This document shows, in pieces, positions 1-64,000 of a stretch of 64,000 nt of DNA (the first letter of the stretch is position 1; every line of letters starts with the position of its first letter). A model generated the notes under the pieces. That model ran no database searches, was not told the DNA's origin, and was given only the letters and a program-made list of their open reading frames with translations. This DNA is from Deinococcales bacterium (GTDB taxonomy: Bacteria; Deinococcota; Deinococci; Deinococcales; JAAFIG01). The DNA lies in contig JAYWGM010000075.1 in the NCBI GenBank assembly GCA_043778225.1, positions 1-64,000 of the forward strand. Direction: 5' to 3'. The position numbers and the translations under genes are program-made.

Positions 1-68
1 TGCTTGTAATGCTTCTCGAGTTCTTCAGTTGTGTGGTGCGCGGTCAGAGGTGTGCCTAATCTTGACAT
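1..68 (-). mobile_element. Possible N-terminus of an IS630-like transposase (partial, runs off the window edge)
   Basis: Minus-strand ATG at 68 reads MSRLGTPLTAHHTTEELEKHYK, resembling the 'HxxxEELExxY' N-termini of IS630-family HTH transposases. Only 22 codons are visible. Confidence 0.35.
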
Positions 69-82
69 TCCGTATTATCTAC

Positions 83-1273
83 CTAAAGTTGGTATAATAC
101 CTCGAGACCCGTCAAGCCACGGATTGAAAAATTGGGGCGGTACTCGAGGGCTTGGGCTGGCACAGTAAAGTTCGGGAAGTTTGCAGCTAATCGCTCCAAG
201 AAAACCTGCATCTCGAGCCTTGCCAGTGGCGCACCAAGGCAATAATGAGCGCCACTGGCAAACGCCACGTGTTGACTGGCGTTGCTGCGGGAAATATCAA
301 ATGTATCTGGATACTCAAATTTAGTTGGGTCGCGGTTGGCAGCCCCAAGCATCAAAGAAAGGTGTGTGCCTTTGGGTAAACTTTGCTCGAGCCATTGGCT
401 ATCGGCGGTCAGCACTCGGCTGGTGGCTTGGACTGGTGTCACAAAACGCAGGCACTCTTCGGTGGCATTGACCACCAATTCTGGATGCCCGAGTAACTTT
501 TGCCATTCTTGTGGCTGACCCGAGAACGCCAGCATTGCCCCAGCGATCAGATTGGTGGTTGTTTCAAAGCCAGCCGCCAGCAAAAGCGCAGCATTTGCCA
601 ACAATTCTTCGCGGCTGAGGCGTTCTCCTTGGGCTTCGGCTCGAGCCATTGCCCCCAGCACCCCAGAGGCGTTTTGCATTTTCATGGTTTCGGCAGATTT
701 TTCAAAGTAACCTAACATCTCGGCTATGTGTTGCTGGATGCCCTGAGCGTTATTTTCGTTGAGCGAACTGCCATCCAGCACAATCACCAGTGCATCTGCC
801 CAATTTCTAAAAGCCACGCGGTCTACATCCTCGAGTCCAAGCAATTTGGCAATCACCAGCATTGGCAGTGGCACAGCCACATTGGTTAAAAAATCTCCGC
901 CATGGGTCGTGTGGTACTCGAGCAATTCATCGGTTATGGTCGCAATGGTGGCTCGAGTTTCTGCTACGGCTCTGGGCGTGAAGGCTTGCGAGACCAAACC
1001 ACGTAAGCGCAAATGCGAATCGGCATCGTGGGAAAGCATCATCGGTTGTAGTAAATTCTGGCTAAACCAATTTTCTGTTTGCCCAAGGCGGTTGGCGCTG
1101 GCGTTGGGGTGCTTAAACATCGCATTGACGGCATCCAAGCCAAAAGCAAAAGCACTGTTCCAACTTGGCATTTGCACCAATTGCCCATGTTCTCGAGCTT
1201 TGGCATAAGCAGGGTACGGATTGGCTAAGGCTTCGGGTTGAAAAAGCGCTTGTAAGTCTGACTCGAGATTCAT
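83..1273 (-). CDS. Cytochrome P450
   Basis: AGFETT I-helix, EECLR (ExxR), FASGAHYCLG heme motif. Start moved to MNLESDL, which follows TAGAAT-N7. Confidence 0.95.
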   Translation of the reverse strand: MNLESDLQALFQPEALANPYPAYAKAREHGQLVQMPSWNSAFAFGLDAVNAMFKHPNASANRLGQTENWFSQNLLQPMMLSHDADSHLRLRGLVSQAFTPRAVAETRATIATITDELLEYHTTHGGDFLTNVAVPLPMLVIAKLLGLEDVDRVAFRNWADALVIVLDGSSLNENNAQGIQQHIAEMLGYFEKSAETMKMQNASGVLGAMARAEAQGERLSREELLANAALLLAAGFETTTNLIAGAMLAFSGQPQEWQKLLGHPELVVNATEECLRFVTPVQATSRVLTADSQWLEQSLPKGTHLSLMLGAANRDPTKFEYPDTFDISRSNASQHVAFASGAHYCLGAPLARLEMQVFLERLAANFPNFTVPAQALEYRPNFSIRGLTGLEVLYQL

Positions 1274-1318
1274 AGGCGCTATTCTAAAGCAACTTTGACA
1301 CGCCACACCGCGTATTTA

Positions 1319-1382
1319 GATTCATCTGCGACATGAAACGCATGATTCATCTGCGACATGAAACGCATGATTCATCTGCGAC
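1319..1382. repeat. Tandem repeat, 25-bp unit GATTCATCTGCGACATGAAACGCAT x2.6
   Basis: Units start at 1319, 1344 and 1369 (partial), with no spacers. Confidence 0.95.
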
Positions 1383-1444
1383 TTTGGTCGGATGACAAGT
1401 CTCGAGTTTAGATTCTACACTTGCGGCAGTTCTTAGGAGGATAT

Positions 1445-2107
1445 ATGCAAACCATAACGAATCGCAATCAACAACTCGGCTGGGTTTTACTTGGTGTGGC
1501 TGGCTTGGTTTTACTCAGCACCATCAACGGTGCAGTCGAAGGCTTTTTTTGGGTAGGTGCAATTGCTTTGGGCTTTTTTTATGCCTACCGCCAAACTGGG
1601 CAACATGGACTGGTTGTGCCAGCCGGTGTTTTAGCAGGCATCTCGGCAGGAATTTTGCTCGAGGGAATCACCCCGTTTGATGGGATTTTCTTGGTTGGTT
1701 TTGCGGCTGGCTTTTGGGGCATAAAATTTCTCGAGCCACGTCGTCATGCTTGGGCGCAATATCCAGCGTGGGTTTTTACGGCTATTGCTGGCATTGTTTT
1801 TGTGTCTGCCAATGCTTGGCTGGTGGCGCTTTCTTTGGTCGGGCTTGGGGTCTATTTGCTGGGTAAGAAACCCACCATCGAAACCCAAATCATCGAACAA
1901 CCACAGCCAACAAAGCTCGAGCGTTTAATGCAGTGGCGAGCCGAAGTTGCCCAAAAAGCTGGACTGCCAGAACCCGAAATTCTGCGCGGCGAACAACTCG
2001 AGCGCTTGGCTAAAATGACTCCAGAAAACGTGGATGCGATGTTTGGTGTTCTCGATGCCGCCCAAATCGAGCGCTATGGCAAAACCTTGTTGAGTGTTTT
2101 GGGCTGA
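1445..2107 (+). CDS. Membrane protein with C-terminal HRDC-like domain
   Basis: AGGAGG RBS. About six hydrophobic helices, then LMQWRAEVAQKAGLP..ILRGEQLERLA...IERYGKTLL, an HRDC signature. Confidence 0.75.
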   Translation: MQTITNRNQQLGWVLLGVAGLVLLSTINGAVEGFFWVGAIALGFFYAYRQTGQHGLVVPAGVLAGISAGILLEGITPFDGIFLVGFAAGFWGIKFLEPRRHAWAQYPAWVFTAIAGIVFVSANAWLVALSLVGLGVYLLGKKPTIETQIIEQPQPTKLERLMQWRAEVAQKAGLPEPEILRGEQLERLAKMTPENVDAMFGVLDAAQIERYGKTLLSVLG

Positions 2108-2108
2108 G

Positions 2109-2170
2109 AGGTAAAGGATTAAAGGTAAAAAGGGCTTTCCACTTTTTACCTTTTTACCTTTTTGCCTTTC
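2109..2170. repeat. Degenerate 8-bp GGT(A/T/C)AAA(A/G) repeats arranged as an inverted hairpin
   Basis: ggtaaagg/ggtaaaaa arm followed by a ctttttacc arm. Same family at about 10.8, 30.0 and 34.0 kb. Confidence 0.8.
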
Positions 2171-2186
2171 CATTATGCTCTTACTC

Positions 2187-2906
2187 ATGACCCCCGAACG
2201 TGTCGAATTACTTGGATTGCCTTTAGACCTGATTACCCTTGAGCAAACCCTCGAGTTACTGGGAACTTGGACAAACCAACCAAACGCCAAAAAAACTGTC
2301 GTCACTTCCAACCCTGAATTTGTGGTGCAGTGCCAAACCGAGAGCGCTTTTGCCGCAGATATTCGTGCCGCCGATTTAATCACCGCCGACGGCATTGGCA
2401 TGGTGCTGGCGGGTAAACGTTTTGGACTGGTTGTCCCTCGAGCCACTGGGGTGGACATTGCACGCGGTCTGATGGAAAAACAAGGCTCGAGTCTGCGGGT
2501 CTTTTTTTTTGGGGCAAAGTCTGGAGTGGCGCAACTGGCAGCCGAAAAATGTGCTGCTTTGTACGACATTCAGATTGCTGGAGTGCAAGATGGCTACTTT
2601 ACTCCAGACCAAGAAGCCACGATTGCCACCCGAATTCTCGAGGCGGATACCCATTTTTTGCTCACTGGCTTGGGTGGCGGCAAACAAGAGCGGTTTAATG
2701 AAAAACGCGTGGCTCGAGTCTCTATTGGCTGTGGTGGCACAATAGATGTGCTGGCTGGCGTTGCGCCACTTGCGCCTCAGTGGATTCGCGGCATTGGCTT
2801 TGAATGGCTGTGGCGAATCGTTAAATTCAAGCGCTGGCAGCGTGGTCTCAAGCTGCTCGAGTTTGCGGTTTTGGCACTGACTCGAGCTAAGGGTTTTGGT
2901 TCATGA
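2187..2906 (+). CDS. WecB/TagA/CpsF family glycosyltransferase
   Basis: VVTSNPE, ADGIG, GLGGGKQE, GCGGTID, FEWLWR motifs. Start follows TATGCT-N7. Confidence 0.9.
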   Translation: MTPERVELLGLPLDLITLEQTLELLGTWTNQPNAKKTVVTSNPEFVVQCQTESAFAADIRAADLITADGIGMVLAGKRFGLVVPRATGVDIARGLMEKQGSSLRVFFFGAKSGVAQLAAEKCAALYDIQIAGVQDGYFTPDQEATIATRILEADTHFLLTGLGGGKQERFNEKRVARVSIGCGGTIDVLAGVAPLAPQWIRGIGFEWLWRIVKFKRWQRGLKLLEFAVLALTRAKGFGS

Positions 2907-3559
2907 TTTCGGTTTTGATTCCAGCCGCTGGAAGTGGTTTGCGCCTTGGCTTAGGAGCGAAAGCGCTACTCGAGTTAAATGGTATGACCTTGCTCGAGCG
3001 TTCAATCAATGCCTTTGTAGAGATTGCCGATGAAATTATTGTGGCGTTGCCCAAAGATTGTCTCGAGTTACCACTGCCAAAAGCTCGAGTGATTGCTGGC
3101 GGTGCAACCCGCCAAGAAAGTGTCGAAAATTTGCTCGAGGCAGCCCGTGGCGATGTGGTGCTGATTCATGATGCGGCGCGACCGTTTTTGCCCAAAGCCG
3201 TGATTGCTCGGGTTCTCGAGGCTGTGGCGCTGTGTGGTGCAGCCACCGCAGCGCTGCCGTCTGCCGATACACTGGTTCTCGAGTCTTTTGGGCAGTGGGG
3301 TACAATATTAGATCGCAGCCAGATTCAAGCTGTGCAAACACCGCAAGGTTTTCGGCGCGAACTGCTGCTCAAAGCTCATGCCAGAGCCAAACTTGAAGCG
3401 GTCAGTGCCACCGACGACGCAGGTTTGGTGGCGCGGCTTGGTTTGCCCGTGGCGCTGGTCTTGGGCGATGAGCGACTTTTTAAGGTCACTAAAGCTGGCG
3501 ATTGGGCATTGGCACAAGCCTTTGCAGGTGTTTGGGATGCCGCAGATTCAGTACACTAA
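2903..3559 (+). CDS. ispD: 2-C-methyl-D-erythritol 4-phosphate cytidylyltransferase
   Basis: IPAAGSGLRLG, GGATRQESV, IHDAARPF, VQTPQGF, TDDA motifs. Confidence 0.95.
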   Translation: MISVLIPAAGSGLRLGLGAKALLELNGMTLLERSINAFVEIADEIIVALPKDCLELPLPKARVIAGGATRQESVENLLEAARGDVVLIHDAARPFLPKAVIARVLEAVALCGAATAALPSADTLVLESFGQWGTILDRSQIQAVQTPQGFRRELLLKAHARAKLEAVSATDDAGLVARLGLPVALVLGDERLFKVTKAGDWALAQAFAGVWDAADSVH

Positions 3560-3564
3560 TACTT

Positions 3565-4416
3565 ATGAAACGTATTTACGAATTTGCTCCAGCCAAAATC
3601 AATCTTGGTCTGGCTGTTACGGGTCGGCTCGAGAATGGTTATCACACCCTCGATACGCTTTTTTGTACTTTGGATGTTGGCGATACTTTATGGCTAGAAA
3701 TAACCGAATCGGGCATCGAACTCGAGGTGCTTGGTTCAGACTTAGCCGCCACCCCAGATAACTTGGTCTACCGAGCGGCTGCCCTGTTTCTCGAGGTGGC
3801 TGGCATCCAATCAGGGGTGCGCTTAACGCTTGAGAAGCGCTTACCGATTGCGGCGGGGTTGGGCGGCGGCTCGAGTGATGCAGCCGCCTGTTTGCGTGGT
3901 ATGCAGCGCTTATTTGCGACCCATCTGGATTTATCTGACTTGGCGCTTAGGCTTGGGGCGGATGTGCCATTTTTGCTGCTCGGTGGTGCGGCTCGGGCAT
4001 CTGGTATTGGCGAAATTCTCGAGCCAATGGTGCTACCAGAGATTTACGTGGTCTTGGCAAATCCAAAGGTTGGCATCAGCGCCAAAGAAGCCTATTTGGG
4101 TTTGCAGGGGCGTTTTGGGGCAAAACTCGAGGTTTTGGGCATTCTCGAGGCGCTGGACAGAGGAGAAGCCCCGCCCTACCGCAATGACCTTGAAGTACCA
4201 GTTCTCGAAGCCTATCCAGTGGTGCAAGAAGTCAAAAATGCCCTAAAAAGGGCTGGCTTATTTGGGGTCTTGATGAGCGGCTCTGGAAGCACCTGTTTTG
4301 GTTTAGCGCCAAGTTTAGAAGTGGCAAAAAAAGCTGCCCAAGATTTAAGTCTCGAGCAGCCAGATTGGTGGGTTTGTGCCACTACTTATTTTCAAAGTCA
4401 ACTTGAACCGTATTAA
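3565..4416 (+). CDS. ispE: 4-diphosphocytidyl-2-C-methyl-D-erythritol kinase
   Basis: APAKINLGL, PIAAGLGGGSSDAA, LGADVPF, MSGSGS motifs. Confidence 0.95.
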   Translation: MKRIYEFAPAKINLGLAVTGRLENGYHTLDTLFCTLDVGDTLWLEITESGIELEVLGSDLAATPDNLVYRAAALFLEVAGIQSGVRLTLEKRLPIAAGLGGGSSDAAACLRGMQRLFATHLDLSDLALRLGADVPFLLLGGAARASGIGEILEPMVLPEIYVVLANPKVGISAKEAYLGLQGRFGAKLEVLGILEALDRGEAPPYRNDLEVPVLEAYPVVQEVKNALKRAGLFGVLMSGSGSTCFGLAPSLEVAKKAAQDLSLEQPDWWVCATTYFQSQLEPY

Positions 4417-5512
4417 ATTGGGTGTTCTTAACCTCGAGCATCACAAATGGGCTGGTCAGGGCTTGGGTCACGGCGCGTCCGGGAATTGGTGAAGTCATTT
4501 CGATGCTCAGTTTTAAGGTGCTGCCCTCGAGGGTGGCGCTTTTGTAAGCAATTCCATAGCCGCCAGTTGGTTTTTGACCCGAGAAAACGGTAATCACGCG
4601 GCTGTTGCTAAAGTCTATGCGCGGTGCGTTTGGCAAAGGAATTTGGTTGCCAGCAATCATTTTCCAAGTTGCCAGAAAATCCATTTCACTTTCGTCAAAA
4701 CGGGTGTAGGAATTATCTTGGGCATAGGCGGCGTTATAGCCCGTCTCGAGGGTCTGGACAATTGGAATAATAATGCTTGTATTGGCAACTGGTGGTGTGA
4801 CGACTGGCTTTGGGGTTGGCGTGACCACTGGTTTTGGGGTCGGAGCGACGATTGGTTTTGGCGAAACTACCGCCACACTCTTTGGTACGCCATACTGGAC
4901 TGCCAATAACGAACGGCGGTAAGCACTGGGGGCTGGGTCTAGCTCGAGGCGGGCATCGGGGGCATCGGCTTCAAGCAGGGTTGCCAACAGCAATTCGCCT
5001 TTAGGGGTTAGGTATTTTGCCAGTGCCAAGGCTTCTTCGCTCGAGAGCAAGCCAGCCCCAAGCGGCGAGAGTCTGGGGGTTGGCTTCAATTGCATGGCTT
5101 CGCCAACTTTGAGATTGCGAGCCACCGTAAACCATTTTGCGCCGTCAAAATAATAGACGCTTTGCAGGTTGCGTTTGGCACGAATTTGAATCTGTTCGCC
5201 AATAAAGTTTCCATCAAAAGCATTCAGTTCTTGAGCCTCGAGTTTTAAGGTATTTGAGCCATTGACCGCCAAAGTGCGCGGCACAACAAAACCATTGAGG
5301 GCAAAAGTAATTGGCTTACTGAGTTCGAGCCGCCCGTTGTTCCACTGCACTGTTTGTGGTTCACCGCTAAAAACACCATAGCGTTCACTATTTTTTGGAT
5401 GATACAAAGCAATTTCCGAGAGGCTGTAGCTGCTGACAGCTTGTTGTTGTCCGACGACACTGCTTAGTCCGAGGGCGGTTGTGATTGCCAGAATGGGCAA
5501 AATTGGTTTCAT
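4382..5512 (-). CDS. Exported protein with PrcB C-terminal domain
   Basis: Signal peptide, Pro/Thr linker, C-terminal IDFS..VFSGQKPTGGY...TQALTSPF (PrcB_C). Confidence 0.8.
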   Translation of the reverse strand: MKPILPILAITTALGLSSVVGQQQAVSSYSLSEIALYHPKNSERYGVFSGEPQTVQWNNGRLELSKPITFALNGFVVPRTLAVNGSNTLKLEAQELNAFDGNFIGEQIQIRAKRNLQSVYYFDGAKWFTVARNLKVGEAMQLKPTPRLSPLGAGLLSSEEALALAKYLTPKGELLLATLLEADAPDARLELDPAPSAYRRSLLAVQYGVPKSVAVVSPKPIVAPTPKPVVTPTPKPVVTPPVANTSIIIPIVQTLETGYNAAYAQDNSYTRFDESEMDFLATWKMIAGNQIPLPNAPRIDFSNSRVITVFSGQKPTGGYGIAYKSATLEGSTLKLSIEMTSPIPGRAVTQALTSPFVMLEVKNTQFNTVQVDFENK

Positions 5513-5561
5513 GAGTCCTATCCTAGTTGCGATTGGCACTTTGCAGATGTGGATTTACTCA

Positions 5562-7745
5562 TCAAACCTCGAGCTTTTCTTTAAGCCATGTCAGTTCTAA
5601 TTGGCTCGAGAAAAGTAGCTCTTGCGCTCCACTCAAGAAAATCTGGGCAAATTGGGCAGCGGTACACGCCCGTTCAATTTTTTTAGCATAGACTCGCGTC
5701 AAGAGTTGTAAATAATGTTCTACCGAATAATCCTTGGCTTCTTCGAGCAAGGCGAGACCTTCATCGGCGGCTAGAATGCCATAACCATGGTTGCGCCGAT
5801 ATATCCGAATCCGTTCGCCTTTGTGCCAATTTCGCCCCGCCGCAAGCATGGCTTCGTAGGGGGCTTCTTTTCGCGGGCTGGCTTGGTACTCGGTCATGGT
5901 TTTGCGTAAGCGCACCCGAGTCGCAAGGTCTTGAGCTACAAAGACCCGAGACCTGATTTTATGCTGGGTCTCGAGGTAAATGTTTCGGATTTGGTCGGGC
6001 TGATTCTCGAGTGCTGCTTTGACAATCTGCGCCGTAAAGGCTTGCATCGCGGGTTCAAAGCGGCTCGAGTGAAAATTTACGCCGCGCAATTGGACTGTGC
6101 CGTCGTGGCGTAAAAGTGCATAGTTTTTGATGTCATGCGAAAGCATCGCCGTATAGAGGTCGTCAAACTCGAGCGTGATACCTTGGGGCAGCGAATCAGA
6201 AATGGATTGAACCAATTCTCGAGATTTGCTTTCTGAACGACTCGAGGCAAAAAATACCCCGTCGGTGTCTGCCTCGAGTAAACTGACTTTAGCTTGGCGC
6301 AGTTGGGCAATCACTTGCTCGAGAATCTCTCGCCCTGTTTGGGTGATTTTATCGGCGGCGTGGCGGTCGGCAAACAGCGCCATCTGTCCAGCCCCAAGGT
6401 AGCCATAAGCACTGTTCAAAACCAATTTAAGGGCGGCTTGCATCGCATCGTGGTGGGTGTTTTTCTCGAGTTTAGACAAGCGCTTATGCTCGAGCCGACG
6501 TGTCAGCATTTGTTTGACCAGACTGAGCAACACCCCGAGTTCGTCGCAACTGGGTCCAATGTTAAATGCCCGCATGACACTGGGGTAAAGGCTGGCAATA
6601 TCGGCTTTGACCACATTTTTGGCTAAACCAGTCTGAAATAAAAACACCGCTCCGCCTTCGTGTGGCTGCTCGAGGTAGGCACAACTCGAACTTGGTAAGG
6701 CGCGTTGTTGGTAAAAATATGCCCGTATCAGCATCGGCTCGAGAATTCCGGTGGCTGTTCCAGCGCTGGAAATGCGTTCAAAGCGCCGTGGGGCAAGTTT
6801 GGCGAGCGCAAAACTGGCGGGCATTAGTTTCTGGCTCAGGCGGTCAACTTCACGCACATCCTCAAGCGCATATGCCCGTACCAAATCGGGGTTTTGGGCA
6901 TACTGTGCGGCAATACTCGAGCCTTCGAGGTATACACGGTCTGGGGCAGCTAATCCATAGTGCTTGGCAACATCTTTTAAGCGGTGGCTGGGTAATTCTC
7001 GGGTCACAAAATCGTGTCGCCAAACCGCGTCCAAAGTATCAATTATCTCACGCCCAGCCACGCTGTAGCGTTCGCCTTCACGGCGAAGCGGCTGATGAGT
7101 CCGTCCAATCCTCAGGGGAATTTTATGAATGTCGGCTCGAGCCTCGAGAAACGGCAAATCAAAACCATTGAGGTTGTGGTTCTCGAGGACATCTGGGTCA
7201 CGGCTTTGAATGACCGCTATCAAGTCCCGAATCAGGTCAGCCTCTGCTCCCTCGAGCAGCGTTTCAAAGCCACCAGAATCGCGCACCGCAATCATAAAAA
7301 TCTGACCGTCTTGGGGCTTTAAGGCGGTTGTCTCAAGGTCAAATTGCAAGCGCCGTAAATCTGTAAACTCGAGTCCCTTAAAATAGGTTCGCCCAGAAGC
7401 CATCAAATACTGCTCGGTCAGACCGACCGCGTAAAAATTTGGGTTTTCTCGAGAAAGATTCAAAACGCGGCGCATTTGCAGCCAGTTCTGGCAGGTGATT
7501 AAAAATTTGAATGTTCCAGTCCCAGCCAAGGCTCGAGCCTGTAGACCATGTTTTTCCCAGTGTGACTCGAAACTTTTACTATAAATCCAAGGTGTAAAGT
7601 TATCCTCCTCGAGCAACAATTCGCTGTTGACCCGCCGCCAGACTTTGACCGTACCATTTGGGCTGGCATCGACCGAAACAATGCCTTGGGTTTCGTCCCA
7701 TCCCTCGAGCCAGTGTTGTGTATTATACGAAATTGGCTGAGTCAT
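5562..7745 (-). CDS. polB: Family B DNA polymerase with 3'-5' exonuclease domain
   Basis: Exonuclease motifs FDLETT, HNLNGFDLPFL, YALED. Polymerase motifs DIASLYPS, KLVLNSAYG, ADTDG. Confidence 0.9.
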   Translation of the reverse strand: MTQPISYNTQHWLEGWDETQGIVSVDASPNGTVKVWRRVNSELLLEEDNFTPWIYSKSFESHWEKHGLQARALAGTGTFKFLITCQNWLQMRRVLNLSRENPNFYAVGLTEQYLMASGRTYFKGLEFTDLRRLQFDLETTALKPQDGQIFMIAVRDSGGFETLLEGAEADLIRDLIAVIQSRDPDVLENHNLNGFDLPFLEARADIHKIPLRIGRTHQPLRREGERYSVAGREIIDTLDAVWRHDFVTRELPSHRLKDVAKHYGLAAPDRVYLEGSSIAAQYAQNPDLVRAYALEDVREVDRLSQKLMPASFALAKLAPRRFERISSAGTATGILEPMLIRAYFYQQRALPSSSCAYLEQPHEGGAVFLFQTGLAKNVVKADIASLYPSVMRAFNIGPSCDELGVLLSLVKQMLTRRLEHKRLSKLEKNTHHDAMQAALKLVLNSAYGYLGAGQMALFADRHAADKITQTGREILEQVIAQLRQAKVSLLEADTDGVFFASSRSESKSRELVQSISDSLPQGITLEFDDLYTAMLSHDIKNYALLRHDGTVQLRGVNFHSSRFEPAMQAFTAQIVKAALENQPDQIRNIYLETQHKIRSRVFVAQDLATRVRLRKTMTEYQASPRKEAPYEAMLAAGRNWHKGERIRIYRRNHGYGILAADEGLALLEEAKDYSVEHYLQLLTRVYAKKIERACTAAQFAQIFLSGAQELLFSSQLELTWLKEKLEV

Positions 7746-7761
7746 TTTGATTAAAACAGAA
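7745..7761 (-). promoter_or_regulatory. Candidate RDRM (DdrO operator) overlapping the polB -10 and start codon
   Basis: TTCTG-TTTTAAT-CAAAA versus RDRM pattern TT[AC][CT]G-N7-C[AG][GT]AA (one mismatch). Overlaps the -10 of TTGGCT-N18-TATTCT. Confidence 0.55.
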
Positions 7762-7812
7762 TACTCTTTTCTCGGGCAAAAAGCCAAAGTGACTCTGAAC
7801 CGATTCTAAAGC

Positions 7813-7839
7813 AGGGCAGACACGGGGGTCTGCCCCTAC
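7813..7839 (-). repeat. GTAG-family REP-like palindrome
   Basis: Minus strand reads GTAG-GGGCAGAC-CCCCGT-GTCTGCCC-T. Confidence 0.7.
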
Positions 7840-7861
7840 GGTTTATCAATTCACTGTTTTT

Positions 7862-9307
7862 TTACTGCCCCTGCCCCAACGAAAACCCCGGTTCACCATC
7901 GAAGGTACATAAATTCTCAATTTTAATAAAGTCTAAGCCCTCGAGCGCTACCCGCCCAAGCAGTGCCACAATATCCTCGTGGCTAATTGCCAAGCCTTCT
8001 GGCACGGTAAATCTGCCGCGCCAATGGTCGGTTCTGAAGGTTTCTGGGAAGCCACCGGGCCAGACTTTTACGCCTCGGTTGGTAATCATCGTCAGTTTCA
8101 AATGCTCGAGGTTGGCGCGTTGTAACTGGACGGCTAAATCTTCGGCAGTTTGACCACGCCAATTGACAAAGACATCAACCCCGACGGTTTCTTTGCGGGC
8201 TGGTAAACGCCTTATTAGTTTGGTATGAGGTTGGCGTTCAAGGTCGGCAGCCGCAAAATGGGTTTTTGGTAAGTGTTGTGGTTCACGCCCAAGGTTGGCA
8301 ATGATCACTTGGGCAAATTCTCGAGTTCCGACCAGTTTAACACTCGAGTCTGGCTCAAAAATATCAGCCGTGTGCTGCCCCTCCTCGAGCGTCACCAACC
8401 AAGCGTTTTTGATTTTGGCAGCCACTTCGGGTTGCCCAATATGCACCAGCATCAGCACGGCGGCGTTCAGTAAGCCACTCGGGTTAGCGATGTCCTGCCC
8501 AGCAATATCTGGGGCGCTGCCATGAACCGCTTCAAACATCGCCACTTCATCGCCAATGTTGGCACTGCCAGCTAAGCCGACACTGCCGGTCACTTCGGCA
8601 GCAATGTCTGATAAAATATCGCCATACAAGTTTGGCGCGAGAATCACATCAAAACGGTCTGGATTCTCTGCCAACCGCGCTGCGCCAATATCAACAATCA
8701 TGTGTTCTTTGGCTATCTCTGGGTATTCTGTGCCAATTTCGTCAAAGACTTTATGAAATAAACCATCGGTCAGTTTCATGATGTTGTCTTTGGTCACACA
8801 GGTGATGTGCTTGCGCCCATGTCGTTGGGCATATTCAAAAGCATAGCGCACAATCCGTTCTGTGCCTGGTCTCGAGATTAGTTTTAAGCACTGCACCACT
8901 TCATCGGTCTGACGGTGTTCGATACCGGCGTACAAGTCTTCTTCGTTTTCGCGTACAATCACCAAATCAATTTTTTTGTGCTTGGTGCTGACAAACGGTG
9001 CAAAACTTTGGCAAGGTCGGACATTGGCATATAAGCCAAGGGTTTTACGAATCGTGACATTCAGGCTTTTGAAGCCCCCACCTTGTGGTGTGGTGATGGG
9101 GCTTTTGAGAAAGACTTTGGTGCGCCGTAAACTTGCCCAAGAACTGGGTTCGATGCCACTCGAGTGACCGCGCTCATAAATGGCTTGACCAATGGCGATT
9201 TCTTCGATTTCAAGCTGCGCCCCTGCTGCCTCGAGAATTTTTAGGGTTGCCGCCATGATTTCTGGTCCGATGCCATCGCCGTGTGCCACTGTGATAGGTA
9301 TTTTCAT
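7862..9307 (-). CDS. icd: NADP-dependent isocitrate dehydrogenase (Thermus-type, C-terminal extension)
   Basis: GDGIGPEI, KSPITTPQGGG, RENEEDLY, NLYGDILSD, FEAVHGSAPDIAG, FSLGQGQ. Confidence 0.95.
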   Translation of the reverse strand: MKIPITVAHGDGIGPEIMAATLKILEAAGAQLEIEEIAIGQAIYERGHSSGIEPSSWASLRRTKVFLKSPITTPQGGGFKSLNVTIRKTLGLYANVRPCQSFAPFVSTKHKKIDLVIVRENEEDLYAGIEHRQTDEVVQCLKLISRPGTERIVRYAFEYAQRHGRKHITCVTKDNIMKLTDGLFHKVFDEIGTEYPEIAKEHMIVDIGAARLAENPDRFDVILAPNLYGDILSDIAAEVTGSVGLAGSANIGDEVAMFEAVHGSAPDIAGQDIANPSGLLNAAVLMLVHIGQPEVAAKIKNAWLVTLEEGQHTADIFEPDSSVKLVGTREFAQVIIANLGREPQHLPKTHFAAADLERQPHTKLIRRLPARKETVGVDVFVNWRGQTAEDLAVQLQRANLEHLKLTMITNRGVKVWPGGFPETFRTDHWRGRFTVPEGLAISHEDIVALLGRVALEGLDFIKIENLCTFDGEPGFSLGQGQ

Positions 9308-9370
9308 CACCCTAGCCTAACGACTTTTGTGGTGGGCAAATCCAACCTAACTCACTTTTGCCAGTGGCAG

Positions 9371-10756
9371 TTAAGCTCTTGAGCGAATTGTCTCGAGATT
9401 ATCGTTTATCAGCACTTCGCCGTTTTTAAATACAGTTCGCATCACACTGTTTGGGTAACTCGAGCCAAAGTCGGTGTACTGCATGGTGCGAAATTTGCCG
9501 TTCTCGAGAACCAAGTCTAAAATGCCGTCCTTACTGCGTTTGCGCGGGTCGGTCACGGGGTCTTTATAAATTGGGCGGTATATGCCCCCAACAATTCCAG
9601 CACTGGCTTTATAAGCAAAGCGCTGGGTGTCGCGGTCTACTTTTTGCAGCAGCGCTCCGCCCATGCCAAAGCCGACATTCGTGGCACTGTACCCATCGTT
9701 CATAATAGCTGCTAGAATTTCTTTGATGCTGTCTTCATTGATGCCGTCGCCTTGAATCACCCGTACATGATTCAACACTTTGTAACCTTTGGAATTGACT
9801 GTGTGTCCAAATTTGGCATCCAGTGCTTTGACCGACATCCGCACTACGGCGGGTGGGTCGCCACTGTCGGGGCGCACAACCAGAGTCGCACCGCTATCAA
9901 TCACGGCTTGGCGCAATTCCTTCCCCCAAAATTCGTTAATCGCGTGCTTTAGGTCATAACTATCCGAGACAACCGCAAACAATGCTCTCGGTTGTGCAAA
10001 CATCTTGACCATATGGCGGTATGCCTCGAGTTCGTTTTCCTTGCCCCAACTGGTGACGGTGCTGTGTTCGGCAGCTGGAATGCTAAAACCAGCAATGTCT
10101 GCGCCGTAGTAATTTCGCGCCATCCGAATCGCCTCGAGTGTATCCGTACCCATAAAATTTAGCAGGTGCGCCAGTCCACCGATGCCCGCCGATTCACGAC
10201 TGGACACGCCTCTCGAGCCAAAGTCATGGAGCTTAAAAGCAATTTCGCCCTTGGGGTCGTCCGAGCTTTCCTCGAGTGCCTTTTGTATAATTCCACGAAT
10301 AAAGTAGCTCTGGGTGGCGACCGTGGTCGGATACCAAACCCGCATCAGCATCGTTTCAAACCAACTGACCAACCACGGGAAACGTTCGTCGGTGTTGGTA
10401 CAAGTTAGTAAAACATTGTGATTTGGCACCAGCGTACCTTCTGGTACAGCCCGAATCTCGAGTGGCAGTTTGCCCTGTAACTCGGTGGCGATTGTACGCC
10501 AAGCCTCGAGTGGAAAAGGCTCACCATGAGCGCTGAGAACCGCGTTGGCTTCTTCGACCATCTCGAGTGTCACAACCGTAGACAGGTACTTTTTTAGCAC
10601 ATACTGCAAGCCAAAAAAGCGTGTGGCTGGGTACGTTCCACCGCGAGACTCGAGGTAACTCATCATTCGCGTCATGGTTGGCGGGTACTGCATAAAGTGC
10701 GAGCTTTTGTAGCTGTCGGTATCGAGAATGATGTTGTGGTCGTTGATCGGGTTCAT
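9371..10756 (-). CDS. nadV: Nicotinamide phosphoribosyltransferase (NAMPT/NadV-like)
   Basis: DTDSYKSSH, LHDFGSRG, SIPAAEHS, VVRPDSGDP, IQGDG, GMGGALLQ. Confidence 0.9.
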   Translation of the reverse strand: MNPINDHNIILDTDSYKSSHFMQYPPTMTRMMSYLESRGGTYPATRFFGLQYVLKKYLSTVVTLEMVEEANAVLSAHGEPFPLEAWRTIATELQGKLPLEIRAVPEGTLVPNHNVLLTCTNTDERFPWLVSWFETMLMRVWYPTTVATQSYFIRGIIQKALEESSDDPKGEIAFKLHDFGSRGVSSRESAGIGGLAHLLNFMGTDTLEAIRMARNYYGADIAGFSIPAAEHSTVTSWGKENELEAYRHMVKMFAQPRALFAVVSDSYDLKHAINEFWGKELRQAVIDSGATLVVRPDSGDPPAVVRMSVKALDAKFGHTVNSKGYKVLNHVRVIQGDGINEDSIKEILAAIMNDGYSATNVGFGMGGALLQKVDRDTQRFAYKASAGIVGGIYRPIYKDPVTDPRKRSKDGILDLVLENGKFRTMQYTDFGSSYPNSVMRTVFKNGEVLINDNLETIRSRA

Positions 10757-10774
10757 AAGTGCCTCCTGAGGAAT

Positions 10775-10966
10775 AGGGTGAAAAGGTCAAAGGGTTAAAA
10801 GTAAGAGCGATTTGGGGAAGAACAGGGTGAAAAGGTCAAAGGGTTAAAAGGTTAAAAGTAAGAGCGATTTGGGGAAAAACAGGGTGAAAAGGTAAAAGGG
10901 TTAAAAGAGCGATTTGGGTTTAACTTTTTTCCTTTTCGCCTTTTTCCCTTTTTACCTTGCCCTTAA
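10775..10966. repeat. Three ~45-bp direct units built from 8-bp GGTNAAAR repeats, followed by an inverted arm
   Basis: AGGGTGAAAAGGTCAAAGGGTTAAAA...AGAGCGATTTGGG at 10775, 10824 and 10881. Pyrimidine-rich complementary arm at 10921-10966. Confidence 0.9.
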
Positions 10967-11980
10967 AACGAAATGCTCGATGATTGCGTGGTGGTCTTCA
11001 AAGAACAATTCTGGTTTGGATAGGGCTTCTGAAAGCAGCATCCAAAAGGCATCGGCGGCATCGTCTGAGCCTTTGATGGTTGGCAGGCTGCCATTGCCAA
11101 GGTCAAAGTGATAGGCGTGGGTTACGGTGCGACCGCGTAAACTGCGGTCTGGGTAATCAAAGACGGCGGTATTTTTGAGGGTTTTATCTGGCTCGAGTTT
11201 TAAGCCAGTTTCCTCGAGCAATTCGCGCAAACACCCCTCGAGTAAACTTTCTTTTTGGTTCAAAAACCCTCCAGGCATGGCATATTTGCCTTTTCCGGGG
11301 TGGTCGCCGCGTTTTATTACCAGCACAAAACCGCTTTTCATCACGACTGCATCGGTGGTCACAAAAATCGGTGGATACGGCGCAGCAGACCAGAGTTTTT
11401 TATAATCTTGCACGTATTGGTACTCGAGAACAAGGTCTTGGTAGGCTTGAGTTTTTTGAAAATTCTCGAGCCAGATAGCCGTGCTAGGATTGACTAAATT
11501 TTTTATTGGTTGACTTGTCCAAAGCGCCGTGCGAACTTCGGTGGCGCTCTGACTCGAGACGATTTTGGTCGGTAAGTAATCCCACTGCGGAAAGGATTTT
11601 AAGTAATAACTCGAGTTGTCCTTAATATGCCCGAGCAGTGCCACGTGGTCTGAGCCTTTGGTGATGCCGTGTACTCCGTTTTGGACACTTGCCAACCACA
11701 TCGCTTCGTTATAAAAGTAATCGCGCACAAAGCTAAAAGCAATTCGGGATTTATCAATGCCAGCCTGCTCAAGCGCGATTTGAATCAGGCTTTGGCGCTC
11801 TTCGGCGGTAAACGGATTTTTAATACTGCGGGCATTCTTGGCACTGCCAATCACCACAATTAGTTTTTGTACATTCTCTAGTGCCTCGAGCATGACAGCG
11901 ATATGCGTTTGGTGTGGCGGCTGAAACCTGCCGATAAAAACGCCATAGGTGAATTGTGTTTCTGATTTCATGTTATTCAT
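10952..11980 (-). CDS. nadM: Bifunctional NMN adenylyltransferase/ADP-ribose pyrophosphatase (NadM-Nudix)
   Basis: FIGRFQPPHQTH, KNPFTAEER, Nudix box PGGF..RELLEETGL, FEDH. Lies upstream of nadV. Confidence 0.93.
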   Translation of the reverse strand: MNNMKSETQFTYGVFIGRFQPPHQTHIAVMLEALENVQKLIVVIGSAKNARSIKNPFTAEERQSLIQIALEQAGIDKSRIAFSFVRDYFYNEAMWLASVQNGVHGITKGSDHVALLGHIKDNSSYYLKSFPQWDYLPTKIVSSQSATEVRTALWTSQPIKNLVNPSTAIWLENFQKTQAYQDLVLEYQYVQDYKKLWSAAPYPPIFVTTDAVVMKSGFVLVIKRGDHPGKGKYAMPGGFLNQKESLLEGCLRELLEETGLKLEPDKTLKNTAVFDYPDRSLRGRTVTHAYHFDLGNGSLPTIKGSDDAADAFWMLLSEALSKPELFFEDHHAIIEHFVLRAR

Positions 11981-12059
11981 AATAGAATTTTATTTATTAA
12001 AAACATGAGATTTAATCTAAGAGTAAACTCGAGTCGGCAAAATTCAAGTCAGCCAAGTC

Positions 12060-12863
12060 TTATGAAACGACTGTACCCATGCCAGCCAATGCTTTAGAAA
12101 CGGGTTTCTCAAGCCGTGCATCGCCAAAAATCACCCGTTTACAGCCACCCTGCACTGCTTCGGCAGCCCCAAGCACTTTTTTCTTCATGCGGTCTTGGGC
12201 AAACTCGAGGTACGATTCAACATCGTTGGCTGGGATGTGGGTAATTAAACTCGATTCATCTGGAAAATGACGCAGTAAGCCCGGTACATTAGAAAGTAAA
12301 AGTAAGGCTTCGGCTTTGAGTTCGGTTGCCACGGCGGCGGCGGCTCGGTCGCCATCAACGTTAATCGCCACGCCCTCAAAACTCGAGGCGGGTGGCGTTA
12401 GCACGGGTAAATATCCGTTCTCGAGCAGCAGATTCAGCAGTGCGCCATTGACTTTTTCGACTGTGCCAGTATGGTCGCCGCGCAAAATTTTAACCTTGCC
12501 ATTTTCGACCGACCGAACCGAATCCTTGTGTTTACCTTCAAAAATCCGACCATCCAAACCCGATAAACCGACCGCATTGACTCCACGGCGTTGTAAGCGC
12601 TCGACGATGCCTTTATTTTGTTTACCGCAGTAGACCATTTCAAAAATCTCGAGCGTTTCGCGGTCGGTAAAACGGCTGGTATAGCCACTTGGGCTGGTCA
12701 CAAATTTAGGCGGATGCCCGAGCAATTCAGCAATTCGGTTGGTCTCGCTGCTGCCACCATGCACCAAAACAAGTTTTTTACCCTCAAGCCAGAGGTCGGC
12801 TATGTCGTTACACACTGCGTCATAATCAATTCCGAGGCTACCGCCAACTTTAACAACAATCAC
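12060..12863 (-). CDS. lysZ: [LysW]-aminoadipate kinase
   Basis: VVKVGGS, VHGGS, SPSGYTSRFTD, NVDGDRAA, RMKKKV. GTG start follows TAGAAT-N7; alternative ATG at 12872. Confidence 0.9.
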   Translation of the reverse strand: MIVVKVGGSLGIDYDAVCNDIADLWLEGKKLVLVHGGSSETNRIAELLGHPPKFVTSPSGYTSRFTDRETLEIFEMVYCGKQNKGIVERLQRRGVNAVGLSGLDGRIFEGKHKDSVRSVENGKVKILRGDHTGTVEKVNGALLNLLLENGYLPVLTPPASSFEGVAINVDGDRAAAAVATELKAEALLLLSNVPGLLRHFPDESSLITHIPANDVESYLEFAQDRMKKKVLGAAEAVQGGCKRVIFGDARLEKPVSKALAGMGTVVS

Positions 12864-12967
12864 AGGCGGCATTCTAACATTCTGGCAGCCTAAACGATTT
12901 TTTTGCCTTGGATTTAAGGTTTCAAGGCGGGAATCGGTACATAAAAACCTCATAATAACTATGACTT

Positions 12968-13591
12968 TTACATTGCCGAGAGCGAACCTGTGATGGCTGC
13001 CAGAATTTTTTCGTGGATAATTTCTGGCTCGAGGGTTGCATTCAGCACCAAAAAGCGCTCTGGCTCGAGGTTAGCTAACTCGAGAAAACCAGCCCTGACT
13101 TTTTGATGAAACACCAAGTCGGCTTGTTCAAGGCGGTCGGGAGCGCTCACCTTGGCTGCTCGTGCTAAACCTAACCTTGGCTCGAGGTCGAGCAAAATCG
13201 TGACGTGTGGGCGTAATCCGCCAGTCGCTTCCCAAGTCACTTCGCGCAGGAAATCTAAATTTAAGCCGCGTCCAAACCCTTGGTAAGCAAGGCTTGAGTC
13301 AAAAAATCGGTCGCAGATGACCACATGATTGGCAGCCAAACTCGGCACGATGATGTCCTTACAGAGTTGGGTTCTCGAGGCACTAAAGAGTAAAAATTCG
13401 GCAAGCGGGCTAATCTCGAGTTTGGGATTTAAGAGACTTTCTCGAATTGCATTGCCAAGGTCTGTGCCACCGGGTTCTCGAGTCAGGGTGACAGCATAAC
13501 CGGCTCGCTCGAGAGCAGCTTTGAGGAGTTTGGTTTGGGTGCTTTTTCCAGCCCCTTCTGGTCCTTCAAAAGTGATAAAAACGCCAAGCAT
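12968..13591 (-). CDS. tmk: Thymidylate kinase
   Basis: FITFEGPEGAGKSTQ, TREPGGT, CDRFFDSSLAYQG. Confidence 0.96.
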   Translation of the reverse strand: MLGVFITFEGPEGAGKSTQTKLLKAALERAGYAVTLTREPGGTDLGNAIRESLLNPKLEISPLAEFLLFSASRTQLCKDIIVPSLAANHVVICDRFFDSSLAYQGFGRGLNLDFLREVTWEATGGLRPHVTILLDLEPRLGLARAAKVSAPDRLEQADLVFHQKVRAGFLELANLEPERFLVLNATLEPEIIHEKILAAITGSLSAM

Positions 13592-13643
13592 GACTTTACT
13601 TATACCTTTTTTTGATCGCTTCAAAAGTCACGACTTGGGAAAA

Positions 13644-13698
13644 AATTTACAATAATAATTTCACGAAATTGATTTAATCGTGAATCTTTTCACATAAT
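13644..13698 (-). repeat. ~55-bp AT-rich dispersed element, copy 1 of 4
   Basis: Matches copies at 32039, 60211 and 62931. Core TCACGA-N11-TCGTGA. Confidence 0.85.
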
Positions 13699-13709
13699 CT
13701 GTATCGAAC

Positions 13710-13745
13710 TGAGCGCTCGAGTGTATAGCTTAGCTCGAGCGCTCA
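13710..13745. terminator. Hairpin built from two CTCGAG sites (putative terminator)
   Basis: TGAGCGCTCGAG...CTCGAGCGCTCA 12-bp stem just after the lipoprotein stop codon. Confidence 0.6.
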
Positions 13746-13749
13746 AAAC

Positions 13750-15330
13750 TTACTGGGTATTAAAAACTCGAAGACTCGAGTTCAGCAAAGAAAAATCGCG
13801 GTTTATACCAAGGGTCGGATAACCACTTGACCAATTTTCACCTGTAAACGCATCAAGCGAAGCATAACCACCAAGGCTGACAACACCCCACGTGTATTTT
13901 TTGGCAGCCGTGACGCGAAACGAATACGAGGATGTGGTGGTGTAATAAAAAGTTGTTCTGACATCCGTGCCAAGCACCACAACACTGACCGAATCCGCCA
14001 CTGGGGTGTATTTGAGGGTCGCGGACAAACTAAAAATGCTCTGGTTGTTGCTGGGACTGGTTAATAAAGCTGGGGCTGGGATTGGTAAATTGAGGGCTGC
14101 ACCCGACTGAATCCCGCTTTTTTGGATAATCGCTGTACCGCCGCTCGAGTGGTTGGCACTGACCGCCACCGAAAGGCTTTTGCCGGCAATATCTGGGACA
14201 GCATAGGTCGCGTTGGTATCTGGGGTCAGTTCGTTGACCAAGGCAAAAAACGATCTCGAGTCGAGGTTGACATAGACCCCGCGCCCAGAAATGGTTGTGC
14301 CACTCGAGGGCGCAATTGCCAGATTGATGTTACCTGTAGTAACGGCTGATAAAGCCATGTTTTGGGCGGCAGGATTGACCCCATTACTGAGCGTGACTGC
14401 TCGGCTGCCAAAGCCTTTGTAGCTTGTTGGACGGGTCAAACTGGCAGGGTCGGTCGCCCACTGAAGCGCATAGAGTGTTCCACTGACGCTGCTCGAGCCA
14501 GACCATTGACTGGTTAAGCTGTACGCGCCGCCCGTGCCAGCCAGCAAACCCGCCACATTTTTGATGTTGCCAGTCGCATAACTGGTCGGTGCATCGGCTT
14601 GGGCAAAAACAACTTGGGCAAGGTGGTTATTAGGATTTGGAAAGCCAGCCCCGCCGCTTAATGTTCCACTGACGGTGTTTGACCCTGAAAGCGGCGCACC
14701 GCCAGTGTTATTGAGCAGTGGTAGGGTCGGATTGGCTCGAGTTAAGCCGCTAAAAATATGGACTTGCGTACCAATGGTGACCGAAGCATTGTATGGTTTA
14801 TCCACTTCCAAAAACTCAAATTCACCACTGGCGTTGGTCATCACGGCGGGTTTACCAGCCACCGAGATACTGGCATTGGCAATCGCTTGACCAAAGTTAT
14901 TCAGCACTTTGCCAGCCACGGTAATTGTGGTTGGGGCTAAAACCGTGACCTCGAGCGAAAAGTCTCGAGCTTCGAGTTTATTTTCAATCAAGGCGCTGCC
15001 TTTGACCAACACGGTGTATGTACCGGGTGCGCTGGCAGCATCGGCAGTCAGGGTCAGGAGGCTGTCAGCTTTGGTTGGGTTAGCGGCATAGCTGCTCGAT
15101 AATTTGGCGGCACTTTCAATCACAATGCTCGAGAGCGTCACATCGGCTGTAAAGCCATTTTCGGGTATCACCTTAATGCCAATCGTGGTATTGCTGTTTG
15201 GCTTTAAGGTGGCGGTCGTGACGGCTGCCTCGAGGCTAAAATTGGGGGTTGGGGCTGGCGGTAGCGGAGCGGGTTGGCAGGACATCAGGCTTAAAGCCAA
15301 GACCATCAAAGCGCAAATTACTTGATACAT
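13750..15330 (-). CDS. Lipoprotein with Ig-like/carboxypeptidase-regulatory-like domains
   Basis: Lipobox LMSC, beta-rich S/T/G sequence, VAGKVLN..GQAIANASISV..TNASGEF. Confidence 0.75.
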   Translation of the reverse strand: MYQVICALMVLALSLMSCQPAPLPPAPTPNFSLEAAVTTATLKPNSNTTIGIKVIPENGFTADVTLSSIVIESAAKLSSSYAANPTKADSLLTLTADAASAPGTYTVLVKGSALIENKLEARDFSLEVTVLAPTTITVAGKVLNNFGQAIANASISVAGKPAVMTNASGEFEFLEVDKPYNASVTIGTQVHIFSGLTRANPTLPLLNNTGGAPLSGSNTVSGTLSGGAGFPNPNNHLAQVVFAQADAPTSYATGNIKNVAGLLAGTGGAYSLTSQWSGSSSVSGTLYALQWATDPASLTRPTSYKGFGSRAVTLSNGVNPAAQNMALSAVTTGNINLAIAPSSGTTISGRGVYVNLDSRSFFALVNELTPDTNATYAVPDIAGKSLSVAVSANHSSGGTAIIQKSGIQSGAALNLPIPAPALLTSPSNNQSIFSLSATLKYTPVADSVSVVVLGTDVRTTFYYTTTSSYSFRVTAAKKYTWGVVSLGGYASLDAFTGENWSSGYPTLGINRDFSLLNSSLRVFNTQ

Positions 15331-17543
15331 GACTCACTCCTGAGTTTCTGGGTGTAGCGCACTGGACGGTCTGCCCCAGCTTGGTTATCGGTTATCTCGA
15401 GCGTGATGAGGTAGCTGATACCGCAATCATTGGTAAATTTATCGATGATTCTAAAACTGCGAACTGGCATATTGACGGCGCTCGAGCCATTGGTGGTGAT
15501 TGTGTCGGTCGAAATATTAACCGTGACGTTATTGGCGACTCGAGTCAATAACCACTTGACGGTTAAGGACGGGCTGTCTGGGTCTTTGACATAGGCATTC
15601 AGGATAATCTGGGCATCGGTAAAATACTCGACTGTGCCGGCTGGGTCAACACTGGTTGGCGATAAAATTGCGCCAATCGGAGCAGCGTTAAAATTATTTG
15701 GCTTAGGAATCGCATTGACATTGCGGGTTTCAGAAGTTTGCTTGCCACCAGAATCGGTCACGGTTAAGGTCACAGCATGAGTGCCGAGACTCGAGACTTT
15801 GGCACTTGGTTTACCGCAAGCATTGCTTGGGGTGGCTGGAGTGACATTCTGAACGGTAGTACCACCCGCCACAGACCACATAATTTTATTGCAATCAAGC
15901 GCCTCGTTGCCATCTTTCCAACCAGCAATCAAGGAAAACTCGGTGTCCACATAGACCGAGGCTGCCTCGAGTGGTGCGGTAAAAAACACATCTGGTGGGG
16001 TGTTAATCACCGTAAAAGTAACCGTTTTTGGGGCGGAGGCTTTGCCCTGTGAATCGGTGATGCTGGCTGTGACCGTTTGCAGTCCTTCGCTTGTCCAATT
16101 GATGGTCGGGGTGCAAGAAGTCTGGTTTAAGTTAAAACTGCCCTTGCCAGAAACATTGACCGTGGCGGTGGCAATTTTATTTAAGCCATCTTCAAGATCG
16201 CTCGAGAGTAAGCAGACGGCTTTAGCGGTATTTTGTAGTAAATCGGCATTTGGGCTAATCAAGGTGATTTCAGGGGCGGTATTTTCGGCAGTCGCAATTG
16301 TGCCAAACGACTTATTAAAAAACTCGACATCGTAATTGAGGGTTTTGATCCCTAAATCTACGTGTAAACCTAAGCCCGCGACCGCCCCAGCCGACAACGA
16401 CCAAACTGGATTGCGCGGCACAACCGCCTCGAGTTCGAGATACGCGCCAGCCCGCACATATGGACCAACCACGCCATACAACAAAATGTTGCCCTGAACA
16501 TTGATTGTGGCTCGAGCCTTCATGCTGGCACTTGCGCCGCCACCCCCTGCGCTAAAATCTTGTCCAAAACTGCTGCAATTGTTAAAGCCACTGTTGTACT
16601 CGAGGCAACCAAAAGCATCAAACTTGGCATTGGCAGAAAAGGTGGTTTTAGCAGCCACTTGCCCTTTGGCATTTAAGGTGATAATCACTTGGGGTATAAA
16701 AACCAGTGGCACTGGTCCGACAAAAACCGTAATCGGCGCAAAATTGTACTGTGCCAGTTCGATTTCTTTTTCGACCACTTTCGTCAGGTCAATGGTGATG
16801 GTGGTGTTGGCTCGAGATTTAATGCCGTAAGCCACCTTAAAGTACACACCGTTTGGGTAGACGGGTACACCCCAGACTTTTTTCCATTTTAAGCCAGCGC
16901 TGATGCCCTCGCCGGTCTCAAAGTTAAAACTGCCCTTGGCTCGCACTTGGTCGTTGGTGGTGCTGCTGTTGCCGTCGTCATCGTAAACCACGCTGTCAAA
17001 GTTAAAGTCAAAAACTGCCAGTGGTCTTGCGCCTTGGGTCTTGACCGAATAGCTAGATTTCCCATTGGCAAATTTCAAGCCAGGTACAAGTGCCACTGCA
17101 CTGGTCAACTGGGCTGGACTGAGTTTGACATCAAATTCGGCTTCGCCTTGCTCGAAAGCATCACCAAAAGCGGCTTCGGTCGCCAAAACTTCGGTGCTTG
17201 CGCCTTTTGGAGTGATACTCGAGACCGTAAACGAAAAGCCATTTGGGGCTTTGGGGCTTGGCGCACCAACCATCACGCTACCAACCGCTAAAGTGGTCAG
17301 AGCAGGGTCAGTGCTGGCAAAAACAAATTTGGCATTGCATTTTGGGCGTGTTTCGCCAAGGTCTTGGTTTAAGCAGGTCGCAGCATTCAAAAGTGTCAAC
17401 GCCTCGAGTTTGGCAGCGGGTGGAATCACTCGAGTCGTGGCAGCCACTTTTGATTCGACCTTGGGCAGTTCGGTTGTCGGGGTTGGACCACAGGCTGTGG
17501 CAATCACTCCAAATAAAATAAGTACACCGAGTGCAGCTTTCAT
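15318..17543 (-). CDS. Large lipoprotein with Ig/PKD-like repeats
   Basis: AGGAGG RBS, lipobox ATAC, repeated NTxP...TxTVTDSxG modules. Confidence 0.75.
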   Translation of the reverse strand: MKAALGVLILFGVIATACGPTPTTELPKVESKVAATTRVIPPAAKLEALTLLNAATCLNQDLGETRPKCNAKFVFASTDPALTTLAVGSVMVGAPSPKAPNGFSFTVSSITPKGASTEVLATEAAFGDAFEQGEAEFDVKLSPAQLTSAVALVPGLKFANGKSSYSVKTQGARPLAVFDFNFDSVVYDDDGNSSTTNDQVRAKGSFNFETGEGISAGLKWKKVWGVPVYPNGVYFKVAYGIKSRANTTITIDLTKVVEKEIELAQYNFAPITVFVGPVPLVFIPQVIITLNAKGQVAAKTTFSANAKFDAFGCLEYNSGFNNCSSFGQDFSAGGGGASASMKARATINVQGNILLYGVVGPYVRAGAYLELEAVVPRNPVWSLSAGAVAGLGLHVDLGIKTLNYDVEFFNKSFGTIATAENTAPEITLISPNADLLQNTAKAVCLLSSDLEDGLNKIATATVNVSGKGSFNLNQTSCTPTINWTSEGLQTVTASITDSQGKASAPKTVTFTVINTPPDVFFTAPLEAASVYVDTEFSLIAGWKDGNEALDCNKIMWSVAGGTTVQNVTPATPSNACGKPSAKVSSLGTHAVTLTVTDSGGKQTSETRNVNAIPKPNNFNAAPIGAILSPTSVDPAGTVEYFTDAQIILNAYVKDPDSPSLTVKWLLTRVANNVTVNISTDTITTNGSSAVNMPVRSFRIIDKFTNDCGISYLITLEITDNQAGADRPVRYTQKLRSESCIK

Positions 17544-17591
17544 AACCTACCTCCTAGATGCTGAGTACAGCTAAAACAACCTTACATCCCA

Positions 17592-17612
17592 AGCGTCACA
17601 AAAAGCGTCACA
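17592..17612 (-). promoter_or_regulatory. SARP-like direct-repeat box variant upstream of the lipoprotein operon
   Basis: Minus strand TGTGACGCT-TTT-TGTGACGCT, then TAAGGT 7 nt downstream. Confidence 0.5.
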
Positions 17613-17661
17613 AGCCGCCAACCCACTTAGGTTGCTCACCAAGTTTTTGTAACATACACCA

Positions 17662-18990
17662 ATGGCTCGAGCGACCACCCAATTCAAATGCAGTTCATGT
17701 GGCTATACCGCCGCCAAAACTCTTGGGCGTTGTCCGACGTGCAGCGCTTGGAATAGTTTTGAGGAAGTCTCGAGTAGCCCTGCTGCCAAGCGTAATTATT
17801 TACCCAGTGCGGCTCTGGTGCGGCTTGGTAGCGTTGCCAGTCAGTCCGAGCCGCGTATCTCGAGTGGTGTCTCCGAGCTTGACCGTGTGCTGGGTGGTGG
17901 CTGGGTAGCTGGCGGGGTGGTGCTGTTGGGCGGTGAACCGGGCATTGGCAAAAGTACCTTGTTGCTGCAAGTGGCACATCATTTGGCGGTTGCCGACCAA
18001 ACGGTGCTTTATGTGGCTGGCGAGGAATCGCTCGAGCAAGTCCGTTTGCGGGCAGACCGCCTTGGGGTTTCGGGTAATATCTTGATGACTCGGGACATCA
18101 CGGCTGGTGGAATAGCTGCCCTGCTTGAAGCTGAGCGTCCGCGCTTATGTATCGTGGATTCGATTCAAACCATTCAAGCTGGCGAAACAGGGTCGCCGGG
18201 CAGTCTGACCCAAGTGCGAGAAGCCACCGCCCAATTGACTCGAGCCGCCAAAGAAACGGGCAGCAGCATGGTTTTGGTCGGTCATGTCACCAAGGATGGT
18301 TCGGTGGCGGGTCCAAAAGTGATGGAACATATTGTGGACGCAGTTTTAATGCTCGAGAGTGTTGGCAATTACCGAATGCTGCGCTCGATTAAAAACCGCT
18401 TTGGAAACGTCGGCGAACTTGGTGTTTTTGATATGCAAGAAATTGGCTTGGTGGCGGTGGACAACCCATCGGCAGCCTTTCTGGCTGAGCGCCCAATCGG
18501 TGCGCCCGGCAGCGTGGTTGCTGCCACCATGGATGGTCAGCGCCCGTTGCTGCTCGAGGTTCAAGCCCTCGCCGCCAAGACCCCATACCCAGCCCCCAAG
18601 CGGGTGGCGGTTGGTCTGGATGCACGGCGGGTGGATGTGGTGCTGGCGGTTCTCGAGCGCCGCTTGGATTTGAGTTTGGGCGGCTTAGATATTTATGTCA
18701 ATTTGGCGGGTGGCTTACGGGTGGTAGACCCCGGTTTAGATTTAGCGATTGCGCTGGCGGTCTACAGTGCGGTGATGATGAAGCCAATCCCCGAAGGTAT
18801 TGCGGTCTTTGGCGAAGTCGGCTTAGCTGGCGAGGTTCGCAGTGTTTCGCAACCCGCCCGTCGGGCAGCCGAAGCCAAGCGGGTTGGTATCGAACGATTG
18901 ATTGCGCCTCCGGGCGTACAGGGCAGCAGCAGCATTACGATGGTGCGCGATGCGGTACAAATGATGTGGCAACAACGGGCTAAAGTCTAA
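17662..18990 (+). CDS. radA: DNA repair protein RadA/Sms
   Basis: C4 zinc finger, [14 protein letters not shown], Lon-like C-terminus. Confidence 0.97.
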
Positions 18991-19003
18991 ATGGGAGCAA
19001 CGC

Positions 19004-20044
19004 ATGAAACCTGAACCTGATTTAATCCGAGCAATTATTCGCGGGGTGTTGGTGCTGCTGGGGGCAGCCATCGGCTGGCGGCTCAGTCCATTGTTGGTTC
19101 AAGATGGACTCAATCAAGCCTACTTTACGCTTTTAGGGGCGCTTTTAATTTCGTTGTTTACGGGGCGTTTAAGTTTTTGGTTGCGTGGCATTGTGGCTCG
19201 TGTTGCCGATGCTTGGGTTCATACACCACCCCAAACGGTTTTAGCAACCACGGTGGCGGCTACTTTTGCTTTAATTCTGAGTTTGCTCTTAAACGGTGTG
19301 ATTTCAAATATCCCCGGTTACACTTGGGTTTGGCAAATCGGCATTACGGTCGTTTTGGCGGTTTTCTTGGTCAGTATCGCGATCATCAATCAACATTTTT
19401 TTACTCCATTTGCTGCGCCAAGTACCAAGACTCAAACAATTAAAGGCGCGGTTGGTTCGCTAAAACTGATCGATACCAACATTATTATTGATGGGCGAGT
19501 TCTCGATGTCGCTCGAGCGGGTTTTCTTGAAGGGATGCTGATTGTGCCGGGTTTTGTGCTGCGCGAATTGCAGTATTTTGCCGATTCGACCGATAAAGAC
19601 CGCCGCGCAAAAGGCAGGCGCGGCTTAGATTTACTCGAGAAACTCAAAGCCGTGCGCCATCTCGAGGTGGTGGTGCGAGAATTTGCCGATTCAGGTGGCG
19701 ATGTCGATGAGCGCCTGATCAAAGCAGCCCTCGAGATTAACGCCAGTGTGGTCACCAACGACACGGGTTTGGCGCGGGTAGCCAGTTTACAAGATGTCAA
19801 AACCCTGTCCTTAAATGTGCTTGCCGATGCCTTAAAACCCAAACTTGGGGCTGGCGACGAACTGACATTACACATCACCAAAGAAGGCAGCCAATCGGGG
19901 CAGGGCATTGGTTATCTCGAGGATGGAACAATGGTGGTGGTCGAGGATGGCTTGGCGTTTAAGGGTCGAATCACCCAAGTTTGCATTCAAACCATCACCC
20001 AAACCGCCCTTGGGCGAATGGTTTTTGCTAAAGTCATCGGTTAG
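19004..20044 (+). CDS. PIN/TRAM domain membrane protein (YacL-like)
   Basis: Transmembrane helices, LIDTNIIIDGR, KGRRGLD, GYLEDGTMVVVE. Conserved position after radA. Confidence 0.92.
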   Translation: MKPEPDLIRAIIRGVLVLLGAAIGWRLSPLLVQDGLNQAYFTLLGALLISLFTGRLSFWLRGIVARVADAWVHTPPQTVLATTVAATFALILSLLLNGVISNIPGYTWVWQIGITVVLAVFLVSIAIINQHFFTPFAAPSTKTQTIKGAVGSLKLIDTNIIIDGRVLDVARAGFLEGMLIVPGFVLRELQYFADSTDKDRRAKGRRGLDLLEKLKAVRHLEVVVREFADSGGDVDERLIKAALEINASVVTNDTGLARVASLQDVKTLSLNVLADALKPKLGAGDELTLHITKEGSQSGQGIGYLEDGTMVVVEDGLAFKGRITQVCIQTITQTALGRMVFAKVIG

Positions 20045-20052
20045 AATCGTTT

Positions 20053-20856
20053 GTGCCAGCCATTCTTGAGGTTTCTAAATCGCAGCCCTTGGCAATTATT
20101 TCGGACACCCACGCCAACCTGACGGCGCTTGAGGCGGTTTTAGCCGATATTGCCCAGCGCGGCTTAAAGCAGATGGTGATGCTTGGCGATGTGGCAGGAA
20201 AAGGTCCGCGCCCCGCCCAAGTGTTGGACCGACTGCGCGACCTCGAGATTCCATGTTTGTTTGGTAACTGGGACGAATTGCTGGTGCGCCCACTGCAACC
20301 AGATGCCTTACCAGAAATGCCAAGCATGACCCAATCCTTGGCGTGGCAACGCGATCAAATTGGCTTAGAACGCCTCGAGTGGCTTCAATGCCTACCCTAT
20401 GCCTTGGATGTGCAGCGCCATGCTGGGCTGGTCAGGCTGGTTCATGCCTCAAGCCATGGAGTCTGGACTCGAGTTCGAGAAAACGACCCACTGACCAGTT
20501 TTTATGGTCTTTTTGATGCCACCCAAAAAGTCGGTCTCGATGCACCGACCCCAATTGCTGTCGGTTACGGCGACATTCACACCACGCTTTTGCGCCATTT
20601 GCGTTCATTCCCGGAAATGAACCCGAGTCTGCGCGGTCGAATGGTCTTTAATGTCGGTTCGGTCGGCAATCCACTGGACTCAAACCAATCTAGTTATGCG
20701 GTGCTGCATGGCTCGAGCCAACTCGAAGTCAGTTTTATACGGGTGGCTTACGACAACGAACTCGAGTGTCGGGTGGCGATGCGTTCGGGGATGCCACAAT
20801 TAGAAGAATACCTTGAGGAAACCCGAACAGGGATGTACCGCCCGCGTGGAGTATGA
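20053..20856 (+). CDS. Metallophosphoesterase family protein
   Basis: SDTHAN, LGDVAG, GNWD, GDIH, NVGSVG. Confidence 0.88.
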   Translation: MPAILEVSKSQPLAIISDTHANLTALEAVLADIAQRGLKQMVMLGDVAGKGPRPAQVLDRLRDLEIPCLFGNWDELLVRPLQPDALPEMPSMTQSLAWQRDQIGLERLEWLQCLPYALDVQRHAGLVRLVHASSHGVWTRVRENDPLTSFYGLFDATQKVGLDAPTPIAVGYGDIHTTLLRHLRSFPEMNPSLRGRMVFNVGSVGNPLDSNQSSYAVLHGSSQLEVSFIRVAYDNELECRVAMRSGMPQLEEYLEETRTGMYRPRGV

Positions 20857-20891
20857 ACCAGAACTTTTTGAGAGATGCAGTAGAATAGACC

Positions 20892-21938
20892 ATGGTTCAG
20901 GCATTACGACTTCGATTTGCTAACGATTTCTTTGGGCAGACCCGTAATCCCTACCGTTTATTTGGACTAATTTTTATTCTGGCAATCTCGATCACGGCGC
21001 TGGTTTATGTGACTGGCGGTACAAAATTTGTCTATGTACAACTGATGTACATTCCCATTCTTTTGGCAGGTCTACTTTTTAATTTAAGGGCAGCCGTGCT
21101 GTTCTCGATTTTGGCGGGTTTATTGATGGGTCCACTGATGCCACTTGAAGTCTCGAGCCAAGTCTATCAACCACCTGAGGCGTGGTTGTTGCGGACGGTG
21201 CTTTTTTGCTTAAATGGCATGACCGCCGGAGCAGTGGCGGGTTTACTGCGTTACCGTATTGGTTTACTCGAGAAAGTCAAGCACGAAATTGCCCTGACCT
21301 ATGGGCGAACCCTACGAGCCTTGGTGGTGCTTATTGCCGAGCGCGATGATGAAACCGCCGACCACTCCGAACGGGTGGCATACAATGCGGTCAAAATTGG
21401 CGAGGCAATCGGACTAACCCCAGAACGGCTCGAGGTACTTTATTGGGCGGCGTTACTGCACGACCTTGGCAAAATTGGGATTGCCGAAGCGATTCTCAAT
21501 AAGCCAGCCGCTTTAACTGCGCCAGAACGACTCGAGATGCAGCGCCATGTTGAAATTGGCTATCGTGTGATTGTTCATGCCAGCCGTGATTTTCTACCAA
21601 TTGCCCAAGTGGTGGCAGCCCACCATGAACGGATTGATGGTCAAGGGTATCCAAACCGTTTAAGTGGTGAAAACATTCCACTCGAGGCGCGAATTTTAAC
21701 GGTAATTGATGTTTTTGAAGCCCTGACTTCTAAAAGACCATATCACGAAGCAGTGGATAGCCAAACTGCTTTAACGATGATTGTTGCCAGTTCGGGGACA
21801 CATTTTGATCGCCAAGTGGTTGAAGTTTTTACCGACCTTTTAAGCAAAAATGATTTGATGACCCATCAAGATCATCATCTGCTCGAGCGAATCAAAGACC
21901 GCTATCATGGTGACGGATTATTTTTAGCCAATCTCTAA
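20892..21938 (+). CDS. Membrane-bound HD-GYP phosphodiesterase
   Basis: N-terminal transmembrane helices, LHDLGK, HHERIDGQGYP, RPY. Confidence 0.92.
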   Translation: MVQALRLRFANDFFGQTRNPYRLFGLIFILAISITALVYVTGGTKFVYVQLMYIPILLAGLLFNLRAAVLFSILAGLLMGPLMPLEVSSQVYQPPEAWLLRTVLFCLNGMTAGAVAGLLRYRIGLLEKVKHEIALTYGRTLRALVVLIAERDDETADHSERVAYNAVKIGEAIGLTPERLEVLYWAALLHDLGKIGIAEAILNKPAALTAPERLEMQRHVEIGYRVIVHASRDFLPIAQVVAAHHERIDGQGYPNRLSGENIPLEARILTVIDVFEALTSKRPYHEAVDSQTALTMIVASSGTHFDRQVVEVFTDLLSKNDLMTHQDHHLLERIKDRYHGDGLFLANL

Positions 21939-21970
21939 TCTAAATCCTATATTTGTGCTACCCTGATGCC

Positions 21971-22912
21971 ATGTCTCGGCTTTTTTGGATCATTGTTTTC
22001 TTTTATTTTCAAGCTGCTACAGCCCAAAATCTGGCTTGGTCGCCAGTCTTAGGAACAGGACAAATCTGGAAAGTCAGTATCTCTGGGGTCAGCGACTTTC
22101 AATTAACCATCGGCAATAAAAACCAGCGTGGCTTTATGGCGCAAGTCCTCAGCAACAATAAAAATTCAACTGCCGAACTGTTCTATCGGCAAAAAGAAGA
22201 CACCCTTGAGCTAACGATTTTGCCCTATGCCTGTACTTTTAGCACTGCCAAAAGTGTTCAGGGTCTGAGTTTTATTGGAGCAGCTTATTATCTTGCTCCC
22301 AATGCAACCAGCTATCAGAACTTACAACGTCGTTGCGAAATGTCTTATCTCGACCCAAGTTTGCGCGGTGCGCCAGTCCCAGCTTTGGGTGGTGCGCCAA
22401 TCCCAGCTTTGGGTGGTGCGCCAGTCCCAGCTTTGGGTGGTGCGCCAATTTCTTCGGAAACCCTAAAGCGCTTAATTGGAAATTCTGTGCCAACTTCTGC
22501 CGCCGCGCCGCTTGATGGAGCTTTGGCTCGAGCATGGCAACCTACTTTTACCTTGGGTCAAACATGGGATATTGCTTTTGAAGGCGTTGGAACTTGGGCA
22601 GTCAATCTTTTTGCGCTCGAACAAAACCTTCCTTACGGCTATGCAGTTGGTGCAGACACTCGAGTTGGGCTTGGCATTTATGTCACACCAGAACAATCTG
22701 GAATTGGTACAGACTTAGCCATATTTGTGGTGGCTGGGCAAAAAGATTTGTATTACTGTATTGTCTTGCCCCAGAATTCTCGCAACCGCACTTGGACAGG
22801 AATTGGTGCAGTCCAACCAAGCGGCAAAGAATTGCTGGCTACGGGCAAGGGTTGCCAAATCAGTCTGCGCCCAACCACGCTTGCCAGTTTGTTTGAAATT
22901 ATTCGCCTTTGA
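21971..22912 (+). CDS. Hypothetical exported protein with two similar halves and a tandem-repeat linker
   Basis: Signal peptide ending ATA. WSPVLGTGQIW and WQPTFTLGQTW halves flank (GAPxPALG)x3. Confidence 0.7.
   Translation: MSRLFWIIVFFYFQAATAQNLAWSPVLGTGQIWKVSISGVSDFQLTIGNKNQRGFMAQVLSNNKNSTAELFYRQKEDTLELTILPYACTFSTAKSVQGLSFIGAAYYLAPNATSYQNLQRRCEMSYLDPSLRGAPVPALGGAPIPALGGAPVPALGGAPISSETLKRLIGNSVPTSAAAPLDGALARAWQPTFTLGQTWDIAFEGVGTWAVNLFALEQNLPYGYAVGADTRVGLGIYVTPEQSGIGTDLAIFVVAGQKDLYYCIVLPQNSRNRTWTGIGAVQPSGKELLATGKGCQISLRPTTLASLFEIIRL
22367..22449. repeat. In-frame 24-bp tandem repeat x3.5
   Basis: GGTGCGCCARTCCCAGCTTTGGGT units at 22367, 22391 and 22415, plus a partial unit. Confidence 0.95.
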
Positions 22913-23675
22913 TGGTCTCGAGCATCGCTCGGTGCAAATGCCGATTGCTGGCGACGATTTTTTTGTTTTCATACTGGTACGATTCGCCTGTAAAGTTACT
23001 GACTTGTCCGCCAGCTTCCTCGACGATTAAAATGCCAGCTGCACAATCCCAAGCGTTCAGTTTATATTCAAAAAAACCATCTATTCGCCCACAAGCCACA
23101 TAGCATAAATCAAGTGCCGCCGCCCCCGGACGACGAATTGGTAAGCCGAGGGTTAAAAACCGCTTAAAAACCTCGAGTGCCAAAAGTGCGGTCGCGGTGT
23201 CGTATGGAAACCCTGTGGCAAGCATCGCACGCCCAGTTAAAGTGGCTTGGCTCGAGACCTGAATTGGCTGACCATTCAAAAATGCACCACCGCCTTGGGT
23301 GGCACTAAATAATTCATCGCGCACTGGGTCATAAATTACGCCAACGGCTCGAACGCCAGCAATCTCAAGGGCAATCGAAACACAATAGAACGGAAAACCA
23401 TGGGCATAATTGACTGTGCCATCCAATGGGTCAACAATCCAGAGGTAATCGCTGCTGCCAACACTGCCGCCTTCCTCGCCCAAAATCTGGTGGCTGGCAA
23501 ATGCCTCGAGAATCAGGTGGCGAATCGTGGCTTCGCACTCAGCATCGACAATTGTCACCAAGTCGGATTCGACACTTTTACTGCTGATACCAAGGTCGCG
23601 CCCAAGGTAATCGCGTTGAATTTGACCGGCGGCTCGAGCCGCTTTGATTGCAAGGGCTAAAAATTCTGCATTCAT
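22899..23675 (-). CDS. suhB: Inositol monophosphatase family protein
   Basis: GEEG, WIVDPLDGTVNY, AWDCAAG. Confidence 0.92.
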   Translation of the reverse strand: MNAEFLALAIKAARAAGQIQRDYLGRDLGISSKSVESDLVTIVDAECEATIRHLILEAFASHQILGEEGGSVGSSDYLWIVDPLDGTVNYAHGFPFYCVSIALEIAGVRAVGVIYDPVRDELFSATQGGGAFLNGQPIQVSSQATLTGRAMLATGFPYDTATALLALEVFKRFLTLGLPIRRPGAAALDLCYVACGRIDGFFEYKLNAWDCAAGILIVEEAGGQVSNFTGESYQYENKKIVASNRHLHRAMLETIKGE

Positions 23676-23869
23676 GAGCTAAGTCTAACCTGTTGCGCGT
23701 AGCCATGGTTTCATTGGCTCGAGCGCAAGTCCAGTTTTAGCTTTAGACATAACTCGAGAATGTAGGTTGTACTTACTTCAGCCCCCATTCAGGCTCGGGT
23801 CACGTTGAATTTAAGTGGCTTTTGCATGATAACTGGAGTCTCGAGAAACGAGACAACAGGAGGATTCAA

Positions 23870-24439
23870 ATGGAACGAGTTACTGCACTTTTTCAAGACC
23901 GTCACCGCGCCGAGGAAGCCATCGAACTCTTACGAGCTATGGGTATTAGCGACTCAAAACTATCGATCGTTGGTTCGCATGGCGAAGAAATGGCTGGCGA
24001 AGTCGGCGAAATGATGCAAAAAGATGTCACCTCTGGTGCAACCCGTGGCTTGACCGTGGGCGCTTCGGCGGGTGTCTTATTTGGTATCGCTGCTGCCCTC
24101 ATTCCGGGGGTCGGTCCGTTTATCACGGCTGGCGCATTGGCGACCAGCCTTGGGGCTGTGGCTGGTGGAGCGGTGGCTGGGGCTGTGGTCGGTGGCACAG
24201 CAGGTTCTTTGGCTGGCGCTTTTTCGCAGGCTGGCTATGAAAAGGACGAAGCCGACTTTTATGGTCAAGCTGTTCATCAAGGCGATTATATGGTTGCCGT
24301 GGACGCTGCCGATGCCGTCGAGGCGCAAAGTGTCCGTAGTGTCTTAAATAACGCGAGTGCCAAATACTACAAAGGTATGGATTCTGACCACACGAACACA
24401 ATGTCCACCAACCAAGCCGCACCACCCATGACAAGGTAA
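23870..24439 (+). CDS. General stress protein-like membrane protein
   Basis: AGGAGG RBS, glycine-zipper IPGVGPFITAG...AGAVVGG, EADFY..V..GD. Confidence 0.75.
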   Translation: MERVTALFQDRHRAEEAIELLRAMGISDSKLSIVGSHGEEMAGEVGEMMQKDVTSGATRGLTVGASAGVLFGIAAALIPGVGPFITAGALATSLGAVAGGAVAGAVVGGTAGSLAGAFSQAGYEKDEADFYGQAVHQGDYMVAVDAADAVEAQSVRSVLNNASAKYYKGMDSDHTNTMSTNQAAPPMTR

Positions 24440-24445
24440 TCAAGC

Positions 24446-24473
24446 GACCTCGAGGCAGCCGTGCCTCGAGGTC
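24446..24473. terminator. Hairpin built from two CTCGAG sites
   Basis: GACCTCGAGGCA-gccg-TGCCTCGAGGTC followed by a short T run. Confidence 0.55.
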
Positions 24474-24485
24474 AGATTTTAGGAG

Positions 24486-24986
24486 ATGATAACCATGGAA
24501 CTTGCCACCTTAAAAGATTTGTACATCGAACAACTGCGCGATTTATACTCTGCCGAATCGCAGTTGTGTGAAGCCCTGCCAAAAATGGTCAAAGCTGCCC
24601 ACAATGCCGAACTCAAAAGCAGTTTTGAGCAGCACCTCAAAGAAACCAAGCAACAACGCCAAGATGTTGGAGATTTAATTCGCGCTCATGGTCATGACCC
24701 CGAAGGTCACGAATGTAAAGCCATGAAAGGCATCATTGCCGAAGGCGAAGAAATGATCAAAGAAAAAGCTGATCCTGATGTCAAAGATGCTGGCTTGATA
24801 GCGGCGGCTCAGCGTGTTGAGCATTACGAAATTGCTGGCTACGGAACTGTTTGTGCTTATGCTAAACGACTTGGCGATAAAAAAGGGGCAGAAATTCTGC
24901 ACCGAATTGCCCAAGAAGAAGGCGACACTGACCAAAAGCTGACGATGCTTGCCGAACAGGTAATCAATCCAGCCGCGATGCAGTAA
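24486..24986 (+). CDS. Ferritin-like YciE/YciF (DUF892) protein
   Basis: LRDLYSAE, HLKET, CKAMKG, AQRVEHYEIAGYG. Confidence 0.92.
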   Translation: MITMELATLKDLYIEQLRDLYSAESQLCEALPKMVKAAHNAELKSSFEQHLKETKQQRQDVGDLIRAHGHDPEGHECKAMKGIIAEGEEMIKEKADPDVKDAGLIAAAQRVEHYEIAGYGTVCAYAKRLGDKKGAEILHRIAQEEGDTDQKLTMLAEQVINPAAMQ

Positions 24987-25001
24987 AACAGATTGGCTTG
25001 G

Positions 25002-25038
25002 TTCACTTGTCTATTTTTAGGCAAGTGAATTTTTTTTG
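25002..25038. terminator. Intrinsic terminator between convergent genes
   Basis: TTCACTTGTCTA...TAGGCAAGTGAA followed by a T-tract. Confidence 0.75.
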
Positions 25039-25048
25039 ACCACTATTT

Positions 25049-27031
25049 TTACTCAAGTTTCAGCAGTGGTAACTTGACAATCGCTTTTGTGCCAACATCA
25101 AGTTCACTCTCGAGATGGACTGTCCCACCATGCTGCTGCGCGATACCTCGAGCAATGGTCAGACCTAACCCTGTACCACCGGGGTCAGTGCCACGGGCGC
25201 GACCTTGGTCAACTCGGTAGAACCGTTCAAAAACCAACTCGAGATTGCTTCTTGAAATACCCATGCCGCTGTCTTGGACACAGACCACCGCAAAATCGCT
25301 TTCGACTTCCAGCCAAACACGAACTGACCCGTTTTTTGGGGTGTACTTAAAAGCATTTTCAAACAGAATAAAAAAGAGTTGCTTGAGTTTATCGCGGCTG
25401 CCTTTGACCACCACTTGAGTTGTCTTTGTGAGGTCAAGTGTATGTGAATCAGATAATAAACGGGCTGAACGAGTTGTTTGGTTGACAAGTTCATGCAGGT
25501 GAATGGGGATAAATTCGGATTTGACCTGAGTCTCACCTCGAGCCAAATCCAATAAATCGGTAATTAAACGGCTCAGTCTCGAGGTTTCACGCTCGGCATC
25601 ATCAAGCATTTCTTGGCGTTGGTCTTCGGGGATATTTGAATGGCGGCGTAAAAGCTGCAAGTTGCCGCGAATACTGGTCAAAGGCGCACGCAATTCGTGA
25701 GCAGCATCGGAGACAAAACGCCGTTGGGCTTGACTGACTTCGCGCAGTTTGGTCTCGAGTTCGGAGCGACTAGAAATATCGGTGTTGGTGCCAAACCAAC
25801 GTATTGTCTTGCCTTGAGGGTCACGAATTGGTTCAATGCGCGTTAAAAACATTCGATAGTTACCATCGGCATTACGCAATGGAAATTCCATTTCGCTCGA
25901 TTCACCATTTGCCAATATATTTTCCCATTGGGTGATCACGCTGGGTAGAATCTCTGGGTCATGAACACTCTGCCAACCAAGCCCCTGCATTTCTTGCGGG
26001 GTCGTGCCAGTGTATTCATACCAACGGCGGTTAAACCAAAAAATTTGCCCATCGGGTTCAGCAATCCAAGCCAATTGCGAAATACCATCAATCATGGTTC
26101 TAAAACGCTGCTCACTTGCCTCGAGTGCCAAAAACAAATCCTTTTTTTCGTCCTCGGCACGTTTACGTTTGGTAATGTCAATGGTGCTGCCGATGACTTG
26201 GCAAACTTTGCCTTGGGTGTTTCGCTCGGTCACGATACTATCTAGGACATCAATCCAGTGTCCGTCTTGGTGGCGTACTCGGTACTCAAGGCTTAGCTCA
26301 TCAATTTCTTGGATGTGAAGTCCAGCCAATTTTAATCGATCATCTGGATGAACCAAAGCTAACCACGCTTGGCTGGTCAGGGAAGTCGCTAAGTTTTCTG
26401 CCCCTAAAAATTTTGCGAAGCCAGCCGAGCGCCAAACCACTTGGGTTACCAGATTCCATTCGTAAATAAAGCCACCAACCGCCCGTTCGGCGGCTTCAAA
26501 ACGAGCGCTGATGCGCTTTTCATTTTCAAAAAGCCGTGCCCGTTCAACTGAACCGGCGGCTAAATCTGCCATGGACTCGAGAAAAACTTGGTCGCTTTGA
26601 CTCCAGATTCGCACTTCATGAAAACTGAGGTTAAGTACACCAATCGCTTCTTGATGTGCAATTAAAGGAATGCTTGCGCCAGCTTGAAAAGCAGACTTTT
26701 CTATGGCGAGTGTCAAGTTTGGGTAAAGCTGCTTATACTGCTCGGCACTTTGAATCCAAATTGAACCCCGAGAACGCATCGCATCGGTGGCTGGAGAACG
26801 TAAATCAAGTGGAATAGACCCATAGGCTTCGGCTGTTGGCTGGTCGTACCCAATCGAAGCCACAGTGAGCAAAACATTTTTTTCAAGCTGATGCAGAGCG
26901 CCACCTTGTGCGCCCAAGGCTTGAATCGCGTGTTCCAAAAAAGCATCAAAAATTTGTTGTGGTGTGATGGCTCGAGCAAATGCCGCAGTTGCACTTTGTA
27001 AAGTCAACCAAGGGTTGGTCGCGTTATTCAT
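25049..27031 (-). CDS. GAF/PAS sensor histidine kinase
   Basis: GAF domain, two PAS/PAC domains, H-box AAHELRAPLT, N-box ENAFKY, DSGMG, GTGLGL. Confidence 0.93.
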   Translation of the reverse strand: MNNATNPWLTLQSATAAFARAITPQQIFDAFLEHAIQALGAQGGALHQLEKNVLLTVASIGYDQPTAEAYGSIPLDLRSPATDAMRSRGSIWIQSAEQYKQLYPNLTLAIEKSAFQAGASIPLIAHQEAIGVLNLSFHEVRIWSQSDQVFLESMADLAAGSVERARLFENEKRISARFEAAERAVGGFIYEWNLVTQVVWRSAGFAKFLGAENLATSLTSQAWLALVHPDDRLKLAGLHIQEIDELSLEYRVRHQDGHWIDVLDSIVTERNTQGKVCQVIGSTIDITKRKRAEDEKKDLFLALEASEQRFRTMIDGISQLAWIAEPDGQIFWFNRRWYEYTGTTPQEMQGLGWQSVHDPEILPSVITQWENILANGESSEMEFPLRNADGNYRMFLTRIEPIRDPQGKTIRWFGTNTDISSRSELETKLREVSQAQRRFVSDAAHELRAPLTSIRGNLQLLRRHSNIPEDQRQEMLDDAERETSRLSRLITDLLDLARGETQVKSEFIPIHLHELVNQTTRSARLLSDSHTLDLTKTTQVVVKGSRDKLKQLFFILFENAFKYTPKNGSVRVWLEVESDFAVVCVQDSGMGISRSNLELVFERFYRVDQGRARGTDPGGTGLGLTIARGIAQQHGGTVHLESELDVGTKAIVKLPLLKLE

Positions 27032-27073
27032 TGGTTTGTTTGCCCGTGAAGTGCGGGAGGTCAAGAACGCTCA

Positions 27074-27841
27074 TCAGGAAAAACCTAAACGTTGTGGGAC
27101 AAGTCCAAACTGCTCGAGTTGAATCGTTTCACCTAGCTCGAGCAATGCCCATGCACCACTGGCAACCCCATCTGACCAATGCGATTCGGTTGGACCAAGC
27201 AGCGTGATGTACTGAATTTGATCCACCGTGCGGTTGTCAAACCAGTGGGCATGACCCGAAACACAGAGCCGTACTTTACCGCTTTCTAAAAAGATTTGGC
27301 GTGCCAATTCAGCATTCTTTGGGCTGGCGTGCTGGCGGTACTCGGTTTCAAAATAAGGATTACCCTCGAGCCATTGTCCATGCAAAGGCTGGTGGCTAAA
27401 AACCACCACTGGTGTCTGGCAATTTTTCAGCGTTTCCTCGAGCCACCTTAACGTGCTGTTGGACAGTAAGCCACCCGTTGTGGCATCGTAGGTCTCTAAA
27501 AAAACCAGTGTCCAACCCTTAAACTCGACTGCATGATTGCCTAAATTTGCACCGAGAATGGCTTCTTGGTCGCTTTTGGCTAACATATCGTGGTTACCCG
27601 AAAGATGATGCCTTGGATAAGGCAGGCGCTTAAATTCATGCGCCAACTCGAGTAAGCGCTGGCGGTCTACTTCGGGGTTTTCGTCAGTCAAGCGGTCGCC
27701 AAGTTCGATGACCGCATCTGGCTCGAGCAAATGAATCTCGCCAACAATTTTAGTAAGCAAGGCTAGGGCTTGTGGACCACGAACTTTACCTGTGTCGCGT
27801 CCATGATGAAGGTCGGTAACAATTGCTAAACGAACACCCAT
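27074..27841 (-). CDS. Metallophosphoesterase (calcineurin-like)
   Basis: TDLH, LGD, GNHD, SHQP, SGHAH. Start trimmed to MGVRLAI. Confidence 0.88.
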   Translation of the reverse strand: MGVRLAIVTDLHHGRDTGKVRGPQALALLTKIVGEIHLLEPDAVIELGDRLTDENPEVDRQRLLELAHEFKRLPYPRHHLSGNHDMLAKSDQEAILGANLGNHAVEFKGWTLVFLETYDATTGGLLSNSTLRWLEETLKNCQTPVVVFSHQPLHGQWLEGNPYFETEYRQHASPKNAELARQIFLESGKVRLCVSGHAHWFDNRTVDQIQYITLLGPTESHWSDGVASGAWALLELGETIQLEQFGLVPQRLGFS

Positions 27842-27920
27842 GACCCGTAGAATACCGCATAAATCAGCAGGACATTGGTCAAAACTAAACTTGGTATTGC
27901 CCAATACGGTATGATGCTGC

Positions 27921-29051
27921 ATGGAACTCAACATCGGTGAGCGACGAAAACGGGTACTCGAGGACAGCGTGGATGTACATTTCAAGGACATCCGAAAGTC
28001 CTTTGGTGAGGTCGAAGTCTTAAAAGGCATTAACCTCGAGATTCGCCGTGGTGAATTTTTTAGTTTGCTCGGACCGTCTGGCTGCGGTAAAACCACGCTG
28101 TTGCGAATTCTGGCTGGTTTTGAATTTGCCGACTCTGGGGCAGTTTTGCTGCGCGGGCAGGATGTTGCGCCATTAGCCCCCAACCAGCGCAGTGTCAATA
28201 CCGTTTTTCAAAACTATGCGCTTTTTCCTCACATGACGGTGGCTGATAATGTCGCCTTTGGCTTAAAAATGCGAAAAATCCCAGCCGCCCAAATCCGTGA
28301 TAAAGTCCAAAAAGCCCTCGAGATGGTCGAAATCAGTGGATTTGCCGACCGCAAACCGATGCAGTTAAGCGGTGGGCAGCGCCAGCGTGTCGCATTGGCT
28401 CGAGCCATTGTCAACGAACCACAAGTGCTGCTGCTCGACGAACCGCTCTCGGCACTTGACCGAAAACTGCGCGTCAATCTGCAAGTTGAACTGATGCGCT
28501 TACAGGCTCGCTTGGGCTTAACCTTTATTTTTGTGACCCACGACCAAGAAGAAGCGCTCACCATGTCTGACCGCATTGCCGTCATGAATAAGGGGGTGAT
28601 TGAGCAACTTGGTGCTGTCCAAGAGATGTACGAGCGCCCAGCCAACGCCTATGTGGCACAATTTTTAGGCTCAAGCAACTTACTCGAAGGCACGGTCACG
28701 GCTGCCGACACCGTTAAAACTAAACTCGGTCTACTCGAGGTGCGCGACCACTTGCCCAATATCGGGCAAGACGTGCTGCTTTCGATTCGACCAGAAAAAA
28801 TTCAGTTGTCTCGAGTCCAGACGACCCAGCAAAATACAGTCACGGTTAAAGTCACCGACGATATTTACCAAGGCGCAACCGGTGCGTACCGCGTCAAAAC
28901 TGCCGACAACCTTGAACTCGAGGTCAACACCATGAATTCTGGTCTGACTGACCTCGATTTTACAATAGATGATTGGCTGTTTGCCCATTTGCCAGCCAAT
29001 TTAATCGTTGTCTTGGGCAGCAGCCACTTAGCAGAGGAGAGGTCAGCATGA
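27921..29051 (+). CDS. potA: Spermidine/putrescine ABC transporter ATPase
   Basis: GPSGCGKT, VFQNYALFPH, LSGGQRQR, DEPLSALD, TOBE domain. Confidence 0.88.
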   Translation: MELNIGERRKRVLEDSVDVHFKDIRKSFGEVEVLKGINLEIRRGEFFSLLGPSGCGKTTLLRILAGFEFADSGAVLLRGQDVAPLAPNQRSVNTVFQNYALFPHMTVADNVAFGLKMRKIPAAQIRDKVQKALEMVEISGFADRKPMQLSGGQRQRVALARAIVNEPQVLLLDEPLSALDRKLRVNLQVELMRLQARLGLTFIFVTHDQEEALTMSDRIAVMNKGVIEQLGAVQEMYERPANAYVAQFLGSSNLLEGTVTAADTVKTKLGLLEVRDHLPNIGQDVLLSIRPEKIQLSRVQTTQQNTVTVKVTDDIYQGATGAYRVKTADNLELEVNTMNSGLTDLDFTIDDWLFAHLPANLIVVLGSSHLAEERSA

Positions 29052-29971
29052 AAAAGCCCCCAAAACTCGAGGCGGCTGGCGGCGAGCTTTTAAGCCCAAT
29101 GCAGCTTTTATCTCGAGCCGCCGTCAGTGCTGGACCCGGTATCATTTGGATTGCGCTCTTTTTGGTTTTGCCAATGCTGATTTTATTTGGCTATAGTTTT
29201 TTAACCCGCGATGAACTCGGCAATGCGGTCTTCCCACTGACGCTCGATAACTATGTCCGTTTTGCTGGCTGGGACGTGCTTGGGTACGATGCTGCCTATT
29301 TAATTATCGTCGGGCGTACGATTGTGGTTTCTTTGGTCACAACCTTTTTTTGTGTTTTGATTGCCTATCCATTGGCTTTTTTTATTGCCGCCCACAAACC
29401 ACTGGTCAGAGACCGACTGATGATTTTTGTGATTGTGCCAAGTTGGGTCAATTTGGTGATTCGCACTTATGCGTGGATGATTATGTTTAATCCCTCGAGT
29501 CCGATTACGCAGTTGGCTGCCAGTCTTGGAATTGTTAAGCCCAATGAAGGTTTATACCCGTCGGATTTTGCAGTCTATATCGGTATGGTGAATATTTATT
29601 TGCCATTTATTGTTTTGCCACTTTACAGTGCGGTCGAGCGAATAGATTGGTCGCAACTCGAGGCAGCCCAAGACCTCTATGCCACCAAAACTCAAGCCTT
29701 TTTTCAAGTGCTTGTGCCACAAACCTTACCCGGTTTGACTGCCGGAATTATTCTCACTGCCATTCCAGCCTTGGGAATGTTTGTTGTGCCAGACTTACTT
29801 GGTGGAGCTAAAGTGGCTTTAATTGGCAATAGCATCGCCCAACAATTTGGTGCATCCAGAGATTACCCGTTTGGCGCAGCCATCAGCTTTTTGGTGATGG
29901 GTTTAACGCTGCTGGTTTTGTGGTTGTACGCCCGTCGAGTAGGGGAGAAGGGAATGCGTGATTTGTTATGA
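29048..29971 (+). CDS. potB: Polyamine ABC transporter permease
   Basis: IRTYAW, LPFIVLPLY, EAA loop, PDLLGG. Confidence 0.85.
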   Translation: MKKPPKLEAAGGELLSPMQLLSRAAVSAGPGIIWIALFLVLPMLILFGYSFLTRDELGNAVFPLTLDNYVRFAGWDVLGYDAAYLIIVGRTIVVSLVTTFFCVLIAYPLAFFIAAHKPLVRDRLMIFVIVPSWVNLVIRTYAWMIMFNPSSPITQLAASLGIVKPNEGLYPSDFAVYIGMVNIYLPFIVLPLYSAVERIDWSQLEAAQDLYATKTQAFFQVLVPQTLPGLTAGIILTAIPALGMFVVPDLLGGAKVALIGNSIAQQFGASRDYPFGAAISFLVMGLTLLVLWLYARRVGEKGMRDLL

Positions 29972-30013
29972 AGGTTAAAAGGTCAAAAGGTCAAAGGGTT
30001 AAAAGGTCAAAGG
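29972..30013 (+). repeat. 8-bp tandem repeats GGT(T/C)AAA(A/G) x5
   Basis: aggttaaaaggtcaaaaggtcaaagggttaaaaggtcaaagg directly after the potB stop. Confidence 0.85.
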
Positions 30014-30122
30014 CGACCATGCTCGTTAGCGAACCTGCCCGTGTGGTGGTTCAAGACAGGTGCTGCTTTAAGGTCAAGAAGGCTAAAAGTTATGGCATTG
30101 TGTTTGGCTGGGGGAAGAGCTG

Positions 30123-31016
30123 ATGTTTTGGGTTATTTTTTTGCTGGTTACGCTGCTTTTGTTTGTGGCTTGGTATTTTGGGTTGCGTCGTTCTCAGGTT
30201 CGTCAAGCCAGTTTAGGCTTGTCTTTAACCAGTTTTTTTGCTTTTGCCTTTTTATATGCGCCGATTCTGGTGGTGGCGGTGATGAGCTTTAATAACTCGA
30301 GATTTCGCCTAGATTGGGTTGGTTTTACCACCAAATGGTATGCCAAAATTTTTGGCGATGAAAGCGTGACGGGTGGACTCGAGGGGGCGCAATTGTTGGC
30401 AGCCACCCAAAATACGTTAATTCTGGCAATCATCAGCACCGCCATTGCCACGATAATCGGTTCTTTATTGGGCTATGGCTTGCATCGTTATCGCTTTCCG
30501 GGTTCGCAACTGACCGCTTGGCTGATGTATATCCCAGTCGTCACGCCCGATATTGTGATGGCGATTTCTTTACTGCTGTTGTATCAAGTGCTGCGAAATG
30601 TCTTGCCATTTTTTGAACCCGGAATGCCCGCGATGGTGATTGCCCATGTGACTTTCCAAATTGCTTTTGTGGCAATAGTGGTGCGCTCAAGACTCGCGAC
30701 GCTCGACCCCGCGCTCGAGGAAGCGGCTCGAGACTTGTATGCCTCACCGCTCGAGACGGTGCGCCATGTGGTGCTGCCGCTCGCCCTGCCGGGTGTGATG
30801 GCTGGGGCATTGCTGGCATTTACGCTTTCGATTGATGATTTTGTGATTTCATTTTTTACTTCTGGTCCAGAATCGCAAACCCTCCCGATTCTGATTTATG
30901 CCTCGGTCAAGCGCGGTATTACCCCAGACATCAATGCCCTTTCGACGATTATTGTGCTGCTGACCATGGCTGGGGTTTTTTTAAGCCAAATTTTACAGCG
31001 CAACCAAAAAAATTAA
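30123..31016 (+). CDS. potC: Polyamine ABC transporter permease
   Basis: FLYAPI, GFTTKWY, EEAARDL, FTLSIDDF, TLPILIY. Confidence 0.85.
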   Translation: MFWVIFLLVTLLLFVAWYFGLRRSQVRQASLGLSLTSFFAFAFLYAPILVVAVMSFNNSRFRLDWVGFTTKWYAKIFGDESVTGGLEGAQLLAATQNTLILAIISTAIATIIGSLLGYGLHRYRFPGSQLTAWLMYIPVVTPDIVMAISLLLLYQVLRNVLPFFEPGMPAMVIAHVTFQIAFVAIVVRSRLATLDPALEEAARDLYASPLETVRHVVLPLALPGVMAGALLAFTLSIDDFVISFFTSGPESQTLPILIYASVKRGITPDINALSTIIVLLTMAGVFLSQILQRNQKN

Positions 31017-31042
31017 ACGCCTTACAAAATGTAAGGCGTTTC
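31016..31042. terminator. Bidirectional terminator-like hairpin
   Basis: AAACGCCTTACA-aaa-TGTAAGGCGTTT between convergent genes. Confidence 0.7.
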
Positions 31043-31057
31043 TCGAGAAAATAGTTA

Positions 31058-31942
31058 TTACTTGATTTTACCGTTGAGACCATTTGGGAAAAATCCGCCT
31101 TTGCCATTTCCGCCCAAGTAAACAATTTTTAAGACCTGTTCGGTGGTGCGGCTAAAAGCAATGCTGTTTTCGTCGGTTGGTACAAGGTTGGCTTTATTTT
31201 TCATGGTCACGCCTTGGTCAATCACGGTTGCGCCATCGACTGAATCGCGTAAGAATGAAATCGCTTCAACAACTTGCTCGACGTTGTAACCTGTGGCAAC
31301 TTTGGTGGCTCGTTGTTGATACAAAAGGGTACGGACAATGCCAGCGTGATAGGCTTCGACAGCTAAGATACCCGCCGCAGCCTCGAGATAAGCTGGATTG
31401 GTAATTAAAGCAGCAGCACCTTTGTAGGCGGTTACGCCAACGTCTTCAAAAATAAATGCGCCGTGCAAGAAAAAGAGTTCGTTGGTATAGGGACTAAAGT
31501 TTTTAATCCCATTTTTACTTGCGGCGGCTGCCGCCGCCGCAAACGCAGGTCCGATGTCAATGGTCGGGCGAGCCACGGCTTTGTCGCCAAGGGCTTTACG
31601 CAAAAAGATAACGTGATTTTCTTCGTCGGTGGCAATTTCTTCGGCATAATCTCGAGCCGCTCGACCTGCAGCAGTATTCGAGAACTTGACTGGCTTACCA
31701 CCAATCACATTACCTGGGGGTACGCCTCCACCCGAAATCTCGTAGCTTGGTCTGCGTCCTACGGCTGCCAAGTAAAACTCGGCTTCGAGGTATTCGAGGT
31801 TCAGCGCGAAATTGAGGACATCAACATCAATGTCCGGCTTCATATTTTGGGCAAGTCCAAGGTTTGGAGCAGCGACTGCGCCGACTCCGAGCATTGCTGC
31901 ACCCATTAAAACTTGACGACGGTTCAACGATTTTAAGTTCAT
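31058..31942 (-). CDS. Ferritin-like desiccation-related protein (Ferritin_2) with Tat-like signal
   Basis: NRRQVL signal, LNFALNLEYLEAEFY, DEENHV, FEDVGVTAYKGAA, EAYHAG, GGFFPNG. Confidence 0.88.
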   Translation of the reverse strand: MNLKSLNRRQVLMGAAMLGVGAVAAPNLGLAQNMKPDIDVDVLNFALNLEYLEAEFYLAAVGRRPSYEISGGGVPPGNVIGGKPVKFSNTAAGRAARDYAEEIATDEENHVIFLRKALGDKAVARPTIDIGPAFAAAAAAASKNGIKNFSPYTNELFFLHGAFIFEDVGVTAYKGAAALITNPAYLEAAAGILAVEAYHAGIVRTLLYQQRATKVATGYNVEQVVEAISFLRDSVDGATVIDQGVTMKNKANLVPTDENSIAFSRTTEQVLKIVYLGGNGKGGFFPNGLNGKIK

Positions 31943-32038
31943 ACATTCTCCGTGGTTCTGGTTTGACTTTTGGAACGTTTTTATCAGAACATTGCTGACT
32001 AAAGCCCAGATTTGGTTAAGCTGAAGACCAGATGAAAG

Positions 32039-32092
32039 AATTACAATAAATAATTCACGAAATTGATATAATTGTGAATTATTTCACTTAAT
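32039..32092 (-). repeat. ~55-bp AT-rich dispersed element, copy 2 of 4
   Basis: aattacaataaataattcacgaaattgatataattgtgaattatttcacttaat. Confidence 0.85.
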
Positions 32093-32106
32093 CGGCTTGC
32101 CTCTAC

Positions 32107-33261
32107 TTATCTAGGTATTTTCAATACGAAAACAGCCCCAGCCGCATTGACAGCCGTTAGTGTTCCGCCATGTGCCTCAGCAATGGCTTTTGCAATCGCT
32201 AACCCTAAACCATGATGTGGTATTCCAGTGCGTTCTCGAGCCACATCATCGCGGTAAAACCGTTCAAAAACTCGGTCTGGGTGGAGGAGACCACGCCCGT
32301 TGTCCGCCACAGAAATCACCAAGCTATTTTCCTCGAGTTTACTGCTGACCACAACCCGATTTGCGCCACTATGTTCTAAGGTATTCTCGAGTAAGTTACG
32401 AATCACCCGCTCGAGTTGCAATGGGTCAAACAAAGCCGTTATATCTGGGCTTGGAGCTAAAATTAAAGTGATGCCAGCCTCTATGGCTTGGGTTTCTAAA
32501 GAACCTAAAATCTGCTCAAGCCAGACTTGTACCTGTATCGTTTGTTTTTCGAGCCTCAGTGTGCCAGTTTCGGCAGTTGAAAGGGTGCGTAAATCACCGA
32601 CCATTCGTGAAATTAAACTGACTTCGTTCAGTAAACGCTCTAAACTTGCGTCATCCCTTGGGCGAATACCATCCTGCATCGCCTCGAGTTCTGCCTGCAT
32701 CACCCCAAGCGGATTTCGTAGGTCGTGGGCAATATCCGAAACCACTTGTTGCCGCCAAGCCTCTTGCCGTTCTAAATTTTCGGAGAGTTGATTAAAAGCT
32801 AAACTGACGGTTTGTAACTCGTCTTTTTGTTCTGGCACTGGCACACGAACCCCGCGCTGACCATTGGAAACAGCTTTGGCGGCTTCTTCAAGGGCAATCA
32901 AAGGTTTGGTTAAGCGCCGAGTGACCAAGGCGGCGGCAAGTGCCGAAAAAACCACCGCCCCAAAACCGCCCCAAAAAACTGTTCCTGTCATGTTCTGAAA
33001 AGTCCGTCGCGCTTGGGCAATTCTCGAGTCATCATCAAACTTAAAGCCGCCAAATCCCCAAGCATCGAGTGGCACTTTGATTCGTGTACCATCTGGAAAA
33101 ACAAAGGTTCTCGAGACATCGGTGGCGGCACGTTGAATCGCTCGGATGCTTAAAAAACCCGTAAAGCCGACCGCTGCCAACGCCACAATCACAAACCACA
33201 TCGTTAATCGCCGCCGTAAACCAGAAGAGCGTTTTTTGAATTTTTTAGCAATCCATGGCAT
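32107..33261 (-). CDS. HAMP sensor histidine kinase (BaeS-like)
   Basis: Two transmembrane helices, HAMP, IAHDLRNPL, DNGRG, FERFYR, GLGLAIA. Confidence 0.92.
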   Translation of the reverse strand: MPWIAKKFKKRSSGLRRRLTMWFVIVALAAVGFTGFLSIRAIQRAATDVSRTFVFPDGTRIKVPLDAWGFGGFKFDDDSRIAQARRTFQNMTGTVFWGGFGAVVFSALAAALVTRRLTKPLIALEEAAKAVSNGQRGVRVPVPEQKDELQTVSLAFNQLSENLERQEAWRQQVVSDIAHDLRNPLGVMQAELEAMQDGIRPRDDASLERLLNEVSLISRMVGDLRTLSTAETGTLRLEKQTIQVQVWLEQILGSLETQAIEAGITLILAPSPDITALFDPLQLERVIRNLLENTLEHSGANRVVVSSKLEENSLVISVADNGRGLLHPDRVFERFYRDDVARERTGIPHHGLGLAIAKAIAEAHGGTLTAVNAAGAVFVLKIPR

Positions 33262-33936
33262 TTAAGCCCCCCGCAAACGATAGCCAACACCGCGCACGGT
33301 CTCGAGTAAATCGCCATGCAGCCCCAATTTTTTACGGATATTTTTGATGTGCGCGTCCACAGTACGCTCATCGGCAAAAGAATCCAAGCCACCACTCTGC
33401 TCGAGCAATTCAGAACGCAAACGCACCCGAGAAGGTTCTTTGGCGAGTAAACCGAGTATTCTTACCTCGGCAGTCGTCATCGCAATATCTTGTCCAGCCA
33501 CCGAAACCTCGAAAGTGGTTAGATTAACTTCGATTACGCCAACCCGCAAAGATTGTGGCAGCACCACCGCGCCTTGGACTCGCCGCAAGACCGCCTTGAC
33601 TCGAGCCATAACCTCACGTGGGCTGTACGGCTTAACCACATAATCATCTGCACCTAAACCTAAGCCAACCAATTTATCCACCTCGTCATCCCTTGCCGTG
33701 AGCATGATAATCGGGGTACTCGATTCGGCTCGAACCCGCCGTGCAACCTCGAGACCATCGAGTTCTGGCAGCATTAAATCCAATAAAATTAAGTCTGGAT
33801 TGGCAGCCCGCCAAAGCTCGAGCGCTCGAGTGCCAGTGCGGGCGCGTTCGGTCTTAAAACCCTCACGGCGAACATATTCCTCGAGAATATCCGCTAATCG
33901 GGTTTCATCTTCAACAATCAAAATTGTGCCAGACAT
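33262..33936 (-). CDS. OmpR-family response regulator
   Basis: IVEDE, LDLMLP, GADDYVVKPY, ETVRGVGY. Confidence 0.95.
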   Translation of the reverse strand: MSGTILIVEDETRLADILEEYVRREGFKTERARTGTRALELWRAANPDLILLDLMLPELDGLEVARRVRAESSTPIIMLTARDDEVDKLVGLGLGADDYVVKPYSPREVMARVKAVLRRVQGAVVLPQSLRVGVIEVNLTTFEVSVAGQDIAMTTAEVRILGLLAKEPSRVRLRSELLEQSGGLDSFADERTVDAHIKNIRKKLGLHGDLLETVRGVGYRLRGA

Positions 33937-33943
33937 GGGGCAT

Positions 33944-34020
33944 AGGTTAAAGGGTAAAAAGGTGAAAAGGTTAAAGGGTAAAAATTAACCTTTTCTCCCT
34001 TTAACCTTTTTACCCTGCCT
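33944..34020. repeat. 8-bp GGTNAAAR repeats in an inverted arrangement
   Basis: Five purine-rich units followed by complementary ccttt..acc units. Confidence 0.85.
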
Positions 34021-34449
34021 TTAACCAAGTGCGTTCTTGATCATCTGGAAAGTTTCGAGTGTGATTTCGCCACTGGCAAGGCGTTGACGAGCGATTTTTA
34101 GGGCTGGGTCGGATTCGCTGCTGATTTCGAGTTGGGTTTTTAGGTCTTCAAACTGCTCTGGGGTCAGTTCGGATTTGGCGAGGCGGACTCGAGCCATTTG
34201 TAAAGCATCGTCGGAAGAACCCGTTTGCCATTTATTGCGCCATTCTTGCTTACCTTGTTGCCACATTGATTTGAAATTCTCACGTCCCTGACCAGACCAT
34301 GCCATACGACGGCTGTGTTTGAACCAACGGATTGCCCAAAAAATGGCGGCAATCAGAAAAACAAACCACAGCACCTTAAAAAAACCAGCCAAGAAAAACC
34401 AACCGGGGTCGACCATCTGCATACCACTCCGAAAACCATCGTTCCACAT
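34021..34449 (-). CDS. Membrane protein with tandem SHOCT-like domains
   Basis: One transmembrane helix, two ALxxARxRLAx(S/G)ExTxExF repeats. First gene of the response regulator-kinase operon. Confidence 0.8.
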   Translation of the reverse strand: MWNDGFRSGMQMVDPGWFFLAGFFKVLWFVFLIAAIFWAIRWFKHSRRMAWSGQGRENFKSMWQQGKQEWRNKWQTGSSDDALQMARVRLAKSELTPEQFEDLKTQLEISSESDPALKIARQRLASGEITLETFQMIKNALG

Positions 34450-34675
34450 AAGTCTTGCTCCTTTTCTACTCAAGAACTGGTCTCGAGCGATGAGAGAATC
34501 ATGCTCCTAAGCTATGAAGCAGGCTTGTTCAAAATATGAACTCCAGATGAATGTGACCAAAAAACTTTATTTTCGCACTCAAGGCTCGAGTTTACCCAAA
34601 AAACCGTGATTCATAAAATCTGCTGTAAACAGTCAAGACCTCGAATAATTTGTGCAACCGTAGGTTTTTCTGCCT

Positions 34676-37600
34676 ATGCTTTTGGCTATTGACATCAAAT
34701 TGACAATGGCGCAGAGTGACCAGATGATACGCAAATACTCCAACCTCATTTTTCCACTTGGAGCATTTATTTTTGTGATGATCATCACTCTTAGCCTCTG
34801 GACAGCCTTACAGCGTGCGGAGCTTATGGCTGCTGATGAACGTGCCCACAGCAGTGGCAGAGAAGCTGCTGCCGCCCTTGGACAGTCGTATATCGGGCGA
34901 CAACTGGCACTTGAACGGATGGCGCAACGCTGGGCAAAAAGCGATGGTCTGCCAGAAGCCGAATGGCGCAGTGATGCCTTGGGCTATGCTCGAGATTTTC
35001 CGGATTTTTTGGCGGTTGAATGGGTGGATACGCAAAATGTGGTGCGTTGGGTTGAACCACAAGCCAGTAACCAAGCTGTGGTTGGTCGAGATTTAAGCTA
35101 TGAATCCGTGCGTCGTTTGGCACTCGAGACAGCACGAATTGAGCAAAAGTCGGTCACTTCACCGACCATCACACTTCTACAAGGTGGTCGTGGATTTTTA
35201 AGTGTCCATCCAATTTATCGCAATCAAGTTTTTCTGGGTTTTATAATTGGCATTTTTCGGATTGAAACTTTTGCCTTTGCTACCTTAAAAACTTTTGCCA
35301 AAGAAGGTTTGGCATTTCGTATTTTTGCAGGTTCGGATTTGATTTATCAATTACAAGCATCTGCGGCGACTGCCAGCCGCCAAAATCTTCGGCTTGGCAC
35401 AATCGTATGGAAACTCGAGGCACGTGCGACAGCCGATGCAATAGCACGCGCCAGAACTTGGCTGCCATGGTCAGTTTTGGCGGCTGGCTTGTTTGTGGCG
35501 TTGCTTTTAGGGGTAGCAGTCTATTTGGTTGGTCAGACCGCCAAGCAGAGTTTAGCCATAACAGCAATCAATCATGATTTAACCCAAGAACGCGATTTTG
35601 CCAAACTGGTTCTCGAGACCATGGGGCAAGGCTTAATCGTGACTGGAGCAGACGGGCGTTTTACCTATGTCAATGCTGCTTTTGCACGGCTGGTTGAAGA
35701 TAGCCCCAGTCGGCTGCTTGGGCGTTCTATTAGTGAATACACTTTACCCAGCGACCAAGAATTGTTAAATAAAGCCCGCCAAGAACGAAGTGCTGGTCAA
35801 ACCACCTCTTATGAAATTCGCCTTCTTGGTGATAAGCCAGTGCTGATTACAGGTGTACCACGCCTTTTGGCTGGTCAGTTTGATGGTTCAGTAGCAGTGG
35901 TCAGCGATTTGCGCCAACACTTTGATGCCGAGCGAATCCTACGCCGTGAACGTGATTTTACCAGTGCGATTCTCGAGACGGCTGGAGCGCTGGTGATTGT
36001 GCTTGACCGCCTTGGGCAAGTGGTGCGTTTTAATCGGGCTTGCGAACAAACCACTGGCTATACCTTAGAAACTTTTCGGGGTTTACCATTCTGGGAATTG
36101 CTGATTCCACCCCAAGAAAGCCAAGCCGTCAAACTGGCATTTTTAGCTTTGCAGGCTGGCGATTTTCCGGGGGTATTTGAAAATCATTGGCTGACTCGAG
36201 GCGGTGGGCAAAGGCTGATAAGTTGGGCAAATACAGTTCTGTTTGATGAGGCTGGAAATGTTGAATTTATCATCGGGACTGGCATTGATATTACTGAACG
36301 CCGCCTTGCCGAAGAGGGCTTACGCGCCAGTGAAGCCCGTTACCGTGCAGTTGTGACCTCACTCGAAGAAGGAGTGATTGTCCAAAATCGGGCTGGAAAA
36401 ATCATTTCAGTCAATGCTTCGGCAGAACGCTTACTTGGTTTAACTTGCGACCAACTGCTTGGGCAAACACACTTTTATGAAAATTTGCGATTTATTGAAC
36501 AAAACGGCACACCAATTCGTGCTATTTATTCACCTTTTTCGCTTAACAGCACCCCACGTTCAGGACAATTTGTTGGTTTACATCGTACCGATGGCACATT
36601 GCTGTGGTTATCGGTCAATTCGCGCCCACTCGAGTATAGCGAGGGCGGCACGGACGGTGTGGTCTCGTCGTTTTTTGACATTACCGAGCGTAAATTGGCA
36701 GAAGACCAACTGGCATATGAAGCCATGCACGATGCCTTAACTGGTCTACCAAATCGGGTGATGTTCCGAGACCGAGTGAGCGATGAAATCCGCCGCGCCA
36801 CTCGAGAAGGCTTGACTTTTGCGGTCGCCTTTGTTGACCTCGACCGCTTTAAGCACGTCAACGATACTTTGGGACACGGGATTGGCGATTCATTGCTACA
36901 AGTGATCGCCAATCGTCTGCAAAAAGCGGTGCGTGACACCGACATGGTGGCTCGTATGGGTGGTGATGAATTTACCTTGCTTTTGGCTGGGGTAAAAACA
37001 CCAGAAGGCGCGGCTGTAGTTGCTAAAAAGGTACTCAATGCCCTGACCCCAGTCATTCATATCCAAGGACATGACTTATTTATCAGTGGCAGCATTGGCT
37101 TGGCGTTATATCCAAGCGACGGTACAGATGGTGAAACACTGCTTAAAAATGCCGATGGCGCTTTATATGCGGCTAAAGACGCTGGGAAAAATAATTATCA
37201 ATTTTTTAACGCTCCAACTGGAGCGCGGGTTGCCGAGCGACTCAACTTAGAGACCAAATTGCGTCGAGCCTTTGAGCGCAATGAGTTTAGACTGCACTAT
37301 CAGCCACAAGTTCAGTTGCCCACGCGCCAAGTTATTGGTATCGAAGCCCTTTTGCGCTGGAGTGACCCAGAAGATGGTTTAGCTGTTGCACCACTGCGCT
37401 TTGTTCCAATCCTCGAGGAAAGTGGAATGATTGTGCCAGTCGGAGCTTGGGTGATGCGCGAAGCCTGTACTCGAGCCGCCGCTTTGCAAAACCCGATTCG
37501 AGTGGCAGTCAATGTCTCGGCAGTTCAATTTGCCCGCTCTGATTTTTTATATTTGATTGCTGAAACGCTTGAGGTCAGTGGACTTGCGCCGCATTTACTT

Positions 37601-38005
37601 GAGTTAGAACTGACCGAAAGTGTGGTCATGCGCGACCCCGAAGCTGTGGCAGTGCGGATGTCAAAACTGCGTGAACTCGGAGTGCGTTTATCGGTTGATG
37701 ACTTTGGTACAGGTCACTCGAGTTTAGGTTATTTGCAGCGTTTACCAGTTGAATGTCTCAAAATTGATCGTTCGTTTATTATTGCCATGGACGCTGGCGG
37801 GGAATCCTTGGTGCGCGGTATTATTGATTTAGCCCATAATTTAGGGATGACTGTGGTTGCCGAGGGTGTAGAAACCGAATGCCAATGCCAAACCTTAATA
37901 GAAATGGGCTGTGACTTTGCCCAAGGCTACTTATTTTCTGAACCACTGCCCACCGAAATGCTCGAAAGTTACTTTCAGTCAAGCAGCCATAGCCTCACGC
38001 TTTAA
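34676..38005 (+). CDS. CHASE-PAS-GGDEF-EAL signalling protein
   Basis: Periplasmic CHASE, three PAS domains, GGDEF, IEAL, DDFGTG. Start uncertain (downstream Met codons possible). Confidence 0.93.
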   Translation: MLLAIDIKLTMAQSDQMIRKYSNLIFPLGAFIFVMIITLSLWTALQRAELMAADERAHSSGREAAAALGQSYIGRQLALERMAQRWAKSDGLPEAEWRSDALGYARDFPDFLAVEWVDTQNVVRWVEPQASNQAVVGRDLSYESVRRLALETARIEQKSVTSPTITLLQGGRGFLSVHPIYRNQVFLGFIIGIFRIETFAFATLKTFAKEGLAFRIFAGSDLIYQLQASAATASRQNLRLGTIVWKLEARATADAIARARTWLPWSVLAAGLFVALLLGVAVYLVGQTAKQSLAITAINHDLTQERDFAKLVLETMGQGLIVTGADGRFTYVNAAFARLVEDSPSRLLGRSISEYTLPSDQELLNKARQERSAGQTTSYEIRLLGDKPVLITGVPRLLAGQFDGSVAVVSDLRQHFDAERILRRERDFTSAILETAGALVIVLDRLGQVVRFNRACEQTTGYTLETFRGLPFWELLIPPQESQAVKLAFLALQAGDFPGVFENHWLTRGGGQRLISWANTVLFDEAGNVEFIIGTGIDITERRLAEEGLRASEARYRAVVTSLEEGVIVQNRAGKIISVNASAERLLGLTCDQLLGQTHFYENLRFIEQNGTPIRAIYSPFSLNSTPRSGQFVGLHRTDGTLLWLSVNSRPLEYSEGGTDGVVSSFFDITERKLAEDQLAYEAMHDALTGLPNRVMFRDRVSDEIRRATREGLTFAVAFVDLDRFKHVNDTLGHGIGDSLLQVIANRLQKAVRDTDMVARMGGDEFTLLLAGVKTPEGAAVVAKKVLNALTPVIHIQGHDLFISGSIGLALYPSDGTDGETLLKNADGALYAAKDAGKNNYQFFNAPTGARVAERLNLETKLRRAFERNEFRLHYQPQVQLPTRQVIGIEALLRWSDPEDGLAVAPLRFVPILEESGMIVPVGAWVMREACTRAAALQNPIRVAVNVSAVQFARSDFLYLIAETLEVSGLAPHLLELELTESVVMRDPEAVAVRMSKLRELGVRLSVDDFGTGHSSLGYLQRLPVECLKIDRSFIIAMDAGGESLVRGIIDLAHNLGMTVVAEGVETECQCQTLIEMGCDFAQGYLFSEPLPTEMLESYFQSSSHSLTL

Positions 38006-40877
38006 TCGTTAGAAGCGAATCCTCAAATAACTCGAGCCTCCCCAAAGCGTACTGCATGGCTTCTTTAGGACTTAAACTTTTAGCTTGGGCTATAAAAAGC
38101 TGTAATTGTTCGGTACTAAAAAACTGGCTGCTTTGCACTTCTATAAATTGATTAGGTTCTAAATCATCTAAGTTAAAATCCTGACCGGGCAGGAAACGCC
38201 ATGTGTTGGCAATCGCATTCAGTCTTAAGCCCTTGGCATGGCGCTGTTGTTGCTGCATGACCGCCGCACTCAAGGCATAAAAACACGTAAAGCAAGCCGC
38301 ATCTTGCACTTGCGGACAGAGAAGCCCAAGTTCTTGCAGTAAAGCGACAACTCCAAGCCGATTGCCCCGCCGAAACATGACATTGCAAAGTGTCAGCAAC
38401 GTAGCACATAAATTCACCATGTTTTTGACTTCACGGTAAATCAAAATCGCTTGCTCGAGCAGATTCTGAGCTTTTTCTAAATCGTTTTGGGTAATGTAGA
38501 CATAGGCAAAATTGGCTAAACCATTGGCTAAACCACGTTTATTTTTGTTAGCTCGAGACTTGCTAATTAAATTTTCAAAAGTCTCAATCGCCAAAGCAGT
38601 TTCGCCTTGCTGCCAGTACAAAAACGCCAATGAATTCAAACAATCGATTTGGACATTAGCGTTTGGCACATTTTCTAGAATCTCGAGTGCAGCTTTGATA
38701 CAAGAGCTTGCTCTGTCAAAGTCGCCAATATCGCCGCTAACTTCACTAATGGCGTTCAATGCCCTTGCCTGAGCGCTCAAATCACTGATTTCCAAGGCGA
38801 TTTCTAGGGCAGCTTCGGCATCGGCTAAGCGAACATCGGTGTTGTGCAAACGCATTCCAAGCACACTGCGAACGGACAGTAAATTGGATCGCGTTGAATC
38901 TTGAGCTTGCAACTCAGGTAACTCGAGCAATTGATTTAACCACTGCATCCCTAATGGTTTTCGAGCCGCAGCAATCCAAAAATACAGAGTTGAATAGACA
39001 ATTTTGGCACAGACGAGCGGATTGGTTTTCACCGACCACTCAAGGGCTAAACTGACGTTCTCAAATTCTTGTTCAAATTGTTTAACCGTCTCGGAAACAG
39101 GTTTAGCAGGGTCATGGGTTGCCACTGCCACTGCCCAATCCTGTGCCAATAAACCGAGCTCGAGTAACGCTGCTTCTTTTTGCACAGGCTCGAGTTGCTG
39201 TTCGCTAAATTGGCGAATGACTTCGTGAATAATAAAACGATTATTGCTACGGGTGATTAAGGACTTGCCGACTAACACAAATAAAATGCTCGGATTGGCT
39301 TTAGCGACTCGAGCCAGCGACTCAAGCGTAAATCCACCACGCAACAAACTCAGCTTAGCCAAAACCAATTGTTGCTCGAGTGTTAATAATTGCCAACTGG
39401 CATTAAAAACCGCCCGCATACTGCGGTGACGCAATGGCATATCTGGTTGATTTGCCAATAGAAAATCCAAGCTCAAATGAATTTCTTGCACCACTTCCTC
39501 GAGATTTAAGATTCGCAACCAATGACTGGTCAGTTCTATGGCAAGCGGTGAGCCTTGCAATAACTGACAAAGCTCGATGACAAAAGGTTTATCTTTAGGC
39601 TCAAGGACAAAACGCGGATTGACCCGTTTGGCATTACGTAAAAGCAGTTGCACCGAATCAAAAATTTCGATTTGCTCCGAATCATTTTTTGGCACATTTA
39701 AGCCCAACACATCCACCAAATACTCAGCTTGGACCTGCAGGGCTTCGCGGCTGGTGATTAAAATACGCAATCTAGGCACAGCCGCTAGTAACTCGAGAAT
39801 CACCATAGACTCGTCCAGCAAATGCTCCATGTTATCAAGTACCAGCAACAAATGCTGTTCGGACAAATAATTTTTAAGAAAAACCAATTGATTCTCTAAG
39901 CCCTGCGCTGGTAAGTGCAAAGCCGCAATAATGGCTGGCACAAGCGCATCCACCGCAGCCAAAGGCACAAAAAGTGCCCCATCTGCAAATTGAGCAGCTT
40001 GTTCAGTTGCCACCTGAACCGCTAAACGGGTTTTGCCCATGCCGCCAGCCCCGACCAAAGTAATCAGCCGAACTTCTGGTTGTACAAAAAATGAAGCGAT
40101 TTCGGATAAATCCACATCTCGCCCAACAAAAGCACTGACTTCTACAGGAAAATTTTGCAACAACGACTTCTCGATTAGCGCTTGAACAGGTTTTAATTCT
40201 AAAGCCGCCGCCAATTGCACGGTCGTTTCGAGTGGCGACAAACCAAGCTCGAGTTTCAAAACCCTCTTAAACGACTCAAACGCCCTAAGCGCCTCGAGCC
40301 GCCCGCCTGTTTGTATCGCACAGTTAAGCAGTAGTTGCAAAATATCCTCGGCAAGCGGGTCGGTGCTTAAAACCCGCAAGCAAATGGCTTGCGCCGCCTC
40401 AAAATTGGCTTCTACCACCAATTGCTTGGCTGCTAAAAGCGCTGTGTCTCGAAAAGCATTGTGCAGCGCCTCACGCTCTTGCTCGAGCCAATCAGACAAG
40501 TCTGGCACATCCGAATGCAACCCACTCAAAAAACTTCCCTGATACAAATTGAACGCCTCGAGATACTGATTAGAACTCATCAAGCCTTGAAACTCAGCCG
40601 CATCCGAGCGCACCAACCAACGCACAAGTTCGCCACTGGACTCGAGAACCGCAAACTCCAAAGCCCGCACCCGAGACAGCAAATGCCGCAAATTCTTCCG
40701 AGCAGCCACCGAATCAGAATCCTCAAAGAACAACACCGACAATGCTTCTCGAGAAACCCAATCTGCCTTAAAAGCCAAGTATGCCAGCAGCAAAAAACGC
40801 TTATCCGATAAGAAAATAACCTCTTGGGACTCGAGGCTTACCTTGGCAACACCCAGCAGTTGAACAGAAGGAAGCAT
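37995..40877 (-). CDS. AfsR/SARP-like transcriptional regulator (wHTH-BTAD-NB-ARC-TPR)
   Basis: LLAYLA..SRE..ARKNLR wHTH, BTAD, GAGGMGKTRLA P-loop, LVLDNMEH, PLAIEL, TPR repeats. Confidence 0.9.
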   Translation of the reverse strand: MLPSVQLLGVAKVSLESQEVIFLSDKRFLLLAYLAFKADWVSREALSVLFFEDSDSVAARKNLRHLLSRVRALEFAVLESSGELVRWLVRSDAAEFQGLMSSNQYLEAFNLYQGSFLSGLHSDVPDLSDWLEQEREALHNAFRDTALLAAKQLVVEANFEAAQAICLRVLSTDPLAEDILQLLLNCAIQTGGRLEALRAFESFKRVLKLELGLSPLETTVQLAAALELKPVQALIEKSLLQNFPVEVSAFVGRDVDLSEIASFFVQPEVRLITLVGAGGMGKTRLAVQVATEQAAQFADGALFVPLAAVDALVPAIIAALHLPAQGLENQLVFLKNYLSEQHLLLVLDNMEHLLDESMVILELLAAVPRLRILITSREALQVQAEYLVDVLGLNVPKNDSEQIEIFDSVQLLLRNAKRVNPRFVLEPKDKPFVIELCQLLQGSPLAIELTSHWLRILNLEEVVQEIHLSLDFLLANQPDMPLRHRSMRAVFNASWQLLTLEQQLVLAKLSLLRGGFTLESLARVAKANPSILFVLVGKSLITRSNNRFIIHEVIRQFSEQQLEPVQKEAALLELGLLAQDWAVAVATHDPAKPVSETVKQFEQEFENVSLALEWSVKTNPLVCAKIVYSTLYFWIAAARKPLGMQWLNQLLELPELQAQDSTRSNLLSVRSVLGMRLHNTDVRLADAEAALEIALEISDLSAQARALNAISEVSGDIGDFDRASSCIKAALEILENVPNANVQIDCLNSLAFLYWQQGETALAIETFENLISKSRANKNKRGLANGLANFAYVYITQNDLEKAQNLLEQAILIYREVKNMVNLCATLLTLCNVMFRRGNRLGVVALLQELGLLCPQVQDAACFTCFYALSAAVMQQQQRHAKGLRLNAIANTWRFLPGQDFNLDDLEPNQFIEVQSSQFFSTEQLQLFIAQAKSLSPKEAMQYALGRLELFEDSLLTIKA

Positions 40878-40934
40878 TGTTAGACAACAGTTTACCAGCT
40901 TTTTGTGTTGCCGCGTCGCACGGATTCTTATCCA

Positions 40935-40968
40935 TGCGACGCTCATGCGACGCTTAGACCAGTAAACT
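40935..40968 (+). promoter_or_regulatory. SARP-type direct repeat plus -10
   Basis: TGCGACGCT-ca-TGCGACGCT-N8-TAAACT, divergent from the regulator gene. Confidence 0.7.
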
Positions 40969-41022
40969 GTCCGCATCGCTCGAGAAGAACACCAAAATAG
41001 CAAGACTCGAGCAGGAGGATTT

Positions 41023-41478
41023 ATGAAAAAATGGTTCTTAATCTTGGTTGCAGTATTGGGTTTCTCGGGCTTAGCTGGCGCACAAAAATTCTCGGTCGGT
41101 GGCGGTTTAACCAGTCAGTTTCAAAATGGTTTTGTACTGGGTTTTGGCATTAACTTAGGCGCAGAAGACTTGGTAAAATTCAGCAAAGACTTTGGACTTG
41201 ATGCTCGAGTTGACCTCGAAGGTTCATTTGGCGCGGGTGCTTTTTTATTTGGTTTGGGCGCAGGTGTATACGCTTCGTACCAAATTTCTGATATTGACAT
41301 TTACTTTGGACCTCGAGTGATTGTGCTACTGTCCCCAGCTTCAGCTTTTGGCTTTGGGGCGTTGCTCGGTCTGCGTTATGACTTGTCAAATACGCTTGCA
41401 CTGTACAGCGAAGTACGGTTTTTGTTCACACCAGCTTTTGATTACCAAGCTGCCCTTGGCGTGCGAATCCTGCTCTAA
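41023..41478 (+). CDS. Small outer-membrane beta-barrel-like protein
   Basis: AGGAGG RBS, signal peptide (AGA-Q), alternating Gly/aromatic beta strands. Confidence 0.7.
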   Translation: MKKWFLILVAVLGFSGLAGAQKFSVGGGLTSQFQNGFVLGFGINLGAEDLVKFSKDFGLDARVDLEGSFGAGAFLFGLGAGVYASYQISDIDIYFGPRVIVLLSPASAFGFGALLGLRYDLSNTLALYSEVRFLFTPAFDYQAALGVRILL

Positions 41479-41492
41479 AAACCTTCTCTTGC

Positions 41493-41520
41493 GAGGCTCG
41501 AGACCCCCTACTCGAGCCTC
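41493..41520. terminator. Hairpin built from two CTCGAG sites
   Basis: GAGGCTCGAG-N8-CTCGAGCCTC. Confidence 0.5.
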
Positions 41521-41623
41521 CACACCAAACCTTAAAAGACCAAAAGCTCGAGCAATCAAGGACTCGAGTCAGGTGAAACATTTTCAAATTTGCACTCTCT
41601 CAAGCGTTACAGGGAAAACAAGT

Positions 41624-41764
41624 ATGACCAAAGAACCTTTGCAAACCTATGTTCGACCAGTCCTCGAGCCGCAACCAGCCTATGCACTGGTGACTGCTGG
41701 TTTTTCTTTTCCTGTTGGTTCAACTTCGGCACTTGAACCCTTGAATGATGTGGAGAAAAAATGA
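41624..41764 (+). CDS. 46-aa peptide with a lasso/RRE-type leader motif
   Basis: MTKEPLQTYVRPVLEPQPAYALVTAGFSFPVGSTSALEPLNDVEKK. Purine-rich RBS; stop overlaps the next ATG (ATGA). Confidence 0.6.
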   Translation: MTKEPLQTYVRPVLEPQPAYALVTAGFSFPVGSTSALEPLNDVEKK

Positions 41765-42480
41765 AACGTTTTTTACTATCCCTTCCTTGGCTGGCACTGA
41801 CCTTCATGGCGTGTCAACAAACCACGCTGAACCAACCTAAACCAATTGACCGCAATGGAAGCGCAATGCAGGCACAAGCCTTGATTGACTGGTTTCACAA
41901 GGATGCGCCCGAAAAATACCGTGCTTCAATCATGGGCGGAGTTCCTGAGGGTTGGCGTACCGGTACGAACACCTCACAATCTGGGGCTGAGTGGGCTAAA
42001 GTTTACCGTTCGTTGGATGTTATCAGTCCGTGGGCTGTGGGAAGATTTGCTGATAATGCTGGCGCAGATCGGTTCAACCAAAATTACATCATTCCAGATT
42101 TGCTCGAGACCAAGCGATTAGGGATTGAATATATGCCCGTGGTTTTTCCTGGTTTTTCTTGGAACAATCTTAAAAATAACGGACGAGTCAATCAAATTCC
42201 CCGCAATGGAGGTCGTTTTTATTGGAATCAAGTTTATAATGCGATCACTTCTGGCGCGACGATGATGAAAACAGCCATGTTTGACGAAGTAGACGAAGGA
42301 ACAGCGATTTTCAAAATCTCTGAAGGGAAAGCATCCGCACCTGTCGAGTTTCCAATGGTCAATCTCGATGTAGACGGAGAAAAATTACCCTCCGACTGGT
42401 ATTTGCGTGTGACCGGAGCAGCTACCCAAGTGCTGAAAAAAGAAAGAAAATTGACGAAGGATTTACCGTTACGTCCTTAG
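41761..42480 (+). CDS. Lipoprotein carrying only the C-terminal part of a GH71/GH99-like glycoside hydrolase (probably truncated)
   Basis: Lipobox FMAC; GGVP..WR, DVISPWAVGR, YMPVVFPGFSWNN, IPRNGGRFYW, AMFDEVDEGTA, PSDWYL. Confidence 0.7.
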   Translation: MKRFLLSLPWLALTFMACQQTTLNQPKPIDRNGSAMQAQALIDWFHKDAPEKYRASIMGGVPEGWRTGTNTSQSGAEWAKVYRSLDVISPWAVGRFADNAGADRFNQNYIIPDLLETKRLGIEYMPVVFPGFSWNNLKNNGRVNQIPRNGGRFYWNQVYNAITSGATMMKTAMFDEVDEGTAIFKISEGKASAPVEFPMVNLDVDGEKLPSDWYLRVTGAATQVLKKERKLTKDLPLRP

Positions 42481-42514
42481 CAAATTAAGTACCAATCAAT
42501 GGTACAAAATGGAT

Positions 42515-43111
42515 TTAACTGAGCATTGCCACCAAAATCCCTAGAATTTCAGGTAGTTCCTCCAAGTCATAAGACCGATTATCCACGGTTAAAACCCGAT
42601 GCTCGAGGTGTAAGAACTGCCAAGAATTTCCAATCGTCACAGCCCCATAAACTCGAGTTTGAGGCTTGCCCTCGCGTTCATTAAAAATTTGGGTGGCGAC
42701 CATTTCGGCTGTGGCTTGGGCGATACCTTGCTTAAAATTCTCGTTCTTGGCTTCTACGACTATCAAAACAGGCGCTTCTAAATATAACTGCTGAGTTGAC
42801 TTAGAAAAAAGAAAATCACAAATCCCAATTAAACCTTGTTCAGAATCCACGTTAAATTCCACGCCACTAAACACCGAAACTTGGTCATGCACCAGTCCAC
42901 GAACCTCGAGCAGAATCGGTGCAATAATAAATTCGCTTCTGGCTTTTTCCGTATTTTGTTTGACTGCTACCGAAGCACCACGTTCAAGAATATAAGTTAG
43001 CGCGGGTGTTGGTTGGATTGGCGTAAAAGCAACTCCCAAAGGCTGGTTATCAATTAATTGCAAATCAAATTTTTTAATCACGGTTGGTAAAGTAAAATTA
43101 CTGTATGCCAT
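42515..43111 (-). CDS. Conserved hypothetical PD-(D/E)xK-like protein
   Basis: MAYSNFT, EKARSEFIIAPIL, GICDF, VEAK, GIAQ, GAVT; a family I recall as common in cyanobacteria. Confidence 0.7.
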   Translation of the reverse strand: MAYSNFTLPTVIKKFDLQLIDNQPLGVAFTPIQPTPALTYILERGASVAVKQNTEKARSEFIIAPILLEVRGLVHDQVSVFSGVEFNVDSEQGLIGICDFLFSKSTQQLYLEAPVLIVVEAKNENFKQGIAQATAEMVATQIFNEREGKPQTRVYGAVTIGNSWQFLHLEHRVLTVDNRSYDLEELPEILGILVAMLS

Positions 43112-43143
43112 TTGTTTAGTGTAGTCGTTTCGTTCCTGAGTTT

Positions 43144-44088
43144 CTACGAGGAAAATAAGTATTTTCTTAAAGCAACTATTTGTGAGTTTCGGAAATCCCG
43201 AACCACTTGAATTTGCGGATCAAAAACATCAAAACCATGAAATGCACCTCCGACCACTACAAGTTCAGTCTCGATGCTACTTGCTTCTAACCGCTTTGCA
43301 TACGTTAAATCTTCGTCATAAAAAACATCCAGAGACCCCACGCCAATCCAAACGGGAGGCAAACCAGTGAGGTCTTCTCGGCGGGCAGGTACGGCATAAG
43401 GAGGTGTGGTTTTTGCGCCACACGCTGTTCCTAAGTAGCTCTCCCAACCAAATTGATTACTTTTTTGCGTCCAAGTCACATTTTGGCTGTCATCTATTTC
43501 GGTACGCAGTACAGTTCGATCATCAAGCATCGGGTAGATAAGTAATTGAAGTGCCACTTTGAATTCTTGTCGGTCATAAATAAGTTGTACCAGAGCCGCA
43601 GCCAGTCCACCACCTGCGCTCGCCCCGCCAATGGCAATTCGGTTTAGATCTATGCCCAGTTCTCGAGCTTGCGAAACAACCCATTTTAAGGCAGCATAAC
43701 AGTCGTCTAATCCAATTGGAAAAGGATACTTTGGTGCGTACCGGTAATCCACTGAAACCACTGTGATGCCTAATTCTTGAACATACTGCGAACAACAACC
43801 ATCATCTTGTTCTGGCTTGCCGACCACATAACCACCGCCGTGCATCCAAATCAGCACAGGAGTTGGTGTTGTTGCCATTTTTGGTTTGTAGACCCGTACA
43901 CGAATCTTTGCTTGACCTGATTCGATAAAAATATTTTCGATGAAAACACTTTGCGGAGTTTTGGCTTTAGGCATGATGGACATAATCAAACGCATCAGCC
44001 AAAGGTTTTTTTTATTAAAATCAAATTTTGGAGTTCTGTTTGCAATTTGTAAAAGCTGAGGATGAATTTTAGAAATTTCTTTTTTCAT
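43144..44088 (-). CDS. Alpha/beta hydrolase (HSL-family esterase)
   Basis: HGGGY, VDYR, GASAGG, HGF. Confidence 0.92.
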   Translation of the reverse strand: MKKEISKIHPQLLQIANRTPKFDFNKKNLWLMRLIMSIMPKAKTPQSVFIENIFIESGQAKIRVRVYKPKMATTPTPVLIWMHGGGYVVGKPEQDDGCCSQYVQELGITVVSVDYRYAPKYPFPIGLDDCYAALKWVVSQARELGIDLNRIAIGGASAGGGLAAALVQLIYDRQEFKVALQLLIYPMLDDRTVLRTEIDDSQNVTWTQKSNQFGWESYLGTACGAKTTPPYAVPARREDLTGLPPVWIGVGSLDVFYDEDLTYAKRLEASSIETELVVVGGAFHGFDVFDPQIQVVRDFRNSQIVALRKYLFSS

Positions 44089-44143
44089 GCGAATACTCCG
44101 TGTGCGTTGTTGGTTTGAACAGAGTCTACCTCAGTTTCCACCG

Positions 44144-44177
44144 TGCGACGCTGATGCGACGCTTTGTGTAGCATAAT
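44144..44177 (+). promoter_or_regulatory. SARP-type direct repeat plus -10 upstream of the P450
   Basis: TGCGACGCT-ga-TGCGACGCT-N8-CATAAT. Confidence 0.7.
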
Positions 44178-44216
44178 CATCGTATCGCTCGAGAACTCGA
44201 GGAAAAAAGGAGCATC

Positions 44217-45458
44217 ATGTCTGAACCCACTTCCGTAGCGGCGAGCCGCAAATACGACCTGTACAGCCAGACCACCAAAGATAATCCGTATCCTGTGTTT
44301 GCCCAGATGCGTCTCGAGAATCCTGTCTATTCGCAACTTGGGTTGGATGGAAAAACCAAAATTTGGTTTGTGACTCGCTTTGAAGATGTTCAATACATTC
44401 TGCATCACGATGAACTTTTTGTGCGTGACTCCAAAAATGCTCTACCCGCCGATAAAGTACATCAGCCCAGCCAACTCGAGGCGTTGATGTTTAACCATAT
44501 GCTCAATAAAGACGGCGAAGATCACCGCCGCTTACGCACCTTGGTCAGCCAAGCCTTCACCCCGTCTCGAGTGCGTGAAATGCGACCTCAAGTCCAAGCC
44601 ATTAGCGATGATTTAATCGCAGCCATTAAGTCCAAAGGGCAAATGGATTTAATTGCTGATTATGCGTTTGCATTACCAACGATTGTGATTTCCCAAATGC
44701 TGGGTATTCCCACCACAGACCGTGAGCGTTTTAAGCAATGGACCGAAGCCACCATCGCGCCAGCCCTGACACCAGAAGCCCAAGCCAAGGCAGGAGCGCT
44801 GTTGCAAGAATTTGCGGCATACTTAGGCGAACTGTTTGCTGCGCGGCGTTTGAATCCACAAAACGATTTGATTTCGGCGTTGCTCCAAGCCGAAGAAGCC
44901 GGCAATCAACTTTCCGAATCTGAACTTTATAGCACCGTTGTGCTGCTGATTATTGCTGGACATGAAACCACCGTCAACCTAATTGGCAATTCGATTCTTG
45001 CACTGATGCGTTTCCCCGAAGCTCGAGCAGAGTTGCAACAACACCCCGAACAAATGGCTGGCGCTTTAGATGAATTCCTGCGTTACGATAGCCCTGTCGA
45101 ACGGGCTTTCTCGAGATGGGCTGCTAAGGATACCGAACTTGGCGGGCAGCAAATCAAACAAGGCGATTTGGTCATGGGCATATTAGGCGCTGCTAATCAC
45201 GACCCAGAAAAATTCCCTAACCCAGAGGTGCTTGACCTTTCGAGAGATGCAAAACGCCAATTGGCATTCGGACACGGAATGCACTTTTGTCTGGGGATGC
45301 CTTTGGCTCGGCTCGAGGGTGAAATTGCCCTGAATTCCTTGTTGCAAAACCTGCCGAATTTGCGCCTTGGGGTCGGCGAAGAAGACCTGACTTGGCGTAC
45401 CCTGCCAATGTTTCGTGGCATGAAACAAATTCCAATCGTTTGGGATATGAGTACATGA
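44217..45458 (+). CDS. Cytochrome P450 (CYP107-like)
   Basis: AGHETT, EFLR, FGHGMHFCLG. Confidence 0.95.
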   Translation: MSEPTSVAASRKYDLYSQTTKDNPYPVFAQMRLENPVYSQLGLDGKTKIWFVTRFEDVQYILHHDELFVRDSKNALPADKVHQPSQLEALMFNHMLNKDGEDHRRLRTLVSQAFTPSRVREMRPQVQAISDDLIAAIKSKGQMDLIADYAFALPTIVISQMLGIPTTDRERFKQWTEATIAPALTPEAQAKAGALLQEFAAYLGELFAARRLNPQNDLISALLQAEEAGNQLSESELYSTVVLLIIAGHETTVNLIGNSILALMRFPEARAELQQHPEQMAGALDEFLRYDSPVERAFSRWAAKDTELGGQQIKQGDLVMGILGAANHDPEKFPNPEVLDLSRDAKRQLAFGHGMHFCLGMPLARLEGEIALNSLLQNLPNLRLGVGEEDLTWRTLPMFRGMKQIPIVWDMST

Positions 45459-45988
45459 AACCCATTTTTTTAATCATGGGAACACCTGCCGCAGGCAAAA
45501 GCACCATTGCTAAAGCCTTGACGCAGCGCTTTGAGAAGGGGCTGCATATTCCCGTGGATGACCTGCGCCACATGGTCGTCTCGGGCTTGTCAGACATGGG
45601 TTTTGAAGTTCCACCCGCCACGCTCGAACAGGTGCGCTTGGCTCGAGAAGCCGCTTCGAGCATGGCAAGGATTTACTCAGATAACGAATTTGCAGTTGCT
45701 ATAGATGATTTTTGGTACGGTGATAAACCCGACGAAGTGTACGCGCAAAAAATCGGGCAACGTGTGACCCGAGTTTTACTGCTCCCAAACCTCGAGACAA
45801 CAGTGCAGCGCTTGTACTCGAGAAACCCAGAAGAGGGCAGTTTTAAGCAGATTCTCGAGCAAGCGATTCGGCAATTGCATGTCCAGATTGCAGTGCATCC
45901 AAAGATTAATTGGCTGGTGATTGACTCGAGCGGTTTGAGTGTTGAACAGACTGTAGATAAAATCCTTGCGAGAACGGAAAGAACTTGA
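45455..45988 (+). CDS. P-loop kinase/AAA_33-like protein
   Basis: GTPAAGKST, VDDLR. ATGA overlap with the P450 stop. Confidence 0.8.
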   Translation: MKPIFLIMGTPAAGKSTIAKALTQRFEKGLHIPVDDLRHMVVSGLSDMGFEVPPATLEQVRLAREAASSMARIYSDNEFAVAIDDFWYGDKPDEVYAQKIGQRVTRVLLLPNLETTVQRLYSRNPEEGSFKQILEQAIRQLHVQIAVHPKINWLVIDSSGLSVEQTVDKILARTERT

Positions 45989-46057
45989 AGACAAGGCTTT
46001 TGATGACGTTATACAAAGAGCCCAATCCCTAGAAGCGTTCCGTCCCCGTCTTGAGTC

Positions 46058-46540
46058 CTAGAGGTGTTCTTGCAACCGATCTTGCACCCGCCAGAGTAGT
46101 TGAATCAGTTTCTCTTGCTCTTTTGGACTCAGCACCTCCATCCATATTTTTTCTGCGCGGTGAATCGGTACGCGCACTTCGTCCGCTACCCTGCGCCCCT
46201 CATCGGTGATTTCAACAAGGAGCATTCGGCGGTCCGACGGGTGCGGTTTGCGCTGGACGTAACCCCGGCGTTCAAGTGAGTCGAGCAATCCGGTGATGGT
46301 CGCTCGGGTCACGACCAGTCTATCGCTAATCTCGTGCGGCGAGAGGGGACTGTTCGCATTTGCCAATGCGATCAGTGCCAGCCCCGTGGCGATACTGAGG
46401 TCGAACGGACGCTTAATTGTCTCGATGTGACTGAGCAAAAGATCATTGGTGCGGACGATGTTCAAGACGCACTCTGTGGCTTTTCTGCTACTCTCGGGCC
46501 AGCGTTGCTCGAATCCTTCGGATAGTGTTATGTGTTGCAT
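46058..46540 (-). CDS. MarR family transcriptional regulator
   Basis: TRATITGLLDSLERRGYVQR..DRR..ITDEG. Confidence 0.93.
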   Translation of the reverse strand: MQHITLSEGFEQRWPESSRKATECVLNIVRTNDLLLSHIETIKRPFDLSIATGLALIALANANSPLSPHEISDRLVVTRATITGLLDSLERRGYVQRKPHPSDRRMLLVEITDEGRRVADEVRVPIHRAEKIWMEVLSPKEQEKLIQLLWRVQDRLQEHL

Positions 46541-46760
46541 GGTGTGCTATTCTCCTTCTTTTTACTATTGGCACAGATAATCAGCACCAAGATAGTTAGG
46601 GACTTGACAAATTTAGTTTGACCCCTTATTATCACCTTACAAGCAATCAGGTCGGGTGTAAAGATACATTCGTAATCACGCGACACACATGCAAGGCCTC
46701 TGCTGAGAAACGACCTATCTGGCTGGTTAAAACTTGGCGCTCTGAATACTCGAAGTGTCT

Positions 46761-46876
46761 AAGAAAATACCTCACGCAATCATTTTCGCATTTACCAAGA
46801 TTTTGACATCAAAACCCCAACATCCCCGAACGCCCTTGAAGTCGAAAGGAGCGAAGTGTCAAGTATTGTCTGTCCT
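46761..46876 (+). repeat. Duplicated non-coding block, copy 1 (copy 2 at 48503-48660)
   Basis: 49 bp identical (46761-46809 = 48503-48551), plus a ~65-bp similar block. Confidence 0.9.
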
Positions 46877-46937
46877 AGACCATTGTTTGCATCCATGATA
46901 CCCACAACCCCCAATGCCGAGCTGGGCTGGAAGTCCA

Positions 46938-46971
46938 CGCGACGCTCACGCAACGCACCCTTTGGCATACT
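46938..46971 (+). promoter_or_regulatory. Degenerate SARP-type direct repeat plus extended -10
   Basis: CGCGACGCT-ca-CGCAACGCA-N8-CATACT. Confidence 0.55.
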
Positions 46972-47084
46972 GGCATCGTTCACCTATTGAATACCAGCCG
47001 TCAGTGTGGCTCTTGTGTTCGCAGCAAAGGAGAATACGTATTTTGGCACTCGACCCCAAGCCCTCTAGCCCAAAGGAGAAAAGC

Positions 47085-47369
47085 ATGACTACCCTATTTG
47101 TAAGACACCAAGTGAGCAATTTTGATAACTGGAAAAAGATCTACGACGAGCTTGGAGCTACTCGCGAAAAGATGGGGGTCAGCGCAGCCAGCGTCCACCG
47201 TGATGGTACCGACCCCAATACAGTAATGGTTACCCACCGGTTTCCCAACATCGGTGCAGCCACCGCTTTTGCCAACTCCGAGGAACTCAAAGCTGGCATG
47301 GGACGGGCTGGGGTTACCAGCCAACCGGAGATGTGGTTTACCGACGACGTTGAACACACCGCGCACTAG
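47085..47369 (+). CDS. Small ABM/cyclase-like dimeric alpha-beta barrel protein
   Basis: AAGGAG RBS; VRHQVSNFDNWKKIYD...DPN...ELKAGMGRAGV..PE. Confidence 0.8.
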   Translation: MTTLFVRHQVSNFDNWKKIYDELGATREKMGVSAASVHRDGTDPNTVMVTHRFPNIGAATAFANSEELKAGMGRAGVTSQPEMWFTDDVEHTAH

Positions 47370-47601
47370 ACCAAAGCTAGAACACTCGCTCGAGACCACC
47401 TGAATTTTGCAAGCAACCATCGAGCCAGTCTGGGATATTCTTTCCGACCCCTACACTGGCTCACTTGATTCCCAACGTTTTGTAAGGTGCGCTCGAGCAC
47501 CGCACTACCTACCTATTTTGGAGTTTTATACCGAAGGTACGGTATTACTAATTAGGCTGGTGTCAGTAAACTCACATTAGAAATAACCAAGGTGTCTGAA
47601 A

Positions 47602-48123
47602 ATGCTAACTATTTCTCAAGTCAACTCAGAAGCCGAAATTGTAGCTGTTCAAGAACTAATGCGCGAATACGCAACGTGGGCTTTCACACTCATCCCGGGC
47701 AGTAATGAAGCGCCTACTTGGGAGGGATTCGACGAGGAGTTGGCGACATTACCCGGTATTTATGCACCACCAGGGCGTTTACTACTAGCCATGCAAGATG
47801 GAAAGCCAGCAGGGTGTGTATGTCTCAAAGCACATGATGCCAATACCAGTGAACTCAAGCGGCTCTACGTGCGTCCCATCTTTCGGGGACAAAACATTGG
47901 TCAGCAATTAGTCAAAATTCTTGTTAAAGAGGCACGTCAATCCAGATATCAACGGATCGTGCTGGATAGCCACGCTTCGATGAAAAAAGCACATGCAATC
48001 TATTTGGAAGTTGGATTTAGATTGGTGAGCGCCCCGAATGATTTTCCAGAGGAACTCAAACCAGTTGTGGTGTTCATGGAGTGTGATCTATCTGATGCAA
48101 CCAATGAAAATGAAGTAGATTGA
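47602..48123 (+). CDS. GNAT family N-acetyltransferase
   Basis: ELATLPGIYAPP, ELKRLYVRP.FRGQNIG. Confidence 0.92.
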   Translation: MLTISQVNSEAEIVAVQELMREYATWAFTLIPGSNEAPTWEGFDEELATLPGIYAPPGRLLLAMQDGKPAGCVCLKAHDANTSELKRLYVRPIFRGQNIGQQLVKILVKEARQSRYQRIVLDSHASMKKAHAIYLEVGFRLVSAPNDFPEELKPVVVFMECDLSDATNENEVD

Positions 48124-48502
48124 AAGTGTTACAGACTTTATTCGCACTGCGCCCAACTCAGCGTGTAGCCGACCCGTCCAGTTGCATCCAGAGAAGGCTT
48201 TTTTTGCACAATAGATAACGCAAAACCAAAAATATTTGAACCACTATGTCAAAACATGATTTGCCACTGAGACTGTTGGTAATGTCCAAAAAAACCTAAC
48301 AAAGCAGGGATCTATTCAAATGATTAGATGATCTTCCGTTTCATACACAACCCTCTTGGAATTTACATAAGCAATATCAGTTTTTTTCTGTTTACGACAC
48401 TGATTTTCTGGTTCCTCGAGAAATCAATCAAATCAATTCACAACTTGCTTAAAAATACACTCTTCCCAAAGTTGCTTGGCAGTACACAATTGCAAAAAAC
48501 TC

Positions 48503-48660
48503 AAGAAAATACCTCACGCAATCATTTTCGCATTTACCAAGATTTTGACATGCTTAACTCCTGACAAGAAATTGCTTACATTCAGCTTCAAAATCGAAAA
48601 CCCAAAGTCCCAGAACGCCCCTGAAGTCGAAAGAAGCGACGTGTCAAATACTGTCTGCCC
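48503..48660 (+). repeat. Duplicated non-coding block, copy 2
   Basis: As copy 1, with about 45 extra bp between the two sub-blocks. Confidence 0.9.
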
Positions 48661-48773
48661 GCGCCCTAAGCCCTCTCGCAAAAGAGAAATTTTATGGTTC
48701 AGATCATCGTTCACCACACCCTCACCGATTGCGCCAGATTCAAGCCCAACTCGAGCAAATAAAGGAGCAACAC

Positions 48774-49043
48774 ATGACACAACTTTTAGTCAAACATGCC
48801 GTCAGAGACTTCAACCTCTGGAAAACCGTCTACGACTCGCTGGCGGACCTGCGAGACCAGCATGGCTTTGTTAGTTCCCGCATCTTGCGAGACGCGGATA
48901 ACCCCAATCAGGTCGTGGTAATCGAGGAATACCGCACGCTCGAGGGAGCCAAAAACTTCGCACAATCTACAGCGTTGCGTGTGGCAATGGGTCATGGGGG
49001 TGTGATCAGTACGCCCGACATTACCTTTCTCGAGTCCGTTTGA
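48774..49043 (+). CDS. Small ABM/cyclase-like protein, paralog of 47085-47369
   Basis: AAGGAG RBS; VKHAVRDFNLWKTVYD...NPN...AMGHGGV..PD. Confidence 0.8.
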   Translation: MTQLLVKHAVRDFNLWKTVYDSLADLRDQHGFVSSRILRDADNPNQVVVIEEYRTLEGAKNFAQSTALRVAMGHGGVISTPDITFLESV

Positions 49044-49109
49044 ATCAACACTGAACCAGACCTCGCTCGAAACCAATTTCAACTGCAAACCACACCACAG
49101 GAGGAAATC

Positions 49110-49691
49110 ATGAATCGTCGTCAAATGCTCAAATTGGGACTGTCCAGCGCCGCCACAAGCATGATCGTACCCGCTTTGCCCGGATTACTCTCGAGCGCCA
49201 GCGCCCAAGCCCTCGTGCCTGCCTTCGGCACCCGTCGCTCCATTGAAAACAGCGTTTATTACAACGGAAACGTCTTCAGTTTCCTCGCCGACTCGAGAGC
49301 CACTAGCGGAAGTTACGCGATGTATGAGGTAACTATCCGTCAAGGTCTCGAGCCGCCACCGCACACGCACACCCGCGAGGACGAAATCTTCTTGATCCTA
49401 GAAGGCGAGGCAACTTTTAAAAGCGGCAATGTCACCGACGAAGGCAAACCTGGCGACCACATCTTCCAACCGCGCAACGAATTGCACTCGTTCAAAATCA
49501 AAACCCCAACCCTACACGCCATCATCATGGTCACACCAGGCGGACTCGAGAAGGCGTTCCAAGCGCGGGGCAAACCCGTGACCTCGCTCGAGTTGCCACC
49601 AGTACCCGCACCGCCCACGCCCGAACAGATCGCAGCGACTTTCAAGTTCTTCGCGGACAACTACGGCGTTATCTACGCACCGAGACAGTAA
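49110..49691 (+). CDS. Cupin domain protein (quercetinase-like) with Tat signal
   Basis: NRRQML, PPHTHTREDE, PRNELHSF, TPGGLE. Confidence 0.85.
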   Translation: MNRRQMLKLGLSSAATSMIVPALPGLLSSASAQALVPAFGTRRSIENSVYYNGNVFSFLADSRATSGSYAMYEVTIRQGLEPPPHTHTREDEIFLILEGEATFKSGNVTDEGKPGDHIFQPRNELHSFKIKTPTLHAIIMVTPGGLEKAFQARGKPVTSLELPPVPAPPTPEQIAATFKFFADNYGVIYAPRQ

Positions 49692-49723
49692 GCGTCAGAG
49701 CGCATTGTGCCACCACCGCTTAA

Positions 49724-50094
49724 AAAACACTCGGTCGTGGCGAAGCTGACCCCGATTGCGAAACAAAACGGACTGGAGATTTTAGATCCTCCCGGCGCAT
49801 CGAAGGCTTAAAGCTCGAGAATGTCCAAATTCGGGTACTCGAGACGTTGATTCGCCCCAATGAAGAAACAGCCGTGCATACCCACATTTGGTCTGGGGTT
49901 TTGTACATCATCTCTTGGAGCGATTTTATTCGTTATGACGAGCATCGCAATGTCATGATGGATTCGAGCCGCATGACAAGTGCGCCACTTGAGGGAAGGG
50001 AACGGCAATTCTGGCTACACCTCTGCCGCCGCATTCACTGCGAAATGTTGGAACTAAAAACATTCATGTCGTTCTGACTGAATTCAAAACCTGA
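49724..50094 (+). pseudogene. Cupin gene remnants
   Basis: AKLTPIAKQNGLEILDPPG* fragment, then LENVQIRVLETLIRP..VHTH..WSDFIRYD, frameshifting into PLPPHSLRNVG..TEFKT*. Confidence 0.6.
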
Positions 50095-50163
50095 CTTCGC
50101 CTCGAGTCTGAAAGGACAGCCCTGTTTGGTATATACTCTCGGTAATACCATCAGGAGGTCTTT

Positions 50164-50403
50164 ATGATTGCCACTGCCAAGCTATTTAAGAATGGACGAA
50201 GCCAAGCCGTCCGACTGCCAAAAGAATTTCGTTTTGAAGGTACAGAAGTGCTGATTGAAAAAGTTGGGAATACAATTGTTCTTACCCCAAAAGAAAATCG
50301 TTGGGACAGAATGTTGGCGGCACTGGAAATGTTTGACGGTGCAGATATTGAACGCAACCAACCATCTGCTCAAGAACGCGATTGGGGAGATTTGTGGGAA
50401 TAG
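50164..50403 (+). CDS. vapB: VapB antitoxin (AbrB/MazE-type)
   Basis: AKLFKNGRSQAVRLPKEFRF. Confidence 0.95.
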   Translation: MIATAKLFKNGRSQAVRLPKEFRFEGTEVLIEKVGNTIVLTPKENRWDRMLAALEMFDGADIERNQPSAQERDWGDLWE

Positions 50404-50801
50404 ATTTTATGCTTGATACAAACATTTGTATTTACATAATAAAGAATCACCCACCAAAAGTCAGACAAATACTCGAGCAGAAAAAGGATTTTGAGATTGT
50501 CCTTTCAACTGCTGTGGTTTTTGAACTCCAATATGGTATCGAAAAAAGTCTGGCTCGAGAAAAGAACCAAATTGCGTTGGAGGAATTTTTGATAGGTTTT
50601 GAAATTGCTACTTTTGATAGAGCCGCCGCAACTCGAGCCGCAAGTATTCGGGCTGGACTTGAAAGAAAAGGAACGCCAATTGGTGCGTATGATTACCTGA
50701 TTGCGGCTCATGCCCTTGAGTTAGGCGCAACTTTAGTCACCAATAACCTCAAAGAATTTAGGCGAGTGCAAGGCTTACACCTCGAGAATTGGTTTGCTTA
50801 G
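50394..50801 (+). CDS. vapC: VapC PIN-domain toxin
   Basis: MLDTNICIY, GTPIGAYDYLIAAHA, LVTNNLKEF. GTG start after GGGGAG. Confidence 0.95.
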   Translation: MGIDFMLDTNICIYIIKNHPPKVRQILEQKKDFEIVLSTAVVFELQYGIEKSLAREKNQIALEEFLIGFEIATFDRAAATRAASIRAGLERKGTPIGAYDYLIAAHALELGATLVTNNLKEFRRVQGLHLENWFA

Positions 50802-51111
50802 TTAAGCGACACGACTCAAGTACCCACGCCAAGATACGCATCTTATCTCGAGGTTTGCCACAGACCCCGACGAATTTAAAAACACACCGATTCGTTCTCT
50901 ACGATTTGTCAGTGATGCAGAAGGTCATGTTGTCAAAGCCGAAATGTTCGGACGAGGTACGAGACTATCAAAAAATCTTGAATCACTTTATCCAAATTCT
51001 GTAGAATTGGTAAAAAATATGTCCATCACAACTTAATTTTGTATTACGCGCTGTGAGCCTCGAGAAGCCGCCTTGAAATTGGCTCGAGGGTTCTAACACC
51101 TTATAATCTGG

Positions 51112-52164
51112 TCACTCGAGGTCATCACGCATTTTTTCCATTTTCTCGAGGGCTTCGCGTCTGGTCTCCATGTCCATCTTGGCATAAATAGCCGAAGTAT
51201 TGACACTGGCATGACCGAGTAAATCTGCAACAACGTGTAAATCCTTGGTGGCTCGGTACAAGTGCGTTCCAGCAGTTCGCCGCAGCGTATGCAGTCCCCA
51301 CATCTCACTTGGTAGCCCAGCGCCCACGTAATAACCCTTGGCTATAAATCTTGCGCCATGCGTGGTTAAACGCCGTCCGTGACGCTGATTCCTCGAGATA
51401 CTGACAATCAGTGCTTTTTCGATTTCAGGAATTTCACCGCGCAATTCAAGACCACCCCGCACCTCGAGCCAACGCTTCAATAAAAGAATCAATTCGTTAG
51501 CAATCGGTATAATGCGTTTTTTGCCGCCTTTACCGCTTTGGACTGTGATTCGTTTAAGACTAATTTCAACGTCGGTCACATCTAAACTAATGATTTCTTT
51601 GGCTCGCAACCCACCCGAGCCACCAAGCGCAATTAAAAGTCCATCTCGAGTACGACGCGGGTCGTCCACATTGTACTTCTCGAGTGGTGCATTAACAATT
51701 TCACGGTACAGGGCAGGGGAGAGCGCCGACTTTTTCAAATGGGCTGGGGTGGGGTCTCGAGGGGCTTTGACCTCGGCGGCAGGATTGACTGTTGTGGCTT
51801 TTGCCCAAATTAAAGCGCGATACAAACAACGAACACCATTTAAGTACGTGATGATGCTCCCAGCTTTCATGCCCTCAGCTTGCAAAGTCACCAACCAAGT
51901 TTCCATATCATCCGCCTCGAGCCGTGTGACCTCGAGCCGATTAGAAGCTCGGCTACAAAACTCGAGAAAGCGCTTGACCGACGCAGCATAGAGGAGACGA
52001 GTATCGTTAGAAGTTAAGGCTTTACGCGCACTTTTTAGGGTTAAGTAATGGTTTAGTAACTCGAGCAGGGTAGCCAAGTCTTGTTCGTGTGCGGCGCGGA
52101 CAGCTTCGCGTTTACGGTTTTCAGCAGATTGGAATTTACTGGAAAGAACTAGCTCGAGACTCAT
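51112..52164 (-). CDS. Tyrosine recombinase (Deinococcus-Thermus Xer-like integrase)
   Basis: GLRAKE (R), GKGGK (K), HTLRR (HxxR), LLGH..TSAIY (H, Y). No IntI-specific insert seen. Confidence 0.92.
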   Translation of the reverse strand: MSLELVLSSKFQSAENRKREAVRAAHEQDLATLLELLNHYLTLKSARKALTSNDTRLLYAASVKRFLEFCSRASNRLEVTRLEADDMETWLVTLQAEGMKAGSIITYLNGVRCLYRALIWAKATTVNPAAEVKAPRDPTPAHLKKSALSPALYREIVNAPLEKYNVDDPRRTRDGLLIALGGSGGLRAKEIISLDVTDVEISLKRITVQSGKGGKKRIIPIANELILLLKRWLEVRGGLELRGEIPEIEKALIVSISRNQRHGRRLTTHGARFIAKGYYVGAGLPSEMWGLHTLRRTAGTHLYRATKDLHVVADLLGHASVNTSAIYAKMDMETRREALEKMEKMRDDLE

Positions 52165-52706
52165 GTTTCTATACCGATTTGTTCTTTGAATAAATCAAAT
52201 AAATCACCAAGCTGGTCAGGAAATCCCCAACCCATATCTGAGGTTGACTTAACAATTTTTTGAAGTTGAGCCATGTACACCCGTGGTGTTGGATGTTTTG
52301 CAATTTGTTTTAAGACTTCTTCAAAAACAGTTTCAATACTAATGTAAAATTGCTCGTCAATATCACCATATGTTGCGGTACACCGAATTCCCATTTCTAC
52401 AAAGTGCAACTGAATTGCTATGGCTTCTTGTATTGGAGCAACTTTGATATATTGTCGCATTGCTTTACGAGCCGCACCTGTTTTACAACTTGGAAAGCCC
52501 CGTGGTGGGTCAAAGGCTTTTTCGATTTCTTTCATCACAGGCGCTTCTAAAGCCTCAAGGCTGGCTTGTTTATCCACCACACCCATGAGAAAGGATTTAT
52601 TGGGAGTGGATAAATCATAGAATTGTTTGATAAGCTCGAGTAAATCGGTACTATCAAAGTTTTGCAGTTCTTTTTTAATGGCTGTCCAAGTTGGTTTTGT
52701 AGGCAT
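52161..52706 (-). CDS. Conserved hypothetical protein (DUF6155-like)
   Basis: ELIKQFY, ARKA, TYGDIDEQFY, MGWG. Stop overlaps the recombinase start. Confidence 0.65.
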   Translation of the reverse strand: MPTKPTWTAIKKELQNFDSTDLLELIKQFYDLSTPNKSFLMGVVDKQASLEALEAPVMKEIEKAFDPPRGFPSCKTGAARKAMRQYIKVAPIQEAIAIQLHFVEMGIRCTATYGDIDEQFYISIETVFEEVLKQIAKHPTPRVYMAQLQKIVKSTSDMGWGFPDQLGDLFDLFKEQIGIET

Positions 52707-52788
52707 AGATTAAATTATAGCATATAGATTCGTTTACTGAAAGAAAGGTAAGTATAATTTTGAGCCTCAAGAAGTTCTAAACTAAACC

Positions 52789-53871
52789 ATGACTGGACTC
52801 GAGCGACTGATTGCTAACCCTAAGAACCTTGGACGTGCTGCGCTGTACACCAACCACACAGGGGTGACTCGAGACTTTACGCCAGCAGCAGTAGCCATTC
52901 AAAAGGCTGGGATGAAACTCGAGAAACTGTTCGCGCCAGAGCATGGTATCGATGGAAGTGGTAAGGAAGGCGAAGCCCCAGAGGTGGCGTTCGATACTGC
53001 CAGTGGTTTACCAGTAGTCACACTTTATGACAAGTCACCCTCCGAGGTTGTTTCAGCACTCGAGGGCTTAACGTGTGTGCTGTTTGATATTCAAAGCGTT
53101 GGGACACGTTTTTACACCTACTTAGCGAGTCTGGCACGACTGCTCGAGGCGTGCCGTGAAGCTGAAGTTCCTTTGATTGTGCTTGACCGCCCTAATCCCA
53201 ACGGAAACCGTATTGAAGGCGCAATGCTCGAGCCAAGTTACGCTTCGTTTGTCGGTATCCCAGATGTACCGTTGCGCTTTGGACTGACCTATGGCGAAAT
53301 GGCAATTCACTTATCGAATGATTGGGATGGTCTCGAGGTGATTCAATGCGATTTGTCTGACCCTCTCACTTGGGTTGCACCTAGCCCCAATATGCCAACG
53401 CTCGAGACCGTGGCGCTTTACCCCGGAATGTGTTTACTCGAGGGTACGGATTGGTCTGAAGGTCGCGGTACAGCCCTCCCCTTTCAAGTTTTTGGTGCGC
53501 CAAATGTGGATGCCCATGGTTTGGTCAAAAGATTAAATGCGCTCGAGTTACAGGGTCTGCGTTTTCGAGCGACATATTTCACGCCAACTTATCAAAAACA
53601 CAATGCTTTACTTTGTGCTGGAGCGCAAATTCATGTTATCGGGCAACTCGAGGATATGCTACCAATTGGGCTGAGTATCCTAACAGTGGCACAGGAGTTT
53701 GGGGCAGAGTATAAGTTGGCATGGTTGCAAAAGCTGCTGGGTACGGGCATTCTCGAGTCGGATTTAACCTTAGAGAACATCCCAAATCTGATTCGGGCTT
53801 GGAATGAAGCGACAAAACGCAGTTGGGTGATGGAAGGTATTTTATATCCTCGGGATTTAATCTTGTCTTGA
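52789..53871 (+). CDS. Exo-beta-N-acetylmuramidase NamZ (DUF1343) family
   Basis: TNHTG, FAPEHG, DIQSVGTRFYTY, LDRPNP, PSPNMP, SEGRGT. Confidence 0.9.
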   Translation: MTGLERLIANPKNLGRAALYTNHTGVTRDFTPAAVAIQKAGMKLEKLFAPEHGIDGSGKEGEAPEVAFDTASGLPVVTLYDKSPSEVVSALEGLTCVLFDIQSVGTRFYTYLASLARLLEACREAEVPLIVLDRPNPNGNRIEGAMLEPSYASFVGIPDVPLRFGLTYGEMAIHLSNDWDGLEVIQCDLSDPLTWVAPSPNMPTLETVALYPGMCLLEGTDWSEGRGTALPFQVFGAPNVDAHGLVKRLNALELQGLRFRATYFTPTYQKHNALLCAGAQIHVIGQLEDMLPIGLSILTVAQEFGAEYKLAWLQKLLGTGILESDLTLENIPNLIRAWNEATKRSWVMEGILYPRDLILS

Positions 53872-53925
53872 AATTTATGGCTAAACACGTCAGAATGCAG
53901 GTCTACAAAAATTGAGGAGGATAGT

Positions 53926-55665
53926 ATGCAACTAAAAAATCGTTTTGCGTTGGTGTTCAGTGCTTTGGCAGCCGTCGCCGTAGCCCAAGGCAGTATTCCC
54001 GCGACCGTTCCCGCCGTGATGTTTCAACAAGAAGGTAAACGTGGTGGCGTTTTTACCCAAGCCATTACCACTGCGCCCGTCACCTTTAATTATTATAATG
54101 CGATAGACGGTGCAACCCAAACGGTTCTGAACAATGTCTTCGACAGACTTTTAACCTTAAATCCATACACCAATAAAATCTATCCAAATTTGGTCGAATC
54201 TTGGCAGTTTTCAGAAGATGGCTTGGTTTTAACGATGCGTTTGCGCGATATAAAATGGTCGGATGGTACGCCCATGACTGCTGATGATGTGCTGTTTACG
54301 GTGGATGACCTTGCCAATAATCCAAACTTACGGGCAAATTTTACCACCCAGTTGCGAATTGGTGGCAAGTCTTTGGTTTTTGAAAAAATCAATGCTCGAG
54401 CCTTTAAAATCATCATGCCAGTCCAGTATGGCGCGATTCTCAATGTCCTGACTTTTTTCCCAATCATGCCAAAGCATAAACTCGAGCAATTTGACCCCAA
54501 AGGTAAACCAGCCGAATTTGCTCGAGCTTGGGCAACTGACTCTAAATTATCCGAGATTGTTGGCACAGGTCCGTTTGTGTTATCAAGTTATGTGGCAAAT
54601 CAAAAAGTGACGATGGGGCGCAATCCCAACTCTTGGCGCAAAGACCCTTCGGACAATCAACTGCCCTACACCGATAAACTCGAGTATTTGGTGATTAACT
54701 CGCCAGAAGCCCAAATTGCCCAACTTAAAGCGGGTACTTTAGATAGCCTAAGCATCACTGGGGCGCAGTTTCCAGACCTCAAAGCCGCCGAAGTGCGCGA
54801 CAATAAAGTCAAAGTCTTGCGCGGCATCGGCTTAAACAGCCCACCGTGGCATTGGTCGTTTAATATGGACTCGAGCAACCCAGATTTAGCCAAAGTCTTT
54901 AGGGACCTTAAATTCCGTCAAGCCATGAATCTGGCACTCAACCGCGAGCGCGTGATCGAAAGTGTGTTTAATGGTTTAGCCAGTTTACCCGGACATGGGG
55001 TTGCCCCAACTTCGGATTGGTACTTTAATACCCGCGATTATTTTCCCAAGTGGAATCTCAAGGCAGCCGACGACTTATTGGATAGTATCGGCTTAAAAGA
55101 TACCGATGGTGATGGTGTTCGCAATCTTGGTTCTGGCAAGCAACTCGAGTTTTCTTTGACCCACGCGGCTGACTCGAGTGTTGCTCCAGCCATGGGCGCA
55201 ATCATTCAAAATGACTTAAAGCAAATCGGGGTTCGGGTCAATCTGCGTGGTGTGGCAGGAAATACGGTGCTTGGAACTGGGCAAGCTGGTAATTTTGACA
55301 GCATTCTATTGACATTTGGCGATCAACCCGACCCACAATTGCGTAAGGATATTTGGCAACCCGGGCGAGGCTTAAATTATTGGCGCAAGAGCTTACAGCC
55401 ACAAGGTACAGCCGCGATTAACACCAAAAATATGTTCCCCTACGAACGCCGTATTTTTCAGATTTTTGAAGAAGCCGAACGGCTTGGCGACCAAAATCGC
55501 CGTAAAGCCCTGTACGACGAGTGGCAAGTCTTATTTGCTAAGCATATGCCCGTTATTTTAATTACCAAGCCAGATGTTTTGGCAGTCGCCAATAACCGCA
55601 TTGGCAACTTTTTTGCTCGAGATAACCGAGTTTTATGGAGTCCAGCAACGGTCTACGAAAAATAA
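53926..55665 (+). CDS. Peptide/nickel ABC transporter substrate-binding protein (SBP family 5)
   Basis: GAGGAGG RBS, signal peptide, KWSDGTPMTADDV, GTGPF. No permease genes adjacent. Confidence 0.9.
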   Translation: MQLKNRFALVFSALAAVAVAQGSIPATVPAVMFQQEGKRGGVFTQAITTAPVTFNYYNAIDGATQTVLNNVFDRLLTLNPYTNKIYPNLVESWQFSEDGLVLTMRLRDIKWSDGTPMTADDVLFTVDDLANNPNLRANFTTQLRIGGKSLVFEKINARAFKIIMPVQYGAILNVLTFFPIMPKHKLEQFDPKGKPAEFARAWATDSKLSEIVGTGPFVLSSYVANQKVTMGRNPNSWRKDPSDNQLPYTDKLEYLVINSPEAQIAQLKAGTLDSLSITGAQFPDLKAAEVRDNKVKVLRGIGLNSPPWHWSFNMDSSNPDLAKVFRDLKFRQAMNLALNRERVIESVFNGLASLPGHGVAPTSDWYFNTRDYFPKWNLKAADDLLDSIGLKDTDGDGVRNLGSGKQLEFSLTHAADSSVAPAMGAIIQNDLKQIGVRVNLRGVAGNTVLGTGQAGNFDSILLTFGDQPDPQLRKDIWQPGRGLNYWRKSLQPQGTAAINTKNMFPYERRIFQIFEEAERLGDQNRRKALYDEWQVLFAKHMPVILITKPDVLAVANNRIGNFFARDNRVLWSPATVYEK

Positions 55666-55787
55666 TCCAGCAGCTAAGAACGGCAATCTTGCACACAGAA
55701 GCTGTTTTTACGTTAGACTGTAAGGCGTTGCACCAGTTCATGGTCTGTTTTCGTCAATCACTCAACAAGTTTTTTGGAGGTCTCGAG

Positions 55788-56144
55788 ATGAAGTTATTAC
55801 TGGTTGGTTTCGTTGCACTGCTTGCTTTTACGTCCTGCGCTCCAGATTTGAATCGTCCCACACTGCGTCCTGTGATTATCAAACTTTCTGAACCCGCTAA
55901 AATTGGCGAAACCGTCACGATTCAAGGTCGCTACCTTGGCAGCAAAGAAAATGGCTTGGTTTTATTTAATGCTGATGCGCTTGGTAAAAGCGGAGTCAAT
56001 GCAGGCACAGCTGATGTCATTTCTTGGACTGCTTCGGAAATCCAAGTAAAAATTCCGATTGAAGCTCGTCCCGGCGGGAATTTCTTGTTTGTCAGCGTCG
56101 GTGGAATTCTCAGCAATGGTATGGCATACAGCGTCACTAAGTAA
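55788..56144 (+). CDS. Small lipoprotein with IPT/TIG domain
   Basis: GGAGG RBS, lipobox FTSC, GETVTIQG, SWTASEIQVKIP. Confidence 0.8.
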   Translation: MKLLLVGFVALLAFTSCAPDLNRPTLRPVIIKLSEPAKIGETVTIQGRYLGSKENGLVLFNADALGKSGVNAGTADVISWTASEIQVKIPIEARPGGNFLFVSVGGILSNGMAYSVTK

Positions 56145-56153
56145 ATTAACTCG

Positions 56154-56190
56154 AGGACGAAAGCGACTAGGCTTTCGTCCTTATTCTTTT
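56154..56190 (+). terminator. Intrinsic terminator
   Basis: AGGACGAAAGC...GCTTTCGTCCT followed by a T-rich tail. Confidence 0.75.
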
Positions 56191-56218
56191 CTGGTTCAAG
56201 CCACAGTAGAATCAGGTC

Positions 56219-57541
56219 ATGAAGTTTCAAACCATCAAAGGCACTTTTGACCGTTTACCAGCCGACTCGAGTCAATGGCGCTTTATCCAAGAAACCGCCC
56301 GCACTGTTCTCGAGCGCTTTGGAGCAGGGGAAATTCACACGCCAGTTTTTGAAGATGTTGGCGTTTTTCTAAAAGCGGTTGGCGATTCTTCGGATATTGT
56401 GCGTAAAGAAATGTATACCTTTACCGACCGAGGCGGACGCAATTTATGTTTACGTCCAGAAGCCACGGCTGGCATGGTACGCGCCTATCTCGAGCATGGC
56501 TTTGGTTCAAAGCCCACACCGGTCAAATTCTGGACGTTTGAGCCGATGTTTCGCGGCGAGAAACCACAAAAAGGACGTGAGCGCCAATTTCATCAAGTTG
56601 GTTTTGAAATCCTTGGGCTTGCCGATGCCCTTGCCGATGCTGAAATCATTGATGCAGGAGTGCAGCTTCTCTCGAGCTTGGGAATTAAGGATTATGTGAT
56701 TCACCTTGGTTCAGTTGGCGACCCAGAAGATAGAGCAACTTATAATCAGTATTTGCGCGATACCCTCTCCCCTGTTCTTGAGCAGTTGAGTCAAGATTCT
56801 CGGGAGCGTCTGGTCTTAAATCCAATGAGAATTTTAGACAGCAAAGACAAAGCCGATCAAGCGCTGTTGCTCGAGTTACAAGTCAAACCAATGCTCGAGT
56901 TTCTAGGCGTGGCGGCTCGAGAACACTTTGAAGCGGTTCAAAAGTGCTTAATTGCTTGGGAGATTCCTTTTGTGGTGGACTCGAGCATTGTGCGTGGCTT
57001 AGATTATTACCGTCGCACAGCTTTTGAGTTTATCCATAACGACCCAAGTATGGCTGGGTGCAGCACGATTCTGGCAGGTGGGCGTTACGATGGTCTTGCC
57101 GAGATTCTGGGCGGACAGCACACGCCGGGCGTAGGCTGGGGTTGCGGCGTAGAACGGGTAATCCTTGCGATGGAAGCCGAGCAGATTGCTGTGCCAGACC
57201 TTGAGAAACCACTGGTTTACGTTATCCCACTGGATGAAGACAGTATTTTATATGCACAAAATGTGGCTCGAGCCGTGCGAAGTATTGGGCAAGCGCTTTG
57301 TGCTTATAAACCTAAAAAACTTGGAAAAGCCTTAGATGAGGCAAATAAAAACGGCGCAAAGTTCTTAGTTTTTATTGGCGACCGCGAACGTGATTTCAAT
57401 AAAGTAACATTTAGGATTATGGCAACTGGAATGTTTTCCAACGTTATGTACTTAAATGAATTTATTGAACGACTAAAAAATCCAGAGGAACTAATTCAAT
57501 ATATTGAGTCTCTACCAATGGAATCTTCAATAAAACCTTAA
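56219..57541 (+). CDS. hisS: Histidyl-tRNA synthetase
   Basis: KEMYTF, LRPEAT, MFRGEKPQKGRERQFHQ, VRGLDYY, GGRYDGL. Confidence 0.96.
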   Translation: MKFQTIKGTFDRLPADSSQWRFIQETARTVLERFGAGEIHTPVFEDVGVFLKAVGDSSDIVRKEMYTFTDRGGRNLCLRPEATAGMVRAYLEHGFGSKPTPVKFWTFEPMFRGEKPQKGRERQFHQVGFEILGLADALADAEIIDAGVQLLSSLGIKDYVIHLGSVGDPEDRATYNQYLRDTLSPVLEQLSQDSRERLVLNPMRILDSKDKADQALLLELQVKPMLEFLGVAAREHFEAVQKCLIAWEIPFVVDSSIVRGLDYYRRTAFEFIHNDPSMAGCSTILAGGRYDGLAEILGGQHTPGVGWGCGVERVILAMEAEQIAVPDLEKPLVYVIPLDEDSILYAQNVARAVRSIGQALCAYKPKKLGKALDEANKNGAKFLVFIGDRERDFNKVTFRIMATGMFSNVMYLNEFIERLKNPEELIQYIESLPMESSIKP

Positions 57542-57560
57542 TCTCGAGTATAGTGTTTCT

Positions 57561-58133
57561 ATGACTGCACTGCTTGAACCTCCAATTACCAGAGGTGCAA
57601 TTCCAATACCGCTCATGCGCGTGGATTTAGCCCATTATGACCGTATGATTGCGGCTGGTGTGTTCGATGACCAAAAAGTGGAGTTGTTAGACGGTCTGAT
57701 TTTGGAGCGTGAACCCATGAAACCTGTTCATTACACTCGAGTTAAACGTATTTATGATCGTTTGCTTAGTCAGTTTTCTGGATTAGCTACGGTGTATTCC
57801 GAAGTTCCGATCGAATTACCGCATGATGGTCGTCCACATCCTGATGTTTTACTGGCTCGAGTTGGCGCAGGCGACGAAAATTACACAATGCCAGAAGATA
57901 TTTTTTTGCTGCTCGAGGTAGCGGATACTTCTTTGGAGCGAGACCGAGAATTCAAGAGTTTTTTATATACAAGAGATTTTATTGGTGAATATTGGATTTT
58001 GAATTTGCGGCTGAATCAACTCGAGGTGTACCGTGAACCAAATGGCGAGGCGTATACTTCTAAATTGGTTTTTCCTTTTGGGGTCAAGGTCGCGTGTTTG
58101 GCTTTTCCAAACCTCGAGATTGATTGGTCATAA
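57561..58133 (+). CDS. Uma2 family putative endonuclease
   Basis: VELLDG, PDV, LEVADTS..DR..K..Y, EYWILN. Confidence 0.88.
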   Translation: MTALLEPPITRGAIPIPLMRVDLAHYDRMIAAGVFDDQKVELLDGLILEREPMKPVHYTRVKRIYDRLLSQFSGLATVYSEVPIELPHDGRPHPDVLLARVGAGDENYTMPEDIFLLLEVADTSLERDREFKSFLYTRDFIGEYWILNLRLNQLEVYREPNGEAYTSKLVFPFGVKVACLAFPNLEIDWS

Positions 58134-58134
58134 T

Positions 58135-58326
58135 ATGAACTCGAATTGGGTTGAAGAATTTGAGGCAGCCGCTAAACGCCCGTTAAAAACACGTCTCAAA
58201 TATGCTTTTATCAAAACTTATAAGCCAATTCTCGACGACGAACCTTTTCATGCCTTTAAGACCATGCACGACTACCGAGAATGGTGCAAGCAATTACCTT
58301 CGTGGCTTGGGTTTGAACGTGTTTAA
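58135..58326 (+). CDS. Small hypothetical protein (63 aa)
   Basis: EFEAAAKRPL..R..YAFIKTYKP..DD...DYREWC..LPSWLG; recalled as a conserved small family. Confidence 0.6.
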   Translation: MNSNWVEEFEAAAKRPLKTRLKYAFIKTYKPILDDEPFHAFKTMHDYREWCKQLPSWLGFERV

Positions 58327-58369
58327 TTACCAACAAGCCCTTGAAGTTCGTGATGCTTTTGAGCGTTAA
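58313..58369 (+). pseudogene. Possible truncated N-terminus of a partner (nucleotidyltransferase-like) gene
   Basis: Overlapping TTG-start fragment (M)NVFNYQQALEVRDAFER* that stops after 18 codons. Confidence 0.35.
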
Positions 58370-58416
58370 TAATTTATGAGTCGCTTGCCCTAGCGTTTGC
58401 CTGTTAAACTCGAGCG

Positions 58417-60171
58417 ATGAAACGAACCCACTATTGTAATGACCTCTCGCAAAGCCACGTCGGTCAAATTGTGACCTTAAACGGCTGGGTTTCTCGAGTG
58501 CGCGAATTCCCCGATACCCGTTTTATTGTGCTGCGTGACCGCTCTGGCATCGTGCAAATTACGGTAGACTCGAGCAATTTATGTTTTGCGATCGCCGACC
58601 AGTGCAAGTCCGAATATGTTCTCGAGGTCGTAGGAATTGTTCAGGCTAGAAGCGAGCAAAATAAATCGGCTGCCTATGCCACGGGTGCAATAGAAATTAT
58701 TCCAACCACTCTCGAGATTTTAGCCAAATCCAAACCCGTACCGTTTCCAGTGGATGGCACGCCAATCACCACCTCCGAAGAAATTCGCTTAAAGTATCGC
58801 TATTTGGATTTGCGCCGTGAGCCTTTGCGCGAAGCCTTAAAGCTGCGCTCTAAAACAATTTCGAGTATTTATCAGTTTTTGGACTCCGAAGGTTTTATCA
58901 GTGTCGAAACACCAATGCTGACCAAATCCACCCCAGAAGGCGCACGAGATTACCTTGTTCCAAGCCGTACCAGTGCTGGCAATTTTTATGCGCTGCCGCA
59001 AAGTCCACAGCTTTTTAAGCAACTTTTGATGATTGCTAATTTTGATAAGTATTTCCAGATTGCGCGTTGTTTTCGTGATGAAGATTTACGAGCCGACCGC
59101 CAACCAGATTTTACGCAACTCGATATTGAGATGAGCTTTGTGGATGTGGACGATGTTCTTTTATTAAACGAACGTTTGATTCAACACGTTTTTAAGCAAA
59201 CCCTAAATGTGGATGTACCTCTCCCCTTGCCGCGTCTAAGCTATGAAGATGCACTTAACCGCTTTGGTTCAGATAAACCCGACCAGCGTTTTGGTCTCGA
59301 GATTCAAGATGTCTCAGGAATCGTTGCAGAAACTGGGTTTGCGGTCTTCAAAACTGCCCTCGAGTCTGGCGGAACGGTACGGGTTTTAACTGTACCAGCC
59401 GAACTCAGCCGTAAACAAATCGAAAGCCTCGAGCAAGTGGCAAAACAAAATGGTGCAAAAGGCTTGGCATGGACAAAAGCCACCGCTTTGGGTTTTGAAG
59501 GCGGAATCGCTAAGTTCCTCTCCCCTGCCGAAGTTGCTTTGTTGCTCGAGCAAACAGGTGCAGTTATAGGGCAGACGCTACTTTTTGGGGCAGATACTCG
59601 AGATACAGCCCTCAAGGCTTTAGGTGCGGTTCGCTTGGCATTGCGCGACGAGTTAAAACTGATTAGCGCAGATTCGCCACGCTTTCACTTTTCTTGGATT
59701 ACAGATTTCCCGTTGCTCGAGTGGGATGAAGACAACCAGCGTTTTACCTTTATGCACCACCCGTTTACCAGCCCGAGTCTGGAAGATATGCACAAATTTG
59801 GAACAGCCGAAATGGGCAGCATGAAGGCTCGAGCTTATGATTTAGTCCTAAATGGTTATGAAGTTGGCGGCGGTAGCATCCGAATTCACCAGCCAGAAAT
59901 CCAAGAAAAAATGTTTAACGCGATTGGTTTTAGCACACTTCAGGCTCGAGAACGCTTTGGGTTTTTTATGGAAGCGCTCGAGTATGGCACACCACCACAT
60001 GGCGGAATTGCATGGGGCTTAGACCGTATGGTGTCAGTCATGGCTGGGGCTGAGACCATCCGCGATGTGATTGCTTTTCCTAAAAACACCAAGGGTATAG
60101 ACATTATGGCAGATGCACCAAGTATCGTGGACGAAAAACAACTGGCGGATTTGCATATCAAATTGCGCTAA
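58417..60171 (+). CDS. aspS: Aspartyl-tRNA synthetase
   Basis: MKRTHYC, RLKYRYLDLR, STPEGARDY, LPQSPQLFKQ, RCFRDED, PPHGGIAWGLDR. Confidence 0.97.
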   Translation: MKRTHYCNDLSQSHVGQIVTLNGWVSRVREFPDTRFIVLRDRSGIVQITVDSSNLCFAIADQCKSEYVLEVVGIVQARSEQNKSAAYATGAIEIIPTTLEILAKSKPVPFPVDGTPITTSEEIRLKYRYLDLRREPLREALKLRSKTISSIYQFLDSEGFISVETPMLTKSTPEGARDYLVPSRTSAGNFYALPQSPQLFKQLLMIANFDKYFQIARCFRDEDLRADRQPDFTQLDIEMSFVDVDDVLLLNERLIQHVFKQTLNVDVPLPLPRLSYEDALNRFGSDKPDQRFGLEIQDVSGIVAETGFAVFKTALESGGTVRVLTVPAELSRKQIESLEQVAKQNGAKGLAWTKATALGFEGGIAKFLSPAEVALLLEQTGAVIGQTLLFGADTRDTALKALGAVRLALRDELKLISADSPRFHFSWITDFPLLEWDEDNQRFTFMHHPFTSPSLEDMHKFGTAEMGSMKARAYDLVLNGYEVGGGSIRIHQPEIQEKMFNAIGFSTLQARERFGFFMEALEYGTPPHGGIAWGLDRMVSVMAGAETIRDVIAFPKNTKGIDIMADAPSIVDEKQLADLHIKLR

Positions 60172-60210
60172 GCTAACTTTTTTGGTCTGGATAAATTATA
60201 GGATTATGGG

Positions 60211-60266
60211 TAATAAGTGAAATAATTCACGATTATGCTAATTTCGTGAATTATTTATTGTAAATT
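60211..60266 (+). repeat. ~55-bp AT-rich dispersed element, copy 3 of 4
   Basis: taataagtgaaataattcacgattatgctaatttcgtgaattatttattgtaaatt; perfect 13-bp inverted repeat AAATAATTCACGA/TCGTGAATTATTT. Confidence 0.85.
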
Positions 60267-60345
60267 AGTCAATGAGTTTACCTTCACAGTTTTCACACTG
60301 GAAACACGTGTCTCTACTGTAAACTCGGGCATACTAAGGAGAACC

Positions 60346-61068
60346 ATGAAAAAGTTAATTATTGGCGCGTTATTCTCGAGTTTTATTATTGTTGCTTGTA
60401 ATCCAACACCAATCCCAGATACGTTTGTTCGCTTTGTCAATACCATGCCCGACTCTACTGGTGTTAAGGTGTTTTTCGCACAGGACTTAATTAGCGGAGA
60501 AACCCCTGTTCCTTTTAAGGGAGCTTTCCCATCACTCACTTCGTTCCGTACCGAGAAACCAACTAACTTAACCTACAGTTTATGTCCAGCCGATTTACTC
60601 GATTGTCCAACGGTTGTTAAAAACAAAACCATTAATTTAGTTAGCAATATTCAAAACACTGTTTTCTTAATCGGAACGAAAATGACAACCGATGATTCAG
60701 GGACAGATGCTCGACCTTTGGAAGTCTTAAATTTCACAAGCGAAACAGCTACGCCTTCGGTTGGTAAAGCACGAATTCGAGTTCTTCATGCGCTGCCGAA
60801 TCTTGATGCTAAAAAACTTGACTTATACATCACTGCCCCAGATGCCGCCCTGAGCGGTTTTCCACCGGAATTACTCTATAAAAATATCTTTGATTATCGT
60901 GACTTAACTGCTGGTTCGTATCAGATTCGTGCAACCGCTCCAGCCGTCACCGACACGATTTTGGTAGACTCTGGGACGCTGGCGCTTGAAGCAGGGAAAA
61001 CCTATACCGCCGTATTGGTAAAACCAGATGTCAATAAATTAGGCGTAATACTTCTAACCGATAAATAA
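60346..61068 (+). CDS. DUF4397 family lipoprotein
   Basis: Lipobox IVAC, VRFVNTMPD, RIRVLHALP..LDLYIT, LEAGKTYT. Confidence 0.82.
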   Translation: MKKLIIGALFSSFIIVACNPTPIPDTFVRFVNTMPDSTGVKVFFAQDLISGETPVPFKGAFPSLTSFRTEKPTNLTYSLCPADLLDCPTVVKNKTINLVSNIQNTVFLIGTKMTTDDSGTDARPLEVLNFTSETATPSVGKARIRVLHALPNLDAKKLDLYITAPDAALSGFPPELLYKNIFDYRDLTAGSYQIRATAPAVTDTILVDSGTLALEAGKTYTAVLVKPDVNKLGVILLTDK

Positions 61069-61072
61069 GGAA

Positions 61073-62065
61073 TCAATCGAGGTTTTGAGTTAAATAATTT
61101 GCCGCCGCCAAACCGCTTTCAAAAGCGGTTTCAATTCTGCTGTTACCATCTGGAGCGCACCAATCGCCACAAAAAACAAGTTTATTCTGGGCTAAAAACG
61201 CTTCGGGATGAGGCTGGCTGGCTTGGGCATAACGCCAGCGATGAGCGATGACTTCAGTGGTCTCGAGTGGTGCGGCAAAGAGTTCTTGGATGGCTGCCAA
61301 TAATTCAGCAATGATGGCTTGAGAATTTTGCTCGAGGTTGAGAAGACTCCATTGTGCATTGGCGTGAGCCACCAAAACTGGCTCTCCACCGCGCTTGGTG
61401 TGTTCTAAACTGACCCAAGAAAGAATCGGATGTTCCAAGCGTAAGGATTTCCAAGCCACCGATGGCAATTCTTTAAGCGCCACAATCAAAGCCCAGCATG
61501 GCACAAAACGAACCGCTTCTAGAGCAGTGGCAGTTGTTGGCTCGAGGATGGCTCGAGTCAATGCCAAGGCTTGCAGGGCTGGTGTATTGACCAAGACTGC
61601 TCGAGCTAGGTGTCTATCGCCATGCTCGAGAACGACTTGATGTTGGTCTACAACTGCACTGACCAAGGCATTTTGAACGATTTCGAGCGGTGGCTCGGAA
61701 TCATCTCCATCGCGCAAGACTTTACCCAAAGTCGTCATACCCGCCGCGATGCTGTAGCGTGGATAGCCATTGGTGCTTTGGATTTGCCCAGATTGCCAAG
61801 TTTGGATACCGTGCTGCCAAACCTGTACGATGCCTCGAGACTCGAGTTGTTTGACAAAAGCCGCAAATGCCTCATTTCGCACCGTAAAAAATGGCGCACC
61901 ATAATCTGCCAGCGCTCCAGAAGACAAGCGCTTGGTAGCAGCCCGACCAGCCACACCACGCGATTTCTCGAGAACCCGCACCGTAAAACCAGACCGCATC
62001 AAGGCTCGAGCGGCGGTTAGCCCTGCTACACCCGCACCAATAACCAAAACATCCACTTTTTCCAT
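61073..62065 (-). CDS. Renalase-like NAD(P)/FAD-dependent oxidoreductase
   Basis: IGAGVAG, EKSRGVAGR, DYGA, HRWRYA, CGDW, AFESG. Confidence 0.9.
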   Translation of the reverse strand: MEKVDVLVIGAGVAGLTAARALMRSGFTVRVLEKSRGVAGRAATKRLSSGALADYGAPFFTVRNEAFAAFVKQLESRGIVQVWQHGIQTWQSGQIQSTNGYPRYSIAAGMTTLGKVLRDGDDSEPPLEIVQNALVSAVVDQHQVVLEHGDRHLARAVLVNTPALQALALTRAILEPTTATALEAVRFVPCWALIVALKELPSVAWKSLRLEHPILSWVSLEHTKRGGEPVLVAHANAQWSLLNLEQNSQAIIAELLAAIQELFAAPLETTEVIAHRWRYAQASQPHPEAFLAQNKLVFCGDWCAPDGNSRIETAFESGLAAANYLTQNLD

Positions 62066-62135
62066 GCTGCCATTTTTTCAGTTTTTGCTGGTACTTTCTG
62101 CACTGTACACTGCACTTGGGATAAGCTGTTAGACA

Positions 62136-62921
62136 ATGCTGACCCCTGAACACAAACAAAAAGTTCGTCAACTTGCTAGGGATTTTGTCGAAGTTTACGA
62201 TGCCCGAGAGCCTTTTGACCTCGCCAATGCAATTGGCGTAAGGCTCGAGTACGGCGATCTCGGCGATAAGGATGGGGCGTTTGACCCCGAGCGCAATGTG
62301 GTCTTCTTGTCTAAAAAGTCTAGCCTCGAGCGGCAGCGCTTTACCATGGCGCACGAAGTCAGCCACTTTTTAATTTTAGCCGATGATGAATTTTTATCCG
62401 ATTTACACGATGCTTACGAAGGCGATTTACTCGAGGCAAACATTGAAACGCTATGTAACATCGGTGCAAGTGCGATTTTGGTTTCCGAAGAACAACTCGA
62501 GGTGGTTTTAACTCGCTATGGGCAGAGCGCTCGAGCGGTCAGTAAAATTGCCCAGACTTTTGGTATTTCTAAACCCGCCGCCTGTGTGGTGCTGAGCGAA
62601 AAAATGCTTGAGCCAGCCGTGGTGGCAATTTTACGCGCCAAAGGAAAGAACACCACCCGACGCGAAATGCTCCACGATGGAGAAACACCACTTCGCAGCC
62701 TTGAAGTCAGCTTTGCCGCCAAAAGCGAAAGCATGAAGTACACCCTTGCCAACGGCACAATTATTCCTAACGAGCATCCAGCCTATGTGGCACTTGAGAC
62801 AGGCTTACCAATCGAAGAAGAAAGTTACTTGCCTTTTAAGAGCGGCAAAAAAATGCCAGCTTTGGTGGACGCACATTCAGAAGGCAATATCGTCATTGTG
62901 GTCTTTCGTATTGAAGCATGA
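62136..62921 (+). CDS. irrE: IrrE/PprI zinc metalloprotease (radiation response regulator)
   Basis: RQRFTMAHEVSH (HExxH), IETLCNIGASAIL, HTH, C-terminal GAF-like MKYTL..GT.IP..HP, PFKSGKKMPA. Confidence 0.88.
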   Translation: MLTPEHKQKVRQLARDFVEVYDAREPFDLANAIGVRLEYGDLGDKDGAFDPERNVVFLSKKSSLERQRFTMAHEVSHFLILADDEFLSDLHDAYEGDLLEANIETLCNIGASAILVSEEQLEVVLTRYGQSARAVSKIAQTFGISKPAACVVLSEKMLEPAVVAILRAKGKNTTRREMLHDGETPLRSLEVSFAAKSESMKYTLANGTIIPNEHPAYVALETGLPIEEESYLPFKSGKKMPALVDAHSEGNIVIVVFRIEA

Positions 62922-62930
62922 ACAGTGTAG

Positions 62931-62986
62931 TATCATGTGAAATATATCACGATTATACTAATTTCGTGAAATTTTTATTGTGAATT
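62931..62986 (+). repeat. ~55-bp AT-rich dispersed element, copy 4 of 4
   Basis: tatcatgtgaaatatatcacgattatactaatttcgtgaaatttttattgtgaatt, between convergent genes. Confidence 0.85.
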
Positions 62987-63060
62987 TCCCTAGCAAAGTC
63001 AATCCAAGGAAACTCAAGTAGCAAGTAACGACCGCGAGTCTCAAAGATAAAAACGCTTTC

Positions 63061-63786
63061 TTATTTAACAGCTTCAAGCAACCATGCCCGAACATGAATT
63101 TGTGCCGAAAAATGCAGCAGTTCCGGCTTGGGCGGCAATCTAAAGCCGAGCCAATCGGTCATGGTGTTACTCGAGAAATCGGCTTGGGCGGGTTGCAATT
63201 GCCACGGCTGATGGTCAATCTCGCCTCGGAAAATTTGCCCAGTACGGTTAGCACTGTATAAACAATAGCGCTCTGTTAGCCAATGCTCAAGCGAACCTAC
63301 TTGGCTTTGGTAAACTGCACCAGTCGGCTGGTATTGGCACGAAAAATCTGCTTTTGGCTCGGCTTGGTGGGTTCTCTGGCTGGCATAAGTGATGATCTTA
63401 TTTTGACTCAAGACTTGCATTTTTGCATCCATGTAAGGCAGATGAAAACCAAATCGCGCCGCCCGCACGGCAAACAGGTTATTGCAATCGAGCGAAAAAA
63501 ACCAAACACCAGACTTTTTACCGTTCGTCACATAAGTACGAACGTTTAATTCGTCAAAATCCGAAAGCCCCGGCACAGTCAGCCATTTTCGAGGACTGGT
63601 CTGGCGCATTTGAAACGGAACAACGCCAAGCCATGCAAAACCGTCAAAAGTCTCGAGTTGTAAGCCCTTGGGCAGCAGTGGCTCGAGTAGGCTTGGCTTG
63701 ACTGCCCAGTGAGCAAACAGCAAGTTGTGCCACTCCATGTACATCACCCACGGGCGCGAAGGGATTTGCCACGGGCGGTGACTCAC
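63061..63786 (-). CDS. YqjF/DUF2071 family protein
   Basis: HRPW, W.NLLFAHW, ELNVRTYV, GVWFFSLD, WLTERYCLY. GTG start overlaps the upstream stop. Confidence 0.9.
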   Translation of the reverse strand: MSHRPWQIPSRPWVMYMEWHNLLFAHWAVKPSLLEPLLPKGLQLETFDGFAWLGVVPFQMRQTSPRKWLTVPGLSDFDELNVRTYVTNGKKSGVWFFSLDCNNLFAVRAARFGFHLPYMDAKMQVLSQNKIITYASQRTHQAEPKADFSCQYQPTGAVYQSQVGSLEHWLTERYCLYSANRTGQIFRGEIDHQPWQLQPAQADFSSNTMTDWLGFRLPPKPELLHFSAQIHVRAWLLEAVK

Positions 63787-64000
63787 GATAAAAAACGCTT
63801 TTTGAGTTCTGGGGTCGGCATCATACACGAGACTTGCCGACCAAACCACGCATAACGATTTTTGGCAAGGAATTTATAGACAGCATCGCGCACAAATTTT
63901 GGCACAATCAGCAGTGCAAATGCCCAAGACCACGGCGCACCCAAGGCTCGAGCCAAGCGCAAAACCGCCTCCGAACGCGAATAGACCACGCCATTCTCGA
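63783..64000 (-). CDS. DCC-family thiol-disulfide oxidoreductase (DUF393), partial
   Basis: SEAVL..LGAPW..VPKFVRDAVY..AKNRYAWFGR..C.MP; 5' end lies outside the window. Confidence 0.88.
   Translation of the reverse strand, partial: ENGVVYSRSEAVLRLARALGAPWSWAFALLIVPKFVRDAVYKFLAKNRYAWFGRQVSCMMPTPELKKRFLS

What the first reader, a model, noticed from the sequence alone, without database searches (positions are those of the whole stretch)
1..64000. CTCGAG behaves as a highly iterated palindrome, like cyanobacterial HIP1 or a DNA uptake sequence
Seen: CTCGAG recurs about every 100-200 bp on average in the stretches I counted. There are 11 copies in 1-1320, where about 0.3 are expected at ~50% GC, and about 14 in and just before aspS. 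It occurs in all reading frames of conserved genes (LE, SS, xR dipeptides) and in intergenic DNA, so codon use in one frame does not explain it. Known: palindromic 6-mers are usually avoided. Iteration at this level is typical of cyanobacterial HIP1 (methyltransferase-linked) and Neisseria/Haemophilus uptake sequences, and Deinococcota include naturally competent species. Inference: a mechanism such as methyl-directed conversion, biased uptake/recombination or nucleoid protein binding creates or keeps these sites. No methyltransferase gene is in this window.
Basis: partly seen in the sequence, partly recalled or inferred. Interest (0 to 1): 0.82.

Follow-up and report, generated by a model that had tools for sequence, protein, structure and literature searches.

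The report
Hyper-abundant CTCGAG palindrome in Deinococcales
The six-letter palindrome CTCGAG occurs about every 160 bases throughout this uncultured relative of Deinococcus, even where fitting it in changes the protein, so it resembles the still unexplained HIP1 word of cyanobacteria, but no shared methylase like the one that goes with HIP1 was found.

Summary
Confirmed. CTCGAG occurs 381 times in the window against 8.6 expected. The 4.03-Mb genome has 24,877 copies, one per 162 bp. That is 27-fold over composition and 9-fold over a synonymous-codon shuffle. All 13 genomes counted in its uncultured Deinococcales family have one site per 147-233 bp; 48 genomes of four sister families have fewer.

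The force acts on the DNA word itself:
- Density is equal in and between genes, and all three frames are used.
- 69% of Leu-Glu pairs are spelled CTCGAG, and Leu-Glu is 2.3-fold in excess.
- One-off neighbours sit near chance, giving roughly 30-fold odds for the exact hexamer.

In aspS, sites are shared within the family. Foreign islands lack them, and spacing is near-Poisson with repulsion below about 75 bp.

New here: no methyltransferase common to the 19 family genomes was found, and the XhoI-type nuclease/methylase pair of sister families is missing.

I favour a word-specific drive in DNA exchange or recombinational repair (0.35); the agent is unknown. The scan reported this word before, on this genome too. 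I found no publication.

The parts
1..64000 (.). Field of 381 CTCGAG sites, 15-35 per 4 kb, across ordinary chromosomal genes (ispD, icd, tmk, radA, hisS, aspS, an IrrE-like gene, two-component systems)
   Evidence: counts; Pfam content of the ORFs
1..1320 (.).
58417..60171 (+). aspS with 13 sites (8 as Leu-Glu, 4 as x-Arg-x, 1 as x-Ser-Ser). 12 of the 13 positions carry the site in 3-12 of 12 family orthologues; none does in 22 outgroup orthologues. At most positions the encoded peptide differs from the outgroups'.
45925..48415 (.). Site-poor segment: gaps of 1,464 and 923 bp with two interior sites (47389, 47492), bounded by sites at 45925 and 48415. It holds MarR-family and GNAT-family ORFs and has ordinary G+C (0.51 and 0.43).
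13710..13745 (.). Intergenic hairpin with CTCGAG in both arms: 12-bp stem, 12-nt loop
   Evidence: outer extension 6
24446..24473 (.). Intergenic hairpin just after ORF 23822-24439: 12-bp perfect stem with CTCGAG in each arm, 4-nt loop; terminator-like
   Evidence: outer 3 + inner 3 extension; genome-wide pattern
41493..41520 (.). Intergenic hairpin after ORF 41023-41478: 10-bp stem with CTCGAG in each arm
   Evidence: outer extension 4

Best explanation
**What is shown.** CTCGAG is a family-wide word of the HIP (highly iterated palindrome) kind, kept by a fixation bias that acts on the DNA at each site. The exact hexamer is favoured roughly 30-fold over any one-letter neighbour. The bias is similar at synonymous positions and in non-coding DNA, and it also drives amino-acid changes. 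It acts on long-resident DNA only.

**What is inferred.**
- All six letters count and partial words are not enriched.
- Sites behave almost independently of one another beyond about 75 bp. So the bias looks like a molecular drive acting at each site rather than a need for a given spacing.

**My commitment (0.35).** The drive arises when DNA is exchanged or repaired by recombination between kin cells or genome copies, and alleles carrying the word are taken up, kept or copied more often. This is the reading now proposed for HIP1 and established for uptake sequences.

**What it is not.** It does not run through an XhoI-type restriction-modification system. As far as homology searches can tell, it does not run through a conserved orphan methyltransferase.
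For: **The word, not the code.**
- Density is the same in called ORFs (1/162.1 bp) and outside them (1/160.7 bp).
- All three frames are used: 13,056, 4,468 and 4,632 sites.
- 69.2% of 18,870 Leu-Glu pairs are CTCGAG, against 2.1% expected. Leu-Glu is 2.33 times expectation while Glu-Leu is 0.97.
- 56% of [PTAS]-R-[VADEG] and 42% of eligible x-S-[SR] peptides carry the word.

**Exact hexamer.**
- The flanks are near-random. NTCGAG with N other than C is at 0.87-1.37 of expectation.
- Non-coding O/E is 31.7, while the nine one-off classes are at 0.35-2.0.
- My arithmetic gives odds of site against one-off of 22-43 at synonymous Leu-Glu positions and 16-89 (median about 40) in non-coding DNA.

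**Clade-wide and independent of G+C.**
- 13 of 13 family genomes counted have 12,028-33,925 sites; 48 sister-family genomes have 128-10,639.
- Family loci with G+C 0.44-0.62 all show the excess.

**Old and maintained.** In aspS, G000 shares 7-9 of its 13 sites with each of six family orthologues, but at most 1 with each of five sister-family orthologues.

**Resident DNA only.** 10 of the 14 gaps over 1.8 kb have G+C 0.31-0.39, against 0.487 for the genome.

**Per-site independence.**
- The gap coefficient of variation is 0.998, and the variance-to-mean ratio of counts in 1-kb windows is 1.006.
- The chance of the next site per base is flat from about 75 to 250 bp. It is depressed only below about 75 bp. 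Control words reach their plateau by 15-20 bp.

**Precedent, from abstracts only.** HIP1 raises transformation efficiency in Synechococcus PCC 7002 (10.1101/2024.09.10.611283), and HIP1 abundance correlates with type IV secretion system proteins (PMC13756078).

**Competence genes.** ComEC and DprA are present.

**Terminator-like pairs.** 72 close intergenic pairs form extended hairpins, concentrated between convergent genes, as uptake-sequence pairs do in Neisseria (recalled).
Against: - No protein that reads the word has been identified.
- ComEC and DprA ring in 10 and 11 of 14 control genomes, so their presence says little.
- The HIP1 effect on transformation is methylation-dependent (abstract of 10.1101/2024.09.10.611283). 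Here I found no methyltransferase common to the family.
- Known uptake sequences are 9-12 nt, not palindromic and about 1 per kb (recalled). DNA uptake in cultured Thermus and Deinococcus is reported as not sequence-specific (recalled).
- With about 6 sites per kb on every fragment, one more site should add little to uptake, so an uptake drive should weaken itself.
- Density is nearly equal in coding and non-coding DNA and across G+C 0.44-0.62. That could instead reflect a selected set-point, that is, a cellular function.
- Conservation of sites cannot tell a drive from purifying selection.
- The maximal-order Markov O/E of 1.16 is not evidence against, but it gives no support either.
Confidence: 0.35

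Rival explanations
1. **Methyltransferase-coupled repair ratchet (Elhai's model for HIPs).** A resident CTCGAG methylase marks newly created sites, so that mismatch repair fixes site-creating errors and reverts site-destroying ones.
For: - This is the model proposed for HIP1 and the alternate HIPs (PMC4390886, section 3.4 read). It can give a very strong bias and explains why an exact enzyme-type word is enriched.
- The genome has many methyltransferase genes: 23 loci match five Pfam families, and at least 3 of them are fragments or interrupted.
- The short-range drop in site probability resembles the saturation that the model predicts.
Against: **No methyltransferase common to the 19 family genomes was found.**
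- The gamma-class enzyme on C65 is in 3 of 19.
- Orthologues (74% identity or more) of the C5 enzyme on C38 are in 6 of 19, and any C5 match is in 16 of 19.
- N6_N4 is in 16 of 19, with none in the single-contig genome G025.
- D12 is in 16 of 19. Eco57I and N6_Mtase are each in 18 of 19, but as different architectures.
- The C92 enzyme has its only full-length relative (43% identity) in one other genome; 8 of 19 genomes have a match at E <= 1e-5, otherwise short and weak.

**Other points.**
- The methylase that sits beside XhoI-family nucleases in sister families is in 0 of 13 family genomes, and the genomes that have it are not enriched.
- No MutH in this genome and no Vsr in 0 of 19.
- One-off variants are not depleted.

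**Caveats.** These are incomplete MAGs (57-94% complete), specificity cannot be read from sequence, and families outside the five Pfam models were not searched.
Confidence: 0.15
2. **Selected cellular function.** The sites bind an abundant chromosomal protein (nucleoid organisation, replication or segregation), and each site adds a small fitness benefit.
For: - Density is similar in coding and non-coding DNA and across G+C 0.44-0.62 and five genera.
- Sites are conserved within the family.
- Xu et al. argued for selection and a chromosome-structure role for HIP1 (PMC5861425, abstract).
- An orphan CTCGAG methylase with site clusters at the replication origin is known in Nocardia (PMC4752239, passages read).
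Against: - There is no long-range regularity. The chance of the next site does not rise with gap length beyond about 75 bp and falls after 300 bp.
- Islands of 2-5.6 kb without any site are tolerated.
- tRNA genes carry 6 sites where 35 would fit the genome density.
- No candidate protein is known.
- Periodicity at 10-90 kb, as reported for HIP1, was not tested, because the contigs are at most 139 kb.
Confidence: 0.2
3. **Self-protection signal.** In a lineage with heavy restriction-modification traffic, the word acts like an orientation-free Chi site that stops a nuclease on broken self DNA.
For: - Palindrome avoidance is extreme: 34 of 64 hexamer palindromes are below 0.1 of expectation, and GGCC has 131 copies against 14,138 expected.
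- The methyltransferase repertoire is large and variable, which suggests frequent restriction stress.
- The HIP1 preprint mentions a Chi-like effect (abstract).
Against: - The benefit of such a site should grow with the gap it breaks, so spacing should be regular and long gaps avoided. This is not seen.
- Known Chi sites are asymmetric (recalled).
- No nuclease partner was looked for.
Confidence: 0.1
4. **By-product of composition, codon or dicodon preference, or of TCGA frequency.**
For: - CTC and GAG are used codons.
- In high-G+C sister families, part of a 2-10-fold excess over zero-order expectation is codon-driven.
- Maximal-order Markov O/E is 1.16.
Against: - The synonymous shuffle gives about 2,390 sites against 22,156 observed.
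- The same two codons in the reverse order (GAGCTC) occur 22 times in ORFs against about 905 expected.
- Non-coding O/E is 31.7.
- 68% of TCGA are flanked C...G.
Confidence: 0.01
5. **Library, adapter or assembly artefact.**
For: None found.
Against: - Sites lie in frame in conserved genes and are shared at orthologous positions among separately assembled genomes.
- A second sample's contigs reproduce the window.
Confidence: 0.01

Closest known systems
HIP1 (GCGATCGC) of cyanobacteria
   Same: - A short G+C-rich palindrome that is hyper-abundant across a clade, inside and between genes.
- It is conserved between genomes and is not a peptide or RNA motif.
- O/E is 15-300 for HIP1 (PMC5861425, abstract) and 27 here.
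- The mechanism is unresolved in both.
   Different: - This word has 6 letters, not 8, and occurs in another phylum.
- It is denser: 6,174 per Mb here, against 300-2,700 per Mb in Elhai's Table 2 (PMC4390886, passage).
- HIP1 goes with conserved orphan methylases for GATC and CGATCG (Elhai, abstract). No conserved methylase was found here.
- Deviations from the word are not concentrated at its first and last letters.
Alternate HIPs of single cyanobacteria, such as the hexamer GGCGCC in Calothrix PCC 7103
   Same: A palindromic hexamer that stands out from all other hexamers (PMC4390886, passages).
   Different: - Those occur sporadically in single strains and go with a methylase specific for the word (Elhai, abstract).
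- Here a whole family of five genera shares the word, and no such methylase was found.
DNA uptake sequences (Neisseria DUS, Pasteurellaceae USS)
   Same: - A word spread through the genome, including genes.
- It is scarce in foreign islands.
- Pairs sometimes form terminator hairpins.
- Accumulation by molecular drive is possible.
   Different: - Those are 9-12 nt, asymmetric and about 1 per kb (recalled). This is a 6-bp palindrome at 6.2 per kb.
- No uptake bias is known in Deinococcota (recalled), and none could be tested here.
XhoI-type restriction-modification (site CTCGAG)
   Same: The same recognition word. The system exists in the same order: XhoI-family nuclease genes in 4 of 61 genomes (one of them interrupted), each of three intact ones beside a beta-class methylase.
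   Different: - The nuclease and that methylase are in 0 of 13 genomes of the enriched family. The best match in this genome is 24-26% identical.
- Genomes that carry the methylase are not the enriched ones.
Dcm/Vsr very-short-patch repair, which raises CCWGG in E. coli (recalled)
   Same: A known case in which a repair bias tied to a recognition word raises that word's frequency.
   Different: - No Vsr in 0 of 19 family genomes.
- The C-to-T neighbours TTCGAG and CTTGAG are the most frequent one-off words rather than depleted.
- The effect here is far larger.
Orphan CTCGAG methylase with site clusters at the origin in Nocardia (Blow et al. 2016, PMC4752239)
   Same: The same word used by an orphan enzyme for a cellular role (passages read).
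   Different: That case is a local cluster between dnaA and the polymerase III gene, not a genome-wide excess.

Membership tests
Highly iterated palindromes (HIP class) | A short palindrome that is the most frequent, or nearly the most frequent, word of its length and is far over expectation (15-300-fold for HIP1) | tested here: met
   It is the commonest 6-mer, at 26.7 times zero-order expectation and 9 times a synonymous shuffle.
Highly iterated palindromes (HIP class) | Present inside and between genes, in all frames; not a peptide or RNA motif | tested here: met
Highly iterated palindromes (HIP class) | Shared by a whole clade | tested here: met
   13 of 13 family genomes counted. 6 of the 19 genomes held were not counted.
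Highly iterated palindromes (HIP class) | Sites conserved between genomes | tested here: met
   One gene only (aspS): 7-9 of 13 sites shared with each of six family orthologues. No neutral control motif was run.
Highly iterated palindromes (HIP class) | A methyltransferase specific for the word, or its core, is present wherever the word is abundant (Elhai 2015) | tested here: inconclusive
   Leans negative. No methylase common to the 19 genomes was found, and the XhoI-type methylase is in 0 of 13. But methylation was not measured, specificity cannot be read from sequence, and the genomes are incomplete.
Highly iterated palindromes (HIP class) | Periodic distribution at 10-90 kb (Xu et al. 2018) | not tested
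   Contigs are at most 139 kb. Only short-range spacing was analysed.
DNA uptake sequences | Biased uptake of DNA carrying the word | not testable with these tools
   Needs a culture or reconstituted proteins.
DNA uptake sequences | Competence machinery present | tested here: met
   ComEC and DprA are present. This is weak, since they ring in 10 and 11 of 14 control genomes.
DNA uptake sequences | Asymmetric word of 9-12 nt at about 1 per kb (recalled) | tested here: not met
   A 6-bp palindrome with near-random flanks, at 6.2 per kb.
XhoI-type restriction-modification target | XhoI-family nuclease (PF04555) in the genome | tested here: not met
   None in G000; 0 of 13 family genomes, against 4 of 48 in sister families.
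XhoI-type restriction-modification target | The cognate beta-class methylase | tested here: not met
   0 of 13 family genomes at E <= 1e-25. The best tblastn match in G000 is 24-26% identical.
Vsr-type very-short-patch repair drive | Vsr endonuclease plus a C5 methylase; T-containing neighbours depleted | tested here: not met
   Vsr in 0 of 19. C5 matches in 16 of 19. TTCGAG and CTTGAG are at 1.37-2.0 of expectation.

The most novel reading that the evidence does not exclude
The word is a methylation-independent mark of self DNA, read as an exact hexamer by members of the expanded Uma2 family of PD-(D/E)XK predicted endonucleases.

- The family has 11-39 copies in 12 of 13 family genomes, including one copy in this window at 57561-58133.
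- It is also 'highly expanded in cyanobacteria', the home of HIP1 (PMC1274311, passage).
- Of 14 named control genomes, it rings only in Synechococcus, Thermus and Deinococcus.

Such a reader, nicking or protecting DNA at or beside the word during recombinational repair, would give HIP1 and CTCGAG one common mechanism.

Against it:
- Copy number does not track enrichment cleanly across the order. One sister genus has 7-19 copies without enrichment, and two moderately enriched genera have 0-5.
- The HIP1 correlation study does not mention the family in its main text.
Probability: 0.06. Interest if true: 0.92.

Novelty: new variant of a known kind. Interest (0 to 1): 0.78.

Why it matters
HIP1 has been a puzzle for three decades and has been known only in cyanobacteria. 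This is an independent case in another phylum. It has a different and shorter word at two to twenty times HIP1's density, and it is strong enough to rewrite proteins.

That makes general explanations testable by comparison. Whatever explains HIPs should hold in both lineages. If the lack of a family-wide methylase is confirmed by a methylome, methylase-centred models cannot be general.

There are also practical points:
- The word is a sharp marker of native against recently acquired DNA in these genomes.
- It is a strong binning signal for this family in metagenomes.
- It warns that XhoI sites and Leu-Glu statistics are abnormal in these organisms.

Tried and rejected
- **Gain/loss polarity from close relatives.** The five same-genus genomes searched match the window's first 20 kb in scattered pieces, its gene-length stretches at about 70-85% identity. 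This is too diverged to polarise changes.
- **Polymorphism from reads.** Only contigs were served. Run X2's long pieces are identical to the window, and the listed differences come from other contigs. No frequency data.
- **Phages.** I scored 81 loci of 1 kb or more. None of 4 kb or more had the family's profile. The dense ones are high-G+C contigs where GAGCTC is as common, or where the asymmetry comes from GAGCTC avoidance. This says nothing about phages of this family.
- **Mobile repeats.** The assembly holds only 1.6 kb of repeated DNA.
- **rRNA genes.** None found with three conserved motifs.
- **Picking the methylase by its own site density or G+C**, by NCBIfam names or by solved relatives. 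None gives specificity.
- **Site probability against distance to the nearest other site.** The probability that a Leu-Glu is a site rises from 0.32 to 0.85 with distance. This is confounded, because many Leu-Glu pairs exist only because of the word. I rely on the gap analysis instead.
- **Maximal-order Markov expectation**. Uninformative for a word this frequent.
- **Uma2 copy number as a correlate.** Suggestive for the family and two sister genera, but not clean.
- **The 2026 hot-spring epigenome preprint.** It reports methylated CTCGAG shared in a host-phage 'Group 2'. The passages I read do not say which phylum that group is, so I draw nothing from it.

Full report
**Observation.** The window is G000:C75:1-64000 of a 4,029,277-bp assembly in 107 contigs, with G+C 0.487 and 89% completeness.
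- CTCGAG occurs 381 times in the window. 100 dinucleotide-preserving shuffles gave a mean of 8.63 and a maximum of 15.
- Genome-wide there are 24,877 sites, one per 162 bp. It is the commonest 6-mer, at 26.7 times the zero-order expectation.
- The word is exactly six letters. Flanking positions are near-random, with only a mild preference for G before and C after. NTCGAG with N other than C is at 0.87-1.37 of expectation. 68% of all 36,442 TCGA are flanked C...G.

- Shuffling synonymous codons within each called ORF gives 2,311-2,433 sites in five runs, against 22,156 observed. For the window it gives a mean of 37.6 and a maximum of 54 in 20 runs, against 329. This control is conservative, because the genes' codon use is itself inflated by the word.
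- The same two codons in reverse order, GAGCTC, occur 22 times in ORFs against about 905 expected.
- Leu and Glu codon use outside Leu-Glu pairs predicts that 2.1% of Leu-Glu would be CTCGAG. The observed figure is 69.2% of 18,870.
- The maximal-order Markov ratio is 1.16. This says nothing, because the 5-mers that feed the expectation consist mostly of the word.
- My ORF set is ORFs of 100 codons or more resolved greedily: 3,500 ORFs covering 89% of the genome. It is not a gene finder's output. The frame labels printed were swapped; one search gives them correctly.

**It acts on DNA, not on the code.**
- Density is 1/162.1 bp inside called ORFs and 1/160.7 bp outside.
- Frames are CTC|GAG 13,056, xCT|CGA|Gxx 4,468 and xxC|TCG|AGx 4,632.
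- The proteome is bent to fit. Leu-Glu is 2.33 times expectation while Glu-Leu is 0.97. Ser-Ser is 1.58. Val-Glu (0.71) and Met-Glu (0.52) are depleted.
- In aspS, only 1 of the 13 site positions encodes a peptide that most of 22 outgroup orthologues share. Elsewhere the family has Leu-Glu, Ser-Arg-Val or Ala-Arg-Ala where outgroups have other residues.
- Structural RNA resists the word. 69 tRNA/tmRNA genes (5,658 bp) hold 6 sites, where the genome density would give 35.

**Size of the bias.**
- In non-coding DNA (G+C 0.45) the word is at 31.7 times expectation, while its nine one-off classes are at 0.35-2.0.
- From I compute odds of the exact word against a one-off neighbour, relative to neutral expectation. 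They are 22-43 at synonymous Leu-Glu positions and 16-89 (median about 40) in non-coding DNA.
- A simple model fits the overall 27-32-fold excess and the near-normal one-off words. In it, only the complete hexamer has a fixation advantage of about e^3.3 and everything else is neutral.
- The most frequent one-off words are the transition neighbours: CTTGAG (1.41 genome-wide, 2.0 non-coding), TTCGAG (1.37, 1.62) and CCCGAG (1.16, 1.35). This looks like ordinary decay from a large pool of sites. No single cytosine stands out as a deamination hotspot.

**Distribution over genomes.**
- The aspS protein finds 15 loci from uncultured Deinococcales or Deinococcota MAG records at 61-89% identity. All have 16-34-fold excess at G+C 0.44-0.59. 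None of 36 outgroup loci does.
- In a sample of 61 genomes of the order, all 13 of family f1 (five genera) have 12,028-33,925 sites, one per 147-233 bp on rounded sizes, and only 0-568 GAGCTC.
- The 48 genomes of families f2-f5 have 128-10,639 sites.
- Some sister genera show a moderate excess over GAGCTC: 50-113-fold in g6, where GAGCTC is itself nearly absent, then 9.3 in g21 and 5-7 in parts of g13 and g22. Family f3 shows none.
- In aspS, five sister-family orthologues have 0-9 sites and share at most 1 position with G000. Six family orthologues share 7-9 of 13. So the extreme state is a property of this family, and many sites predate its genera.
- Six of the 19 family genomes held were not counted by me.

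**Resident against foreign DNA, and spacing.**
- 10 of the 14 gaps over 1.8 kb have G+C 0.31-0.39; the other four have 0.43-0.47.
- The window has a site-poor stretch, 45925-48415, with MarR and GNAT genes at ordinary G+C.
- Overall spacing is close to Poisson. The gap coefficient of variation is 0.998, and the variance-to-mean ratio of counts in 1-kb windows is 1.006.
- The chance of the next site per base rises from 2.4-2.5 per kb at 7-15 bp to 5.4 at 20-30 bp and 6.0 at 30-60 bp. It reaches a plateau of 7.4-7.7 from 75 to 250 bp, then falls.
- Control words of similar frequency reach their plateau by 15-20 bp.
- The repulsion is stronger in ORFs than between them. A gap of exactly 6 never occurs; it would create GAGCTC.
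- Between genes there is a bump at 20-30 bp. It comes from pairs whose flanks extend the pairing: 22% have 2 or more extra pairs, against about 6% by chance.
- Such extended pairs number 72 genome-wide. They make up 25 of 63 close pairs between convergent genes and 12 of 76 between divergent ones. Three lie in the window. They look like terminators built from the word, but they account for under 1% of sites.
- I see no sign that long gaps are avoided, so nothing points to a required spacing.

**Methyltransferases and nucleases.** G000 has 23 loci matching five Pfam DNA-methyltransferase families; at least 3 are fragments or interrupted. None lies on the window's contig. None proved common to the 19 family genomes.
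- The TaqI_C-bearing gamma enzyme on C65 sits in a defence-island-like context and is in 3 of 19.
- Orthologues (74% identity or more) of the C5 enzyme on C38 are in 6 of 19. Any C5 match is in 16 of 19, with none in G030, G035 or G040.
- N6_N4 is in 16 of 19, with none in the single-contig genome G025.
- D12 is in 16 of 19, with none in G005, which is 94% complete.
- Eco57I and N6_Mtase are each in 18 of 19, but as type I, type IIG or BREX-like proteins of differing architecture.
- The C92 enzyme has its only full-length relative (43% identity) in one other genome; 8 of 19 genomes have a match at E <= 1e-5, otherwise short and weak.

A reference for the word's own enzyme came from within the order.
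- XhoI-family nucleases occur in 4 of 61 genomes: three intact in f4 and one interrupted in f2.
- Each intact one lies convergent with a 340-354-residue N6_N4 methylase. These methylases are 70-73% identical to one another.
- That methylase is found in 11 of 61 genomes of the order and in 0 of 13 of the enriched family. The best match in G000 is 24-26% identical.
- The 11 carriers have CTCGAG:GAGCTC ratios of about 0.8-3.9, no higher than their neighbours.
- Vsr is in 0 of 19, and MutH is not in G000.

These are homology searches in MAGs that are 57-94% complete. They cannot prove that the word is unmethylated. They do remove the obvious candidates.

**Explanation.**
- Shown: a word-specific, DNA-level bias acts at each site, is uniform over sequence classes, is old and family-wide, and is absent from new DNA.
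- Inferred: a protein reads the exact palindrome. The bias is a drive at each site rather than a spacing requirement.
- I commit, at 0.35, to a drive arising in DNA exchange or recombinational repair between kin DNA. This is the reading now proposed for HIP1, from two abstracts: methylated HIP1 raises transformation of Synechococcus PCC 7002 (10.1101/2024.09.10.611283), and HIP1 abundance correlates with type IV secretion system proteins (PMC13756078).
- Against it stand the missing reader, the missing methylase, the very high density, and the reported lack of uptake specificity in cultured Deinococcota (recalled).
- The rivals are Elhai's methylase-coupled repair ratchet (0.15; PMC4390886, section 3.4 read), a selected binding-site function (0.2), and a Chi-like self-protection signal (0.1). 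Composition and artefact are excluded.

**Comparison and novelty.**
- It works like a HIP and meets the descriptive features of that class. It differs in word, length, phylum and density, and in the lack of a recognisable partner methylase. I file it as a new variant of a known kind.
- Four full-text searches found no paper describing it. These combined CTCGAG with 'highly iterated palindrome', with over-represented plus Deinococcus-Thermus, with palindrome plus overrepresented plus genomes, and with six taxon names.
- Subscription journals and supplements were not searched.
- The scan itself has reported the word at least 13 times on other DNA of this family, including another piece of this genome. 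A later check there marked 'part of it fell', and I cannot see which part. As far as the notes show, the XhoI-methylase test, the family-wide methylase survey and the gap analysis are new.

Noticed in passing
whole genome G000: Palindrome avoidance is extreme. 34 of 64 hexamer palindromes are below 0.1 of expectation (GACGTC 1 copy, AGGCCT 1, GGGCCC 1, GGCGCC 3). GGCC has 131 copies against 14,138 expected, and GATC is at 0.13. The genome has 23 methyltransferase loci, and the repertoire differs from genome to genome in the family.
   Followed up: partly
window 57561-58133 (+); genome-wide: A Uma2-family (PF05685) predicted PD-(D/E)XK endonuclease lies between hisS and aspS. The family has 34 matches in G000 and 11-39 in 12 of 13 family genomes. 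Sister genera g6 and g21 have 29-35, genus g9 has 7-19, and all 12 genomes of f4 have none. The family is described as highly expanded in cyanobacteria (PMC1274311).
   Followed up: partly
window 1-105: The first ~100 bases match about 20 places in relative G010 at 90-92% identity, most of them at positions 42-148 of a contig. This is a dispersed repeat that breaks assemblies, and the window's contig starts in it.
   Followed up: no
window 7808-7846: A G+C-rich hairpin element (8-bp stem) recurs at 89-100% identity at many places in four same-genus genomes. It is a small dispersed intergenic repeat without the word.
   Followed up: no
window 10804-10924 and about 2136-2146: Contigs of both runs join these intergenic places to one another and to other DNA, which indicates further dispersed intergenic repeats.
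   Followed up: no
window 5562-7787 (-): A 741-residue family B DNA polymerase with an RNase H-like exonuclease domain, conserved in same-genus genomes at 71-75% DNA identity.
   Followed up: no
window 62136-62921 (+) and 17662-18990 (+): An IrrE-type (Peptidase_M78) ORF and a RadA-like ORF, which fits a Deinococcus-type radiation/desiccation response.
   Followed up: no
G000:C19:9937-12769 and genome-wide: ARAGORN finds 69 tRNA/tmRNA genes, many for a 4-Mb genome. At least four lie within 3 kb on C19, which looks like a tRNA array. Four of the six tRNA genes that carry the word are there.
   Followed up: no
L078 = G000:C65:6000-19662: Defence-island-like run after valS: a reverse transcriptase, DUF4276 plus an AbiEii-like ATPase, a HicB-like antitoxin, a YhcG/DUF1016 nuclease, a 264-residue ORF with no Pfam match, a 650-residue gamma methylase with a MerR-like N-terminus, and a PIN protein.
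   Followed up: partly
L228 = G016:C1:1089000-1102000: The XhoI-family nuclease gene of this sister-family genome is interrupted (1 TGA, 1 TAG), and no close homologue of the partner methylase was found there. This looks like a decayed CTCGAG restriction-modification system.
   Followed up: partly
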